From Eukaryota sp. GEM-RC1 (taxonomy: Eukaryota): DNA of 64,000 nucleotides. The notes under the pieces were generated by a model. It was given only the letters and a program-made list of their open reading frames with translations, was not told the DNA's origin and ran no database searches. The stretch covers positions 1,116,001 to 1,180,000 of the forward strand of contig JAUFOQ010000010.1 in assembly GCA_040285855.1 (NCBI GenBank). The letters are read 5' to 3'. Each line of letters starts with the position of its first letter. The first letter of the stretch is position 1. Positions 1 to 64,000 of the stretch are shown here, piece after piece. Made by a program: the position numbers and the translations under genes.

Positions 1-1631
1 AAATCCGAGAGTCGCGAGGACATAATTAAGTTCATCCATGAATTTAGTTGTTGGACAATTCATGTACGGAAACAATCAAATCGTAAAGACTTTAACACTC
101 GTTTAGGTATCGCTCCAATCAATACATTTGATCTCGTGTTAGCCACAGATGTTAGTAAAGTGTTACTAGTACGTATAATTTGATTTATAAACAATTTTTA
201 CCTTCCCCTTTGCACCATTAGGTATTAATAATTATTATCCTCATGGTAAACAAGAGGAATCTTACTACAGCTGCTCCTAAGAAAGGAGTTACTAACCACA
301 GACAGCCACGTAGATCTGTCAAAAGACCAGAGTATCGAAGAGCTCTGCCACCCCGATCGAAGTGCCTACTGAATCCTCAGTAGATGAAGAGGACTGTATG
401 TCCGAAATCTCCTCACACGAGAGCTCATCTTTAAACGTTGATGGAAGTTCCTTGGCTTCTTCGGAAGTCGGCGGAACGACTGGTGTAAGACCCTTGGGCT
501 CTACGGAGTCTGGCGGCAACTCGGCGTTTAACAGTAGTAGTAGATGGTCAGGGATTCGGAGTTCCAGGGACCCTTGTTACTATTGGTAGCGTGGTGATGT
601 TGTGTGGACTCGTTGGATGTTTATCAGGATGTGTTATTCCTAACGTAGCTCCTTTTGTCCAGAAGAAGCTTGTTGAGAGGTTTAGTAATGACTATACTAA
701 TCAAGTGTGTGACAGTCTGATATCTTCTCTTATTTGAACCGTTTTTAAATTTGTATAATTGTTTTGGTTTTTTGATGGACATATGATTGTGAAGATTCTA
801 AGAGCAACTGAATTAACTGCGGAAGTTAGAACAAGCGATTGATTTCAATTATTTAATTTTTTAAATTTTGGGGAAGTGATCACGACCAATGACCTCACAT
901 CAACCAAGCATGACCAGTCAAACAATCGTTTGTGGTTGAGCAAACGCAGTTACTCTTGAACTAGATTTAAGCAAATTCATAAACACTTCAACGTTTACAA
1001 AATAAGGTACATGACAACACGCAAGTTTTCCTATGAAATATTGTTCTCAGAAATTTATAAATGTAATGTACTATTTAATAGAGTTAGCATTGTTCAGATG
1101 CTTTCCAGAGTCTTTGAACCTCATCTTATATCATAAGCTTTAAGATTATGTGTCATCTTATAAATTGTCATCTAGATTTAGTAAATGTACTAGTATAACC
1201 AAAAAGTATGAAATTTAACCATTTAACTTTGATATTCAAACCCAAAAAACGTTGAGAAATTGGTACAAGGCACCCCGTACAAGTTCTTCTAGATGCTTTA
1301 GAGAAATTATGTATTTGAAATTCAAAATACATCACATGACAGTTCAAGTAATCACAGTAATTACAATTTACAAGTATTACTGTGAATTCTCCACAACCTC
1401 CATTAGAGACTATTGTTCATAACAACATTGGCGTTGCCAGTCATGAGAGTTAAGTTACGACGATGACTACAATCAATGTATAATCGACACGTAAACCATG
1501 GTGACTCCGAATCACTCTGACACCAATCAAATGATGACGTTAATCATACCTAAGTGAGCCATTCAACCCTTATCACGTGTTCTGTACTGATGACGTGACC
1601 TTCATCACGTGATCATTCAGAAGGTCAAAGT

Positions 1632-2816
1632 TCACTGACATACAATTCTCTCATCTCCAGTCTCGTCAACTTGGCTCTCGACAAATGTCTTATAATCTTC
1701 TAAAGACTGTGCCATTGCCTTTCTGATTTGAGAATACAACATTAGACAGAGGTATACACTGAAAAAGGTAGTTACTGAAACTAGGAAAGCAACAAGATTG
1801 TTAACAAAACTATACTCCTTGAAAGTAAACTCACAGAGGCTTTCCCTCCAGCAATGTCCAAATACTACTTTAACTGTGAGAGAAATTAGTCTACCAATAT
1901 GCTCAGAAATAAGAAACAGAGATATTACGACATTTAAAATATAATAAATTAAATAAATGTGAGTCAAACTGATTTCTTCAAGATTGACAGGGAATAAACG
2001 TTTACTGTGTTTCTTCCAAACAATCAACTTCCACCCAATAAAACCACTAATGACAGTCAGAAACAATGACGTGATATGACGTGAGAACACAAATCCAATG
2101 ACTGACATGTTTAATGTCAACAACACATAAGATGCTATTGAAAGCGACAGTTGAACACATCCAGGGTGAGAAGAAAGTGGAAAACAAAAGAGAGTCTTGG
2201 CTGTAGTTTTATACTTGCTTGTGAAGCTCTTTGAAGTCAAAACATGTGTTGAATTTACAAACGAGCCAAATACACAAAACCAGATGGGAGAACCAAAGAT
2301 AAGAAACGGAAATATCAAACATTGGAGGTTTGACAGAGGTTCAAAAGAAAACATCCAACTAACATTAGAATAGATTCCACATATGAACTTGTCATTACTT
2401 AAACAACCGACACCAACTATAGGATTAGGAAATATTGACTGAAACAATGCTAAAGAGGCTGGGAATGTGAGTAAGTAGAGAACAAGATGACAGAGCATGA
2501 TGAAGTAGAAGGGAAGGGAAAAGAGAATTGAACCAACAGCTGTGAGAGACACGTGATTTTTTTGTGGAGATTCACTGAACAGCAGATGATACATGTCGGT
2601 AAAATATGGTTTGAGTAGAAGGAAGACTATGGTGAGAAGCCAGAAGCCAGTGAAGTTCAGGAATTTAACGGGGTAAAAGATGGATGAAAGGGAGAATACA
2701 CATCCAAAAGCGCCGAGGATGAGAAGTAGTAGTTGAAGAGCAAGAACACGAGAGGAAGGTGAAGCCTTGGATGATAAGATGCTAAATACGAGAGAGAAAT
2801 GAGATCGAGACTTCAT
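1632..2816 (-). CDS. Multi-pass membrane protein of unknown function (~394 aa)
   Basis: Long ORF with many hydrophobic segments. Likely start is ATG 2816 (MKSRSH); the upstream ORF extension runs through low-complexity TATTG repeats. Confidence 0.7.
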   Translation of the reverse strand: MKSRSHFSLVFSILSSKASPSSRVLALQLLLLILGAFGCVFSLSSIFYPVKFLNFTGFWLLTIVFLLLKPYFTDMYHLLFSESPQKNHVSLTAVGSILFSLPFYFIMLCHLVLYLLTFPASLALFQSIFPNPIVGVGCLSNDKFICGIYSNVSWMFSFEPLSNLQCLIFPFLIFGSPIWFCVFGSFVNSTHVLTSKSFTSKYKTTAKTLFCFPLSSHPGCVQLSLSIASYVLLTLNMSVIGFVFSRHITSLFLTVISGFIGWKLIVWKKHSKRLFPVNLEEISLTHIYLIYYILNVVISLFLISEHIGRLISLTVKVVFGHCWRESLCEFTFKEYSFVNNLVAFLVSVTTFFSVYLCLMLYSQIRKAMAQSLEDYKTFVESQVDETGDERIVCQ

Positions 2817-4082
2817 AGAGGAGAATCTCCATTTATTGTATTGTATTGTATTGCACTTTGCAAACTGCAACAATAAATAATTGTATTGTTGATCAATAAT
2901 CACAAATTATTGTGAACAATATACATTCATTTTGTACTGAATAATTCCACTACACAACATTTGCTAGTATGGTGCAATCGATTTTGCAATGGTCATAGTA
3001 CATTGTAGTGTTAATAATGACATTACTAGTCCATGGATTTACAAAAGGTAATTTACGATCCACCCATCACACATCTATTAGTAAAACGGATGACCATACA
3101 AAATCGTTAAAGAAAAAATGAAACACCAAGAACAATATACATGCTGTGGATTGTATTTCAAGTGCTTATCAAGAATTTTCACTCCTGATTCCCGATTTCT
3201 GAGAGCGAACAAGTGAATTATGTATCTCATGTGAAAAACACAGTGTATTTCTGTACTCTACTTAGTATATGATCCAGCAGATTGGCTGTAACAAATGTTT
3301 GAAGGTATGGTCATGTATCATATTGAAAATTCCTGCACTTGTTAGCAGCAAAGATTGTCTTACTGTCATTCATTGAGAAGCAGAACGTCGCCTTTGATAT
3401 GTTGTTTGATAAATTCTGGTTTTTCTTTAGCAGTTTCCGTGTTTCACAGACTGTGAGAGTAAAAACATTATGATGCTGGTCGGTGGAATAGACGAATCTC
3501 TATGTACCAGCAACAAACTTGTCGAAAATAGGATACATATAGCGTTCACATAGAACACACAACAACAACCAATATTTACTATTTATGGCGATTGTAATGG
3601 ATACACACATCAAAAAAAAATTTCATTGAGTGGATGGGTGTTGGATGCAGCGGTTGACAATTGATGCATTAACAATGGAACTTCACATGGTTGGTTCTAG
3701 GAGATGCAGGACTGTCGTCACAATCATCTCTTACCTCAAGAAGTTGTCACAGCTCTGTTTGGGTGAGTAGATTTTAGACGTGAAAAATAATTTATATTGT
3801 AAGCAATATATTGTATTTATTGTATTGTATTGTGGTGCTGGAACAATAAATAATTGGGATATATTGTATTTAAATTATTTGTAGTGCAATTATTTATTTC
3901 CGATCACTGTAGAGGAGATGTGTTTTGGAATCTTGATTTGCTTTGAAATGGGTTCTCTAAACCGGAATGGCCGTTCTGACATTGATAGAAACTATCAATT
4001 CATCACTTATGTGGATATCCTATACGGAAAATTGAAGTAGAGAATTGATAAACCGCTATTGTTCTTCAACAATGCATTATTC

Positions 4083-4226
4083 TGATGGTTTTCATGACAA
4101 AATTGAACCTTTACTTGATAATATTTCTGATTAGCCAAAATTTGACAGAAGTCGTGGTGACTTGATTGGTTCTTGGTTATCTTGTCAGGATGTTATCATG
4201 GATTTCACAACTATTGATCCTTGTAC
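4083..4226 (+). mobile_element. CRE-like (RLE-type) non-LTR retrotransposon fragment, endonuclease region
   Basis: Translates as GFHDKIEPLL..RGDLIGSWL..MDFTTIDPC, matching the copies at 12.8-13.4 kb and 38.1-39.0 kb; has an internal stop. Confidence 0.7.
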
Positions 4227-7029
4227 AATACTCCAGGGATTCTTAAAGTAGAACGCCTTTTATTTACTCTTACAAATACAAACTATCATCAATACTAAGA
4301 AATGAAAAGTTGTTTCTTAAAGTTCTAATACTTTAAGCACTTTAATTTCTTTTCCTATACTTTAAAATATTTTCAGTACTTTAAGCACTTTTTTCTTGAC
4401 TGCTAGGGTGACTCTAGCCATCCAGTACACATCTATTCCTTTTGAAAGATAGAATTAAAACATATTTTATAAAGTAGAAACTCACCAAAAACAACAAAAT
4501 CTAAACTATACATATAAAGACAGAGTGAGCACTCAAGGTTTTACTTGTAAAACAGGAAGTCCAATGTTGTTGGTAGGTCACACAAGAAATGTCATTACAT
4601 TGTCCACCTGTTGAGTTACAAGATTGTATGTTACAGCTTGACAGTATGGTCAGCGTCACAGAGCTTACAACATAACCGGGCGCGTGTTCTAGAGATTACT
4701 TCCAGTACTTCACAGTCTGCAATCGTACAGGCATCGTCGTTAGCTTGTTCTTTGAATTATCTATGGAAAGAAGAAAAATCCAATTCCAAAAATGTCAGAT
4801 GGTTCTGGACCTCTAAGTAAGGGATCATCGTTTTTGAAGATTAACTTAATCGATTGCGGACTTCGTTGTGATTGGTCAGGCGTTCAAGGACTAAATTAAC
4901 GTCATCCAGTTCTAATTCAGTACAACGAGAGTCATCCACTGTAGCCATAGATTGGGAGTCTGTTTTTAGTATCATTTTTATTAATTAAATCAGCTTTTGG
5001 ACAAATGATCTTTTCACGGTCAATGAAGAACAGTAGTTATGTCTTTCAATAGCTCAAAAATTGAAAGCATGTCATACGTGGGATCTTCCATAAACAACAC
5101 AATTTTTAAGTATTTCTTCATCTATTTTATCGAATTTGCACTACAAAAACTGTTACTAATGGATGTTTACTGGAAACACCTTAAATGTGATATGATTCAA
5201 AGTTTTGTTGAGACTGTTTACAATAATGAGAACACTCTTGGAAACGTCACTGTTGATTAAGACATGAAAGGAATTCTCAATATAATACCCAAGATATCTG
5301 CGGATAAATGAGTTTTTCTATTTGTGATACTCAACTAGTTAATAATGAAAACCTCATCTAAACAATGAACTTTGTTAGATGTTGTGTATTGTTATTTTTC
5401 CTTAATCTGTATTCAAATAATGTATTTCTTTTCAAATAACTTTTAGACAACTTCTCTGTAATAGCACCTTTTACTCACAATCTTCATTCATGTAAAAATT
5501 TGGATGATATAATTTAGTGTGACAAGAAGCAATATGATACAGTCAGGTTCCTATAAATTCAAGGTTTCAAGATGTGACACCCTTTCAACTACCTCTAACT
5601 TCAACTTTTCTCCAATTTACCACTTCCAGCTACTAGTACTACTTAAGTGCATCTTCTGAAACCTGTACATTAGTCTTTATGCAGTTTGCTGTTTTTGAGT
5701 CTTTAGTGTACTGCGAGCTCTCGAAGTTCGTTCTAGTTATGCTAATGATTGATAAAATCAGTTTGATGTTATTTTGTGTGTCATAGATCGGTGTCCCGTT
5801 TGCCTGCGATTTTTATGAAGGACAACATTGGTGGAATCCAAAAATTCCCTGAGAATTTCCTAATTCTGCCGCCTTTTTGAACCACTGTAGAGCTTTAATT
5901 TCATTCTTGTCAACTCCATTACCGACATGCAGACGGCAAGATCCACAGTTATCGAATCACATGATTCGAATGAAGGACTAAGCAATACAATGAAGCATTG
6001 GTGTTTTAGGCATGGGACGCAAATTTTCCGTACATCATCGATTTTAGGCGTACAGTACCGTACTGTACTTTTGACCGACTAAAATAAATTAATAAGTTAA
6101 TACTATTTTGTTCATGATGATCCAATGTGAGAGTTACACAGTTACCATCGTCATAAATTCTACCGCTAAAAGATGCTCAGGATATCAATATCGTGATTGT
6201 CAACCTATTTACATTTAGGGAACTTCATTTGCTGATCACGACTTCCCCAAAATGATATTTTTATTTACGAAGCTCATCAATCGCTTGAAATCAACAGTAG
6301 TAGTAGCGTCGTCGAATCACAATGCATTTAACGAGTGACTATTGAATTTAACAATGTTACATGCCCCAAAAACCAACAGATTGGATTGGAGACGATCAGA
6401 AGATGCCATAGCAATTTGCATTAGTACTGTGTTTGACTAGTGAATGAGCATGCACTCAAAAATAGTATTTGCATATCCATTTCGATCATTCATAAATAGG
6501 TTCTTCATAAAATCAAATCACATCAGTACGTACAGTACGTACCACAGATTTGCACACATTGGTTTAAGGTAACACAAGAAACTACATTTACAATGTAGTT
6601 TAAAGTAAGTGTTCACTATACCGTCAAAAGGGGTACTAGTATCAGAAAAAACAAACATATGTTTGTGGGAGGGCGATAAGTGAACTCTAAACTATAATAC
6701 AGATAATTAATCAACATAAATGTCAATAGTAAACCGATCTACATGGTGTAATTAGTTGAACCTTGAACACTACTTTTGTTCACATTCACTACTAATAGAA
6801 CAAATATGACGACGTCATTTTCTTTGTTTTGTTTTGTTTTTTTACATGTATATGTATATGTATTTTTTTGTGTTTGTATTTTGTATTTTGAACATATGCT
6901 TAAAACATACAAGTGAATAGATTGACATCTACAATCTAGTTTGAGAACATCACAACTTATGTTTTTAAAAAGCGGATGTATGTGCGGAGAAATACACACA
7001 ACAAGAAAACAACAAATAAATAAAGACTA

Positions 7030-7434
7030 CTAAAACAAATGATCACACGAACTACCTAATTCCGAAAAGTAGTTGCCTCCAAACAACTTGGACAAAATGG
7101 AATCAACATATCTATACATAGACCGAAAATTCGAAAAACCAAATATACTCTTCCAGTTCGATCGGTTAAACTTCTTGCCAAATTCTGAACATAAATTTTC
7201 AAATATATTTAAAAACTCCTTGGCAGAAGAACCGAAATTTCCGTACAAAGAAACTGCAAAAGCTGCAAGACGACATTATTGTGTCTTCGGGAATTCAATG
7301 CAGCAACTTGATGTACGGATTTAGACACTTTAGCGTGCTCAGCGTCTTTGAGTGGATCATTTAAAGTATTCAAAATATTGGCAATAGCTGAAGCTTTGCA
7401 AGGATCAACAGTCGTAATATCAACAACAATTTCT
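7030..7434 (-). mobile_element. 3' end of a CRE-like non-LTR retrotransposon ORF
   Basis: VVDITTVDPC..AEHAKVSK..FAVSLYGNFGSSAKEFL..SMYRYVDSILSKLFGG..stop; frameshifted. Confidence 0.75.
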
Positions 7435-7863
7435 TAAAATTAGGGTCCAGATTGCCAGGGTTGAATATTGATAGCTAATCAAATATGCAATATTGGCAGT
7501 GGGCAACTCTGCACTATAAGTACCACTAACACTACTATGTTTTTTAACATTTTCTTTTGATTGATTATATCAATTGACCAATATTCCGTCTTACTAAGCT
7601 ATACTTATCAAACAATGACACTTCACAATGTCAAATGTATCAACAATTGTCGTTGTTATTGTTGAACAATTCGTTATCAATATATTTGTATTCCATTTAT
7701 ATACACTAAATATTTATTTCATGTCATTAAAATACATTATACATCTGTTGTTATTTTTAGTTGTTATAAAATGACACTCATAATGATCGAACAAAGTACC
7801 TAAGTTGACATACCATCACTGTGAGTGCCCGTACATGTCAGAAGATGCTGAAAAATCAGTTGC

Positions 7864-9222
7864 TTAAAAGAAAGAAATTCTGACTGTAGTTTTGAATCCA
7901 AAGGCCTCACTCAATGATGTGAGATCTTCATCTCCAATAGAGTTCATACGCAGATAAACTGTAGTGTTAACTTGCAACGCGTCTACCAATGCTCTGACAC
8001 CTTCATCTCCAATAGAGTTGTCCCTCAAATTAACTTTTGTAACTACATTATTTACTTTTAATGCCTCTGCCAAAGCTCTGGCACCTTCATCTCCAATGGA
8101 GTTTCTAAATAAATCAATACCTGTCACAGTACCATTAACTTTTAACGCCTCTGCCAAAGATCTGGCACCGTCAGCTCCAATAGAGTTGTCCCTCAAATTA
8201 ACTTTTGTAACTACATTATTTACTTTTAACGCCTCTGCCAAAGCTCTGGCACCTTCATCTCCAATATTGTTGTATCTCAGATCAACACTTGTAACTACAT
8301 TATTTACTTTTAATGCCTCTGCCAAAGCTCTAGCACCTTCATATCCAATAGAGTTCATCGACAGATCAACACTTGTAACTGCAGAATTAACTTTTAACGC
8401 ATCTGCCAAAGCTCTAGCACCTTCATGTCCAATATAGTTGCTCGTTAGATCAACATCTGTCACAGTAACATTAACTTTTAATGCTTCTGACAATGCTTTA
8501 ACACCTTCATCTCCAATAGATCCTGAGCTGAAACGAATACGTGTAACTGGAGCGTTGGTGTTTAACAATTCGAAGAAACCAATAGAAATGAAAGAATGCA
8601 CATGAACATCAAGTTGCTTAAGACGTGGAAAGAAGAGAGAAGATTTGTTGAGAAACTCCAAGTCATTGTGATTTTCTAAGAATAAATCCAATCCTGAAAT
8701 TACATTAGAATAACTAAGAAATTCTTCAGCATTAAAGGTTCCGAATTGGTGTACGAAAACAGATGGCATATCTGCTCCAAAGGAAGAAGCATATGAACGG
8801 AGCTGAGGAAGATATTTAGAAAAGACACGGAACGTGTTTGTTTGGAAAAACACCTTGGTTGCTAGAAGAGCAGATTCAAAGAAATGACGGCTTACATAGC
8901 CAACTTGCTTGAAAAAGGTAGACACAGAACTGTTCAAGGTGTGGACACCAGCACACGGTCTCAATGGACTAGTAGAAAACTTTATGAGACGACGTAGGTA
9001 GTGAAGATGAATCAAAACAAGCAAAGACTGTTGAAGTGGGAAGTGAGTGGAATGATAATGAACAGAGGAGCAGGAAGCCGATGATACACTTACACTAGAG
9101 ATAGGATTCGAAGAGAATAGACGCAAAGGGAATCCAAAAGAATCAACAGCACCAGTATCTGAAACACTACGTTCTTGCGATCGACTTGTCTTAGCTGGAG
9201 GTTCAGAATGAGACATTGTCAT
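7864..9222 (-). CDS. LRR family protein (Ser-rich leader, conserved core, ~8 RI-like 28-aa LRRs)
   Basis: Intact 452-aa ORF; core QQSLLVLIHLH..GYVS..FFESALLATKVFFQTNTF; repeats of type VTSVDLxxNxIGxEGARALAEALKVN. Confidence 0.9.
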   Translation of the reverse strand: MTMSHSEPPAKTSRSQERSVSDTGAVDSFGFPLRLFSSNPISSVSVSSASCSSVHYHSTHFPLQQSLLVLIHLHYLRRLIKFSTSPLRPCAGVHTLNSSVSTFFKQVGYVSRHFFESALLATKVFFQTNTFRVFSKYLPQLRSYASSFGADMPSVFVHQFGTFNAEEFLSYSNVISGLDLFLENHNDLEFLNKSSLFFPRLKQLDVHVHSFISIGFFELLNTNAPVTRIRFSSGSIGDEGVKALSEALKVNVTVTDVDLTSNYIGHEGARALADALKVNSAVTSVDLSMNSIGYEGARALAEALKVNNVVTSVDLRYNNIGDEGARALAEALKVNNVVTKVNLRDNSIGADGARSLAEALKVNGTVTGIDLFRNSIGDEGARALAEALKVNNVVTKVNLRDNSIGDEGVRALVDALQVNTTVYLRMNSIGDEDLTSLSEAFGFKTTVRISFF

Positions 9223-10414
9223 CGGTGGTTTGGGGAAGGGTGTGGATTCCGGTTCATTCTATCCTTACAATTCATGTGTCAAATGCATCAACTCATTGTC
9301 CTGATCAACTATCCTATCCTCCTGACAGAATAAAACCAAGAGTTTAAATCCATGATATCTTTCACCTTGTGATATACTCCTGGTTCTACTGCTATGGTTT
9401 CTCTTCTTTCTTATTCTTATTCTCAAACCCTCTTATCTCTTCCTCGTTCTAAAGTCATTCGACCATGGTTCTTTGAATCTTCTATTGTCACTCTAGTTGC
9501 TGATGAAGCACTCTGTCCATGTGAATGTTTTGATAGATAGGAAGATGCAGATCATGAACTAAACATTGGAATCATCAAAAACTCCAAAAACTCTATAGAT
9601 GTTGTTACTGGTGTTTTTAGAGTGTGGCCAGCTTACAAGGGAACTTACATTGTCACTCTCAAAGCTCATTCTACTCCCGTTATTTATGTTTGTTTTAGAG
9701 TAGGTGGATAACCTTGTGGTGCTATCTTCTAGTTCGAACGGTGCAGTTAAAGGACACGATGTTTGTAGAAGAAAACTATTCAGAGTCATGACTCCTGAAG
9801 TTTCTTCAATGAATCTAGTTAGAGTTCAAGCTGATGTTCTAGGTGATATTGTAGTATGTACTTAAGTTGATGAGTTCTATGTTTCTTTAAGAAAACTAAT
9901 GACTGAAAAGATATTAGGCTCACTGGGTGACGTGATAGTGATCCTGGCCAAATCCTTTACGTGATAATTCCACATCTTATACTTCTTCATTTTAATATCG
10001 GTTTAACTATTATTAATCAATTGCCAGGTTAAAGAGATTCTTCAGGAAAATCTGATGTGTAAATATGAAACAACTTTATTGACCAATCTCATTTTCACTT
10101 CTAACACTTTTATTGATGTAAAAGCTAAGTTTGGTTTGTGATTTACGTCGGTGGTGAGAGTAAATCTCATTACTCCAATTTTCTTTTTTTTAAATTGATA
10201 TAATTTAATTTACAGAATTCACTCAAAGTACAGTTTTTCAAACCATCAAACACTTTTAAAAAAAGATTTAATACATTTCTTCCATCCAGTATGGTCAAAC
10301 AGTCCTTTACAGTCCATCTTTATACTAAAGGATAGAATAAAATTAATAATTATAACTTCTAAAAAATCACTGCATAAACCACTAAAAACTGATGAGTGTA
10401 AAAGTCTCTCACTT

Positions 10415-10560
10415 GCTTTTTGAAATAACCAAAGAAGTTCTCCATTTGGATTCATCTCTAGCAAATGGGGAGGCAATACTGGACATCCGCTCTACTCATT
10501 GCCTCAAAGATGTTTGGATGCTTGTGGATTATACATTTATCTAAAATCAGCACTGATCTG
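10415..10560 (-). mobile_element. Tc1/IS630-type DDE transposase relic
   Basis: Across frameshifts reads SVLILDKCIIHK..LPPHLLEMNPNG..FFGYFKKQVR, resembling D-N-x-x-x-H..LPPYSPxxNPIExxF. Confidence 0.6.
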
Positions 10561-12769
10561 TGAACACTAGTAGTTCAGAGAAATGCTTTTTAAAGTTAAT
10601 CTTTTAAAAAGAAGATATATGCACGTATTGAAACATTTTCGTGCTGTAAGACAACAAATTTTCTTTTATAGAGTATAGACATGGTTACAACAAAACCAAC
10701 AAAGTTGTCGTTGAATTTTGGACGCTCACAGATAACAGCGTGACTGTTTAAACTTCGTCCATACGTTATTGGAGAGTCTTTAGACTGACAGTTGCTTTAA
10801 AGTTCTTTGATTGTCTTATATATCAAGTCAAACTGCTTGATATCAGAACTTTTGGAAGAGACGCTTTCAGCTTTCGAATGACTTCTAGAAATGTTATGTA
10901 ATACTAGTTAGTATGGTAGTATGTGCCAAAAAAATTAGTCAATTAGTGGCAATAGTCTCTTGTTGTTTATTTTTACAAACTAATACAGCAATCTACATTC
11001 GGTGATCCAGTGTAGCTGGATCAGAAGATGTTCCTTAGTTTTATTGTTAGAGTTGATGGTAAAGCGGAGTTAACGGACTTAAAATTGAGGTCGCTCAACG
11101 TATAAGCAAGAGGCTAAACATACCAAAAAAAGTTTTGTTAGGCATCCAAAGTTCATGAGTTGAGAAAAAGATATATGCCAGGAGAATTGGCAGGGGTGTC
11201 ATTTCTTTAAATGATTCCTAATCTTTTTCAGTTTCATCACATACACCATTTTTGTTGTTGTAAAGTTTCCACTTCAATGTATCTATGTTCTTGAGCAATA
11301 CTAAATTCCGTGTACTTTTTCAAAGCAGCTGCAGTGACATTAGTTGCCCTCCACTTTGACTGTAAAGGCAACAGGGACATCCTCATTCTCTAAGAAATTT
11401 GAAATCCACCTAACAGTTGTTGTTAACGTCGTAACATATCTCCTTTGGTTTTTGACAAGGAAAGAAACTTTTGATTCATTGTCAGTGATGCAGCGTCGTT
11501 CTTTGACTGTAGATGAGAAAGTTATTTTTTACACATACAGGAAAAATGTATACAATTTAAAATATTTGATCTAAGTCTTTGAGTAAAATATTTACGTCCT
11601 AGTGGCAAGGTGTTACACGTGTTGTACGAAATCAACGTCTGGCGTTGTCGGTAATTAAGTGAAGATTATTGTTGGTGTGTACAATAGCAAAAAGGCAACA
11701 ATTATGATGGATACCAATCAATATACATACTACAAACGTAGAAGTTTGAAGTACAAGTTAGGTTTTCCGATTTCCAGGTTTTTGAAGAAGGTACTTCATT
11801 ACTAGGAATCATAAAATTATACTTTTCTTAGTGGTATTGCTAAGTTGGATACTCTGTCTAAGCAATTTTACGGATAACGATATTAAATTCTAATACAAGA
11901 AGTATAAAACAGCATAATTTATTTTTTTGCATAATTTATTAACATTTCAAAATAATCAAGATAGATCAGTTCCGACATTATAGGCTATAATGTTGTAACT
12001 GATCTATCTTGATATAATATATAGCAGAGATCAAGAAAAGTGATAACAAAAGTAATTACTTTCTGTTCTCGAGGTTCGACTCATGAAAATAGTTGGCTTG
12101 TACCACTGTAGTATGATGAAATTGTATAACAACAATTAGCACATTAACATAATGCAATATTTTACACTTTTCAATTTTCATGCCCATGAGTTATGGTAAC
12201 TGATGAACACTTTGAACTCAAATGCTATAATTCATTACATTTGTTTCCAATTGTCATATTGTGATGCTCATGGTATACTACAGTCATCATGTTCTTTTTT
12301 CTTCATTTAATAACATATCAGATAATGCTTACTTGACAGCTAAAAAACGTCGCAAGATGATGTGACTCATTTTACAATCGGAAAATAATTTCTGCTTCCA
12401 CATACACTTACCGTGTATACAATAACAGATATAACATTTACATTGTACAAAACTCTTTCTTGGTGGACATTGGAGTTCTTTAGAACCATCTACCCAGGAC
12501 AATTATAGTACAAGACAATGACACCGATCAATTGGTTTGAGAGTAATATTTAATATGATTTGAGTCGAATATAATCGATTTAATAGCGATTAATGGTGTG
12601 TCTACAACAGTAAAGTAATACATAAGTATTTTCCTAATTCAAAAAAGAGAGAGATGTTTATTCGGCACCCAATAAGGTAACCTTCCTACAAGCTATGAAA
12701 TTGTAAAAACAAACAAATAATACTAAGATTAAATCCAAACGACTTCATCACCACCCGGTAAACGATTAC

Positions 12770-13428
12770 GTTTATCAACATTAACCTTCACACCAAACTT
12801 GTACAATTTCTCAATTAATCTAGAGAAATAGAAAGGTATATTCCGATATATGGAAAACACTATACGGTTTTTCCATTCAGCCATTCTAAACTTTCTTTAC
12901 ACAATTCTTCGAAATCCTTGAAAAATTGATCACCAGCAGGACTAATAGATCCAAAAGAGAAACAGCAAAAGGTTGAAACACAAATTTGGAATATGAGTTT
13001 CTATTTAATTCTTCTACTTGAGAGTCATACTTGGAGTGTTTGAGCTTTGCAGCTGGTGTTAATGGATTAAAAGAAGAATCTAATATCCTACTAACACAAG
13101 ATTTGTTACATACATCTACTGTAGTAAAATTCATTAATGATTGACTCGATTTAAGCCACGGAGTATGTAGATCCCCTCTTTTTTGATCAGTAAATTCATT
13201 TTCTGAAAGATGATTCAAAACTGGTACAACTTTAGAGTGAAAACCATGTGCTTTAAACATGGAATAACAAGAATCACGTACACCATCATGAATTACTGCA
13301 CGGAGATGAATAAAATAACGACAATTAATTAAATGACGAAAAACACCATTAGCTCCACAAGAGCACGTTGAATAGTTTAATAATTTTGCAGGCCAAATAG
13401 CCAAACGAAGACGCATATTGATCATCAA
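12770..13428 (-). mobile_element. CRE-like non-LTR retrotransposon fragment (zinc knuckle and RLE endonuclease)
   Basis: RLRL..CSCG..HLINC..RAVIHDGVRD..RGDL..FTTVD..AAKLKHSKYD..FVFQPFAVS. Confidence 0.8.
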
Positions 13429-13883
13429 AAATGAAAGAAAATCTAGGAGAATTATCCCACTACAACTTCGAATAAATGTTACTTAAATACTTGGAAAAAC
13501 TTCTGTAAAGCGCAAACATAGTACACAAACTATGATTGTTTTAATGATAGATTCAAAATGTATTAGATTGTATCTCGATGAATGCATTTCGAGCTTGAAA
13601 TTTCTATATTATTAACATTGTTTATAAGGAAAGTGTAAGTGCTAAGACAAACTTACAACAAGAAACTTCTACAGTAAAATAATTGTTCAATCCAAATAAT
13701 TGTAAATTTGTTAATAAATTTGACATTAGTGATTAAATTTACAACAATTGTATATGTTCAACATTAGAAATAATACAAATGTCTTGGTACATTAACAGTT
13801 TCTCTAAGTTGGCTATTTTCTTCCCATATATCTCGAATATATCATATAAGAGACAAACAATTACTTTTCTTATGATTTAAAGA

Positions 13884-15498
13884 CTAAGTTGAGTTAAAAC
13901 CCTCTATTTTCACTTTACCATTAACTTTCAACACTTTTGCCAAAGCTCGAGCAGCTTTATCACCGAAATCGTTGTACCAAAGATCAACACTTATAACTGT
14001 AGAATGAACCTTCAAAGTGTTTGCCAATGCTCTAGCTCCTGCATTTCCAATTAAATTGCGGGCAAGACTAATATTTGAAATTGTATCATTAACTTTCAAC
14101 AAATCGGCCAAAGCTCTAGCACCTTTATCTCCAATGGAGTTAAACTCCAGATCAATTTTTTTCAATGTGGTATTAACTTTTAAAGCATCGGTCAAAGCTC
14201 TAGCACCTTCATATCCAATATAGTTATAACTCAGATTAATACTTGTAAGTGTAGTATTAACTTTTAAAGCATCTGCCAGAACTCTAGCACCATCAATTCC
14301 AATACAATTATCCCGCATCTCAAGATTTGTAACTGTTGTATTATCTGTTAACGCATCTGCCAGAACTTTAGCACCTTCATATCCAATGGAGTTTTGACTC
14401 AGATTAACAATTGTAACTGTAGTATTAACTTTTAAAGCATCTGCCAGAACTCTAGCACCGTCATTTCCAAAGAAGTTGTCCTCCAGATCAATGCTTGAAA
14501 CTTTAGTATTAACTTTTAACGCATTTGCCAATGCTTTAACACCTTCACTTACAACACAGTTGTAACTCAGATTAAGACTTGTAATTGTTGTATTAACCAT
14601 TAACATATCTGCAAAACATCTAGCACCTTCAGCTTGAATAGAGTTGCCACACAGATTAATATTTGTAACTGTAGTATTAATCTTTAACGCATTTGCCAAA
14701 AAACTAGCACCCTCAAATCCAATAGAGTTGTTGCTTAGGTCAACATTTGTAACATTCGTATTAACTTTAAACGCATCTGCCAATGCTTTAGCACCTTCGT
14801 CTCCAATAGAGTTGTTGCAAAGAACAAAACTTGTAACGGTACTAACCTTCAACAATTCTATAAACGGTACAGAAATAGCAGCATCAACATCAACATGAAG
14901 TTGCTTAAGACGTGAAAAGAACAAGGAAGAGTTGTTCAGAAACTCCAAGTCATTGTGATTCTTTAATTCCAATTCCAATCCTGAAATTACATTAGAATAA
15001 TTGAGAAATTCTTCAACATTAAAGATCCCGTTTACATGTAAGAAAACAGATTGTATTTCTGCTCCAAAGTAAGAAGCAAATGAACAAAGTTGAGGAAGAT
15101 CTTTTGGAAGGACGTGAAACGTGTTTGTTTGGAAAAACACCTTAGTTGCAAGTAGAGCAGATTCAAAGAAACGATGACTTACATAGCCAACTCCCTTAAA
15201 GAATTTGGGCAAATCTCCCATTAAACTATCTAGAAATAGGTGAGGATCTCTTTCGAGAGAAGACTTCAACACCTCACCAAGATAGTGAAGATGAATCAAA
15301 ACAAGCAGAGATTGTTGGAAATGCAAGTTATTACAAGGGGGGATTATAAGCGAAGCGAGCGGCGGACGATGAATCAGAGCTAGGATTCGAAGAGGAGATC
15401 AGAGAAGAGGAAGTGGCATGACACTCAACAACGTCAGATACTGAAAGAGTATCATCCACTGCATGGCTACTACTCGAGAGAAGTTTTGAATGAGTCAT
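13884..15498 (-). CDS. LRR family protein (Ser-rich leader, core, 11 LRRs); one frameshift in a homopolymer
   Basis: ORFs 15331-15540 and 13884-15326 join if one base is removed from the G6 run near 15337-15342 (..YNPPCNNLHFQQS); start MTHSK at 15498. Confidence 0.85.
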
Positions 15499-17250
15499 GT
15501 TTTTGGTGATCACATTCTGCTTGATGGAATTCATTTGCATTCAACTAGAAGGATGCTAAAAATGAAGTTTCTCCACTGGATTTTTCAGAACAATACAAGA
15601 GAAACAAATATGTTGTTCCCTTGACTGCTCTCAAACATACTTGACATGTTGAGTACAAATTATATCCTTTTACAATTTCAATTTATGGTCCACTTGGAAA
15701 CAACGCTCTTTGTTTTCTCTCTGATTTTCAGAAAGTTGTCAAAAAAAATGAACAAGAAATTGATTTCAAGTTTTGGTTGAATCGTATTGTTTTTACAATA
15801 TTTAAAACCAATTCACATCATGATTTCAGAAGCTCTATCAGCTCAGTATTTTCTATGAAGAAAAAGCTGATGTGAGTTGTAATGGCAATGATTGTTGCTT
15901 TAATGATATTGAGTTCTAGTATTTGTGTTTATCTTAGAGTTTTTGTTTCATATAAAAAGTTCTTTTTTAAAAAAAGGTTGATGGAATTTGGCAACCAAGC
16001 ACTCTCGTGATTTGAGCTGCAATAAGTTATTTCAATCTAAGACATTTGCCGCGTATAATTGAACAATTAACTGCTCCAAATTCCAACAATCTTTTGTACA
16101 CTTAAATAAGCTCAAAATATTGTTCTTTACAACTAATGTGTTAAGTCTAACATACTGTCTGTACCAAGTAAACGAACATTGTCTAACCTTAAATGATACC
16201 AATTTTAGAGAAGAAAAGAGAACCTTTCTAGATTCACATAACTCAACCAGACTACCATCACTCAACCAGAGAACCATTTCACTCCTACATAAGTAGACTG
16301 AGAACAGAAATCAGTAGGAAAGAACAACTCCAAGAAACATACACCAAGACACGAGGTAATATTTTAAACGATTTATGAGATCTGTATCTATTGTTAGACT
16401 AGGAGTGATGTTCTTATTCATTTCTAATCACGTATTTCTAATCACCAAAGTAGTACTTCTTGCCCGTTCAAAGCATTTAATTTTTATATGTAATCTAATG
16501 TCAATACACGTACTTCAAATGCAGAAGGTTACATCGAGTATGTAGGAAGCAGTGCTATTTGATGGGTTCACAACTACAAATACATCAACTTCATCAAGAC
16601 CCTTCATGGCCAATGAAAGGCGCCATATATATTTCTTGAGCAACAGTTCAACGCACAATGGAATCTGTTTACTCATATGACTAAGTTAGTAAACAATCCT
16701 TGGCATAGTTTTGTTATGGGTAGATTTACTGGAGAATACTTCAGAAACAGAGAAATGTGAACAACAGATTGATTTTGACTCTCAATTTTTTGAATTCAAG
16801 AGTCAGTCCCAATTTACAATCAATTGTTTCAATTAATCTCACTGATACATATTTGTAGTAATACTAAAAACTCCAAGTAAAATTCACTTTTTAGGTATGA
16901 TTGTTGTGTAAAATCAAGATGATGAATGAATCAAGAGAGGAAATAGCAAATATATCAACAAAAAATCACGTTACTCAAGAATTAGGTACAATAATTCCAT
17001 ATCGAGAAGGTATTTTTGTTTTGATTCTGGTTCGTCTCTTTCCAACGAGACATATATATTAATACGGTCTCCGTTACGCTAAAAAAAGCTTCTATTTTGC
17101 AGTGATCATAAATGTACAGTAGTAAGTGTATCTGTAGTATTGGTCACTTGTTTTTACACTTTCATTAACTGAAGAAGTTCAGCAGACTAATAGTTCTAGA
17201 GATATATTAGTTAATCCAATTTATTAAGTGTGAACTGTGAAAACTTATGA

Positions 17251-18667
17251 TCACAAAAGAAGATGATTAATTCCTTCGATTTCAACTGTGGTATTAACTT
17301 TTAATGTTTCTGCCAAAGCTCTACCACCTTCAGCTTTAATATAGTTGTAACTCAGATTAATATATCTGACTGTGCTATTAACATTTAACGCCTCTGCTAA
17401 AGCAGTAGCACCTTCATCTCTAATTAAGTTGCCCTCAAAATTAATATATGTAACGGTAGTATTGACTTTTAACGCATTTGCCAGAGCTCTAGCACCTTCA
17501 GCTCCAATATAGTTTGTTTCAAGAGCAACACTTGTAATTGTGGCATTAACTTTTAAAGCTTCTGCCAGAGCTTCAGCACCTTCATTTCCAAGTCACTCCC
17601 AGATCAATACTTTTAAGAGTAGTATTAACTTTTAACGACATTGCCAGAAGTCTAACACCTTCAACCCCAAGTGAGTTGTTGTAGAAACTAAATCTGGTAA
17701 CTGTATTATTAACCTTCAACGTCTTTGCAAATTCTCTGGCACCTTCAGCTCGAATATTGTTCCAACCCAGATTACAACTCGTAAGTGTATTATTAACTTT
17801 TAATGAACGTGCCAACACTTTAGCACCTTCAGGTCGAAAAGAGTTTTTCCATAGATTAATACCTTTAATTGTAGTATTAACTTTCAACAACTCTGCCAGA
17901 GCTCTAGCACTTTCAGCACCAAGGGAGTTCATACCCAGATCAATACTTTTAATTGTAGTATTAACTTTTAACAACTCTACCAGAGATGCAATGCCCTCTT
18001 CCTTAATAGAATTGTTCCTCAGACTAATACTTGTAACTGTAGTATTAGCCTTCAATGATTCGATGGATACCAAACAAATAGAACGACGAATACGCACGCG
18101 AAGTTGTTTAACACGTGGAAAGAACAAAAACGGGTTATTGACAAACTCCAAGTCATTGGGGCTTTTCAAATCCAATTCCAATCCTGAGATTATAGGAGAA
18201 TAACTAATCCAGTCCTCAACATTAAAGGCCTTGTCCACGTGTAAGAAAATGGACTTGGGATCTGCTTTAAAGAAAGAAGAAAGTGGAAAGAGTTGAGGAA
18301 GGTCTTTTGGAAGAACGTGGAACGTGTTTGTTTGGAAAAACACCTTCGTTGCTAGTAGAGAGGATTCAAAGAAGTGGTCGCTCATATAGCCAAGTTTCTT
18401 GAAGAATTTGGGAAGATCTTTCTTTAAGTTAAGGACATCGGAAAAATCATCACGATCCCAATGAGAAGAATGTTCTAACAAATGATTGAGGAAATGGAGG
18501 TGGATCAAAACGAGAAGAGATTGTTGGAAGCGCAAGATATTGGGAGGAGAATGAGTGGAGGGGGACGTAACAGAGCTACCGCCAAACAACTTGGCCAAAA
18601 GGGAATCAACATATCTATACATTGACTGTAACAATTGAAAGATCACAATGACTTGTGATGACTTCAT
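17251..18667 (-). pseudogene. LRR family gene with retroelement-derived N-terminus, 9 LRRs; frameshifted
   Basis: Close paralog of 42804-44207. A ~5-nt deletion near 17593 (GTG A CTT GGA vs GTA AAC GCG CTT GGA) is not in a homopolymer. The frame resumes to ..IEGINHLLL*. Confidence 0.8.
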
Positions 18668-19049
18668 GTTGTATCCGACATGTTCAACTTTTATCCATAT
18701 TGAGAACTCAAACTTTCCCAAAACTCATTTCGAAACTAAAAATAAACAAGATCTGCGTATACAGAATTCGCAATATGCTGAAAGAAAATACTATTTTATT
18801 CTCCACAATTTAAAACTAAATATAGGGGCCAAGGCTCCTCAAATAAATAAAAATTCTATTTATTTCTATTTATATTTGATGTACAAACAAATACAAAAAG
18901 TTATAGAAATACCGCTAGCGCACTCGTAATTGTGATCATTACTGATAAAATTCTTAATATTGAAGATTTACTGCTTCTCTCTCTCATGACAGAAAAATCA
19001 CCAAGGAATTCTTACGTTTCCCACCACTTCCCCAGATGGTCATGAGGTT

Positions 19050-19399
19050 ATAGTGGAAGAAGATCAATTTCAAAGGTACAAGAGTCTATTTCCAAACGAT
19101 ATTAAATCATGTCCCCTTGTATAGTGGAAATTGTACAGTAATGAGTATCCTACTTTGGCAGAGATTTTAAGATCATTCCTGTAATTTCAATTCCCTTTGA
19201 AAGGGAATTTTTGATGAGTTTCATCAATAGGAACAATTGCAAATTTATTGGTTTATTCAAGCCGAAAAAATATCTACTTGGCTCGGTTTCAAGTCGACTT
19301 GTCACTTTGGTTTGGCTTACTCAAATGGCTCAAGCCAAAGCCGAACCAGTTTCAAATTTTACAAGCCGAACCATATGGCTCAAGCCGTTGACAGCTCTG
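19050..19399 (+). mobile_element. hAT transposon 3' relic (dimerisation domain, AAGCCGA subterminal repeats, terminal ..CAGCTCTG)
   Basis: QRYKSL..CPLV*WK..EYPTLAEI..IPVISIPFEREF resembles PLxWW..YPxLA..IPATSxxxERxFS; followed by repeated AAGCCG/GGCTC motifs. Confidence 0.6.
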
Positions 19400-19541
19400 G
19401 ATATTCATGAGTGGAATACTTGATTTTTTATTCGCCATGTTTAAAGAACATGGCTTAAAACTATAAACAAATTGCTATTTTAAAAACTTTTTATATACAG
19501 TGGCTTTAAGTATCAAAAGATGTTTTTTTGTTAAATAGCTG

Positions 19542-20118
19542 CTACTTTAATTGCTTTTGAATAGCTAATTCAACATTTTCTGCAGTTTTAGCAGAAGTTG
19601 GCACATAATCAATTCCATGTTCAGTTGCGAACGCTCTTGCTTCATCATCTGTTACTTCTCTGATTTGATCAAGATCAATCTTATTACCAACTAACGATAC
19701 AGAAACATTCTCACTGATAGATCCTTCGATTTTGGCCAGCCACGTTGGTACGTTTTCGAAGGATTGGCGGTTAGTTACATCAAACACAACAATTATTCCT
19801 TTAACATTGTGATACCATGACGACGTGTTAGTTTGAAAGCGCTGTGATGACGATATCCCACTGACATACTTCTTTACCAGCAGTATCCCAGATTTGCAAC
19901 TTGAAGGTCTTATCCTCAAACTCAAGAGTTTTGATTCTCTAGGATTGGTAAAGGAATGATCTTCATACAAAGTCTACACCCATCGTAGGAATGAAGGCAT
20001 CACTGAAATCATCATTCTGTGGTCAAAGAAGAGTCAGACTTACTGCATATCGTAGGAGAAGACATGACTTCCCGACAGCAGAATCTCCGACGAGAAGAAG
20101 TTTGTATGGAAGGGACAT
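19542..20118 (-). CDS. Divergent Rab1-like small GTPase, 4 exons (20118-20044, 20016-19969, 19938-19870, 19841-19542), 163 aa
   Basis: The spliced product has GDSAVGKS, TMGVDF, WDTAGKERF, GNKIDL and TSAK. Introns are GTAAGT..CAG (27 nt), GTATGA..TAG (30 nt) and GTATGT..CAG (28 nt), all phase 0. Confidence 0.9.
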
Positions 20119-21751
20119 TTGAGAGGAAACGTTTTCATTTAACCTGGATACGTGGCACACCGCTACACAGCCATACAAGTTAGAACCCGAATCTGGACAT
20201 TCCTACATACAACCATATCCGTCAGACATTTTTTGCCACAACGTGAGTTCGTTTTCTGTGATATGTCTGTTTCCATAAATTACATCCCTACAATGATCAG
20301 TTAGAGTTCTGTCTTGAGCTGTGAATCTCCCCACCTTGTTGATCATATAGAAGTTAAGTAAGGTTTGTATAACCATTAATCGTCCCTAATCACAGGAGGT
20401 TCTTCGTTTTTTGAAGAATTTGGTTCTAGAGAGCATTTCTCAGATGGATTCTTCAGTTTAGCTCTTTTTTGTCATTTCTGATTTTCGATATGTTCTTGCT
20501 TCTTTTCGTTTCACAGACTTAACCAAATAGACTCGCATTTTTTGATAACGATAGAATTAACAGGTAGAACGGTTCTTCTCCAGATAAAAAACGGATTCAC
20601 CAAGCACTCAACAATATGAATATCTTCGCCAAGGAATAACACCACCATCAACAATATAACAATCAACTAAATGGATGATGATAAGTCTTGAATTGTAATA
20701 AAAGAGATGTGGTGAAAACTAAATGAGTGTGATTGATGATTGATATATGGACAGTGTTTGAGTCGATGTTGAGACAAAACCAATATCTAACCCAGGGAAC
20801 AAGCTGCGTGCAGTTAGTAATATGCTTCATTCCAGAGTTTACTGTTGAAAAGGAAAAAACTTGAAGTTGAAATTAGAAGTCAGAATATCCTGTTCACAAC
20901 AATGACCAATTCGTCCATTGATTGCGTTCGCTGCGCCAGCAGCATCACTGAAAAACGAAATCCTTGGATGCTGTAATCATAACTTCTGTTCTCAACCATG
21001 TTACGATAGTTGGATGGAAGAAGTCGTTATGTGTCCTAAATGTGAGGAACTGCTCGATTGCTCATTACTTTCAGAGGCTGATGAAGAAACTCGATCTGCT
21101 TTTAACACGGATGATCTTGACTTGTCCGTTGTGTCAGGAGTGAGTGTGTCTAACTATCTTCAAACATCATCAGACTTGTGTGACGGCTTAGAAGAATTGG
21201 AGGTGTTTCAATTACGGCTACAAAATGAGTTGGTTGATAAAAGCACTGTCTTCAGTTGGAGTGGATATGGTCCCCCAAAACTTCCCTACTGCACTATCAA
21301 AGAAGTTATGCTTGTTTGCATTTCGAACGCTGTTGATCGAGTGCCATTTGAAACAAAGTTTTTCCCTTTCTCCCGCCTTCCTGGTGTACTGGACAACGTT
21401 TCACATTTAGGACGTGTAAGTAAGAAATTTCTAGTTCTATTTCAACAATCAGTTGAGATATTCTGTTATCGCAGAACTTTTTACATTTCCTCTTCCGACT
21501 CGATTTTATCCACGGTTTTGGATCTACGACACAATCCCCTATGCCCTCTACTTAGTCTTCCCTTTAAGAAATTATGCTCAAACATGTTCTTCGATGCCAC
21601 TTTGCGTTCAGTTTCAAGTTTTCCCTCTAATATACTTCGCCAAGTTAGATCTCTTTCACTTCCACTTACTGCTCAGTTCGATTTTCTACATGACTCCTTG
21701 AAATGCCATAATTTACATCATCTTGAAATCCATGATTCAAACATTCTTCAA

Positions 21752-21874
21752 TGTTAGCACAGCAAGTGTTAACACGTGCTCTATTAGTGAACTGTAGTCT
21801 TATTTTACTTAGATTATTCTCTCCCCTTATAAAGGTACCGTCCTTTTTCACTTTCAGCCTTAAACAAGGCATCA
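21752..21874 (+). repeat. 5' LTR (123 bp)
   Basis: TGTTAGCACAGC..AAGGCATCA, repeated at 27829. Confidence 0.95.
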
Positions 21875-21915
21875 ATAGCTATTGGCCGTACAATAAGGCC
21901 TATCTAACCTCAAGT

Positions 21916-23220
21916 ATGTCAACTAAACCCCAATCTTCACATCCAGCATCACACCTTCTTGCTGATCAGGTACGCTTCGTAGCACCGAAGCTGTCCTCCC
22001 TCTCCAAGAATGCCGTCGCCCGCTTCGTCCAGGAAGTCTCTCACTTCCTCCAGGCCTCCGAGCCTGAACAATTCCAAAGTATTCCTTTGACAGAACCAAC
22101 TGTGTTTCCTGCCTCCTCCGCTTCCATTCCTTCAGCTGCTGAACGCTTGGCTGAAGTCGAACAAATGATCCATGCCGCCTTAAGAGAATCTCACTCTCAC
22201 CTCGATGGTTTTGACCCTGAAACCTTTGCCGCATACTGGTCCGCTGCCAGGAAAGTCACAATTGCCGCCAACCCCCCTTCTCCTAAATCCTCTTCGGGAA
22301 CTTCCATGCCCAACTTTCTCAAAGACGACGCGGATACTCTAAGACGCAACTTAAAGTCTTCTAAATTATCTCACTCCTCTTCCTCCCCTCATCAGCTTGA
22401 TGACTGGGATGGCCCTTCCTTCTTTGATGACCCTCCCGTCCCTGAGGGCTTTCATCGCTTTATCCTCCCAAACATAATCAGCCTAATTCGTATTATGTGT
22501 CCAACCGCTCTTTCTAGCCAGGAAAACCTGTGGACTTACCTACTATCCACCATAGCCGCCAAAGACGCCTCAGAAGCCAGAAGATTGCTGAACTCACTCT
22601 CAATGAAAACGCCAGGCCGAGAACCACTTACATTCTACATCCTCGACCTCCAGAAAGCTGCCCAGAGATGCAAGAACTTCCTGAACATCTCCAGGCCGAA
22701 ACCGCTAATGGAAAGTTTCATCCAAGGCCTCAAGCCCTACGCTTTAAAAAGCAAATTGATGGATGAGTTCAAGATGAACATCATCCAGGACATCGATTCA
22801 CTAATATCCAGAACGATCGCGCTCAATGAAACTATAACTCATGAAGAAACGAACCCCAGATTCCGTAATGCTCAAAGAAGAAGTGATTTTAACTCTATCT
22901 CCAACTTTAGAACCAGAACTCCATATCCAAATTCCAACCTCCGAAACAAAGAACCAGCCGGCGAAAAGAAAAGCTGCTCTTTCTGTAAGAAAGACGGCCA
23001 CGTTATCGAAGATTGCTTCGATAAGTCGTGTAAGAAGTCGAAACATTATGATCCATCAGCTCCGCAAACGAAGAAGCCGTACTCAAATCCAAGGCTTCCA
23101 AGACCAACATTTGGAAACGCTAAAGATCAACTAGAAGCTCTAAAAACAATTTTGTCGCTTCCAGAGAGCAATGCTTTGAAAGTCCTTACTCTACCACTAT
23201 CTCAGATGACGAACCCATAG
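21916..23220 (+). CDS. gag: Gag with CCHC zinc knuckle
   Basis: MSTKP..FIQGLKP..CSFCKKDGHVIEDC. Confidence 0.88.
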   Translation: MSTKPQSSHPASHLLADQVRFVAPKLSSLSKNAVARFVQEVSHFLQASEPEQFQSIPLTEPTVFPASSASIPSAAERLAEVEQMIHAALRESHSHLDGFDPETFAAYWSAARKVTIAANPPSPKSSSGTSMPNFLKDDADTLRRNLKSSKLSHSSSSPHQLDDWDGPSFFDDPPVPEGFHRFILPNIISLIRIMCPTALSSQENLWTYLLSTIAAKDASEARRLLNSLSMKTPGREPLTFYILDLQKAAQRCKNFLNISRPKPLMESFIQGLKPYALKSKLMDEFKMNIIQDIDSLISRTIALNETITHEETNPRFRNAQRRSDFNSISNFRTRTPYPNSNLRNKEPAGEKKSCSFCKKDGHVIEDCFDKSCKKSKHYDPSAPQTKKPYSNPRLPRPTFGNAKDQLEALKTILSLPESNALKVLTLPLSQMTNP

Positions 23221-26200
23221 AGTTCGAGCTAGAACTCCCAAAATTTCTATCAAACACCTTCCTTTTGACAAATCCAAGAACGTCAACGCCCAAAGCCTCT
23301 GCCGAAACAATGGATGATCCTCTCCCAGTGAGTGTTCCGCTGGAATTAAGCTCTTCCGTAAAGGAATTGAGCCCAATAACAGGATCGGGTTTCGACCCTT
23401 TTCTACCAGTGCGAGATACGCCACAATGGGATGGTGACTCCAAAGTTAACGCAGTGGTCAAAGCCGAAGCCAAGTCGAATCAAGGACCTTCCAAGTTACT
23501 ATCTCTCAAAGTCCTTATAAATAACTCTCCTTTCGAAGCACTGATCGACAGCGCTTGTGAAACCTCTTGCTTCTCAGAGGACATCGCGAAAAAAGCCGGA
23601 TGCTCAATTGCCGCCAGCAGATTCAAGTTCACACTAGCAAATGGTACCAACATCCAATCCCCTGGAACCGCTAATTGCATACTGAGCTTTGAATTTGATC
23701 GTATCCTCTCTCCTTTGGTACACCTGAAATGCCAGATCCCAATTATACCAGGAGTAAACCAATTCCTAATTGGATGTGACTTGCTGTCAAGCCTCGGGCT
23801 ACTAAAGAAAACTCCCTGATGATCAACTTGAACAAAGAACATTCAAAGATCACAGGAGCCGAAGCCACCCTGGACCACCTAAGGGTCGACACACCTAGGA
23901 AAGGCCTCGTTCGCTGCAACGTCCACAACTTTAGACGTATCAGAAAGTAGAATCGAGCTTCCCAAAGAAACCGAAGAGAAATTGCTGAAAATTCTAAACA
24001 AACACAAAGACGTGTTCGGAAAACCCCATCCCGAAGGTGTAAAATGTAAACCAATGACTATCCCGTTTTACAACGAAGGCACTACCTGCAAGAAAGCCCC
24101 AAGAAACCTAAACCCTACTAAATTGAGGATCGCCAACGAGATCTTTGATGACCTCATCGAAGACGGATTCGCCGAAGAAACCTCAACTGAGTCTAAATTT
24201 AGCTCTCCAATCGTCTTGGTAATCTACCCTGACGGTAAAAAACCCAGATTAACAGGAGACTACTCAGGAACTGGAGGCGTGAACGCTTCCACCAGGCCGA
24301 TTGAAGCCCATCTACCCAAGATATCAGACGTATCTATCTTCCTCTCAAATGCCAACTTCATCTGCACACTAGACCTCCCGAAAGCATTCTGGCAAGTTCC
24401 GCTAGACCGAGCAGACTACCAGAAAACTACACTAAGCATCCCAGGCCGTTCAATATTCTTCAAAAGAGCCGCCTTCGGACTAAAGAACGTGCCAGCGTTC
24501 TTCCAGAACTTGATGCAAGACATCTTCTCCATGCCTAATGTCTTTATTTACATGGACGATGTAATCATCGCTGCTTCCACAGAAGAAGAACTGCTTTCCA
24601 CGTTAGATGCCATACTAACGAAAGCAGCCGAACATAGAGTCCGCTTCGCCCTCCGAAAATGTGCCTTCCTGACCTCAGAAAGCGCCATAAAGATCCTTGG
24701 AGCAATTTTCCATAAAAAGAAAAGATCTATAGACCCAGACAGGGTCAAATCCATCATCAAGCTGCCTATTCCGTCAACGATAGGCGAGCTGCGCTCCTTT
24801 AACGGCTCCATTAACTATATCCGAGACTGGATACCTCACCTGTCTAATTGCCTCCAACCTTTAACCGCCCTAACCAAAAAAGACGAGTCAGATCGCCGAT
24901 CAGTCAAATCCAAATGGACAAGCTCGCACACGAACTGCATCCTAACCATTAAGTATCTAATTTGTAACGCTTGCGACCTAGCTCTTCCCGACGCAAACGC
25001 AAAAATAGTGATCTCAACAGACGCCACTGACAAAGCCATCAGCGGAGTAGTATGGAAGAAGCTTGACAAGACCCCTACGACCTCTCCACTAGAAGAACAA
25101 AAATTAGAACCAATAAGCTTTCTCTCGAAGACCTTGACGGATAGCCAAATGAACTGGCCAATAATCCAGAAGGAACTCTTCGCGATAATCTGTACCCTGA
25201 ACCAGCCCGCCATGGCCAACTTCTTGATGACACGACAGCTAACGATTTTCTGCGACCACAAGAACATCGTTTACCTGATTAACCAGCCAGAACGAAATCG
25301 GATCGTAACCCGCTGGATCCCCCTACTATCTAACTTCTCTTTCGAAATCATCCACGTCGAAGGTCCAAACAACGTATTCGCCGACCTTCTTTCCCGTCTC
25401 ACGCCCGCTAACCCCAGTTTAGAATCAGAATTACCTGAAACTTCAACATGCTTTAGCTTATTTTCAGTAGAACTCTACGACACCGAATACTACTTTGACG
25501 AAACCCCAACAAAAACCGAATGCCCCAAGTGTGGAGAACAAATGCTCTACCTAACCATGCCCGACCACATACCTTGTGAAGGTCCATACTTCGCATGCAG
25601 AAACTGCCTCAACAAACTAGAACCCCATGAAGTCTATAACGATGATGAACGCAGAGCTCTGCTTCACCTGTATCCGAAAGAAGATACGCCCATCAAAGAT
25701 TACTGTGGCATCTTCCAGCTAGACAAAGCAGGACCTCGGAAATACATCGAACGCAGAGACGACCACATCAAGGAACTATGCTTCCGCTTTGTAAAGCACA
25801 AAGGTCTCATCAGAAGCCTAGAAAAGAAGAACTCTTCACTAAGGAAACTAGTAGAACCTCCTGCCAAAATCAAAATAATAGAACCAGAATCGGAAATTCC
25901 CTGTGGCCATTGCAACCACGGAACCACTGACTTAGAACTATGCGCCAGCCACCATCAAGTAACAACATACCAAGAACGACTGGTCTGCCACAGTTGCAAG
26001 AAATATACAACCGATCAGTTGCTGACCGAAGCCAAAGATAAACTAAAGAAAAGAAAAACTAAAAACTCCCACAAGAAGCTCCTATCTTACGATGGCACAG
26101 GCCCCCTCGTATGCTATTCTTCCACAGATGAATCCCCTTATGATTCAAAAGAATCAGAAAACTCCGACTCTGATACCCCCTTTACCCAAAAATGCTTCGC

Positions 26201-27779
26201 ACTTCGCTGGTCCGGTCAGCCTCCTAAGAAACCAATCAGAATCATTCCAGAATGGTTCAAAGAAGAAATAGAGAAAGCCCGCAAAGAAAAAGAAGTCATC
26301 GACATAAGCTCTGATGAATATGAAGAAGACCCCTTACCTTCAATCACCTACTCAGTAAGAACAGTCGAAACTCAAGACACAGCCTGGCTTGACACCCTGC
26401 GCACCCAACAGCAACTAGAACTAAAAGACTCCAGTGACAGATGCTCCTGGGACGCCGAAGCTCAAATGTTTGTCACCCCTGATAACAAAATCCTCGTTCC
26501 TGAATCTCTAAGAAAAGAGGTAATGTGGAACTTTCACGGATATGCTCACTGTGGTCACCCTGCCTTGTGGCAATGTCTCAAAGACATAAAAAACAGCTGC
26601 TACTCTTGGCCAACATTAGAAACTGCTTTAAAAAATCACATCGACTGTTGCCACTCATGTCAGAAGACAGCCCCAGCCCCCAAGACGAAAACCCAATCAA
26701 CCGGATCCCTGTTTGCAATGAAACCGTTCGGCAATATCCACGCCGACACTATAGGACCCTTGCCCACAGACAACATTGGAAACAGGTACGTGCTAGTATT
26801 CGTAGACGCCTTTACGAGATACACCATCTTATGCCCCTCAGATAAAATCTCCGCCACTAACTCAGCATACTGTCTTATCAACTCGGTATGCGCCAACTTC
26901 GGCATACCCGACATGATCCACTCAGATAATGGACCCGAGTTTTGTAACGCCACCTTTAAAGCATTATGTGCCTTGCTGAACATAACTAACTCCTTTTCGC
27001 TCCCCTCACCACAATCAAAGTAATGGCCTGGTTGAGCGAAGAAATCGAGAAATCAACCAAACCCTGAAGAGATTTCTCCTAGACTTAAACGACTTCCAAA
27101 ACTGGTCGACTCACCTACCTATGGTGCAGTTGATGATCAACAATCAACGCCACTCAGTTACCAGATGCACTCCATGGGAACTAATGTTTGGATCTCCAAT
27201 CGACCCTAGAAAACCTGCATCAGATCTACTGGAAAAACTAACAGCCAAACCAATGCAAGAAACAGGCAACGTGTTTGTCGATGCCCTCGCTGCAAAAACA
27301 ACCTACTTAAAAGAAAAGTGGAAAAAGCAGCCAAGAACCAGCAAAGTCATCTAGACAAACTTAGACCCAACTCAAAACCGGTCAAGAACCCCTTTGTCGT
27401 TGGTGACCTCGTACTTCGAAAGAATGACCAACCTCAGCGCCTGCATGGCTCATGGTTAGGCCCTTTTCAAGTGCTAGAGAGCTCTCCCGACTCCACGAAG
27501 GTTAAAATTCTAAACTTCGTCACAGGTAACGAACTTACAACCTCCAGCTTGCTCCTTCGCCTATTCATGGCCCACTCATCCAACAAGGAATATCTGACCG
27601 CCATCGCTGCTATGGACCAGCAAGAGTCTATACTGGTGAAAGTGCATGACATTGATCACAGATCCAATAGAGCCCATGTAGAATGGATAGACGGCTCTAC
27701 ATCTATGGAACCTCTCGATGAAATCCGCAAGACCACCGCGTGGTCCAAGGCCAAGCACCTCCACGATGTTCCCCTTTGA
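23124..27779 (+). CDS. pol: Pol: protease, RT, RNase H, zinc-ribbon insert, integrase, chromo-like domain; four 1-nt frameshifts in short homopolymers
   Basis: ALIDSAC; LDLPKAFWQ..FGLKN..YMDD; TDAT..KELFAI..DHKN..ADLLSR; H..H..CHSC; HADTIGP..SDNGPEF..NGLVER; WLGPF; VEWIDGSTSMEP. Confidence 0.92.
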
Positions 27780-27828
27780 AAACACTCGCTGCTCTTAAGC
27801 CATGAGAGGCTTCAAGAAAGAAGAGCAT

Positions 27829-27939
27829 TGTTAGCACAGCAAGTGTTAACACGTGCTCTATTAGTGAACTGTAGTCTTATTTTCTCTCCTCTTATAAAGG
27901 TACCGTCCTTTTTCACTTTCAGCCTTAAACAAGGCATCA
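27829..27939 (+). repeat. 3' LTR (111 bp)
   Basis: Matches the 5' LTR except for a 12-bp indel (ACTTAGATTATT) and one substitution. Confidence 0.95.
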
Positions 27940-30900
27940 TCAAATCTCAAACTATCAAGTTACTACAACACCTGTTGAAGTGGTTTTTTCAGCCTTGAAT
28001 CTATGTCATACCGTTACTTCTCTTGCTCTCCATAATATCTCTATTCATGCGTGCTCTATTTTTGACAATCAATCGTGTCTGACAGAATTATCATTTACTC
28101 AGTGTTCTTTCAATGGTGACGTGTCAGGATTGGCTAAGTATCTTGCTACCACTACTAGACTTAAAAGTCTATCAATTACAGGGTGTCGTTACAATCCGTT
28201 TCAGATCACGTCATTGATTGATGGATTATCGAGGAATACTTCTGTGACTAATCTTGACTGGAGCGGTCTTTTTGATGACATTGGTGATAATCAGCCTTAT
28301 TCTTTAGTTCACATTGATAGTACTTAGGCTAATTCTGTACTAAACAATCTGTTGAAACGTATCAGCTCCCTATTGATACTGTCGATTCCGTTTGGGAAAA
28401 TTAGAACTACTGTTAACCTCTTGAAAGTTGCATTAGAATCATTCACCCCTTCACATACATGTCTGCAAAGTGTTTATCTGGCGTTTTATCGATTTGCAGA
28501 TCAACACGAGTTTGAATCCTTAGTCTCTTGGTTGATGTGTCAGTCATCATTGGAACGTTTACACCTGGAGGGAAGTTCAGATTTCGATTTCTCATCACAT
28601 CTCCAAGTTAGTTCGCGCAAGCCACTTATACGACCAGGAAAACTGAAATACTTGAGTTTGCAGAGTATATCTTTGCGAGACAACTGGGATTTTCTACATT
28701 CATCAGTTCTTCCTAATTGTCCTCTGCTCCAAGAATTAGATCTTTCCCACAGCGGACTACATGATTTAATAGATAGTCGTTTTCTTCTCACCACCTCCAT
28801 ATCAGTGTTAAATCTTTCTCATTGTCGTCTTGGTGATGCCCAAGTTGAAATCCTGGCTAATTTGTTACTCATGGGCGGTCACTTACGGTTACTCAACATA
28901 AAACACAATCCTTATTCTCTATTAGGTCACTCTTCAATTGTAGAGGCTTGTAGTCATCGAAAGTATGTCCAGGTGTTTTCATCTTATCCTGATGATGTGA
29001 TTGATATTGTTGGATATGATTTATCGGAAAAGCACGCTCTTGCATTGAATCGATTGATGGAATTGTATGATTCATCTGGGAAACATGTCTCTGAGATCAG
29101 ATTTTCTGATTGTTGTTTTTCTGAAGCTTCAGGTTTTGGAAGGTTTGTTTCATTACTGAAAACAAATGAATTCATCAACCATATTGTTTTCATCGAACCA
29201 AAGTTCAGTTTCCAAGTTTTGCTTATTTTGTACGCTAAAATGAAGCTCATGAGTCATGTAAATGTTACATTACTTCCATATCAATTGAACGTAAGCAGTG
29301 GATTACTTGGATTTGTCGGACCATTGAATTGGTTTGTTGGTTTATTCCCATCAAATTTGATTGAACTTTTAATTGAAACTTCAATCAAAATGCTTGACTG
29401 CTCCAAAGCTACCTTCGACTCAGTGGATACTGAATTTCAACTTGGGTTGATCCTTCTTAAAGCCACAAATTGTTCTTTTACAACACCGCGTGTGAAATGG
29501 GACGGTGAGAATCTAGAATTAGATCTCTCTGAGTTACGAATTGAATATTTGACAAAATTTAAATGTTTTCCTTGTTTAAAGAAATTGAATTTGAGGAGAG
29601 TAAAAGGATTTAGTTGTAATGTCCTGGATTTATTTCCTTATTTAGAAGATCTTAATCTTTCTTTTACATCAAATGTTTCGAATTTTGAGCGATTGAATGA
29701 TTTTGTTCATTTAGATAGAAGATGTGGATCAATATTCCGTGATGAAGCAAAATAGCGATTGTGGAGTCTGTTTCATGTTTGCTCACATCCTAAGACTTTT
29801 ACATGTGTAAATTTTTAAAGTTTATAAACTTTGACTTCTGTCAGTTTGCCCTTTTAGTCACTTCATAGTACATTCACTCATTGATAAACAACTAGACATC
29901 GTTGAAGGTGAAGATGGACTCTCTCTAGGTATAATTGGTTCGCCAGTGATCTCAATTAATTTGTTCTAGCTTAAGACATTCGTGAACCAGTCATACAATC
30001 AACACGGCTACTTTGTCCAATGTGAATGGAGTTGCTTACAAATTGACTGTGGGCAAATATTGGTGAGCTGTTTTCTAGTTCTCTCAACATATTCTGTCAA
30101 TCGAATTCGATTCATTTCAATTTTCCCGTGACTCAAATGAATCTGACTCGACCTGGCTAACTCAAAGCTAAGTGAGTCAACTTGGCTCAAAATTACAATA
30201 CTAGGCAGTGTTGCACCAATTTCAGCCAGCCCCCAGCCCACGGCCATGTTTGGTATTAGACTCAAGCAGATATCAGTGCATAAGTTTGTCCGGAGCAGTT
30301 GACACTTGGCTTAATTTGCTGTGATTAGGTCTGAGATTATCAAGTATTTACCCTGTCATTATGAAATGTCTTTGGTTCTAAATATACACCCCTCATCTAT
30401 TGGTTGTCCGACCAGGATGAACAAACTAGTCAGAATATTGTTAGATACTTCACTGTCACAATCTATTGTATCAGTGCAAAATACGTCTCTCTGGGACTGA
30501 ATTATGTTGTACTTACATTTTCAACCTTTTGGATGCTAATTTCGTGTGACCAGTGTGTAAGTGTTTTTGTATATAAAAATGGTCCTGCAGATGTATTTCC
30601 CATCTATATTTAAATCTACACATCCTAAGAACTTAGAGATGGGATCCGGCTCAATTGTGTTGGCTAACCTAGCCAGCCAACTGATTCAGAACAGAAATAT
30701 TTCCAGCTGGAAGCTGGCTGGCTAAACATATTTTTTGCCGGCTCAAGCCGAAAATTCTAGGTTCTCCGAATACATAGCTGATAATGAACGAGTAATGAAT
30801 TTAGAAATCGAAAATAATCATCTACAGCGCTTATCAGAAAAGTTTAGGGCTACCAATGTTTATCAACGTTCGAGCAATAATAGAATTGGTGCATATAGTT

Positions 30901-31212
30901 GATATGTGTCGAATAATTTCCCTACTGTTTTTCTTGGGGGCACTGATAGTACATTCAGTGCCTTAAGTACAATGTCGCAGTGTCTATTTTTGACACTTGA
31001 TATGTCTATTACATCTTTTACTTCCATTTAAAATGGATACACCTGTGTTCTGAGACAGTAAAAAACCTGCAGTCCGTCAGAGATCTTCTGCCAACGACTC
31101 TGTTTCTTTAGAACTAATTAAGTTCCTTCTCAAAAGTACTAATGTTTTCTCATATTAAGCAGAAAGCCAATTCCATGGTGGAGTTACGATTGTTTCACAG
31201 ATTCAAGTACTA

Positions 31213-31910
31213 CAGTATTCAGAGTATTTGGTCTGGACCAGACTAATTTAAGTCCAGACTAATAATTATAAAAAAGACTTAATCTGGACCAGACTATATT
31301 AAGTGAAAAGAATTAATCTGGATCAACTTGCAGTAACAAAAACACTTTGAAAAACAAGACTACATCTACTTTAAACCCAATCAACTGCCGGAAACAGTGT
31401 CTGCCGTCCTTCTTTTAAATTCTGATAGATACTTGGATATGAATGCCCCTAGCTCTGGTTAAGAACTTTCTCGTTTTTTTACAGTATTTAACGACAACCC
31501 AAAAAGAATCATTGCTAGGCCAGCAGATGTTAATCTTCTTTCATCTCTGTGATCGTTTATCTCTCTCAAAGTCTCTTCTGTCAATTGCAAAAGTTGTATT
31601 TTCCTAGCTTCTGTAGCTTTCAACCTGATACCACAGTCCACACTGTATCAAGTCTGTCTGTTGTAATATATATATCTTTGTAGTTTATATTTAAATGTGT
31701 AAAGAGGAAGGTAAAGGGTGTTATTAAATCAAATGATACGTACTAGTAACACTTTACTGACACCTGTGACTAACATAGTGTAGTGTGTTTGCAATTTATT
31801 GTGAAAACCATACTAATTGTTGTATAAAAATGACCTTTTGAAAGAGATGCAAATATGAATTAGTCTGGACCAGACTGATTGCTTATCCAGAATAAATACG
31901 CTGAGTACTG
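31213..31910. mobile_element. Non-autonomous pogo/Tc1-mariner element
   Basis: 25-bp TIRs CAGTATTCAGAGTATTTGGTCTGGA and revcomp CAGTACTCAGCGTATTTATTCTGGA; TA on both flanks; internal TCTGGACCAGACT repeats; minus-strand HTH-like relic (FGLSLNTVKK..PELGAFISKYL). Confidence 0.8.
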
Positions 31911-31912
31911 TA

Positions 31913-34369
31913 ATATTTGTTTTACCTCCCGTCAGATGAGAGTTGATGAATTAGTTCTAATTGTGGATTTTCTAAGGCAAAATCTGTATATTATACATTT
32001 TGAATGTCATCTCTATCAAATTGACACTGATGAAGACGTGTTTTGTCTTCAAGGAGCAAAAGACTAAAGAGCAAACGTAACTGTTGAAGTAGTCTCATCT
32101 TTGCGGTGTTTTTTGGAGTGTTTCAGTATCAAAAAGTTTACTCTTAAAAAATGTAACTTTACTAAGGAATCCATCACTGCTTTGTGTGATTTAATTAGGT
32201 CTAATAACTCATTGACTTCTGTTGGCTTCAGTGACTTTAAATGCGTCGAATTAACTCAACATGGAACTTACCAAAGGATTGACAATTTCGATTCTTATGA
32301 CGATTATTCTAACTTAATCAGTGCAATTCACTGCAACTCTCGTTTAACTACAGTTACTTTGGGTAATTGTAACATGGGTCTTAAAACTCTACTCACTGTT
32401 TTTGAACTAGTTTCAACCAACAAATTAACTTCGATTATTGATATATCTCCTCATTTAATTGATTTATCTCGTGGGTCTATTTGTTATACCTCCCGTCAGA
32501 TGAGAGTTGATGAATTAGTTCTAATTGTGGATTTTCTAAGGCAAAATCTGTATATTATACATTTTGAATGTCATCTCTATCAAATTGACACTGATGATGA
32601 CGTGTTTTGTCTTCAAGGAGCAGAAGACTACAGAGCAAACGTAACTGTTGAAGTAGTCTCATCTTTGCGGTGTTTTTTGGAGTGTTTCAGTATCAAAAAG
32701 TTTACTCTTAAAAAATGTAACTTTACTAAGGAATCATCACTGCTTTGTGTGATTTAATTAGGTCTAATAACTCATTGACTTCTGTTGGCTTCAGTGACTT
32801 TAAATGCGTCGAATTAACTCAACATGGAACTTACCAAAGGATTGACAATTTCGATTCTTATGACGATTATTCTAACTTAATCAGTGCAATTCACTGCAAC
32901 TCTCGTTTAACTACAGTTACTTTGGGTAATTGTAACATGGGTCTTAAAACTCTACTCACTGTTTTTGAACTAGTTTCAACCAACAAATTAACTTCGATTA
33001 TTGATATATCTCCTCATTTAATTGATTTATCTCGTGGGTCTATTTGTTATACCTCCCGTCAGATGAGAGTTGATGAATTAGTTCTAATTGTGGATTTTCT
33101 AAGGCAAAATCTGTATATTATACATTTTGAATGTCATCTCTATCAAATTGACACTGATGATGACGTGTTTTGTCTTCAAGGAGCAGAAGACTACAGAGCA
33201 AACGTAACTGTTGAAGTAGTCTCATCTTTGCGGTGTTTTTTGGAGTGTTTCAGTATCAAAAAGTTTACTCTTAAAAATGTAACTTTACTAAGGAATCATC
33301 ACTGCTTTGTGTGATTTAATTAGGTCTAATAACTCATTAACTTCTGTTGACTTCAGTGATTTTAATTTCTTCGAACTAACTCCAAAAGGTGTATACGAAA
33401 GGTTTGACAATTTCGATTTTTATGACCATTACTTTAACTTAATCAATGCAATTCAGTGCAACCCTACGTTTAACTGAAGTCACTTTAAGTAATTATAACA
33501 TGGGCATTAAAACTCTACTAACTATCTTTGAACTAGTTTCAACTAACAAATTAACTTCGAATATTGATATATCTCCTCATTTAATTGATTTATCTTGTGG
33601 GTCTATTTGTTATAACCATGATGTTAGTGATGATGAATTACTTCTACTGGTGGATTTTCTAAGGCAAAATCGGGATCTGAAAAGTTTTGATTGTGGTCCC
33701 TATCATATTGAAACTGATGATGACGTGTTTTGTCTTCAAGGAATACGAAACTACAACAAAACAAAAGTATCTGTTGAAGTAGTCTCTGATCTTACGTGTA
33801 ATCTCATTGGGTCTCAAGGTGTCAGAGCGTTGGCAGATGCTTTGAAGGTGAATTCGTCTGTTTCTTGGATCGATCTAGGTAACAACTCAATTGGTAATGA
33901 AGGCGTTTTTGCAATTGCTGAAGCTTTGGAGGTGAATTCGTCTGTATCTACGATTTATCTATCTAACAACTCAATTGGTAATGAAGGCGCTATTGCAATT
34001 GCTGAAGCTTTGAAGGTGAATTCCTCTGTTTCTCATGTCTATCTATATAACAACTCAATTGGTCCTGAAGGCGCTATTGCGATTGCTGAAGCTTTGAAGG
34101 TGAATTCTTCAGTTTCTGGGATCGATCTAGGTAACAACTCAATTGGTCCTGAAGGCGCTATTGCGATTGCTGAAGCTTTGAAGGTGAATTCGTCTGTTAC
34201 TGCTATCGGTCTAAGTAACAACTCAATTGGTAATGAAGGCGCTATTGCAATTGCTGAAGCTTTGAAGGTGAATTCGTCTGTTTCTGCTATCTATCTGCGT
34301 AACAACTCAATCAACAGTCAAACACAACAGACATTAAAATCACTACACAGGAATAGAATGTTTTTTTAA
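31913..34369 (+). pseudogene. 5'-truncated gene: ~3.3 tandem 564-nt (188-aa) units fused to 7 LRRs of a second subfamily
   Basis: Unit landmarks at 31924, 32488, 33051 and ~33614. TAC>TAA stop at 32065-32067 and several 1-nt indels. The C-terminus has SxIxLxNNSIGxEGAIAIAEALKVNSSV repeats. Confidence 0.8.
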
Positions 34370-35404
34370 ACATGTTTTACTTCGATATAAAGATCACATT
34401 TTTCAATCATAAATAATTGCTTATCAAAAACACCATAAGTAGGTGAATGTATAACACACTTCAAAAATGATTGAGTCAATCATTATCCCGAACAAAACTG
34501 AGAAGTGCCTCACCACAAATAATCAAATATCATGGCTATTTAGCAGATGTTGAGATACAGATTTTAACTACTACTCTGGTGAATAACCCACGTCATATTT
34601 ACTCAGCTGGTGCTTTTGCGATTGTTCATACAACACCAGAGATTTATTAGCATCTGAAATAGTGTTTATACTATATCTTTACCCAATATTTGGAATTGCC
34701 AACATTCAATTTCATTATTAACACGACTGTATTGTCTTTTGTGAAGCTTCATTGTCAATATATGATGGTTGAATTATTCTCAGTGATGATTCATTTACGT
34801 GTTTTTGCATTTTTTCAGTAAATCTGACAGTGATTGACAAGGAATTACCAAAACTGTTTTATTGAATATTGCAGTCAAATGCAAAAACACGAATGGCGCG
34901 GTTAAATTTACGAAGAAACAGTGAAACTATTTGGCTTTTTGCAGTTTTTACATAGGCAAGTATAAGCTATGGAAATTAAACAGTATGAATTTGTAATCTT
35001 TGTTAACTAATTGTTGAGAATTTATTCGCAAATTGCAAATATTTTACCAGAAAAAAGAGTGTATAGACTTTTTTAATACTGGTTAGAAGTAATATTATGA
35101 TTTTGTCTTTGTGTCGACAAACAAAATCGGTTTTTGTACATCTTAACTTATGTAACATATACATACTAGGTGACACAGCATAGGATATGTATTCTGTATA
35201 CTATCTGAAAAACACAAAACGTAATTGATAAATTAAAACTAGTCTAGGTTTATCACATACATGTATTATATTAATGACTTCACTTCAGTATGGATCACAT
35301 TTGAATCACAAGTGATGTGATCACAAAAAAGGCCAGTGTGATCCCATGTGTTTGTGATCCACAATTATGATGGTAATTTATGGATTTTAGTTTGTAAGGT
35401 ACAA

Positions 35405-35680
35405 TGTTCTCAATAATTTCCGAATCGAAGTACCTTTGACAGTCGATTCTTTACATCTTCTTCGTAAAAGGGAGTGTCGTTCCAGTCTACATACCCAACA
35501 ACGGCTTCGTTTTGGTTTCCAAACTGGAGAGCAAATCTGTGAAGCATGTTTTTTCACGTCGTTCCTTTCTTGAATACTGTGTGAGGCGATTCCGTCTAAA
35601 CCACTTTTCTTCGTAAATTCCTTCAGTAGTTCTACGATCAAACACACTTCTGAATAGACTGTTTAAAGTAGAAGATTCTC
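35405..35680 (-). pseudogene. Fanzor (eukaryotic TnpB-like) relic, central region
   Basis: Across two frameshifts: YEEKWFRRNRLTQYSRKERRE-KNMLHRFALQFGNQNEAVVGYVDW..KESTVKGTSIRKLLR, matching the Fanzor pattern FYxxxxFRKxxLxxY..FG..GDW..KEPTxGxGxRxL. Confidence 0.7.
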
Positions 35681-36217
35681 AGAACATAATGCAGTATTAT
35701 TGAGGAGGACATTTAAAAGTTGTTCCTGACTAACCTAATACTGATGATGTTCTCAATTAAAAATACTACAGACCCCAATATCACACTAGTGAGATTGGTG
35801 ATTGATCGAAGACTATTAATTGATCATTGAAACTATGAAGACGACTAAGACATAAAACTGTGAGTATTGGGACTTTACCTTTAGTTGAATACATTGTTGA
35901 ACACATGAAGAGATATAAGCTTTGATGGAAATGTCGCAGACATCATTGGGCTTGATAAGTTAAGTTTGTTTCAATTAGTATTGTTGTTTTACAAAATGGA
36001 ACCACAACTTCGGTCCATTTATACTGTAATATTACAATGATCATCAAAGAATAGAGAATCTTAATACGGATTTTTATATGATATTTATTCAAATATTTAT
36101 TAATCCTCCCTGTTCAGGATACCTGTATAAATATATTTAAAGCTAATGCTTTTCATTTAACTCAGGGAAACAAAAAGGTTTATTCAATGTACATCTAAAT
36201 ATATATAAATATATCAA

Positions 36218-38115
36218 TCAATCAACGATTTCGAGCACTTGAGAAGAATGCGAAAGCTTAAAAAAAGGATAATAAACATCATTGACATCATCGATTTTCG
36301 TGCTCATATTGATATATCTAGAATTAATTTCCTGGATGGTGAAAATGTAATTGTCCATGTCAGCAGTTAACTCAAGCAAATCGCCAGGTTTCCAATGTGA
36401 AAACTTCCCGGTGAGTTTTCCTTTGTTACTCTGACACATGTACTTGGAATTAGCCATAACATTTGAATGTGATGAAGAATTGTAGTTCCCAAATGGTACA
36501 ATTCCAACACGCAGAGTGCAATCAGTAGTTCCTTCCCACTTAACTTTCCACTTATAAACTCCTCCTTTCTCCAAGGGTTTATCACCAAGAATGGCACGTT
36601 GTCCTCTACTACCAGTATAGGAAATCTTTTTACCAGAGTTTGATATAACAATGTCAGCATTTTTATACTGAGGAGAAAAAGACATTGAACCTGAAGAGGT
36701 TTCAAGCTCTCTACCTAGTAAATTTCGACTGATTTCTGAAATATGATCACGTGGTACATTCTTGCGGATAACTTTATCCAACCAAATCTCCTTATTATGA
36801 CTTACAGTACCTGTAAAAGTGAGTTTTGACAGCAAATCACAAGAAATATCTAGAGTTTCTGGAACAGTCTCAAAAGAAAAAAGATCAATCAATTTTGATA
36901 AAAGAGTGTGACTAGAATAATCGACTGATACTCTGATGAGGGACAAAAAGTCCTCCTTATTTAGAGCAAATAACTCTAACTTTTCCAACATTTTACTAGT
37001 GAATTCTGGATGATGTTCTCTGATCCAATTAAATTCAGAAAGAACAATAGATTGAGAATGATTAATGAAAGAGTTCAAAAGACTGAGCTTTAACTCCGCA
37101 GAAATATCACCACTGATGGATTCTTTTAATTGGGACATTGAAACTGGAGAATTGTCAGACACTTCAGAGATATTTAAGGTTTCATTTGGATTGGAAGATG
37201 ATTTCGATTTGTTACAATCAATAAGGTCTTTCTTCGTCAACTTTGAAGCTAATTTCAAACTGAAAGAATTTGCATTTTGGACAGCATCATTGAATCCTTC
37301 TTTAATGCTTTGTAATGCAATTAAAGCATTATCAATAAATTTATTGCCTTTATCAGCCAACGTTTCATCAACAATAAGTGACCAATTAACAGTATGACCA
37401 GTGTCAAGTTTAACCATCTTTTGCGACGATTGTCTGATCCAGTTGATTACTAATTCATGGAGAATTGCTTGAGTATTTGTCAAAACTTCGGTAACAACTG
37501 TATGCATCTCATCATTGGCTCTGGAGACTTGCGACGTGGAATTAGACAACAAGACTTGGAACTCCTTGACTTGTCCTTCCAACACTTGTCTAGCTTGATC
37601 AAGTGGAATAAGGTCTTGATTGTGATGTGCATGACCCATATGGATAACACATGAATCACATAGAGATACCGAACACTTAGTACAGAAGTGTTCCAAGGAT
37701 TTAGCGGGATGACGTGGACACTTATGGGAAGATAAGGAAGGTTGTTCATCTAGAGAGAGCACATTGTGCGATCGGAGGGACTTAGGCTTATGGATGGACT
37801 TGGAGCATTCATGGCAAAAGAAGGCGTCGCATTCAGAACAGAACAGTGTTGGAGATGCTTCTTCACACTCAAAGCACACCGCTTGAGCCTTTGAAGACTC
37901 CTTGAAGATTTCGATGACCTCCTGCAAGGCTATGTTGATTCGTAAAGGTGTTTGTGGGATTTTTTCGCGACACACAGGACATGAATCATCTTTTGTTTCA
38001 TCCACACAGCCAAGCATTTATCACGACAGAAGGAATGGTCACAAGAAAGAGTGGTAGGATTTTCCATTAGCTCTTCGCAAACTCGGCATTGTAGTTGAGG
38101 TTGAGATTGACACAT
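36218..38115 (-). CDS. TRIM-like E3 ligase: RING, B-box1, B-box2, coiled coil, SPRY-like domain
   Basis: CRVC..CDHSFC..C..CPVC; CFEC..CSEC..CHEC..H..H; CPRH..FCTKC..CDSC..H..H; C-terminal FSPQYKNADIVISNSGK..YKWKVK..VGIV..YYPFF. One frameshift in the T4 run near 37991-37994. Confidence 0.85.
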
Positions 38116-38139
38116 TATATCAAGGTAAAGAGTGTATTT

Positions 38140-38960
38140 CATTTCAACTTTAAAAATCGTATTAGCGTGGCTAAAATCGAGAGTCCCGCTTTTTGTGCTT
38201 TTTTGAAAGACATTTCCAATGATGAGGCTTCTACTTTGATGACGCGATATCCTCAAAGATATAGTTTCAACTTGAAAGATCATGAATGGATTATCAACAT
38301 TCGTTGGAGGTTGGGTTTATGGACTGTTGGTCTCCTGCAAAAGTATTCTTGTGTGTGTGGTTCTTCTTTAGCCTGTTTTCATCATGTGGTCAACTGTCAT
38401 AAGTTTATTCATTTAAGATCAATTATTCACAACAGTTTATGTGATCAATGTTTAGAATTGTTTAAGAGCAATGGTTTCCATGGGAAAATCGAACCAGTTC
38501 AAAAAGTTTATCTGACTCAATTATGAGAGATATGAGCAGAGGTGATTTGATTGGTCCTTGGTTGTCCGCTCAAGGAATAATTATGGACTTCACTACTGTT
38601 GATGCTTGTAACTCAACTTCTGTTAACAAAATTTTTGACGATAACTATTCAGCTCTTTAAACTGCTGAAAGGAAAAAAATAAATCGTTATGACGAATTAA
38701 TTTTTTGAGATGAATTCTCGCCGACACAATCCTGCTTTTGTTTTTTATCCTTTTGTATTTCTCTTCATGGAATATTTGGTTGCTTCGGTCAACAATTTCT
38801 CACAGATTTTGGCAAATTGAACAAGCAGTATAAAACGAATTTTAATGAAAGTTACTTGCGAGGAAGGTTGTCGTTTTCCCTTTCAAAAGCACTGTTCAGG
38901 TATTTTGATTCGATTGTGAACCGTCTCTTTGCATTGAGACATGAATTTGAGATGATGTAG
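38140..38960 (+). mobile_element. CRE-like non-LTR retrotransposon 3' fragment
   Basis: RWRLGL..CVCG..HVVNC..RSIIHN..KIEP..RGDLIGPWL..DFTTVDAC..FYPF..RGRLSFSL..FRYFDSIV..stop. Confidence 0.8.
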
Positions 38961-39098
38961 AGGTATTTGTATCTCATTTGTTAATATTTATGATACATGT
39001 TGTTTGTATTTGCATTAGTAAATAATAGGCGTTAGAAATATTTTCTACTTAGTCCAAGTTATCATACTAGTACATCTTCCTCAATTACTCTACAAAAT

Positions 39099-39140
39099 CC
39101 GAAGGGAATACAGTATACATCTCTGCATACTCCCCTCCGG
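39099..39140 (-). ncRNA. Candidate Fanzor omegaRNA scaffold hairpin
   Basis: Minus strand CCGGAGGGG-AGTATGCA-GAGA-TGTATACT-GTAT-TCCCTTCGG: two stacked stems with G-U pairs and a GNRA loop, 23 nt after the Fanzor stop. Confidence 0.5.
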
Positions 39141-39163
39141 GGAAAGCTATACTACGTTACTAA

Positions 39164-39650
39164 CTACGAGAGATATTCAGGTCTTCCTCTTCCTTCTCTA
39201 TACCCATCTACTATTCTCAACATATTCAAACACACATGCTGATTACGACTCCAATACTTTCTCTCGCTTGATCCTCTACAATTCTCGCTTCGACACTCAA
39301 GTAGACCATGACAAAGCACTTTTGGGGTTTTTTTCTCTTCTGTAGGGTCTTGGATTCTCGAGCGCCATCCGATCCCTCTTGTTGGTCTGTGATGTTTCAA
39401 ATTCACTTGATCATTTGCCCAACATCACCCATACAGATCAGTAGTTCTTCTCTTCTTCGTCCAAAAGTCGATTCGAGTGACTTCAACAACCAGGACTCTA
39501 CTTTCTGCTTATGGGTGTAGGAATGCATTTTTTGGATGCGCCATAAGGCAGAACATTAAAACCAAGCGGTTGAAGTCACTTGTTTCATTTTGGCCTGGAC
39601 CCAAGCTTCGAGATCAGCAAACGTGGCAGATTTTGGACTTAATCCTGAAT
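39164..39650 (-). pseudogene. Fanzor (eukaryotic TnpB-like) relic, C-terminal half with internal deletion
   Basis: SPKSATFADLEAWVQAK..WF*..WRIQKMHSYTHKQKVE..TFG..ICMGD..HHRPTRGIGWR [gap] LCHGLLECRSENC..YWSRNQHVCLNMLRI..GRGRPEYLS*. Confidence 0.82.
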
Positions 39651-40109
39651 ATTTTTTTCAGCAGTAAAAATAGTTGAATAGTATTGGTCTAAAACTTTGG
39701 TAGCAGAAGTTTAGGTTCAAGAATCAACGGTAGTAAAGTCCATAAGTAATAAATTTTATTGTATGAAATATATGGTTAGCGTAATTAAATGCAATGCAAA
39801 TGCTTTGATACAGTACAGAACGAACAATAACAATGACAATTGTTTACATGGCTTCTTCGTTGTCAATTACCGAGAACTGAATGATTTATTATGGTTATAG
39901 GTGTGGTAATATTGATATTAATTGATGGCCTACAATTCTTGTGTTTTCATATGTGATTACCCCAAATGTTTTGTTCGTTTCCAAGTCCTGATTCGATTTT
40001 TACTCTTTCTGTTGTGAACAAGAAACCTTTTATAATTTGTTTGAGCCAGCAAAATTCATTTGAACCAGCTGGCTTGCAGCTGGAAATAGTTCCATATTGG
40101 GACATCATT

Positions 40110-40492
40110 TAGGAGTTTCTGAACAAGTATTCCTTGTTCTTTCCACATCTTAAGAAACTTGATGTGTGGATTTCCAATCTTTTATGGAATAAATCGAACT
40201 ATTAAAACTTAATAAAACAGTTACTAGTGTTAATCTTACTAACAATGTTATTAGAGATAAACATGTTAGAGTTTTGGCAGACACGTTAAAAGTCAATACA
40301 ACATGTAGAAGTTTTAATTATAAACTTAATTTAAACTGTATTGGAGTTAAAGGTATCAGAGATTAGGCAGATGCGTTGACAACTAATGATCTACGTTGCA
40401 ACTCTATTGGACATGACAATGCTGCAGCTTTGGCTGAGATTTGGCAGCAATAATGATTAAGTTGAAATAAAGGGTGGAGATCATCTTGATTG
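40110..40492 (+). pseudogene. Decayed LRR family relic
   Basis: EFLNKYSLFFPHLKKLDV followed by three broken LRR units with stops and indels. Confidence 0.75.
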
Positions 40493-41289
40493 AAGTGTTT
40501 CAATTTTTTAGGTGGTTCCGTGTTGGAGTTAATTATATATTTTTTGGTTTTCTACAATTGAATTAGTGAAATTTTCTATCTTTACCAGAGAACAGTAACA
40601 CGTAAAAATGGAATCTAACAAGTGTTAAAAAGCGTGTTACCTGTTGGGTATTTATGTGCTTGCGTTACAACAATTTTCCTGGTTTCTGCTTCAACGATAA
40701 ATATAATTCCTTTTACAATCGTTTCACCTTTCCTTTAGAAAACCGTGAGTTTTGTTGCCTTCCAGAACAGCAGACGTTTGTGGGGATCTCGAGTGTTAAA
40801 CAATGATCCATAATCGAAGCTATACCGTGGATTTTTATGAAAGACGGTTATTCCCGACTGCTACATAGACTCAAACACCGGTCAAAATCTCTGCAAAACG
40901 ATTCTGTCCGATGATCCGTCTAGACTTTATCTTGTTGTCAAACGTTACAAGGCATTTTAATGAAGAGTTATTGAAGTTTTTGTAGAATAAAACGGTCGAC
41001 ATCTGTCTTCTAACTCCTAATGTTTCAGAGGTACGGAAATGAAAACGCTGCTAGTGTTTACTGTTTATCTATTTTGACTATACAAATCATGTATAACAAA
41101 GAGCATTGAGTAAATTGGGGTGTTGTTGACAGTTGATGTATTATTAAGATGTTTATTTATTGAGCATAATAGCTTAAGAACAGGACAAGAGCAGTACAAA
41201 TCAAAACAAGAAAGAATATCTCACGTAGTTTGATTATTTTTATGTAAGTATATGGGGTAGCGAGCGAAGCCGATGAGTAACTGAATTCC

Positions 41290-41480
41290 GAAATTTTGTA
41301 CCATAAAGAATTTATGATGTTTTTCCAAATGAAATTCCTTATTTTGATCTAATTCTATTCGCATTGAATTCAAATATAGATTAAGATCTTTAGCAATGTT
41401 GTCATTTGAACCAAGATAGCAACCTAGAAATCTAAAACTTGAAGATAAGTATTTCAAAAGACAAGAGGCTCTAATGAATG
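41290..41480 (-). mobile_element. CRE-like RT C-terminal fragment
   Basis: FRFLGCYLGS..IAKDLNLYL, similar to VRFLGSYFG..IESVLKNYL at 61.0-61.1 kb. Confidence 0.5.
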
Positions 41481-41759
41481 ACCAATTAAAGTTACAGGTA
41501 CATTGGCAATCAAAAACATTCAATGGAAGTCCAATAGTATCGTACATATCAGCAGCCTTTTTAGCATGTGCTGCTTTAACCTCTGATTTTTTTTTCATTC
41601 AAATGAGCAAAATGGTATTTTAAATATTGATGTTGAACAAAAGTTTTATGTTAAAAATTGGGGTCGGGTAAATACACCACGTAAATACACCATCTCAGAT
41701 TCTCTCCTATGATACATTGTGTTTATGATACATGGAGTTATACTCTACACAGTTGTATA

Positions 41760-42330
41760 AGTGCTACACCAAATAAGTGATCTGATGGAGGTATTCAGTA
41801 CACGTTCGTGGACCTCCATTCAGTTTTATTAAAGGGACTATTTAGAATGAAAAACGACCATCATTAGATGCTCTTCTTATGTAAGGGAAAACTTCAGTCA
41901 CTTGTGATCATAGTGTTTTTAGTTTGTTGAACAATAACGCTCCTAGGCAGGAGGTATGACTCAAAATAATTTGCGAACATTTTGTTAAACAAAGAGGAGT
42001 GTGACCAGATCAAGCAAAACAACGGTCCTGGAACTCATTGATAGACTACATCGTTAGAACAAATCTATTATGTTGACGAAGATAGGTACAAACAACATTG
42101 AAGTAAATGTTGTTATAGATCTATGTTGTTATGGACGATGGTGCAAATTGTGCTGTACCAGCGGTAGCAAGCCGAGTCTGCCAATAACCTGCTGAAACAG
42201 CGCCTTTTGGTTTCCCAGCCCATGATAAAGGGTGAGATTTACTGCAATGATCCCACCTTTAGTGCTGATGGTAGTAGTGAGGGAAATTGTTTTATGCTCC
42301 GTCGCAAGATTCTTAATCGCTGGAATTTTA
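41760..42330 (-). mobile_element. Possible pogo/DDE-1 transposase relic
   Basis: Fragments TISLTTTISTKG, MFANYFESYLLP and PRTCTEYLHQ occur in the order expected for DDE-1 motifs; heavily decayed. Confidence 0.3.
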
Positions 42331-42872
42331 CCTAATTGTCCCGAGTTCGCTGCTTTTTCAATTGATCTTTGTAATAGTGGAACTCCTGGATTTGTTGCTC
42401 AAATTCCAAAGGTGTATGGATTACATCAATCTGATGAAGCTTGGATGACCAATATGCGTCTTCGCTTGGCTATTTGCCCTGCAAATTTATTAAACTATTC
42501 AATTTGCTCTTGTGGAGCTAATGGTGTTTTTCGTCATTTAATTAATTTTCGTTATTTTATTCATCTACGTGCAGTGATTCATGATGGTTTACGTGATTCT
42601 TGTTACTCCATGTTTACAGCACATGGTTTTCACTCTAAAGTTGAACCAGTTTTGAATCAATAATCTCAAGAGTTGTCATAGGAGCAATAAAAGAAATACA
42701 GTGTTTTACCCCTTTCGTTATCTTACAATGTTCAGCTTTTTGTTCTTCTACTAAGGAGTTTGTAAATTTGTTTAAACAACTAAGTTAAGCATTTGGTACA
42801 AAAATGATCTTCCGATTCTTCAAGTCAATGTATAGATATGTTGATTCCATTTTGACCAAGTTGTTTCGCGGT
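42330..42872 (+). mobile_element. CRE-like non-LTR fragment, internally deleted, running into the LRR gene
   Basis: NMRLRLAI..CSCGANGVFRHLIN.. is nearly identical to the 13.2-13.4 kb copy; then VFYPF..SSTKEFVNLF..SMYRYVDSILTKLF. Confidence 0.78.
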
Positions 42873-44207
42873 AGCTCTGTTACGTCCTCCTCCTCCACAC
42901 ATTCTCCTCCCAATATCTTACACTTTCAACAGTCTGTCCTCGTTTTGATCCACCTCCATTTCCTCAATCATTTGCTAGACCATTCCTCTCACTGGGATCG
43001 TGATGATCCTTGTCTTGATGTCCTTAACTTAAAGAAAGATCTTCCCAAGTTCTTCAAGAAACTTGGCTATATGAGCGACCACTTCTTTGAATCTTCTCTA
43101 CTAGCAACGAAGGTGTTTTTCCAAACAAACACGTTTCATGTCCTTCCAAAGGACGTTATCCCACTCTGTTCATTTGCTTCTTTCTTTGAAGCAGATCCCA
43201 AGTCCATTTTTTTACACGTGGACAAGACCTTTAATGTTGAGGACTGGATTAGTTATTCTCCCATAATTTCAGGATTCAAATTGGAATTAAAAAGCCATAA
43301 TGACTTGCAGTTTGTCAATAACTTGTTTTTGTTCTTTCCACGTGTTACAGAACTTCACTTGCGTATTCGTCGTTCTATTTCTATGGCATCGATCGAATCC
43401 TTGAAGGCAAATACTACAGTTACAAGTATTAGTCTGAGGAACAATTCGATTAATGAAGAGGGTATTGCACATCTAGCAGATTTGTTAAAAGTTAATACTA
43501 CAATTAAAAGTATTGATCTGGGTATGAACTCTCTTGGAGCTGAAAGTGCTAGAGCTCTAGCAGATTTGTTAAAAGTTAATACTACAATTAAAACTATCAA
43601 TCTGTGGAATAACTCTTTTCAAGTTGAAGGTGCTAAAGTTTTGGCACGATCATTGAAAGTTAATAATACACTTACGAGTTGTAATTTGGGTTGGAACAAT
43701 ATTCGAGCTGAAGGTGCCAGAGAATTTGCAAAGACATTGAAGGTTAATAATACAGTTACAAGATTTAGTTTTTACAACAACTCACTTGGGGTTGAAGGTG
43801 TTAGAGCTCTGACTAAGTCGTTAAAAGTCAATAATTCTATTAAAAGTATTGATTTGGGGGTAAACGCGCTTGGAAATGATGGTGCTAGAGCTCTGGCAGA
43901 AGCTTTGATAGTTAATAATACAATTACAAGTATTGCTCTGGAAACGAATTATATTGGAGCTCAAGGTGCTACTGCTTTAGCAGATGTGTTGAAAGTTAAT
44001 ACTGCCGTTACATATATTAATTTGGAGGGTAACTTAATTAGAGATGAAGGTGCTACTGCTTTTGCAGAGGCGTTAAAAGTTAATAGCACAATCAGATGTA
44101 TTAATCTGAGTTACAACTCTATTAAAGATGAAGGTGGTAGAGCTTTGGCAGAAACATTAAAAATTAATACCACAGTTGAAATTGAAGGAATTAATCATCT
44201 TCTTTAG
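42804..44207 (+). CDS. LRR family protein (retroelement-derived N-terminus, core, 9 LRRs)
   Basis: Intact 467-aa ORF; its first 23 aa match the CRE-like ORF tail at ~7075-7135. Confidence 0.88.
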   Translation: MIFRFFKSMYRYVDSILTKLFRGSSVTSSSSTHSPPNILHFQQSVLVLIHLHFLNHLLDHSSHWDRDDPCLDVLNLKKDLPKFFKKLGYMSDHFFESSLLATKVFFQTNTFHVLPKDVIPLCSFASFFEADPKSIFLHVDKTFNVEDWISYSPIISGFKLELKSHNDLQFVNNLFLFFPRVTELHLRIRRSISMASIESLKANTTVTSISLRNNSINEEGIAHLADLLKVNTTIKSIDLGMNSLGAESARALADLLKVNTTIKTINLWNNSFQVEGAKVLARSLKVNNTLTSCNLGWNNIRAEGAREFAKTLKVNNTVTRFSFYNNSLGVEGVRALTKSLKVNNSIKSIDLGVNALGNDGARALAEALIVNNTITSIALETNYIGAQGATALADVLKVNTAVTYINLEGNLIRDEGATAFAEALKVNSTIRCINLSYNSIKDEGGRALAETLKINTTVEIEGINHLL

Positions 44208-44994
44208 TGATCATAGGTTTTTATCGTGTTCACTTAATAAATTGAATTTACTAGTATACGTGTATCTGTAAAACTTTTAGACTACTGAACTTGCTTAATT
44301 GATGAAAGTGGAAAAACAAGTCTAGGTAACAAATTTTACATTTTTTTATAATATTACTAATACACTGACAACATTTATGACCATTGCACAATAGAAGTAT
44401 AAATTTTACCATAACGGTGAGGAAATTAATACACATGTCTAATGGAAAGATATAGACTCCTATCGAATAGAACTGCTGAGTATTTACTCGATTTATCATG
44501 TTACAATTCAAGTAGGTGTATAAACACTGATTCAGTAATTTAAATGTATACCAAATGAATAAGAACATTACTCCTAGTCTAACAATAAATACAAATCTCA
44601 CAAATCATTTTAATATTCCCTTGTGTCTTCTTGCACTTAAGCTAAACAATTCATGTCTCTTACAGTTTTTTCTTTTTTTCCCGGATAAATTCTCCTTTCC
44701 TTCTACTTATGTACTAGTGAAGGGGATATCCAGAACTACTAGAATGATGGCCGTCTATGTACGGACATAGTTTGAATTGATTCAAAAGCTCGCTTTTCTT
44801 CTCATAAGTTGCTAAGTTAGTGAGCCAATCTTCATTGAGTTGGTACATACCGTAAGTTGTACTTTGTAGAGTAGTTGTGTTTATGCAAAAAAACTAACTT
44901 TTGAGGAAGATGTTGATCCAGGATCTACAAATATCATGATAAGCCTATATAACCTCCAAGTTGATGTAGTTCTTTACTTCAACAGTACTATTAT

Positions 44995-45207
44995 TTCGGC
45001 ACCTTCAGCTTTAATAGAGTTGTTGCTCAGACCAATACTTGTAACAGTGGTATTAACTTTTAATGCATCTACCAAAGCTCTTGCACTTCTTAACTCCGAT
45101 AGAATTGGCCTACAGATCAACAGTTAAATATTTAAAATTAACTATTAAAGTATCTGCCAGAGCTCTTACACCTACATCAAGAATTAAGTTACTCCTCATA
45201 TTAATAC
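44995..45207 (-). pseudogene. Orphan LRR cassette (about 2.5 repeats)
   Basis: The reverse complement resembles 47310-47460, including AGTATTAATATGAGGAGTAACTTAATTC and the odd AAATATTTAA..GGCCAATTCTAT repeat. Confidence 0.75.
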
Positions 45208-45581
45208 TACACTCTTCACAACAATTAGTCTGAATTCATAATTAGTTTGAATCACTTATTAGTCTGAAGCAGACCAATTATTGTTTGATCACTTTCAATA
45301 TTCTTCAGTGAAATGTTATAAAACAGTCCATGTCTTTCATTTTTCTTCTACGCACTGTTTGAGTTGACGTAAACAAACCTTGTCCCACAATATTCACACT
45401 TTCTTGAAGGACAATTCGATCACTAATCAATTTTTATGAGACAATCTTATATCAGACCAGTCCTGTTTCTGGATTGCTTCGGTCTAAAACAACCATTGAC
45501 GGTGCAAACAACGATCGTAATGTTCAATGTAACATTTGTGAAGACATAAAAACAATTAAAGGTCAAGGAATTATTCATATG

Positions 45582-45735
45582 TAGGGTTGGGCAAAACTGC
45601 ACTCGAGTTCTACTCCAAGACTCTAAACTCCAATTCACTCCAAATTTCTACGAGTTGGAGTCGAGTTGGAGTTCTGTGAAAAATCTACGCATAAGTCGAG
45701 TTGGAGTGAAACTTGCTATTTCATTAGCATTCCTA
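45582..45735. repeat. MITE-like element with inverted ACTCCA/TGGAGT subrepeats
   Basis: TAGG..CCTA ends and mirrored short repeats; no clear TSD. Confidence 0.4.
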
Positions 45736-46145
45736 TGTAAGTATTGTACATACCTTGAAAAACACCTTTATCAACGGGAGTTACACTATTTGTAGGTTCC
45801 GACGACCAAAAGGAAATAAACTTATCTATGCTTCCGTTTAAAAGGCCAAAAAGTTAAAACTATCGTCCTGCAAGACCTGTTTAAACTTCTTACCAAATTT
45901 TGAACACAGTTTTTGAAATAACTTCTGAATTTTTTTTAGCAACAAGCGAAATTTTCACAAAATAGAAAGATTCATTGTGATGACATCACCACGGTGGATA
46001 TATAACAGTGTTTGCTATATTGTGAATCGAAACACATTGAGTGACCGTTGTGTTATACCTCGAAGAAGTGCTAAAAGCGTCAAATGAGACGAATTTTATA
46101 AAGACAAAAATTTATCAAGTTTGTGTGACCATTTTTTTTCGTTTA

Positions 46146-48126
46146 ATGGAACATAATACTGGAGAAAGAACTGCTGTTACATCTTCCTTCAGAGGGTGCG
46201 ATTCTGCTCCTCATTCCTTCAGTTCTGAAGCTGGTGGTCAACCACCCGTTTCCACCCCACGTCCATCCCACGAACAATATCAACTTCCCTCTGAAGCCCC
46301 CTTCACTGCCGAAATCGCCAACGTCCCAGACAGTGCATCAAAAGCTGACATCAAGCAGGCTTTCTCCTCTCTTCCAATTAAAGAAGTTCGATCTCCTAGT
46401 AATATTCCAGGTACGTTCTTTGTCGAATTTCTTGATGTTCAAGGACTCAAGCAATGTTTAGATGAGTACTGGATGTTTAAGATCCATGACCGCTCTATCC
46501 GTACCTATGTAGCCTCTGCTCCTCAGTCTTCTGTTAAACCATTGATTGCTGGCACCTTCTCTTCTAAACCTAATGCTGAACCTATACCACTTGATCTTCT
46601 CCCTTTGACATCCTCATTCCAATCTCCTTCAAGATGCTTACACTCTCAGCAGTCCTTGTTAATTCTCATTAATGTTCACTTGTTGAGAAGTCTCTGTAAG
46701 TCTGCTCTTGAATTGAATCGTTATTATCGTAGTTCTCTTCTTAACTTGAAGAATACTCTTGTTACTTTCTTCAAGAAAGTGGGCTATGTTAGCCATCACT
46801 TCTTTGAATCTGCTCTATTTGCAAGCAAGGTGTTTTTCCAAACAAACACGTTTCAAGTCATTCCTGAAGAACTTCCTCAACTCTGTTCATTTGCTTCTTT
46901 CTTCGGTGCAGATATACAATCTGTTTTCTTACACGTAAAAGGGAACTTTAATGTTGAAGAACATCTGCCTTATTCTAATGTTATTTCAGGATTGGAATTA
47001 GGATTGCAATGCCACAATGACTTGGAGTTTTTGAACAAGTCTTCCTTGTTCTTTCCACGTCTTAAACAGCTTCATGTGAATGTTCTTTCTCCGTTTGCTA
47101 TGATATTTGCAGAATTATTGAAGGAAAATGCTACAGTTACAAGCGTTGATTTGAGGAACAACTCTATTGGAGCTGAAGGTGCAAGAGCTTTGGCAGATGC
47201 GTTAAAAGTTAATACTACAGTTACAAGTCTTGATTTGAGGAACAACTCTATTAGAGCTGAAGGTGCAAGAGCTTTGGCAGATGTGTTAAAAGTTAATACT
47301 GTAGTTACAAGTATTAATATGAGGAGTAACTTAATTCGTGATGAAGGTGCTAGAGCTTTGGCAGATGCGTTAAAAGTTAATCCTAAATATTTAATTATTC
47401 AGCTGCAGGCCAATTCTATTGGTGATGTGGGTGCCAGAGCTTTGGCAGATACGTTAAAAAAATCACACCGCTGTTACAATTCTAAATCTAAGTTACAACT
47501 CTATTGGAAATGATGGTGCTAAAGCTTTGGCAGATGTGTTAAAAGTTACTGTTACACTTACGGGCGTCAATTTATGTTATAATTCTATTGGAGATGAAGG
47601 TGTTAGAGCTTTGGCAGATGCATTAAAAGTTAACACTACAGTTACAAGCGTTAATCTGAGTGCAAACTATCTTGAACCTGAAGGTGCTAGAGCTTTGGCA
47701 GATGCATTAAAAGTTAACACTACAATTACAAGTATTAATCTGAGTTCAAACCGTATTAAAGCTGAAGGTGCTAGAGCTTTAGCAGATGCATTGATAGTTA
47801 ACACTACAATTACAAGTGTTAATATGGGTGACAACATTATTGGAGTTAAAGGTGCTAGAGCTTTAGCAGAAGCGTTAACAGTTAACACTACAGTTACAAC
47901 TGTTAATCTGAGTGCAAACTATCTTGAATCTGAAGGTGCTAGAGCTTTGGCTGAAGCGTTAAAAGTTAACACTACAATTACAAGTATTGATCTGAGCAAG
48001 AACTCTATTGGAAATGAAGGTGCTGGTGCTTTGGCAGAGGCGTCAAAAGTTAATGACACTGTTGAAGTTAATGGAGTATATCTACTTGGAGGTTATATAG
48101 ATTTTCTTGATAATTGTAGATACTAG
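46146..48126 (+). CDS. eIF4B-like RRM, core and 11 LRRs; one frameshift in an A-run
   Basis: LPSEAPFTAEIANVP..FFVEFLD..RSIRTYVA; the ORFs join on removing one A near 47456-47462. Confidence 0.85.
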
Positions 48127-48769
48127 ATACTGGATTAACATCTTATGAACTTTGTAATGTTTCTGGTTATTTTTTATTCATCATAATTATCAAAACGACT
48201 GGAAGAACAAGTAACACAAGATTAACTACTGTTCTTAAAGCCAATGACACAATGAAGTTTCTCCAGTTTCACGGCAATTACATTTGTTTTATAGACACTA
48301 GCTTTAGGAAACAGTATAATATTTTATCGTATCAATTTAGTGATTTGTAAAAATAATGCATTGTTTGTTAGAAACAAAGATTTGTGAAGACATAACGTTA
48401 GGATGTCCTTGAGTGGAAATATAGACTTTTCATCATCTTTATGATTTTGTTTATTTAGCTGACTAGAAACCGTGAAATTTATATAACTTTTGCACTGATA
48501 TTTTAATTCAATTTTAGGTAAGTTGTTTGGTGAAGGACAGAAGGATCATAGTTTCGTTACATTAGTTAGTGTCAGCTATTTTGTTTTACAAAAGCAATCA
48601 TATCATTGATTGATCATAGACCGCGTTTTCTATGACCAGTTATAGAAGTCCAGTGTTGAAGTCTGGATTGGTGTCGGAACAAGTATTCTGTTGAGAAACC
48701 ATGACTTCTTGGAAAATAATATTAGTACTGGAACAGTACCCTTATAATAAATTCAATTTACTCCACCCT

Positions 48770-51700
48770 ATGTCTACAGACAACAATAATTATTATGTCC
48801 CTTGCGGATCCGCTCCGTGTGACTCACAGCCTCCTCATTCACTAAAGTCTCAAGACCCTACATTGAGTAGGCTGGTTGTAGAGAGTTCCGTTCCTCCAAT
48901 AACTCCCCAAAGATTCTCCGAGGTTGTAGGTTTCGTCCCTGCTCCTTAAATTCAGCAAACATCCCCAGAAGGTTCCGCCCTTCAAAGGATTCCTGTGGTT
49001 GAAGGTTCCGCCCTTCCTTCCCAACCCCAAAGGGGAGTTATCACCATTCGAGATGATAGCTCTCCAGAAGGTCCTGCCCTTCAGAGCTCTCCCTCCCTGG
49101 AAGAGTCCGCTACCCATGATAGGACCATTTCTGAGGATACCACTCCTCCAACGAGTCCTTCCTTCGAGAAAAATTAGAGCTATGTTCAGCGGAGCCCCAA
49201 CTCCGAACAAGCCTTTCCCTACTCTACAATTCTCCTCACTTGCAACTCCCACTCGCAATCAGGAGGGTTTACGCCTTCCACCCAAGTCTTTGCCAAAAGC
49301 CACTTCCAAAAGTGCTCCCATAAAACAGTCTCAGAAGGGTCCCGTTCCCTCATCACTTCCCATAGATGATTTCTTGTCGACTCCACGTGCCCTGGACTCT
49401 GTTCCTCATGTTGGTAAAAAGATCATAGTTTCTCACGTCACTCCCACCGTAGACCCTGACTTAGAAGATCTATGTGATCACGACGTATCTGATGACGAAA
49501 AGTCTGGCCGGACGCCTGCTAAAGACGCGTCTGACCGTTCTCAACCCCCGCCGTTAAGGTCTGACACGGACACGAGAAAGTTCCAAACCCTTCCCATTAT
49601 TCCCGTGTAAGGTGTTTATTCCGGTCAGGTCCTCCAAATCGGCTTCTTCCAAGTTATTCCAGGCCCTTCCTGGACTCTACCAACAAGGGTTAACTGAAGA
49701 GGGACTGAAACTAGCAGACCGTCATATGTTCTCATCAGATCGCCGAATGGTCCATGATTTTCTCCATGGAGTCAAAAACAGTACTGATTACCTCAGAAAC
49801 CGCTATCCGAGATCAGCCGAAGCTGCTAAAAGACCAGGAGACAATTTAATGACGAAGTTATGCCCCTCGAAGGAACATTTACGATCCTTGACGACCGAGG
49901 AAGACCCCATACTATGCTGATGGACCCTAGCAAATTGAAAACCATGATTCCCGTTAATAAATGCTGGGAAACAGTCCAGGAAGTATCAACGGGTCGAATT
50001 TTAGCAAATTCGAATTCGGACAAAACCCATATTCGGCCATGAGATCACAACCCCTCTCCGCTTCCGAAGCTCAGAGTGATCAATCTCGACTGATGAAGTG
50101 GTGATCCAGCCTACTGCATTAAAATACAGAGCTCGAGTGGAATAGGAAGAAGAACTCGCTCGTAGAGCAAATGCAAATCCGAAGTCTAAAGTGAAAGGAA
50201 TTTCCACTTTTCATCAATCACCTTCCGATCAATCAAATCCACTACCTGATGTCCACCAGCTTGGTCTCTCCATGAGTGACCTCAGCACGACAGCAACCTC
50301 CCCCCTCAACTGACATCCTTCCCCCCTGGCTCCGTCAGTTGTGGAATATCCTTCCTCAATGTTCTATAATGTTGTCACATTTCAACAGAAATTCCCAGTC
50401 GACTCTATGAAAATCTCCAAACTTCAGCCTAAGGTGCTTTCGAGTTTGAAACTCTAAGACATCATTGAATTTGCTACAGACTTTCTTCAATGGAGCGTGA
50501 TGGACCCTACCCACAAAACACCGGTAGGGGCTCCATTCGGATGGCCAAGACACTTTTTCGACTTCGATCGAACAGCTGCAGCAAATGCTGACCCTTCTTA
50601 CATCCAACGCTTTGTGAAGTTTGACTTACAGTCCCAACTGTCAATGCAAAAGGAGTGGGATGGTAAGAACCCTCTCACCCTTTGGTTGGCTCTCCTCAAG
50701 CGTACTCAGTTCCCGGACGAAACCACGGCATTGAATGAGCTCAACAAGGTCAACATGAAGTGGTCCATCGCAGACCCCGAAGAGCGATGGAGCGATTTCA
50801 TATCACGTTTACAGAGAATCCAAGCCATCAAGCCGAAGAACAAGCCAATGACTGTTTTGTCAGACAAAGCCATTGTTAAAGCTATTCTATCGAACTTTTT
50901 CATTGTTTCCATCTGGATCGAATGTTGGCCTCTCTACCAGGATTCTGAGGACATCCAAGGATTGATTTTTGAAGTCAAACAACGTTACAACACTTGGTGT
51001 GCGAGATGGCAATCTGCTTCAGCCAATGTCCAGAACGAACAACGAATCACTGAAATCGCTAACCTTAGAGATACGGCAACTTGGGACGACCTCCCCAAAA
51101 CCTGGACTTCCCGTCCTCTCATCCCGGTTCAGTCTAGTGAACCCGGTAAATCTAGAAGATCGGTTTCCAGTTTCAAACCCTCGAAGAAGCCTCGATCAAT
51201 CAATGTCCCGACCCTGAGTGTAGACGCAGTTAACTCCTTTCAGACCAACGAAAGGCCACGAGTACCGTCTCCCAACCACCGAATCGTAGTCGTAGCAAGA
51301 AAAAGTTTCATAAAAAATCTAAATATTTCAATGCACAATCAGTACATATAAACACCCTTGTAGATATATCTGATAACACCACATCATCTATTCAATCAAA
51401 TCCCATTTTGATTGAAACCAATCAATTCTTAAACCCATTGAGCAACATCAGTTCTGCCAATAATAATACGAACTCACAAAACCTGAATTCCATATTCAGC
51501 ATAAGTAGTCAGAACTCACTCAGCTGCAAACTGATGTTTAACAGAATTCGGGTTCAAGGTTTTTGGGACGGTGGAGCAACCATGTCCGTAATCACACAAG
51601 ACCTGGCTATGAAGTGTAACATGACGCCCGTTAACAAAAATGTTCGCTTCACATCCGCAAACAATGTCGAGTCCCGGTCTTTGGATAGCGCCCAGGGCAT

Positions 51701-53629
51701 CTTGACCTTCGATACCAGTAGCATCGCGTACCTGACAGATGTGGATAAGACATTACCAATAATACCTGGATCCAACAAACCATTCTTGGGAATTGATCTA
51801 ATGAAACAGTTAGGACTACTGTCCGAAAACAGACTAGTCATCCGGATTGACAGGACCATCCTGGCCATTGTGAACGATGAGTCCGAGTTCGACTCCGACT
51901 CATACTACATTTCCACAGCCTCTCTATCAATAACGTAGACTTTAATAACCATGTATTTGATTCCGGTTGTACAATACTTTTAGATGATGACACCAGAGCC
52001 GAGAGCTTATTGAACCGGCTTCAGGAGTTTTCCTCAATATTCTCAACAGCTCCTCACAAAGACGGCATCGATTGTCATGGCATGGCATGGCATGGCAATT
52101 GATATCTACAATGAAGAGTCCACTGTGGGACGGAAACCTCGACAGCTCAATCCAATGAAACAGCGGATTGCCGAAGAGATTTTCGATGAACTTGTTCGTC
52201 AGGACTTTGCTGAGTTAACAACTCCTAAACACTTCCTAAAGCATTCTGGCAGCTAAACCTAGCTGAGGACGATGGTGAGAAAACCAGTGTGTCTATACCT
52301 GGGATGTCAATTAACGAGCATGTTTTGGATTGAAAAACGTACCAGCGATTTTTCAAAACATCATGATGGAAATATTCGATGTGGAAGGTGTATTAATTTA
52401 TATAGACGATATAATTGTAGTAGGTGACACTTTCGGACAGTTTATTTCAAGAATAAATCTAGTACTGGAACGAGCAGAACGTTTTAGAGTACGGATTCTT
52501 CCAGCTCCTTCAACATTACCCGAGGTAAGAAGTTTACTTGGCACATTAAATTATGTTCGTGAATGGATTCCAAATTTTTCAAATTTGACTGCCACAATCA
52601 ATGAACTCACTCGTGGAAAACCAATGAAGATTCTATCCCTAGGGATAATGTCGATAACCGAGTTTGCCAATGCTATTTTCGAGGCAGTTTGTAACCTACT
52701 GGCCATTTAAGTAAGTCGTTCGATTCCTCATTTCTCGCAGAGTAGTGGGCTGGTGGAACGACGTCACAGAGACGCTCTGCAGAGCCTACGTCGTCTCCTT
52801 GTGGACTTCAATGATTACGACAATTAAATCAACGTACATTCCAACTGTACAGTTGCAAATCAACGCAACAAAAAGCTCTGGTACTGGGCATACTCCCTAC
52901 GAACTGATGTTCGGTAGCGACTTAAGTCCTAGTGCAAATCCTGATGGTTTACTAGATGCTGTTGAGAAATTGACAAAGAATGTCCCATTTATTGACGACA
53001 TTAAAATGAAACTAGAACGACTAACGAAAAAGAGAGAAGAGGCAGAGATTCGACAATCTTCAATCAAGCTAAAAAAGATTTCTTAACCTAATCAATCATT
53101 TAAGATTGGATATCTTGTGTTGAAAGTCTCCAAAACTAGTAAGCTCCACGGTAATTACTCTGGACCTTTTCTAGTAGTGTCTAATCTGATTACTGGTCAC
53201 GTTATTAAAACTCGCATTCATCAATGTAAGATCTTTCAATCAGATCTACCAGCTGATCATGACATCCATAGAGCAATCGCTTCTGGTGATTCTAAAGAAC
53301 ACATCGTGGTTAAGATCCTGGATAGGTTCAACACACCCAATGCGATGGTGAGTATTGTACGGTCCTCTGGTTTGGTGGTGATACTTTATCAGTTCCCACT
53401 TATGACATCAAGAACACCAAGGCGTACAGTGAATTTGTAAAATTAGAAAATGTAGATTTATTTAAAAGTAGTAACAAGAAACCTAAGCGTACCTCAAGTA
53501 GTACGAGCAATCCTAAAGCAGCCAGCGTCAAGACACCTGTGGCTAAGAGAACAAGGAGCTCGAGAGAAGAGAAGAGGTAGTGTTAGTCAAAGGTATTAGT
53601 ATAGTATCAAGTAGTATAATTTCATAACA
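48770..53629 (+). mobile_element. Decayed Ty3/gypsy element related to the 21.7-27.9 kb element
   Basis: Gag-like ORFs; FWDGGATMSVI protease; KAFWQL..GLKNVPAIFQN..YIDD; deletion from RT into integrase; GLVERRHR, TPYELMFG, YSGPF; purine tract at 53562-53580 followed by TGTTAG. Confidence 0.88.
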
Positions 53630-53639
53630 TAAACACCTT

Positions 53640-55476
53640 TTATTCCCTTTCCCATACTAAGGTATCATAAAAGTCTACTTCAACAATGCTATTGACTTTT
53701 AACGCTTCTTCTAAAGCTTTAGCACCTTCAGATCCAATACAGTTGTACCTCAAATAAATACGTGAAACAGTACAATTAATTTTTAACGCATCTGCCAAAG
53801 CTAAAGCACCTTCATCTCCAATAAGGGTAGAACCAATATGAATTCTTGTTACTGTAGTATTAACCTTTAGCACATCTGCCAATGCCATAGCACCTTCATC
53901 TCCAATATGGTTATTACCTAGATAAATTCTTGCAACTGTAGTATTAACCTTTAGCACATCTGCCAATGCCATAGCACCTTCATCTCCAAAATGGTTATTA
54001 ATAAGATTAACTCTTGTAACAGTAGTATTAACCTTTAGCACATCTGCCAATGCCTTAGCACCTTCATCTCCAAAATGGTTATTACCTAGATTAACACTTG
54101 TAACAGTAGTATTAACCTTTAGCACATCTGCCAATGCCTTAGCACCTTCATATAGAATACAGCTGTGTGAAAGATTAACACTTTTAACAGTAGTATTAAC
54201 CTTTAGCACATCTGCCAATGCCATAGCACCTTCATCTCCAATATGGTTATTACCTAGATAAATTCTTGCAACTGTAGTATTAACCTTTAGCACATCTGCC
54301 AATGCCTTAGCACCTTTATATGGAATAAGGTTGTGTGAAAGATGAACACTTGTAACATTAGAATTAACCTTTAGCACATCTGCCAATGCCTTAGCACCTT
54401 CATATCCAATATCGTTGTGGGAAAGATTAATACTTGTTACTGTAGTATTAACCTTCAAACTATCTGCCAATGCATTAACACTTTCATCTCCATAATAGCT
54501 ATCACATAGATCAATTCTTGTCACTGTAGTATTAACTTTTAACATACCTGCCAAAGCGCTAATAGCAACAAAACCAATAGCTTTTCCACCAATATCAATA
54601 CTTGTAATTGTAGTGTTAACTTTTAACGCTTCCGCCAAAGCTGTTACACATCCATCTCCAATAGAGTTAAAATCTAGATGGATTCTTGTTACTGTAGTAT
54701 TAAGCTTTAGCACACCTGATAATGCCTTAACATCTTCATCTCCAATAAAGCCATCATCTAGATAAATTCTTGTTACCGTGCTAATAACTTTCAATAAGTC
54801 GATGAACACCTCCAATAATGGACCAGGAACACGCACATCAAGTTCCTTAAGAAGTGGAAAAAACAAAGAAGACTTGTTGAGAAATTGCAAGTTATTTTCA
54901 TTATCTAGATTCAATTCCAATCCTGAAATTATGGGATAAAAATTTAGGAATTCTTCGACTAAAAAGATCCCATCAACGTGTAAGAAAACTGATTGTACAT
55001 CTGCTCCAAAGAAAGAAGCAAATGAACAGAGTTGAGGAAGATCTTCCGGTTCTACATGAAACGTGTTAATTTGGAGAAACACCTTGGTTGCTAGTAGAGC
55101 AGATTCAAAGAAATGATGACTTACATAGCCAATTTTCTTGAAGAAATAAGGAAGATATTTCTTCAAATTGAGGAAAACCACGACGACGTTCTTCGCGTTC
55201 CCACACAAGAGAAAAACTTAAGAGACGATTAAGGAAATGAAAATGGATTAAAACAAGCAAAGACTGTTGGAAGTGTAACATAATGAAAGGAGAATGGGTG
55301 GAGGACGCAGTTGGAGATGTATCAGAGCTAGGATTCGAAGAGGAAATACTAGAAGAGGATCCATTGAACTCAACAACGTCAGTAACTGAGATACTATCAT
55401 CGAATGAGCGACTTCTCTTCAGTGGAGGTTCAGATTGAGTAATCAGTTGTGGAGGAAAAATGCAGTGTTGTACCAT
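53640..55476 (-). CDS. LRR family protein (Ser-rich leader, core, 13 LRRs); homopolymer frameshift and lost native ATG
   Basis: ORFs 55105-55533 and 53640-55208 join near 55174-55177 (A4 run). The paralogous start position reads ATT (55443). Confidence 0.78.
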
Positions 55477-56170
55477 GACGGCCATAACTGTTATGTGTGC
55501 CATGGGTGCCATGGGTCCATAGGCGCATGGCATTTTTTGATTATGGCGGTGTTGTTATGGCGTGTTAACACGTGTTGTTCTTCCAACAATGACACTGTAC
55601 TACAAGAGCATGTACAGTAGTTCTATGATACGTATACTTAAAGAATGTTATTTATTAAACCTATATAAAGAGCTCTAACAGTCAGAATCGCTGTCCATGC
55701 TGTGTTCTGTTCATCTTTGTTTCATAAGACAAGCTTGGTTCTGGAATTTGGAATTAAATTGCAAACTTGTGAGCCGGTTCCTTCTGTTTGAGTGAATAAA
55801 GGAATAGGAACTCCAAACCCATGCTCCTGCTGAACTTACTTGTGAGATTTACTTAATGGCAAGCTTCTTGACTACACAACTGCTGTACCATTTGATTTCC
55901 ACCATGTAACAGGAGTAAGAGAATCATCAAAATCAGAACTCGATTTAAATTGATTCTGAAATGAATTGTATGAGAACAGATTTGCAATTACAAACCAATA
56001 ATACTGGGATATATCGATATGTGTTCATTTACGTAATATCTACTAACTTGTTTCGATATCGAAAATATTGCCAATGCGCCACGCGTATTTTCTCGCCATG
56101 CGTCCGAAAGCCATGACCCATAGGCCATCGGCGCATGGCATTTGAAAATTTAGGTTATGGTAGAACACTG
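55463..56170. mobile_element. hAT-like non-autonomous element
   Basis: 14-bp TIRs CAGTGTTGTACCAT / ATGGTAGAACACTG (1 mismatch); GCCAT/ATGGC subterminal repeats at both ends; TSD not preserved. Confidence 0.72.
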
Positions 56171-56348
56171 GAATTTACCTGTGAGTAAGGGTAAGGGTAA
56201 AGCAAAGCGTCCTCTAACAAAAGTCAGAGGTCCTAACAAGTGTGGTATATGTTTTCAACCTGGACATAACAAAACAACTTGTCCAAATAAGCCTAAGAAA
56301 GATGTACCCAAGGACTCACACGTAAACCAGAAAGATCAGGAATCTTGA
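56171..56348 (+). mobile_element. Zinc-knuckle fragment typical of DNA-transposase C-termini
   Basis: Basic stretch followed by CGICFQPGHNKTTC. Confidence 0.5.
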
Positions 56349-56530
56349 ATCTATGAAGTTAGCTCGTCTTAAAAGTCTTTGCGAATGAGGACATTTATTT
56401 GTTCAAACTGTGAGTTCTGCTCATGAGTTTGCTTACGAGCTTGCTCATGAGATCATGAAAATGTGAAGGGTTATGCCCTTATGCATTTGGAATGAAATTC
56501 ACAGAGGAATTTACCATTGTAACTTACAAC

Positions 56531-59224
56531 ATGGACCATACCACTGGAAAAGAACTGATGTTACATATTCCCTCCAAAGCCGCGATCCTCCTCCGTCTTT
56601 TAGTTCAGGAGCTGAGCATCCGTCATTCGGTGTTCCTTTTCGTCAATCGCACGAAGAATATGAACTTCCCTCTACAGCCCCCCTTCATTGCCGAAATCGT
56701 TACCGATGCAAACACTGTAACAGAAGCTGACATCAAGCAAGTTTTCTCCTCTCTTCGAGTTAAAGAAGTTCGACCTACTAATAATATGCCAGGTACGTTC
56801 TTTGTCAAATTTCGTGACGTTCATGGACTCGAGCAATGTTTAGATAAGTACTGGATGTTTAAGATCCATGGCCACCCTATCCGTACCTATGTAGCCTCTG
56901 CTCCTCAGTCTTCTGTTAAACCATTGAACAGTAGTACCTTCTCTTCTAAACCTAATACTGAATCTAAACCACTTGAACTCCTCCCTTTGACATCATCGTT
57001 CCAATCTCCTTCTAGATGCTTACACTTTCCACAGTCTTTGCTGATTCTCATCAATATTCACTTGTTAAAAAGTCTCTGTAAGTCGTATCCTGATTGGAAA
57101 CGTGATTATCCTCGTCGTTATGTTCCTATCTTTTTCAAGAAAATTGGCTATGTAAGCCATAATTTCTTTGAATCTGCTTTACTATCAGCCAAGGTGTTTG
57201 TCCAAACAAACACGTTTCATATAGTACCGGAAGACCTTCCTCAACTTTGTTCATTTGCTTCTTTCTTTCGAGCAGATGTACAATCTGTGTTTTTACACGT
57301 ATATGGGATCTTTAATGTTGAAAAATTTTTCAATTACTCTAATTTAATTTCAGGATTGGAATTGAAAATAAGGAATGAAAATGGATTGGAGTTTCTGTAC
57401 AAGTCTTCTTTGTTTCTTCCACGTCTTAAGGAACTTCATGTGAATGTTTGTTATGGTTTTTCCATCTCTATGCCATTTATTGAAATGTTGAAAGTTAATA
57501 CTACAGTTACCAGGGTTAATCTGGGGCACAACTATATAGTAACTGAAGGTGCAAGAGCTTTGGCAGATGCGTTAAAAGTTAATTCCACAATTACAAGTGT
57601 TAGCTTGGTTATGAACTTGATTAAAGATGAAGGTGCAAGAGCTTTGGCAAATGCGTTGAAAGTAAATACTTCACTTACAAGTGTTGATTTAAGAGACAAT
57701 TATATCAAAGTTGAAGGTGCAAGAGCTTTGGCAGATGCGTTAAAAGTTAATTGCACAATTACAAGTGTTAGTTTGGATTCGAACTCTATTGGAGTTGAAG
57801 GTACAAGAGCTTTGGCAGATGCGTTAAAAGTTAATTCCACAATTACAAGTGTTAGTTTGGATTCGAACTCTATTGGAGTTGAAGGTGCAAGAGCTTTGGC
57901 AGATGCGTTAAAAGTTAATTCCACAATTACAAGTGTTAGTTTGGATTCGAACTCTATTGGGGTTGAAGGTGCAAGAGCTTTGGCAAATGCGTTAAAAGTT
58001 AATTCCACAATTACAAGTGTTAGTTTGGATTCGAACTCTATTGGAGTTGAAGGTGCAAGAGCTTTGGCAAAGGCGTTAAAAGTTAATTCCACAATTACAA
58101 GTGTTAGTCTTCGTTCGAACTCTATTGGATCTGAAGGTGCTAGAGCTTTGGCAGATGCGTTAAAAGTTAATACTACAATTACAGTTTTGAATCTGAATAG
58201 CAACTCTATTGGATCTGAAGGTGCTGGAGCTTTGGCAGATGCGTTAAAAGTTAATACTACAATTCCAGTTTTGAATCTGAGTTACAACTCTATTGGATCT
58301 GCAGGTGCTGGAGCTTTGGCAGAGGCTTTGAAAGTAAATACTACCATTACAGTTGTGAATCTAAATAACAACTCTTTTGGATATGAAGGTGCTAGAGTTT
58401 TGGCAGAGGCCTTGAAAGTAAATACTACAATTACAAGTATTGATCTGAGTAACAACTCTCTCAGTGCTGACAGTGTTAGAGTTTTGGCAGAGGCGTTTAA
58501 AGTAAATACTACAATTACAGTTGTGAATCTTTATTACAACTCTTTTGGATATGAAGGTGCTAGAGCTTTGGCAGCGGCGTTGAAAGTAAATACTACAATT
58601 ACAAGTATTGATCTGAGACACAACTCTCTTCGTGATGAAGGTGCTAAAGTCGTGGCAGATGCGTTGAAAGTTAATGATACAGTTTCTCGTGTCATTTTGG
58701 ATCGTAACTCTATTGGTTCTGAAGGTGGTAGAGCTTTGGCAGATGCGTTAAAAGTTAACACTTCAGTATCATGTATCGACCTGGAGGGCAACTCCATTGG
58801 AGTTGAAGGTGCTAGAGCTTTGGCAGATGCGTTAAAAATTAATTATACAGTTACTAGTGTCATTTTAAGTCATAACTCCATTGGAGTTGAAGGTGCTAGA
58901 GCTTTGGCAGATGCGTTAAAAGTTAATGGCTTTATTGCAATTATTGATTTGGGTTATAACTATGTTAAAATTGAAGGTGCTAGAGCTTTGGCAGATGCGT
59001 TAAAACTTAACACTGCAATTATAAGTCTTGGTCTCAGTTATAACTATGTTAAAACTGAAGGTGCTAGAGCTTTGGCAGATGCGTTAAGCTCTAACACTAC
59101 GGTTAAAAGTATTCATCTAGGTGACAACTTTATTGAATCCGAAGGTGCCAGTGCTTTGTTAGAGGCGTTAAAAGTTAATGGTACTGTTGAAGTGCACGGA
59201 TTACGCCATTTTAGCGGATTTTAA
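56531..59224 (+). CDS. eIF4B-like RRM, core and 20 LRRs
   Basis: Open ORF, paralog of 46146. Compensating -1 and +1 indels (near 56548 and 56678-56683) alter ~44 N-terminal residues. Confidence 0.9.
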   Translation: MDHTTGKELMLHIPSKAAILLRLLVQELSIRHSVFLFVNRTKNMNFPLQPPFIAEIVTDANTVTEADIKQVFSSLRVKEVRPTNNMPGTFFVKFRDVHGLEQCLDKYWMFKIHGHPIRTYVASAPQSSVKPLNSSTFSSKPNTESKPLELLPLTSSFQSPSRCLHFPQSLLILINIHLLKSLCKSYPDWKRDYPRRYVPIFFKKIGYVSHNFFESALLSAKVFVQTNTFHIVPEDLPQLCSFASFFRADVQSVFLHVYGIFNVEKFFNYSNLISGLELKIRNENGLEFLYKSSLFLPRLKELHVNVCYGFSISMPFIEMLKVNTTVTRVNLGHNYIVTEGARALADALKVNSTITSVSLVMNLIKDEGARALANALKVNTSLTSVDLRDNYIKVEGARALADALKVNCTITSVSLDSNSIGVEGTRALADALKVNSTITSVSLDSNSIGVEGARALADALKVNSTITSVSLDSNSIGVEGARALANALKVNSTITSVSLDSNSIGVEGARALAKALKVNSTITSVSLRSNSIGSEGARALADALKVNTTITVLNLNSNSIGSEGAGALADALKVNTTIPVLNLSYNSIGSAGAGALAEALKVNTTITVVNLNNNSFGYEGARVLAEALKVNTTITSIDLSNNSLSADSVRVLAEAFKVNTTITVVNLYYNSFGYEGARALAAALKVNTTITSIDLRHNSLRDEGAKVVADALKVNDTVSRVILDRNSIGSEGGRALADALKVNTSVSCIDLEGNSIGVEGARALADALKINYTVTSVILSHNSIGVEGARALADALKVNGFIAIIDLGYNYVKIEGARALADALKLNTAIISLGLSYNYVKTEGARALADALSSNTTVKSIHLGDNFIESEGASALLEALKVNGTVEVHGLRHFSGF

Positions 59225-60225
59225 ATTTTTCTTGGTATATAAGTATACTTTTGACACTGTAGGATTATTATCTTGAAAGAAATTCGGGACGATTACAAAA
59301 TTGCCCAGATTTCTTCCTTCATCTTACAACATTGCCCAGATTCATTCTCTATATAAAACATATAACTCATTTCTTCTACTTTTCCCTACGTTCTCTCTCA
59401 TCTAAACGTATATCTTCTCTTTCGGAGAGTTAGTTGACCTTCGTCATTTGAAGCACTGTCATCACCACCATTCACATTTCCTGATGCATCAGCCACTTCT
59501 GTCTGAGTCTTTAATTCTCTTCCTGGTGCACGTTCTTTTGCGTTTTCCCTCAAAGTCGTTGTGTATGCCGTCGTCACTCAACCGATTCTCGTTTTCTTCA
59601 TTTAGACGATTTTTCTAGCTCTGCTTCCGATGACAAGATCACCAACATTGGGTTGCAAAATAAATGATGTCCATCAGTGATCTTTCTACTCAATCTTGTT
59701 TATCCAAATCTAACCAAAATAATCACCTAAAGATAGATTCTAAAGCACTTCGAATAATTTTCACATCCCAAGGACTTCGATTGTAGTGTCACTGTTGCTG
59801 AAGTTTTTCTGACGATCTCTCCACTTCAACAGGAGTTGCAGGAATGAACTATAAGTTTTTGTTTTCAAAATATCCCCACAGATACAGTTCCAGGATTCCT
59901 GGCTGTCAATTATTGACTGGTGGGTATAAAAGACCCCACAAACGACTTTGTGTTCAGGCATGTAAGGGAAGAATTTGTTGTTTTATTACATAATGTATTG
60001 GCAATAGTAGCAATATACTGATATTGAAAATCAGCGGATCAATCAATATACATTGATATAGATTGGCAATATAGAGTGCTGTGTCTATATCGTACAAAAA
60101 TAGATGAAATAAAGTTTAACGACATCCAAACAAATGCTATTCTCCATCAATACATTTAACAACCACACAAGTAAACAAACAATATTTAAAATAACTTCTG
60201 TTTTCTTGGTTGTTTAAAAGTCTGT

Positions 60226-61260
60226 CATCGGCTCGTGCAGCTGGACCGTTTGGTCTCAGTTACAATCATTTAAAGGCAGTTATTAACATTTGTTCTGAGG
60301 CAGCTGACGATCTTGCTGTTTTTTGAACAGTGCTATTATGGGAAGATGTAAGACGCCTCCTGCATTAACTGCCTCTCGTTTGATTGCTATAAACAAGTCT
60401 GGTGGAGGTGTCCGCCCAATTACTGTGGGTGAATCTGTCATGAGATTACATGTAATCTTATGTTTCCGCAGAGTCAAATCTCAATCCATTCAATTTTTTA
60501 GACCTTTTCAATATGCTATTGGCATTCCCGATGGCACAACGTGTGCAACTCTGTGTTCTGATATGATATTTAATCAGTCTGAACACAATTTTTTGTTGAA
60601 CGTGGATTATAAGAATGCCTTCAATTCAATCATTCGCTCAAGTATTTTCTATGAATTGGAACAACACGTTTCACCCCTTTTACCATTTTTTAAATTGATG
60701 TACGGATCTCCATCTGATCACATTGTTAAAGTGATTTCTACAACAAGAGGAGTTAAAGAAGGGGATCCTCTAGGATCATTTTCTTTTGTTTGGCTCTTCA
60801 ATCCATTTTAGTTAAGTTTAAAGATAGAATTCCTGATATTCATTTGTGTTCTTACGTTGATGATTTGCCTCTTATTGGTCCTTTAACGTCTCTGAAGAAT
60901 GGTTTAAAACATTCTATAAGTTTATCTCAATCAATTGGTTTAAAAATCAAACTACCTAAATGTGTTCTTATTGGTAAGCGGTTGGCGGAACTTATGTATG
61001 GTGAGCAATCAATCTAGTTTTTGGACTACAACACTGAAGCAGTCCGTTTTTTGGGTTCCTATTTTGGCCATCCTTTGCAGATTGAGAGTGTGCTCAAGAA
61101 TTATCTTCAGAAAATCAAAGTTCAATTGCAGACTATACAAGATCTCAAGATCGATAACCACTTGGCTCTTTCAGTACTTTCGGTCTGTTTTGGATCGAAA
61201 ATCAATCATCTTCTTAGATCTTTACCACCTGAGCTTTCTCTCGAATTATGTTCGCTCTTT
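60226..61260 (+). mobile_element. CRE-like non-LTR reverse transcriptase fragment
   Basis: AAGPFGL..RLIAINKSGGGVRPITVGE..QYAIG..DYKNAFNSI..GVKEGDPLG..YVDD..FLGSYFG..HLLR; has frameshifts and stops. Confidence 0.88.
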
Positions 61261-61427
61261 ATAGAAGCATTCCCAAGTATTTATGTTCCATTTATTCGAA
61301 ATTGTATAGGGACAGCTCTCGTGTTGATGTGGAGAATTTAGCTTCTTTCATTTTCTGAATTAGTATGTATTAATTTGTTGTTGCAAACAAACTCATATAT
61401 ATATATATTTAAAATAACTTCAATATA

Positions 61428-63197
61428 TTACATAACCTTATAACAAACCCTACACTGACGTCTACTAGCCATCTGAGACAACAACTCCTCTCTAGTCTGC
61501 TCAGCTCTACTTCTCACCATCTCAGCACACTTCTTCTTCTCTTCTTCTTCCTCCTTCTCAATCTCTTCCAACACTTTCTTACCATTCTCTTGCTCAACCA
61601 TCTTCTCCTCAATCATCTTCTGCTTCTTCTCACGTGCTTGTTGTTTCTGGAATATTGCCAGTTCTTCTGCTTTCTCACGAGCAGCACGTTCTACAGTTGA
61701 AGAACTTTGAGACCTAGCACACATAGTTATTTCAGGAATCGATTCATTTTCAAAATCTTGTTGTTTTCTTTCCATTAGAGACTTTAAAACATCAGATGTT
61801 AGCTTATGACTGTTGCTAGAGGCTAGAAGTCGCTCTTCCTTGTCAATTTCATCAACAATTGCTAGCTTCCGTTGCTCCTCTTTTAGATCATCAAGTCGTT
61901 CTTTTCGTAGAGCTTCTTGTTTCGACTGCCACTGTTTATATTGGAAGTTTCTTAATTCACATGATTTCTTCAATTGATCTCTTTTAATAGCTTCTGGATC
62001 TTCACGTTCAATAATAGGAAAGTGCTCAGAAACATCATCCGCCATATTGGAAAGTCTTCTATTCTTATCACGTTGACACCTTAAACTTTCTAATAATTTC
62101 GTCTTCGTATCACGTTTCATTTGCTCAATTCTCTTCTTCTCATCTACTTCTTCTTTAGTAACTTCTTCATACATCTCCTTTTCTCTACTCATTTGCTCCA
62201 ACAACTCTCTTCTTCGCTGTTGTTTAGCTTCGTTGAGTTGCTGATCGAGACAAAGTCGGTAACCCTTAGGATCTTGGAGTGGAGTGGATGGACGATTGGC
62301 GAAGATATTGGCTTCGTTGGCAGCACGGCAATCATCACAGGTACAATAAATGATTGATGACGTTTTTGATTGGATACACTGAACTTTAGATTGTTGATCT
62401 CTGGGTGTTCTTTTCTTGACTTCTACTGACTTCTGATTGACTGTTGTTGACTCTTCTGGAATAGGCAAGTGAGATCTACTCGATGATTGAGCGACAGATC
62501 TAGCTGATGATTGGGGAAGAGATCGTGACGATGGAGGAGGCGACAACGCTTGTGATAGAGAAGCTGAAGATACTCGGGAAGAGGTTCTCACAGAAGGAGT
62601 AAGAGGCCGAGTGGAAGGAATTGGGATGGTTGTCTTGGGAGTTGGATCTGGAGCAGTAGAAGAGGTGGATGACGTGGTGGATGACGTGACTTTCTTGACA
62701 AGAGAAGGAGTGAAGATGAAGGAGGGTTGGTATCTGCGTACGTAGAACTTACCAACTCCGAGGAAAGCAATGGAGATGTTTTGGTTGAGAGAAACGGCAT
62801 CAGAGAGACGGTCTACTAGAGTACGAACAATGTCTTGAGCAAATTCTTTCGATGTACCCGATTTAGCAGCTAATACTGAATAGTTGATGTCTTTAACAGG
62901 CTTGACATCGGAAGAAGAGCGGCGTAGTTGTTGGAAACGATGTCTGCGTCGGAAAAAAGGATCTAGAGAAAAGGATAAGTCCTTGGCGGAATAGGCGGCA
63001 TTGTTACCAACGTCTAATTTGATATGTGTTACATGGAAAGTACCAAATTTGTGAATATGTATGGATTGGTTTTGTACCAAAGAGGTCTGGATCATGTTGC
63101 TCAGTTGGTCAAAAAGACGACGAACCAGATCCAAACTATTTGGCGGAATCAAAGGATGTTTTGACGTCTCCGCTAGTAGATTCTGAAGAGTATACAT
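61428..63197 (-). CDS. CCDC81: CCDC81-like protein (two HU-like domains, Ser/Pro linker, coiled coil, terminal CxxC)
   Basis: SIHIHKFGTF..LDVGNN..FSLDPFF; INYSVLA..SIAFLGVGKF..FIF; E/K/Q-rich coiled coil; CRVCYK. Confidence 0.75.
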   Translation of the reverse strand: MYTLQNLLAETSKHPLIPPNSLDLVRRLFDQLSNMIQTSLVQNQSIHIHKFGTFHVTHIKLDVGNNAAYSAKDLSFSLDPFFRRRHRFQQLRRSSSDVKPVKDINYSVLAAKSGTSKEFAQDIVRTLVDRLSDAVSLNQNISIAFLGVGKFYVRRYQPSFIFTPSLVKKVTSSTTSSTSSTAPDPTPKTTIPIPSTRPLTPSVRTSSRVSSASLSQALSPPPSSRSLPQSSARSVAQSSSRSHLPIPEESTTVNQKSVEVKKRTPRDQQSKVQCIQSKTSSIIYCTCDDCRAANEANIFANRPSTPLQDPKGYRLCLDQQLNEAKQQRRRELLEQMSREKEMYEEVTKEEVDEKKRIEQMKRDTKTKLLESLRCQRDKNRRLSNMADDVSEHFPIIEREDPEAIKRDQLKKSCELRNFQYKQWQSKQEALRKERLDDLKEEQRKLAIVDEIDKEERLLASSNSHKLTSDVLKSLMERKQQDFENESIPEITMCARSQSSSTVERAAREKAEELAIFQKQQAREKKQKMIEEKMVEQENGKKVLEEIEKEEEEEKKKCAEMVRSRAEQTREELLSQMASRRQCRVCYKVM

Positions 63198-64000
63198 GTC
63201 AGAGAGTAAGGGGTGGTTCTTTATTTGGGTTTGTTTTGATGAGGAAATTCTGCTGTGGTTTGTCCATTCATTCGAACCAACATGCCTGTCTTAATTCCTG
63301 GATCTTCCTCAACTTGTTGGGAGTGTTCACCTGAACCTGATTCTAATGCCAACACCGCGACTGCTATCATAGAACAATTCCGTCGGATACTTATAGATCT
63401 TTCTTTTTCTGTCGTCGGATAGCTCAAGACTGTAACGTGGAAACTTGTCCTGAAATGAAGACGACTGCAGAATGGATCTTTCTATGTGCAGCTCACAAGA
63501 ATCCGGCACAATGCTGTGCTCTGGAGTATACAATTCACACTATTGACTCTTCCATACGTTCAGTAGCGGAACTTTCTAGACTAGATTCATCGTCTGGCAG
63601 AATAGACCTCATACGAACTCACGCCCGTCGATTAGTTCGAATCCTGTTACACGCTGCTCATCACCATCCAGATATTCTTGTAGAGTGGGAACAAAAGACC
63701 TTCCTCTGTAAGACATTTTGTGTCTTTTGCCTCCGTTTTGATATAATACCGGCTAAACAGCTCTGTTTCCCTCACATTCCTGAACTAGGTTTGGATTTGT
63801 CTCAGATAATCGCCAGTTTTCAATAACTCTTGTATATTATCATTTGTAGATTTGTTTTGATATCGGTGGGAGTTTTTTTAGTTGTTAATAGATGCCTTTT
63901 CATTTCATGAATTGGCTAAAAATTGTTCATAAATAATAATGTTGATATAGGGTCTTTATAATACTGTATATAGTCTATATACCGCTGAAAACAATGTTTG

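Follow-up and report, generated by a model that had tools for sequence, protein, structure and literature searches.

Hypervariable repeat repertoires are an already known kind of system, and the recognition of intracellular invaders by single-celled eukaryotes is a largely open question. For Tetrahymena, an LRR repertoire has been described with unequal crossing over, mostly purifying Ka/Ks values and a suggested innate-immune role (PMC6564038); for the NEX1a family of Neochlamydia, an omega of about 0.6 is given (PMC4209131). Here, we compare with such systems a family of at least 200 related genes from one free-living anaerobic flagellate, Skoliomonas sp. GEMRC, seven of which are located within the 64-kb stretch of DNA that was analysed (the window). 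Our preferred reading, to which we assign a probability of roughly 0.45, is that the family is a diversifying set of intracellular binders. Varied targets would be bound by the loops of the repeats and passed on, through the conserved helical head, to one common partner, most likely a ubiquitin ligase, at a presumably cytosolic or nuclear location. We infer an immune role for the family, in which the threat could be viral, bacterial or posed by mobile elements of the genome itself.

The family and its members in the window

A preliminary description of the window had reported seven paralogs that share a core and carry LRR arrays; all seven are found where it placed them, and the same span contains two further LRR relics as well as an LRR gene related to the family:

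7864..9222 (-): paralog A; Ser-rich leader, core, seven full RI-like repeats and one shortened; open frame of 452 aa
13884..15498 (-): paralog B; A/I-type leader, core, 11 repeats (10 and one 27-aa unit)
17251..18667 (-): paralog C; short leader, core, nine repeats; 5-nt deletion in repeat 6 (~17597)
31914..34369 (+): related LRR gene D; tandem ~564-nt irregular-LRR blocks with indels, then six RI-like repeats
40112..40438 (+): decayed family relic; core end and a few repeats, several stops
42804..44207 (+): paralog F; short leader, core, nine repeats; open frame of 467 aa; collinear with C
42912..43400 (+): the conserved core, as exemplified by F
44916..45208 (-): decayed family relic; two to three repeats
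46146..48126 (+): paralog H; RRM leader, core, 11 repeats; frameshift in an A run (~47456)
46275..46514 (+): eIF4H/eIF4B-type RRM of H, without two RNA-binding aromatic residues
53640..55533 (-): paralog I; A/B-type leader, core, 13 repeats
56492..59224 (+): paralog J; RRM leader (~56681-56896), core, 20 repeats; open frame of 910 aa

The reported repeat counts of 8, 11, 9, 9, 11, 13 and 20 (A, B, C, F, H, I and J), at 84 nt each, are confirmed, and the shared core, reported at about 150 aa, spans about 160 aa in all seven paralogs, with 49-83% identity in the core alignment. Paralog A is identical to the gene model P0001, and paralog C is a recent duplicate of F. The six RI-like repeats of gene D follow another consensus, and no core was detected in this gene; by eye, its ~564-nt block resembles the C-termini of the distant family members P0239 and P0280.

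The repeats belong to the RI-like LRRs, as had been proposed: they are 28-aa units that match Pfam LRR_6, with the LxxLxLxxNxL pattern and helix of the 28-29-residue repeats that build a curved solenoid, and the structure model (pLDDT 84) has NOD2, NLRP and ribonuclease inhibitor as its top fold matches, with axonemal chains also among the matches. The x positions were said to differ in almost every repeat, and the four concave ones indeed occur in 63 different combinations in 77 intact window units, a count that leaves out the broken units C6 and H5, the caps C10 and J21, the six units of gene D and two atypical units, the 27-aa one that opens the array of B and the shortened one that closes that of A; family-wide, there are 367 combinations in 490 units. 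Comparison of 15 close protein pairs gives differences at 104/180 concave sites (58%), versus 219/945 framework sites. The near constancy of the helix part claimed in the preliminary description, on the other hand, was overstated: the 39-nt string that it quoted has only four exact copies (36 sites with at most 4 mismatches, 82 with at most 10) and synonymous divergence in the helix part is 0.38, the conservation being at the level of the protein and not of the DNA.

Our genome-wide census of the family is drawn from protein databases, while the DNA-level tests concern the seven window copies. The core has 78 family matches (77 named GEMRC1 and the window's own) on 11 contigs, with 35 of them on the contig of the window; in wider searches there are 175 representatives at 50% identity and 200 pooled proteins, and at least 200 of the 14,268 predicted genes of one species belong to this family. 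All 97 named matches, including the 20 of 20 distant matches that were looked up, come from Skoliomonas sp. GEMRC, and no relative outside it occurs among the named matches at E 0.001; of 108 pattern matches on metagenome contigs none was confirmed as a relative, and the core profile has no match among PDB sequences. The family comprises lineage-specific LRR proteins of Skoliomonas sp. GEMRC with a private core. The number of repeats in its gene models ranges from 0 to 13; a hydrophobic 19-mer is present in only 4 of the 78 members and a hydrophobic N-terminus in one. Our literature search found nothing that joins Skoliomonas with LRRs, and the word "leucine" is absent from the main text of the Skoliomonas genome paper.

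Array growth, recombination and selection

The arrays grow through whole-unit duplication within genes: 36 of the 76 nearest-repeat links stay within the same gene, versus 15% by chance, and identical tracts between units reach 117 nt in I and 83 nt in J. The paralogs are recombinant mosaics, as 13 of 210 paralog triplets are recombinant, a number reached in none of 36 simulations without recombination, and this mosaic structure supports N-terminal exchange. Inside single repeats no recombination was detected, by a PHI-like test (p 0.98-0.99) or in 438,900 triplets, at the low power that 84 nt allow; for short-patch conversion, the clusters hold just 3-9 differences, with donors trivial or absent. 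The suggested renewal by unequal crossover or conversion is supported for unit duplication and for recombination between paralogs, without such support for exchange inside repeats or for short-patch conversion.

Frameshifts are present in four of the seven paralogs, B, C, H and I. In B, the break (~15345) lies in a run of C located between the leader and the core, and in I (~55180) it falls after core helix 1 and before helix 2; the leader of J contains two compensating indels. Single-base shifts at base runs account for three of the four breaks, and a break of this kind is also found in an unrelated TRIM-like gene, so some of the family frameshifts may be long-read assembly errors. The paralogs had been called intronless, without mention of the frameshifts; the DNA agrees, and it is the NCBI models that bridge two of the breaks, in C and H, with introns. 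The public gene models also miscount the LRR repeats of this family: the model of J (P0031) leaves out exactly seven repeats at an AG|GT junction, and P0011 and P0013 differ by exactly three. These whole-unit differences would be expected if diversity arose at the RNA level too, with whole repeats spliced out in frame at the AG|GT junction that each repeat contains. We consider this highly improbable: introns in the same gene set also bridge the frameshifts in C and H, so the skipped repeats are more simply read as a prediction artefact, and the AG|GT donor matches usual splice donors poorly.

Broken copies bear on another explanation, i.e. a nearly neutral birth-and-death process, where a repeat-rich genome duplicates LRR genes, unconstrained exposed sites drift and many copies are dying. 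The Skoliomonas genome is described as 48% repetitive (PMC11316075), retroelements lie between the family genes in the window, and the four broken copies and two relics fit such a process, less so to the extent that the single-base breaks are assembly errors. What selection has left in the sequences weighs on both sides. The repeat framework is under purifying selection (omega 0.45, p 4e-14), as is the core, whose omega of 0.43-0.69 in 21/21 paralog pairs is nevertheless high. In the closest pair, C and F, the x sites are under purifying selection (pN/pS 0.35), and the same x residues have been retained in both copies after duplication.

Per-site estimation of dN/dS, with a shared synonymous rate, gives an omega of 1.8-2.1 (p 5e-4 to 3e-5) at positions 13, 14 and 19, located in the loop after the strand, and these are the 3 of 28 repeat positions that pass Bonferroni correction; strand positions 9 and 11 have an omega of 0.85 and 0.96. 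The pooled concave omega of 1.36 was reached in none of 30 neutral simulations; these ran without recombination or multi-base changes, each of which raises omega, and clustering of differences is indeed seen (42 vs 30, p 0.005). Once the four concave sites are given their own synonymous rate, the concave omega is 0.85 (p 0.49). In 19 close within-gene repeat pairs, the x set chosen a priori shows 29 nonsynonymous to 5 synonymous changes (p 0.17), and the loop set, picked post hoc, 26 to 2 (p 0.02). The expected nonsynonymous excess at exposed sites is accordingly seen at the loop positions 13, 14 and 19, but not at strand positions 9 and 11 or in the C/F pair, and diversifying selection at the three loop positions is supported by the statistics, with the caveats given above. 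Near-neutral turnover is consistent with the concave omega near 1 under the cautious model and with the values at strand positions 9 and 11, and conflicts with the constrained framework and core, with the residues kept in C and F and with the omega above 1 at the three loop sites; we regard it as somewhat unlikely.

The purifying pattern in C/F would also suit housekeeping or structural scaffolds (of the cytoskeleton, the flagellum or RNA handling), with a fixed job per repeat as in RI-like proteins; the axonemal and ribonuclease-inhibitor chains among the fold matches agree with such a role, and an RRM could point to translation. Scaffolds of this kind are hard to reconcile with the restriction of the named matches to one species at E 0.001, with the varying repeat number of the gene models and with the differences at 58% of the concave sites between close paralogs, and we find this explanation improbable.

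Leader modules and the core head

The N-terminal modules were previously counted as three unrelated ones, which they are not: the leaders of A, B and I align from their start, a proximal Ser/Pro-rich linker can be aligned in all seven paralogs, and the one separate domain is the RRM found in H and J. A minority of members carry such a module ahead of the core, with an eIF4H/4B-type RRM in 14 of the 200 and a RING-like domain in 3. Sequence similarity, which includes the N-terminal extension, identifies the module of H and J as an RRM of the eIF4H/eIF4B type, an assignment that is new here; it matches eIF4H (PDB 2dng) at E 6e-7 and eIF4B at E 4e-4 and 8e-4, the next RRM family following at E 0.17. 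Two of the RNA-binding aromatic residues expected of this RRM type are lost: at the aromatic positions of RNP2 and RNP1, the RNP2 Tyr is replaced by Glu or Lys and the RNP1 Phe by Thr, Ile, Gln or Arg in 14/14 leaders, while the second RNP1 aromatic is retained in 13/14.

The RRM is more recent than the cores to which it is attached, as H and J differ at 4/53 synonymous sites in the RRM and at 36.5/112 in the core (p 4e-4); its omega of 2.15 is not significant (p 0.17). In protein trees, a single origin of the RRM branch is not rejected (p-AU 0.69 for the whole core, 0.55 for the distal core); these trees were built quickly and leave 42 of their 75 branches open, and they neither show nor exclude swapping.

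In models built on A, the core is predicted to consist of three long helices, 17-22 residues each, and four irregular beta-alpha units that lead into the regular repeats. We consider it doubtful that this head is a divergent F-box. Two Atlas queries returned F-box-like clusters at 0.90-0.92, where only about 110 of 256 features are shared. Pfam F-box has no match in the seven cores or in the 63 and 25 further members scanned, so the profile-detectable F-box motif of FBXL proteins is missing; hhalign of the core against 48 giant-virus F-boxes, a narrow profile, gives a probability of 0.1-0.2; 413 of 1000 shuffles score as high in a two-motif test; and the proline of the F-box motif is present in 23 of 175 rows. 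Foldseek finds no match of the core at E 0.001 in PDB or BFVD, and VIA places the head among generic helical bundles (best Z 7.8), with no F-box chain in its best 50 rows; several cullin-containing entries match the three helices, at a Z of 6.4-7.8, the range that the tool calls common. An initial F-box pattern, which hit 20 mostly non-coding loci, was discarded. For a BC-box, considered as a rival to the F-box, the key small residue is Ile/Val in the head. No Skp1 of Skoliomonas sp. GEMRC occurs among the 120 matches listed of 4910. Giardia, of the sister group, is described as lacking Skp1 and Cullin1 (PMC7029713), which counts against the F-box link.

A more specific version of our preferred reading, which we hold to be quite unlikely, is an NLR-independent repertoire for intracellular defence in this metamonad, with hundreds of LRR binders that share a ligase-recruiting head, and with a disarmed RRM decoy that is passed on by core recombination. 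In one branch, the eIF4H/4B RRM would have been captured to act as an integrated decoy towards factors attacking translation, and the module would move between paralogs via recombination at the conserved core; eIF4H has been described as a factor that herpesviruses target during host shutoff (PMC4848596). If this is true, a deep eukaryotic branch has evolved the integrated-domain logic of plant NLRs with no NLR involved; otherwise, the locus is another lineage-specific LRR expansion. The family offers three handles: the loop sites for selection, the head for a partner pull-down, and the putatively captured translation-factor domain, which would predict the target class.

Comparison with known repeat repertoires

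Two known types of immune receptor were considered and rejected. The family is not of the NLR type, as no central NACHT or NB-ARC NTPase was found among the proteins of the window, the precomputed domain annotations of the 78 members or the 63 distant members scanned; nor does it resemble the somatic assembly of lamprey VLRs, as each paralog has its own full array in the assembly and the two relics are decayed, rather than cassette arrays.

Plant NLRs with integrated domains offer a parallel: here, a fast-evolving LRR family is fused to the eIF4H/4B RRM, which is related to a housekeeping protein of the host and has lost typical functional residues; NB-ARC is absent. Fungal NLRs that carry WD, ANK or TPR repeats of high internal conservation, including Podospora HNWD, are described as combining repeat duplication and exchange, selection on few positions of each repeat and combinatorial N-terminal domains (PMC4986451). 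The family resembles them in repeat duplication and in its N-terminal domains, and may do so in exchange and in the selected positions; it differs in that its repeats are LRRs, NACHT/NB-ARC is missing, only some units are highly alike and the function is putative. Measured against HNWD, duplication is evident, and omega is about 2 at 3/28 sites with a shared synonymous rate but not above 1 for the four concave sites with a separate one, with no exchange detected within repeats.

Expanded F-box/LRR adaptor families, such as NEX1a of Neochlamydia (PMC4209131), the F-box genes of Caenorhabditis (PMC8120010) and the FBXL proteins (PMC7729025), resemble the family in that head and linker are conserved, the head being helical, in a variable LRR number, in evolution by birth and death and in having a RING in some members; unlike F-box/LRR adaptors, the head is unrecognised by Pfam, profile or fold tests, and its predicted helices are longer. 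The young LRR repertoire described for Tetrahymena (PMC6564038) is built with one 90-bp exon per repeat, whereas the genes of this metamonad have contiguous 84-nt RI-like repeats and a private helical core; the two share a species-specific expansion, a variable repeat number and retroelements nearby.

The seven paralogs, their surroundings and the family in the genome

The core that is common to the seven paralogs A, B, C, F, H, I and J comprises about 160 amino acids. The 84-nt repeats that follow it number 8, 11, 9, 9, 11, 13 and 20, respectively, the same counts as in the preliminary description. The x positions, as had also been proposed, differ in nearly every repeat, with 63 combinations of the four concave sites among the 77 intact units; the proposed near constancy of the helix holds for the protein, but not for the DNA, where the 39-mer quoted for it recurs exactly only four times and the synonymous divergence is 0.38. 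Our best reading, with a probability of about 0.45, is that the family forms a diversifying repertoire of intracellular binders: the diversified repeats would bind intracellular targets, while the shared head would act as a common adaptor.

The other elements of the window are the following:
13211-13429 and 42441-42659: 219-nt repeat (94% identity) near paralogs B and F, possibly a mobile-element end
21752-27939: Ty3-type LTR retrotransposon with gag-like ORF, protease, RT, RNase H and integrase; LTRs of about 110-125 nt
36218-38110, (-): TRIM-like gene with RING and B-box domains, a probable coiled coil and an SPRY-like end (the last two by eye)
49053-51938: relic of another LTR element, with gag-like ORF and protease
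60338-60811: reverse-transcriptase fragment
61428-63197, (-): intact CCDC81-like gene with HU domains

The gene into which the Ty3-type element is inserted is LRR-like, begins at 21014 and apparently runs on to 29755; the N-terminal part of this gene is F-box-like by Atlas, the feature-cluster resource (0.92), with a weak core match. The TRIM-like gene is a second gene of ubiquitin-ligase type within the paralog cluster.

Frameshifts occur in four of the seven paralogs (B, C, H and I), three of the four breaks being single-base shifts at base runs; because of this location, and since the same type of break as in three of these paralogs is found in the TRIM-like gene, whose RING is interrupted in an A run, the breaks may reflect either errors of assembly or true decay. 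The NCBI models place introns across the breaks in C and H, and omit seven repeats of J, so that repeat counts taken from models are lower bounds. That the family is to be explained by splicing that skips repeats appears highly improbable. The J repeats (57488-59167) carry an AG/GT junction at a constant place, and two of these junctions are used by the NCBI model to excise exactly seven repeats. Four close protein pairs (P0011/P0013, P0040/P0043, P0002/P0003 and P0021/P0026) have arrays that are collinear but unequal in length by whole repeats, through either real array change or gene-model artefact. Paralog I (-) has no start codon at the site homologous to that of A (55533 vs 55430), an in-frame ATG being located about 100 nt upstream.

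The relatives of the core are recorded under the source name 'Eukaryota sp. GEM-RC1', which we take to be Skoliomonas sp. GEMRC (GEMRC1). A section of PMC11316075 describes this organism as a free-living metamonad, assembled from Nanopore data with Illumina polishing, and with a genome of 33.5 Mb, 48% repetitive, with 14,268 predicted proteins. The core profile matched 78 proteins (7,996 candidates screened), 77 of them named GEMRC1, on 11 contigs, with 35 on the window's own contig; an exhaustive search gave 175 core-family representatives at E 0.001, 150 of them among the matches listed, and both searches were pooled into a set of 200 proteins. All 20 unnamed members that were looked up, sampled from 122, come from GEMRC1, in databases that may not include sister species. 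Regular RI-like repeats are present in 97 of the 200, and both inspected members without them have irregular LRR-like tails. Since membrane or signal segments are rare among the members, and NTPase, kinase and TIR domains were found neither in the window proteins nor in the 78 members and 63 distant members, the proteins are likely, judging by sequence, to be soluble and intracellular; the family is not an NLR.

Renewal of the repeats and selection on them

Renewal by crossover or conversion had been proposed, and is borne out for whole units and for the leader (the part N-terminal to the core) and core, but not for the interior of the repeats, where recombination tests detected no exchange. 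Whole units and blocks have been recently duplicated within genes: repeats I7 and I11 share an identical tract of 117 nt, the units J4-J8 are 2-7 nt apart, and of 76 nearest-repeat links, 36 stay within one gene. Between genes, 13 of 210 triplets are mosaic across leader and core (best p 1e-7), the strongest switch adjoining a conserved GYVS stretch; none of 36 simulations without recombination, regional rate variation included, attained the observed level.

The omega (nonsynonymous/synonymous rate ratio) is 0.43-0.69 for the core in all 21 paralog pairs and 0.45 for the repeat framework. That the proteins are fixed scaffolds is improbable. On the all-site tree and with a shared synonymous rate, the concave sites have an omega of 1.36 (p 0.009), a value that 30 neutral simulations without recombination never reached; the framework tree gives 1.96. 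If the concave sites are given a synonymous rate of their own, the two trees yield 0.85 and 0.84, respectively, not different from 1. An expansion close to neutrality is a possible, though less likely, explanation of the family. Per site, positions 13, 14 and 19 of the 28-residue unit have values of 1.8-2.1 and pass Bonferroni correction, position 16 has 1.5, and strand positions 9 and 11 have 0.85 and 0.96; position 19 exceeds 1 under both synonymous-rate models. In 19 close pairs of repeats from the same gene, nonsynonymous and synonymous changes number 29 and 5 for the a priori x set (p 0.17), and 26 and 2 for the loop set, chosen post hoc (p 0.02); the C/F pair is opposite in direction (pN/pS 0.35). 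In 15 close protein pairs, 58% of concave sites differ vs 23% of framework sites. The diversification proposed for exposed sites is retained for the loop (positions 13, 14 and 19), but neither for strand positions 9 and 11 nor for the four concave sites under a separate synonymous rate: the signal is real but modest, episodic, and sited on the loop after the strand.

The head and the N-terminal modules

The predicted model of A (pLDDT 84) consists of three helices, four irregular beta-alpha units and an RI-like solenoid. For the core alone (pLDDT 87), Foldseek gave no significant match, and VIA, a fold comparison tool, gave only generic helical-bundle matches (best Z 7.8). Hints of an F-box come from the architecture, from the register, as judged visually, of two motifs, and from two Atlas queries, i.e. 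the core and a window gene weakly similar to it (6 bits), both of which returned F-box-like clusters (0.90-0.92) with few features shared; formal sequence tests for an F-box in the core family were all negative. An F-box-like head is doubtful, and we have not filed the family under the F-box class. Giardia is stated, in a passage of PMC7029713, to lack Skp1 and Cullin1.

The leaders do not form three unrelated modules, as had been supposed: homology links those of A, B and I, and all seven paralogs can be aligned over the proximal linker. Leaders across the 200 members are short and Ser/Pro-rich (161), RRM (14), RING-like (3) or otherwise long (2), the core start being missing in the other 20. 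The RRM, present in H and J, best matches eIF4H (E 6e-7) and eIF4B, far above other RRMs, and two RNA-binding aromatics are absent from all 14 aligned copies. Identity among 12 RRM members is 72% for the RRM vs 57% for the cores; between H and J, it is 81-90% for RRM plus linker and 57-85% for the core, with synonymous distances of 0.08 for the RRM vs 0.43 for the core (p 4e-4) and an RRM omega of 2.15 (not significant). A single origin of the RRM branch is neither rejected nor proven by protein trees. As eIF4H is bound by a herpesvirus shutoff protein, according to part of PMC4848596, it is conceivable that the RRM acts as a decoy.

Comparison with known repeat repertoires

No published account of the core family was found in the literature searched, which included the main text of the genome paper. 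On the best reading, the family would work in the manner of the LRR repertoire of Tetrahymena (PMC6564038), of fungal repeat arrays (PMC4986451) and of expanded F-box/LRR families (PMC4209131, PMC7729025, PMC8120010); what sets the GEMRC family apart is a core of its own, together with the eIF4H/4B domain that it has captured.

Follow-up and report, generated by a model that had tools for sequence, protein, structure and literature searches.

We analyzed a window of 64,000 nucleotides (the whole stretch of DNA under study), which is AT-rich (37% GC) and carries a broken Fanzor1 coding relic on its minus strand, followed by a hairpin and flanked by repeats. The features are as follows.

39652..39749, minus strand: dispersed-repeat fragment adjoining the Fanzor piece, 81% identical over 93 nt to 38578-38670
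39424..39648, minus strand: Fanzor1 piece A (helical RuvC insertion to ICMGD), matching profile positions 449-525 of 644 (iE 1.5e-7)
39362..39421, minus strand: Fanzor1 piece B (W...HHRPTRGIGWR), after a frameshift and before a deletion of ~100 nt
39330..39359, minus strand: Fanzor1 piece C (ENPRPYRREK), in another frame, matching profile positions 550-568 (E 0.039)
39164..39322, minus strand: Fanzor1 piece D (KVLCHGLLEC-x4-C...WSRN...GRGRPEYLS, stop TAG), profile iE 3.6e-16
39099..39140, minus strand: 42-nt two-stem hairpin with a GAGA loop, stable by folding energy, shuffles, and a window scan
39067..39154, minus strand: predicted enclosing stem with ends ACTA/CTAG, then TA (39154-39148 pairs with 39074-39068)
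38974..39033, minus strand: host repeat piece, 78% identical over 60 nt to 4252-4305, where there is no Fanzor
~35270..35690 (approximate limits), minus strand: second, more decayed Fanzor1 relic, frameshift-aware profile score 43.9

An earlier note on this DNA had read a Fanzor relic from a series of motifs. By their coordinates, all of them lie on the minus strand in the order given there: FG at 39465, ICMGD at 39438-39424, PTRGIGWR at 39385-39362, HGLLEC at 39310-39293, WSRN at 39253-39242, LNML at 39229-39218, and GRGRPEYL at 39193-39170, with the stop TAG at 39166-39164. We collected intact relatives by motif-pattern scans of viral, metagenome, and genome contigs and built a Fanzor1 profile from 27 non-redundant intact proteins, out of at least 78 unique ORFs of at least 600 aa. 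The region 39648-39167 matched the last ~28% of intact Fanzor1 profiles, with its pieces in order; the match to piece A spans 39648-39415, and 39355-39167 aligned to profile positions 576-631 of 644 (iE 1.7e-10). The best E value in a reversed-window control was only 3.8. A frameshift-aware profile scan scored the relic at 104.4, compared to 24.1 to 30.8 in 10 null scans.

A PDB search with the frame 39424-39167 (P0001) returned two solved proteins with E < 1, both of them Fanzor1: the Parasitella protein 9cf0 (E 1.2e-7) and the Spizellomyces protein 8gkh (E 1.1e-4). The upstream piece of the relic had no match in the PDB, and Pfam yielded 0 families for the three relic pieces. The profile check proposed earlier succeeds with the Fanzor1 profile. 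Among the Atlas look-alikes are clusters with a Cas12f1-like TNB domain on 10% of members. Individual pieces also found relatives: piece A was recovered by tblastn with P0052 (E 0.002), the stop in the relic lying opposite a Y, and piece C is identical to P0019 at 8 of 13 positions (pairwise E 2e-4). Because the frameshift-aware score lies above the nulls and the profile and PDB matches agree with it, the relic is identified as Fanzor1, and C-terminal Fanzor1 homology across 39648-39167 is established.

The copy is broken in several ways. Homology to Fanzor begins at 39648, and ~450 N-terminal codons, including RuvC-I, are absent. The in-frame TAA that had been reported was located at 39558-39556, where it replaces a conserved Tyr. 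A reassigned stop codon that would rescue this TAA was considered and rejected: TAA, TAG, and TGA end 5, 3, and 2 of 10 long host ORFs, respectively, and the host thus uses the standard code as far as these 10 ORFs show. After ICMGD there is a frameshift, and a deletion of ~100 nt past PTRGIGWR has cost the gene its RuvC-II Glu, TS motif, and first CxxC. The spacing from PxxGxG to HGL is 25 aa in the relic versus a median of 57.5 aa in intact proteins (taken from the 16 of 27 whose motifs the script matched), and alignment with P0021 shows a 34-residue gap at the deletion, both of which bear out the loss of this segment claimed earlier. PTRGIGWR and HGLL can be read in a single frame. That frame conceals two compensating lesions, which the earlier note had missed, since ENPRPYRREK (39359-39330), which matches the NPRP motif of intact relatives, lies out of frame between them and is ended by a second frameshift in an A/C run, with the frame restored before VLCHGLL.

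The change of WNRD to WSRN was confirmed in piece D as N>S and D>N, leaving Asn in place of the RuvC-III Asp. Across 73 proteins, 22 columns are conserved at 90% or above; the relic keeps 14, has 2 changed, and has lost 6 to deletion, and no substitution other than N>S and D>N falls in the 16 columns that it covers. With 14 of 22 conserved columns kept, point decay is modest, and the distance of the relic from its relatives therefore mostly reflects a distinct family. The metal ligands of SpuFz1 include D383, E541, and D606 (PMC10432273); aligned through P0009, their equivalents in the relic are absent, deleted, and Asn, respectively, and none of the RuvC triad of Asp, Glu, and Asp is intact. 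Bao and Jurka 2013 (PMC3627910) describe the Fanzor motif as D-X(125,275)-[TS][TS]xx-C4 zinc finger-X(5,50)-RD. In the relic the first D is absent, the TS and first CxxC are deleted, only the second Cys pair of the zinc finger is present, and RD reads RN; as judged from the aligned sequence, this pattern shows decay and not a different family. The TAA, the frameshifts, the deletion, and the loss or change of all three RuvC catalytic residues agree that this copy is dead, as had been stated.

To place the relic among Fanzor1 proteins, we searched for relatives in several collections. Word-based protein searches found no close intact copy among called proteins (38 candidates, none scored), which is weak evidence. 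A scan of viral contigs with P0001 and a phage tblastn gave no match, and one metagenome pattern scan was empty; of 46 loci from a viral pattern scan, 1 matched the profile, and that weakly. The profile search returned 53 proteins at E ≤ 1e-5 among 7,993 candidates. The best relatives of P0001 were environmental proteins 30 to 46% identical to it, with 38 to 46% over the C-terminal piece for the closest, and the named relatives were all fungal (Rhizopus, Coemansia, Dichotomocladium, and Gilbertella). The closest full-length relative among the matches listed was P0009, itself a Fanzor1 (E 8.7e-62 to PpFz1).

In a quick tree of 82 rows, based on the C-terminal 260 residues and omitting profile-search proteins shorter than 190 aa, the neighbors of the relic are L308 and the P0009/L247 and L231 clades (SH-aLRT 97), and the giant-virus group lies elsewhere. 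The tree holds Fanzor1-like proteins only, with no Fanzor2 or TnpB outgroup. The relic appears to group with cellular-type Fanzor1s, and this placement is unsure because its branch is long (1.92). Judged from these comparisons, the relic is a member of an unsampled, distinct family of a known kind, Fanzor1. Other loci came up as well. Three Fanzor1 genes (L306, L308, and L312) sit on contigs of bacterial metagenome-assembled genomes; these contigs are likely eukaryotic or viral DNA placed in the wrong bin. Metagenome contigs also hold a Fanzor1 family in multiple, mostly broken copies (22 loci, L169-L237), which is unrelated to the relic and has a sharp common right end ~160 nt past the RP motif. 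Further, L202 (2573-2679), L231, L218, L209, L184, L282, L195, and L172 represent two uncharacterized Fanzor1 clades with an omegaRNA-like plan, a covarying bulged first stem-loop, and CTAG ends, of which P0009 and P0011 are full-length members.

The hairpin (39140-39099) begins 23 nt past the stop TAG. The 42-nt, two-stem form with a GAGA loop and mismatches that are G-U pairs had been described before, and every part of that description was found: stems of 9 and 8 bp, a 4-nt bulge, and three G-U pairs, with no other mismatch. On the Fanzor strand the fold reaches −23.5 kcal/mol (z −4.03; 0 of 200 shuffles as good), and on the opposite strand −12.0 kcal/mol (z −0.85). Sliding 56-nt windows that fold at least this well number 5 of 4,568, including its own. 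As DNA the hairpin folds far more weakly than the Fanzor-strand RNA (−8.8 and −3.4 kcal/mol for the two strands). The earlier note had pointed out that the mismatches are G-U pairs on the Fanzor strand only. They are, but the strand asymmetry is less special than it seemed: a strand difference of at least 11 kcal/mol was seen in 26 of the 4,568 windows, and we take the G-U pattern as weak evidence, since three neutral transitions would fall this way 1 time in 8. Selection on the hairpin was considered and is unsupported at the low decay seen here, because 17 pairs stay unbroken at 3 to 5% neutral divergence with a probability of 0.3 to 0.5. No second copy of the hairpin was found within the window, Rfam had no match in its region, and a 21-nt piece of it had no exact match in viral contigs. 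Two other hairpins in the window, at 11957-12012 and 56085-56140, are more stable on both strands (about −32 and −30 kcal/mol).

By 39033 the sequence has become host repeat, which confines the right end of the element to 39098-39034. In five sister-clade loci (L202, L231, L218, L209, and L184) the sequence is common up to CTAGTA and then diverges, and elements of the sister clades end at CTAG or CTAA. The relic's tail carries CTAGTA at 39070-39065, at the base of a 7-bp stem predicted to enclose the hairpin (pair probabilities, 0.78 to 1.0), and a candidate right end may thus lie at about 39068-39067 (CTAG, then TA). Only 2 of the 45 CTAGTA sites in the window are closed by such a stem. It is important to note that CTAGTA was chosen as the end after the sister loci had been seen, that 14 of 217 related tails contain it, and that the window has as many as 45 such sites. 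The enclosing stem is not above controls, its stability being reached by 1,030 of 1,500 shuffled and 1,000 of 1,500 random flanks. The hairpin ends 28 nt before CTAG, which is followed by T; the 5′ end of the relic is lost. Structured non-coding sequence is present on the strand of the gene from the stop to the candidate right end.

In Fanzor1 scaffolds as described in PMC11423790, a 7-bp first stem-loop is conserved while the rest varies, and U-U-x-U-C-C stands ahead of the 7-bp stem. The scaffold of SpuFz1 is given in PMC10432273 as the 75 nt up to the right end, with the distal part of stem 2 dispensable; it lies downstream of the stop and ends in ACUA, followed by the guide. The sister scaffolds follow the same plan: UCC precedes a stem capped by a UUAUC loop, and a terminal stem reaches to CTAG. 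Their first stem has 5 of 6 consensus pairs with compensatory changes (10 sequences). This conserved first stem-loop (UCC, 7-bp stem, and UUAUCG-like loop) was unrecognizable in the relic tail; its strict motif occurs in 4 of the 217 related tails and 0 times in the window, and the bulged forms of the sister clades likewise had no counterpart in the tail. The tail does hold UUUCC with 7 of 7 pairs, but with a 28-nt stem where the loop is expected, and 23 sites with UUUCC and 7 of 7 pairs were counted in 128 kb. A covariance model of 10 sister scaffolds gave the tail 8.7 bits (E 9.6), the last of 11 matches in 40 kb. Of 16 held-out loci the model found 1, and it overlooked two with the strict motif, so its silence rules out a close relative only.

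DNA similarity between the tail and its relatives was mostly non-significant. The 22 nt after the stop are identical at 19 of 22 positions to a pre-terminal block of L282, a match equaled by 35 of 3,000 random pieces; the score of L282 is also attained by 8 of 217 tails and by reverse-complement controls. Several further candidates were rejected. Homology of the tail to the stop-proximal words of L247 was equaled by random sequence (130 of 2,000 and 91 of 5,000), homology to those of L230, L282, and L195 was at background, and a match of 12 nt that five loci show at an identical offset was put down to coincidence, being A-rich and from an unrelated family. No target of the putative guide was found in the window beyond chance.

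The best explanation, in which we place moderate confidence, is that this is the broken 3′ quarter of a Fanzor1 gene with the hairpin as a non-working remnant of the right end and guide-RNA scaffold. By analogy with SpuFz1, the parent would have been a DNA transposon with an omegaRNA that started close to the stop, extended to the right end at ~39068-39067, and took its guide from the flank. Deletions would have joined the rear of the gene to a retroelement fragment and taken out the catalytic segment, and the hairpin may correspond to the distal part of the terminal stem, the part that is dispensable in SpuFz1. The position of the hairpin and the sister-like CTAG-TA end make a scaffold or right-end remnant the likelier reading of the hairpin itself, somewhat on the probable side. 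The suggestion that the copy may keep its scaffold is thus likely to hold for a remnant and unlikely to hold for a usable scaffold, the first stem-loop being unrecognizable and the covariance model at background. Because the first stem-loop gripped by the protein is unrecognizable, the copy probably yields neither nuclease nor usable guide, and a working guide from this tail is very unlikely.

A less probable reading, which we nevertheless take seriously, keeps the same dead Fanzor1 and makes the hairpin unrelated to omegaRNA, either as an inverted repeat born of chance or repair or as the subterminal hairpin of a Helitron-like carrier, the true scaffold having been lost. The missing model or sequence match to sister scaffolds speaks for this, as do the 4 other windows of 4,568 that fold equally well and the GAGA-capped two-stem shape, which differs from the UUAUCG-loop form; Helitron1 ends, according to PMC3627910, have a subterminal hairpin and CTRR. 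Against it, a hairpin in the top 0.1% is improbable by chance 23 nt past a Fanzor stop, the Fanzor-strand RNA fold far exceeds the DNA folds given above, and a Helitron-type end and an omegaRNA can coexist. In our searches of the literature we found no paper linking Fanzor, Helitron, and CTAG, nor one on Fanzor in metamonads; novelty is not established thereby in either case.

We consider it quite improbable that the tail is still expressed as a ghost-like omegaRNA and serves, in trans, an intact Fanzor encoded at another place in the genome, with the hairpin as a divergent first stem-loop. The hairpin follows CUUUCC and closes with a 7-bp arm, near the published U-U-x-U-C-C start, 0 of its 17 pairs are broken, and ghost omegaRNAs function with SpuFz1 (PMC10432273). 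Yet the tail lacks the conserved loop, and its UUUCC is predicted to pair with sequence further downstream. No clear second stem comes after the hairpin, the unbroken pairs are expected anyway at the divergence considered above, and no close intact protein was found among called genes (weak evidence, as noted). In its boldest form, to which we give equally little credence, this would be a live ghost-type omegaRNA in which a second stem lengthens the first stem-loop, working with an intact Fanzor1 from a family less than 50% identical to any sampled protein, in a unicellular host with at least two Fanzor1 families. That the Fanzor piece was cargo of the adjoining retroelement-like repeat is hardly credible: the repeat end (39652) and Fanzor start (39648) abut on the same strand and Fanzor1c has been reported close to LINEs (PMC10530073), but the junction truncates both partners, the outcome expected of a deletion, and behind the repeat's remaining copies in the window there is no Fanzor sequence.

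Returning to the dead copy with a scaffold or right-end remnant, we compared it with known systems. The best solved match to the C-terminal piece is PpFz1 of Parasitella parasitica (PDB 9cf0; Xu et al. 2024, PMC11423790), which shares KVLCHGLLxC, a WNRD-type motif, LN, and RP with the relic. PpFz1 as described there is intact, with 849 aa, while the relic is broken, with ~180 codons, and the short PpFz1 scaffold has a UUAUCG loop in its first stem-loop that is absent in the relic. SpuFz1 and the Spu-1 and ghost elements of Spizellomyces punctatus (PDB 8gkh; Saito et al. 2023, PMC10432273), the source of the second protein match, resemble the relic in a structured tail from the stop to the element end and in the candidate ACUA end. 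Unlike Spu elements, the relic has no terminal inverted repeats found, is a single copy in the window, and has no recognizable first stem-loop. The environmental Fanzor1 clades (P0009/P0011/L247/L282 and L202/L231) fall in the same tree group and have CTAG or CTAA ends; they differ in that they give no significant RNA-model match to the relic, whose branch is long. Fanzor1 is known in fungi, protists, algae, animals, and giant viruses (PMC10432273, PMC10530073, PMC3627910), and the relic is an ordinary fossil of this known kind, with no new mechanism. Should this genome or that of a relative contain an intact member, that protein would represent a new RNA-guided nuclease, compact and with a target motif of its own.

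The repeat at 39652-39749 ends 3 nt before Fanzor homology starts, is also related to 4156-4225, and is not part of the Fanzor element. Its translation resembles the endonuclease region found at the C-terminus of non-LTR retroelements, presumably CRE/REL-like ones from the motifs. No Pfam or PDB match named this flanking repeat, and its sister piece at 38095-38523 had no Pfam match; its Atlas look-alikes are eukaryotic proteins, one cluster carrying zf-RVT on 28% of members, with recognition under threshold. The pair 38578-38670 and 39656-39748, tried as terminal inverted repeats, was rejected as two copies of this dispersed coding repeat. No terminal inverted repeats were found around the gene, which says little of the parent, as the left end is lost. 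Fragments of retroelement-like sequence are dispersed through the window at 4085-4225, 38095-38946, 42229-42663, and 60308-60811 on the plus strand and at 7192-7470, 12886-13482, and 39652-39749 on the minus strand; they resemble non-LTR retroelements in their Cys/His knuckle and D...D endonuclease motifs. The fragment at 60308 has a weak RVT_1 match (E 4.8e-6, under the cut-off). On the other side of the relic, 38974-39033 and 4252-4305 form a short AT-rich repeat, both copies of which lie downstream of a retroelement-like fragment on the same strand. The Fanzor element may have inserted into a copy of this AT-rich repeat.

The second relic lies ~4 kb from the first, and its frameshift-aware score again exceeds the 24.1 to 30.8 of the 10 null scans. 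In it, two neighboring segments cover profile positions 476-525 collinearly, and a degenerate HxGL-C-x4-C comes next. With two relics inside the window, the proposed presence of Fanzor in this eukaryote is supported. The second relic has no significant DNA similarity to the first and is for that reason likely older or of a separate family; a similarity between the tails of the two was rejected, as 1,172 of 3,000 random pieces were as good. This eukaryote is thus a past host of Fanzor1 transposons, probably of two families, one of them distant from all sampled proteins.

The window also holds an LTR retrotransposon at 21736-27779 (plus strand) with RT, RNase H, and integrase domains in 23883-27023, and ORFs suggest a second, broken copy at 50458-53086 (plus strand). 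Among the host genes are a B-box gene, a CCDC81-like gene, a Ras-family fragment, and many leucine-rich-repeat genes. The latter form an expanded family with 28-residue (84-nt) repeats, at 7864-9258, 13884-15398, 17037-18724, 33443-34369, 42789-44207, 46041-48126, 53640-55217, and 56459-59224, which includes a recent inverted duplicate (17037-18645 and 42805-44450, 87%).

Follow-up and report, generated by a model that had tools for sequence, protein, structure and literature searches.

The acquisition of a transposon-derived N-terminus by a multicopy gene family is a known kind of event. In the Caenorhabditis F-box A2 genes, a Tc1/Mariner HTH has been captured at the N-terminus, and transposon fusions are described, in the available part of the same report, as commoner in multicopy families and often N-terminal (PMC12062965). 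As far as those sections go, the F-box A2 capture comprises a whole folded DNA-transposon domain, is thought to have been exonized by splicing, is carried by hundreds of genes and has a tested function. Transposon–gene chimeric transcripts that alter N-termini, such as MTA-Spin and MT2B2-Cdk2ap1, provide a further comparison: in the accessible text on these transcripts, transposon sequence takes the place of a host gene's 5′ end and changes the N-terminus, but does so in alternative isoforms that use LTR promoters and leave the host gene intact (PMC13690279).

Here, we describe two leucine-rich repeat (LRR) genes of Eukaryota sp. GEM-RC1, named A and B, whose first 15 codons come from the ORF of a non-LTR retrotransposon, the ordinary leader having been lost in a fusion that arose once and was then duplicated. 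The genome report, in the part available, assigns GEMRC to Skoliomonas sp., a free-living metamonad, and gives its genome as 48% repetitive; in its supplementary tables, as accessible, no row was found for genes A and B, the expression table covering the top 100 genes (PMC11316075). The window, i.e. the whole stretch of 64,000 nucleotides that was analysed, is a eukaryotic region dense in LRR paralogues and transposon remains. Literature searches, mostly without subscription journals, found no paper on the retroelements or LRR genes of this organism and nothing on an element–LRR fusion of the A/B type.

Like the F-box A2 genes in the available description, A and B belong to a multicopy family in transposon-rich DNA and reflect a single gain of a transposon-derived N-terminus followed by duplication. 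Unlike them, they took 15 codons, located at the far end of a non-LTR ORF, by a direct join in DNA, exist in two copies and gained no domain; F-box A2 is the closest described case, A and B being smaller, with a start codon as the likely gain. Unlike in the MTA-Spin and MT2B2-Cdk2ap1 transcripts, the loss of the host leader is in the DNA itself, and what the element supplies is coding sequence. A and B are an added case of transposon exaptation at its smallest scale and near its start, with a donor family that is still abundant, a breakpoint readable to a few bases and a decayed upstream element that serves as a built-in neutral control. Domain-based fusion screens miss captures of 15 codons, so genomes rich in repeats may hold more starts of this kind, rescued from methionines inside elements, than have been counted. 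N-terminal targeting signals of metamonads are hard to predict, and a possibly amphipathic, transposon-born N-terminus offers a test of how easily they originate. The scope of the event itself is two genes in one lineage.

The element–LRR junction

Gene A lies at 42828-44207 (+), its sister gene B at 18622-17251 (−) and a free element copy, E, near 7 kb at 7466-6816 (−). The features of these loci are as follows.

6816..7466 (−): E, the 5′-truncated reference for the donor family, with RLE core, C-terminus, stop near 7030, 3′ UTR and A-rich tail
42828..42871 (+): first 15 codons of A, derived from the element (MYRYVDSILTKLFRG) and opening with the likely start ATG (42828-42830); matches 7119-7076
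42872..44207 (+): LRR-derived part of A, comprising the end of the Ser-rich leader, a helical N-terminal domain and a ribonuclease-inhibitor-type LRR solenoid
18579..18622 (−): element-derived first 15 codons of B (MYRYVDSLLAKLFGG); matches E, and the P0001 model starts there
17251..18578 (−): LRR-derived part of B, from its alignment to A
42705..42827 (+): decayed element of the captured family, colinear with the captured codons (tblastn 42705-42899)
18623..18800 (−): decayed element upstream of B (105 matches, 50 mismatches and 6 gap runs against the 7 kb copy)
42340..42659 (+): linker and zinc knuckle fragment of a different RLE family, with 42% amino acid identity to the captured family
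44208..44878 (+): 3′ flank of A common with B (17261-16129), in four blocks of 70-88% identity

The 20-mer at the ATG of A has three exact copies in the window, at 7119-7100 (−), 18622-18603 (−) and 42828-42847 (+), against a mean of 0.01 and a maximum of one in shuffled sequence. The first-pass annotation had reported 38 of 39 nt shared between the start of A and the element copy near 7 kb, and we find the same single mismatch between the first 39 nt from 42828 and 7119-7081 of E, rising to three over 44 nt (7119-7076); the first 39 nt of B differ from E at two positions. The in-frame junction KLF(R/G)G|SSVTS, said to recur in a paralogue, is indeed present in both A and B. The similarity of A to ordinary LRR paralogues (those at 55330 and 15382) begins at 42872, from which point TAGCTCTG continues the motif that follows the SSNP codons in both of them; the breakpoint can therefore be placed at 42871|42872 to within a few bases, and the overlap between element and LRR sequence at the junction is only partial (3 of 5). 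Beyond it, the ORF of A is open to a stop at 44205-44207 and contains no intron. The captured segment had been described as the 3′ end of the element ORF, which is right in that it lies near the C-terminus but does not extend to the last codons, since the element continues for a further 14 codons and a 3′ UTR. An assembly artefact was rejected because the junction is found twice with independent divergence.

The best database match to the N-terminus of A is a Eukaryota sp. GEM-RC1 protein with 338 residues 100% identical to 18622-17609 of the window, and an exact look-up of the A protein from five possible starts returned none. Metagenome and viral contigs held 0 exact matches to the 21-mer searched, and their pattern matches (154 and 11) included 0 confirmed relatives.

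Upstream of A, 42705..42827 aligns to the 7 kb copy with 92 matches, 34 mismatches and 7 gap runs, a score reached by 0 of 2000 shuffles; this DNA carries a deletion of ~30 nt and an in-frame stop at 42786-42788, 14 codons upstream of the ATG. The score of 18623..18800 was likewise reached by 0 of 2000 shuffles, and the in-frame stop of B stands 35 codons upstream of its ATG. The retroelement sequence that had been noticed further upstream of A is present but proves to be a mosaic, in which 42705-42871 belongs to the family of the 7 kb copy and 42441-42659 to another. The latter stretch shares 93.6% identity with a copy at 13429-13211, and no counterpart of it on the same strand lies upstream of B; by sequence comparison, the 42340..42659 fragment is probably a separate, later or younger event. 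A 54-nt stretch at 19403-19456, opposite in orientation to B, is 78-80% like the knuckle region at 42577-42629 and 13293-13241.

The donor retrotransposon family

A search with the last 76 residues of E returned four clusters, two of them with 18 members, so that the family amounts to at least 38 annotated proteins, 32 of them listed, on at least nine contigs of differing length; E itself shares 76-87% amino acid identity with the element protein P0011. The motif MY[RS]YVDS occurs in 16 of the 32 listed donor-family proteins, ~28 residues before the end, and the others have an earlier stop or a frame change. SMYRYVDS, which the first-pass annotation had read as part of full-length element ORFs, is thus internal to element ORFs, and that reading stands. 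In the 48 alignment rows that reach the methionine position, 16 have M and 27 have I, V or L, so that the site is hydrophobic and lies in a conserved C-terminal helix of distant relatives. The methionine thus lies inside an RLE-type non-LTR protein, and the sequence passed from element to gene.

The longer proteins of the family contain a CX1CX8HX4C knuckle, followed by HN, E, RGD, D and KVSKY. KVSKY, which corresponds to the KX2KY catalytic-lysine motif as given in the accessible part of its source (PMC5678591), is found in 23 of the 32 listed. When compared with the order and spacing of the SLACS/CRE endonuclease consensus, as set out in the available text (PMC12857005), none of the 32 matches strictly, while eight that are long enough match once two positions are freed (LHN, RGD). 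The donor family therefore resembles SLACS, CRE, CZAR and MoTeR in having the knuckle, HN, E, R-x-D, D and KX2KY arranged and spaced as published, and differs in having LHN and RGD instead of RH(D/N) and (R/K)PD. Its copies also seem dispersed, lying between unrelated genes in the window, and no site specificity, such as the insertion into spliced-leader arrays or telomeres that marks the CRE clade, is apparent. The label ‘CRE-like’ given at first reading accordingly holds at the level of the endonuclease motifs only, and membership of the CRE clade is a lead suggested by these motifs.

An exhaustive search with the element found 235 relatives at an E-value ≤ 0.001, of which 150 were listed. 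RVT_1 was recognized in 10 of 26 hand-picked long relatives (26-42% identity), in nine of them upstream of the matched stretch within the same ORF. In the donor family itself, the longest listed protein has 368 aa, and none of those listed is a full-length ORF. The element tail matched no Pfam family and no PDB sequence, and its structure model has a pLDDT of 33.

Non-LTR copies are usually 5′-truncated with the 3′ end kept, and E, the one copy examined, fits this pattern, its 5′ end being missing and its 3′ end present; its flanks show no convincing target duplication. Many donor-family pieces (P0009-P0022) are broken at one place upstream of the knuckle, and the family may have spread largely as defective copies. 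Elsewhere in the window, an RT fragment (RVT_1, E-value 4.8e-6) at 60308-61360 runs directly into the element C-terminal motif, as an internally deleted non-LTR copy, and related RLE-family fragments occur at 4057-4224, 12801-13479, 15573-15809, 36112-36156, 38137-38930, 39650-39850, 41221-41598 and 45807-45969. Outside the window, the model of P0005, which bears the GEM-RC1 name, has an LRR-like N-terminal half followed by this element tail as its C-terminus, so that the order found in A and B is reversed, and the library protein P0199 is a 1068-aa surface-protein-like model whose end is part of the ORF of a related element.

The LRR family and its leaders

The LRR family was counted among annotated proteins, using 7998 best candidates of 274-2000 aa as 90% cluster representatives. 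A profile of the N-terminal domain identified 68 annotated members, all named GEM-RC1 or encoded in the window. Many ordinary leaders start like MSHSEPPLKRSRS and run through SSSNPSSD, and 7 of 66 contain K[KR]x[KR], which we take to be a nuclear-signal-like pattern. An element match is found in one of the 66 comparable leaders, that of B, and the junction in one of the 68 annotated members, in addition to A. The Ser-rich leader, thought at first to have been replaced as a whole, has lost its first ~35-40 residues but retains its Ser-rich end. Other leaders also vary: a longer RRM-like leader is present in 14 of 68 members, including the genes at 46146-48126 and 56459-59224 (weak RRM_1 matches), and a few members have Cys-rich RING-like leaders.

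In a quickly built tree of 69 N-terminal domains, A and B form one clade (SH-aLRT 100) with P0002 as sister (95), and the next relatives carry the ordinary leader; from this nesting of the A/B clade among genes with ordinary leaders, it follows that the capture is derived and was a single event. P0002, a protein with the GEM-RC1 name encoded outside the window, has a SWIM finger (PF04434) in the leader's place, joined one codon from the A/B breakpoint. Such fingers are typical of Mutator-type transposases, and the P0002 leader may have come from a second capture of transposon sequence, from splicing into the local TAG or from an error in the gene model.

The LRR nature of A is well marked, with LRR_6 matched at an E-value of 7.6e-29 and a structure model of mean pLDDT 91 whose best matches are LRRs of ribonuclease inhibitor (RI) and NLR type. 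In comparison with RI, NLR LRR domains, RanGAP and FBXL2, residues ~100-459 share the fold of RI (Z 33.7, rmsd 3.0, 331 aligned), and unlike NLRs, A is without a nucleotide-binding domain, residues 35-100 forming a helical cap. The N-terminal domain has no PDB sequence match. An F-box-like lead in the cap scored 0.87 in the Atlas, below its bar, and the F-box family is absent among the 25 families shown for the 68 members; FBXL2 aligns to the A model from residue 35 (Z 24, rmsd 6.9).

Residues 2-13 of A are modelled as a helix (pLDDT ~46), followed by a disordered linker, and the hydrophobic moment of the captured helix ranks second (A) and third (B) among 67 leaders. A high moment would be expected of any piece of an amphipathic helix and is, alone, no predictor of function; the captured peptide is predicted to form such a helix and may have a function of its own. 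A broader and rather doubtful reading would join these observations: the LRR array would diversify by leader swaps at one hinge, with transposons as donors, and so retarget the protein. A and B would have taken the C-terminal amphipathic helix of a retrotransposon and their sister a SWIM finger, and a basic, nuclear-signal-like leader would have given way to a membrane- or organelle-binding helix.

Start codon, origin and duplication of the chimera

Conservation relative to E changes at the ATG. In A, 34 of 126 positions upstream of it are mismatched against 1 of 39 from it (Fisher p 3e-4), and in B, 50 of 155 against 2 of 39 (p 2e-4). When A is compared with a family protein, 9 of 22 residues differ upstream and 1 of 13 from the Met (p 0.04); between A and B, the step is from 6/24 to 3/45 (p 0.04). 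As A and B share a stem, these tests on the two genes are not independent, and the segment itself was chosen for being conserved. E also departs from the majority of the family, at 5 of 26 upstream residues and at 0 of 13 beginning with the Met (p 0.11); part of the step is therefore not specific to the chimera, and the divergence of E itself inflates the nucleotide contrast.

Over 454 codons, A and B differ with dS 0.21 and dN 0.07 (pN 0.067 vs pS 0.182, p 1e-8), a pattern that shows purifying selection on the chimeric gene in both copies. Constraint extends to codons 16-81, before the next Met (pN 0.034 vs pS 0.223, p 3e-4), and translation must therefore begin upstream of codon 16, whereas no constraint is seen on the eight in-frame codons that precede the ATG (pN 0.26, pS 0.21). 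Within codons 1-15, all three differences between A and B are nonsynonymous, with none at the 9.5 synonymous sites, so that the captured segment evolves slowly without a dN/dS signature, and gene conversion could instead account for its low divergence. Other upstream in-frame ATGs are private to each gene, at −8 codons in A (42804) and −15 codons in B, which leaves the ATG of the element as the sole upstream in-frame start common to both. As for a shared upstream exon, 40000-42804 compared with 2.2 kb upstream of B yielded no candidate, no same-strand block exceeding 16 nt. Two automatic records start at the element ATG, P0001 and an Atlas entry equal to the 459 aa of A letter for letter, and both skip an upstream in-frame ATG; such database starts lend weak support to its use. 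Taken with the constraint on the following codons, the common ATG suggests that both genes are translated from the element-derived start.

We consider it probable that A and B descend from a fusion at the DNA level in which an internal methionine of the element became a start codon, the chimera being duplicated afterwards. A same-strand element copy would have stood upstream of an LRR gene, and a deletion, the simplest joining event, would have brought the element up to the leader, removing the last 14 codons and 3′ UTR of the element together with the promoter and first ~35-40 codons of the gene. The internal Met would then likely have become the start codon of the fused gene, and its promoter would lie in the decayed element DNA upstream. 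The first importance of the captured peptide most likely lies in its having given the gene a replacement start and so kept it alive. The initial proposal of a chimeric gene with a start codon from the element and a later duplication is in keeping with the internal position of the motif, the single clade, the step at the ATG and the constraint before the next Met.

The main competitor, which we judge unlikely, is that the captured codons are passengers: the genes would not, or would no longer, be expressed from this ATG, and the 39 nt would owe their conservation to gene conversion, either by the abundant 3′ ends of the element or of A and B by each other. Synonymous differences are indeed few (0 in codons 1-15 and only one in codons 16-30), E has a weak conservation step too, many of the at least 38 annotated donor-family proteins are 3′-end pieces that could act in conversion, and B is frameshifted. 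Yet the selected codons 16-81 need an upstream start, and A and B have no other in common; conversion confined to the time before duplication would make 2/39 differences improbable (p 0.018 at pS 0.182), and a conversion tract ending at the ATG would be a matter of chance. It is less probable still that 42830-42874 is a 45-nt in-frame intron (GTATAG...GGTAG), translation beginning upstream and the conserved stretch serving as splice signal. Both A and B keep GT and TAG, ordinary paralogues also have TAG at that site, and the P0002 model switches leader at nearly the same point. However, 45 nt is long beside the three introns of the Rab gene in the window (27, 30 and 28 nt), a comparable in-frame GT..AG span is common, occurring at 7 of 14 GTA sites in A, the upstream codons are unconstrained with no upstream exon common to A and B, and an intron interior better kept than its flank would be unexpected.

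Two other explanations involve the element's own machinery. In target-primed reverse transcription, a 5′-truncated copy of an LRR mRNA could have been made by an RT that switched into the interior of the element RNA; the lack of introns in A and the partial 3-of-5 match of element and LRR sequence at the junction are compatible with this, and its product would be identical to that of a deletion. We hold it to be about as improbable as the intron, given that uninterrupted ORFs are found in ordinary window paralogues as well, that neither gene is followed by an A-run ≥ 8 (an old tail could have decayed) and that the sole direct repeat flanking A, of 10 nt, is expected by chance and falls within the flank shared with B. 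The remaining proposal, raised by the first-pass annotation, was that the LRR gene is cargo moved by the element, whether by 3′ transduction or in an LRR-encoding element family. It would fit two copies with one junction, but the element ends 14 codons before its stop, without the 3′ UTR and tail that E has; together with the missing A-run and the chance-level repeat, this disfavours transduction. No LRR motif occurs in 148 listed element relatives, the junction is confined to 1 of 68 annotated family members, and the copies share a 3′ flank with no target duplication and are 24 kb from each other within one LRR cluster. This proposal is not supported, and we regard it as highly improbable.

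After the fusion, the chimeric gene was duplicated, and A and B stand in inverted orientation, 24 kb apart, in a single LRR cluster. Their shared 3′ flank extends in blocks to 44878 and 16129, respectively, and the later copying was therefore a DNA duplication. Since then, the LRR region of B has acquired a 5-nt deletion near 17590, a frameshift, which the deposited model bridges with a 31-nt GT..AG intron at 17610-17580 (−). This intron is close in size to the native ones (27-30 nt) and is possibly either an intron gained from coding sequence or an artefact of the model.

The remainder of the window includes LTR-retrotransposon-like regions at 21736-27779 (a 1046-aa frame with RT, RNase H and integrase) and 48930-53440, the Rab GTPase gene with its three introns of 27-30 nt at 19542-20100 (−), a RING/B-box protein gene at 36218-38316 (−) and a gene for a CCDC81-like HU-domain protein at 61428-63197 (−).
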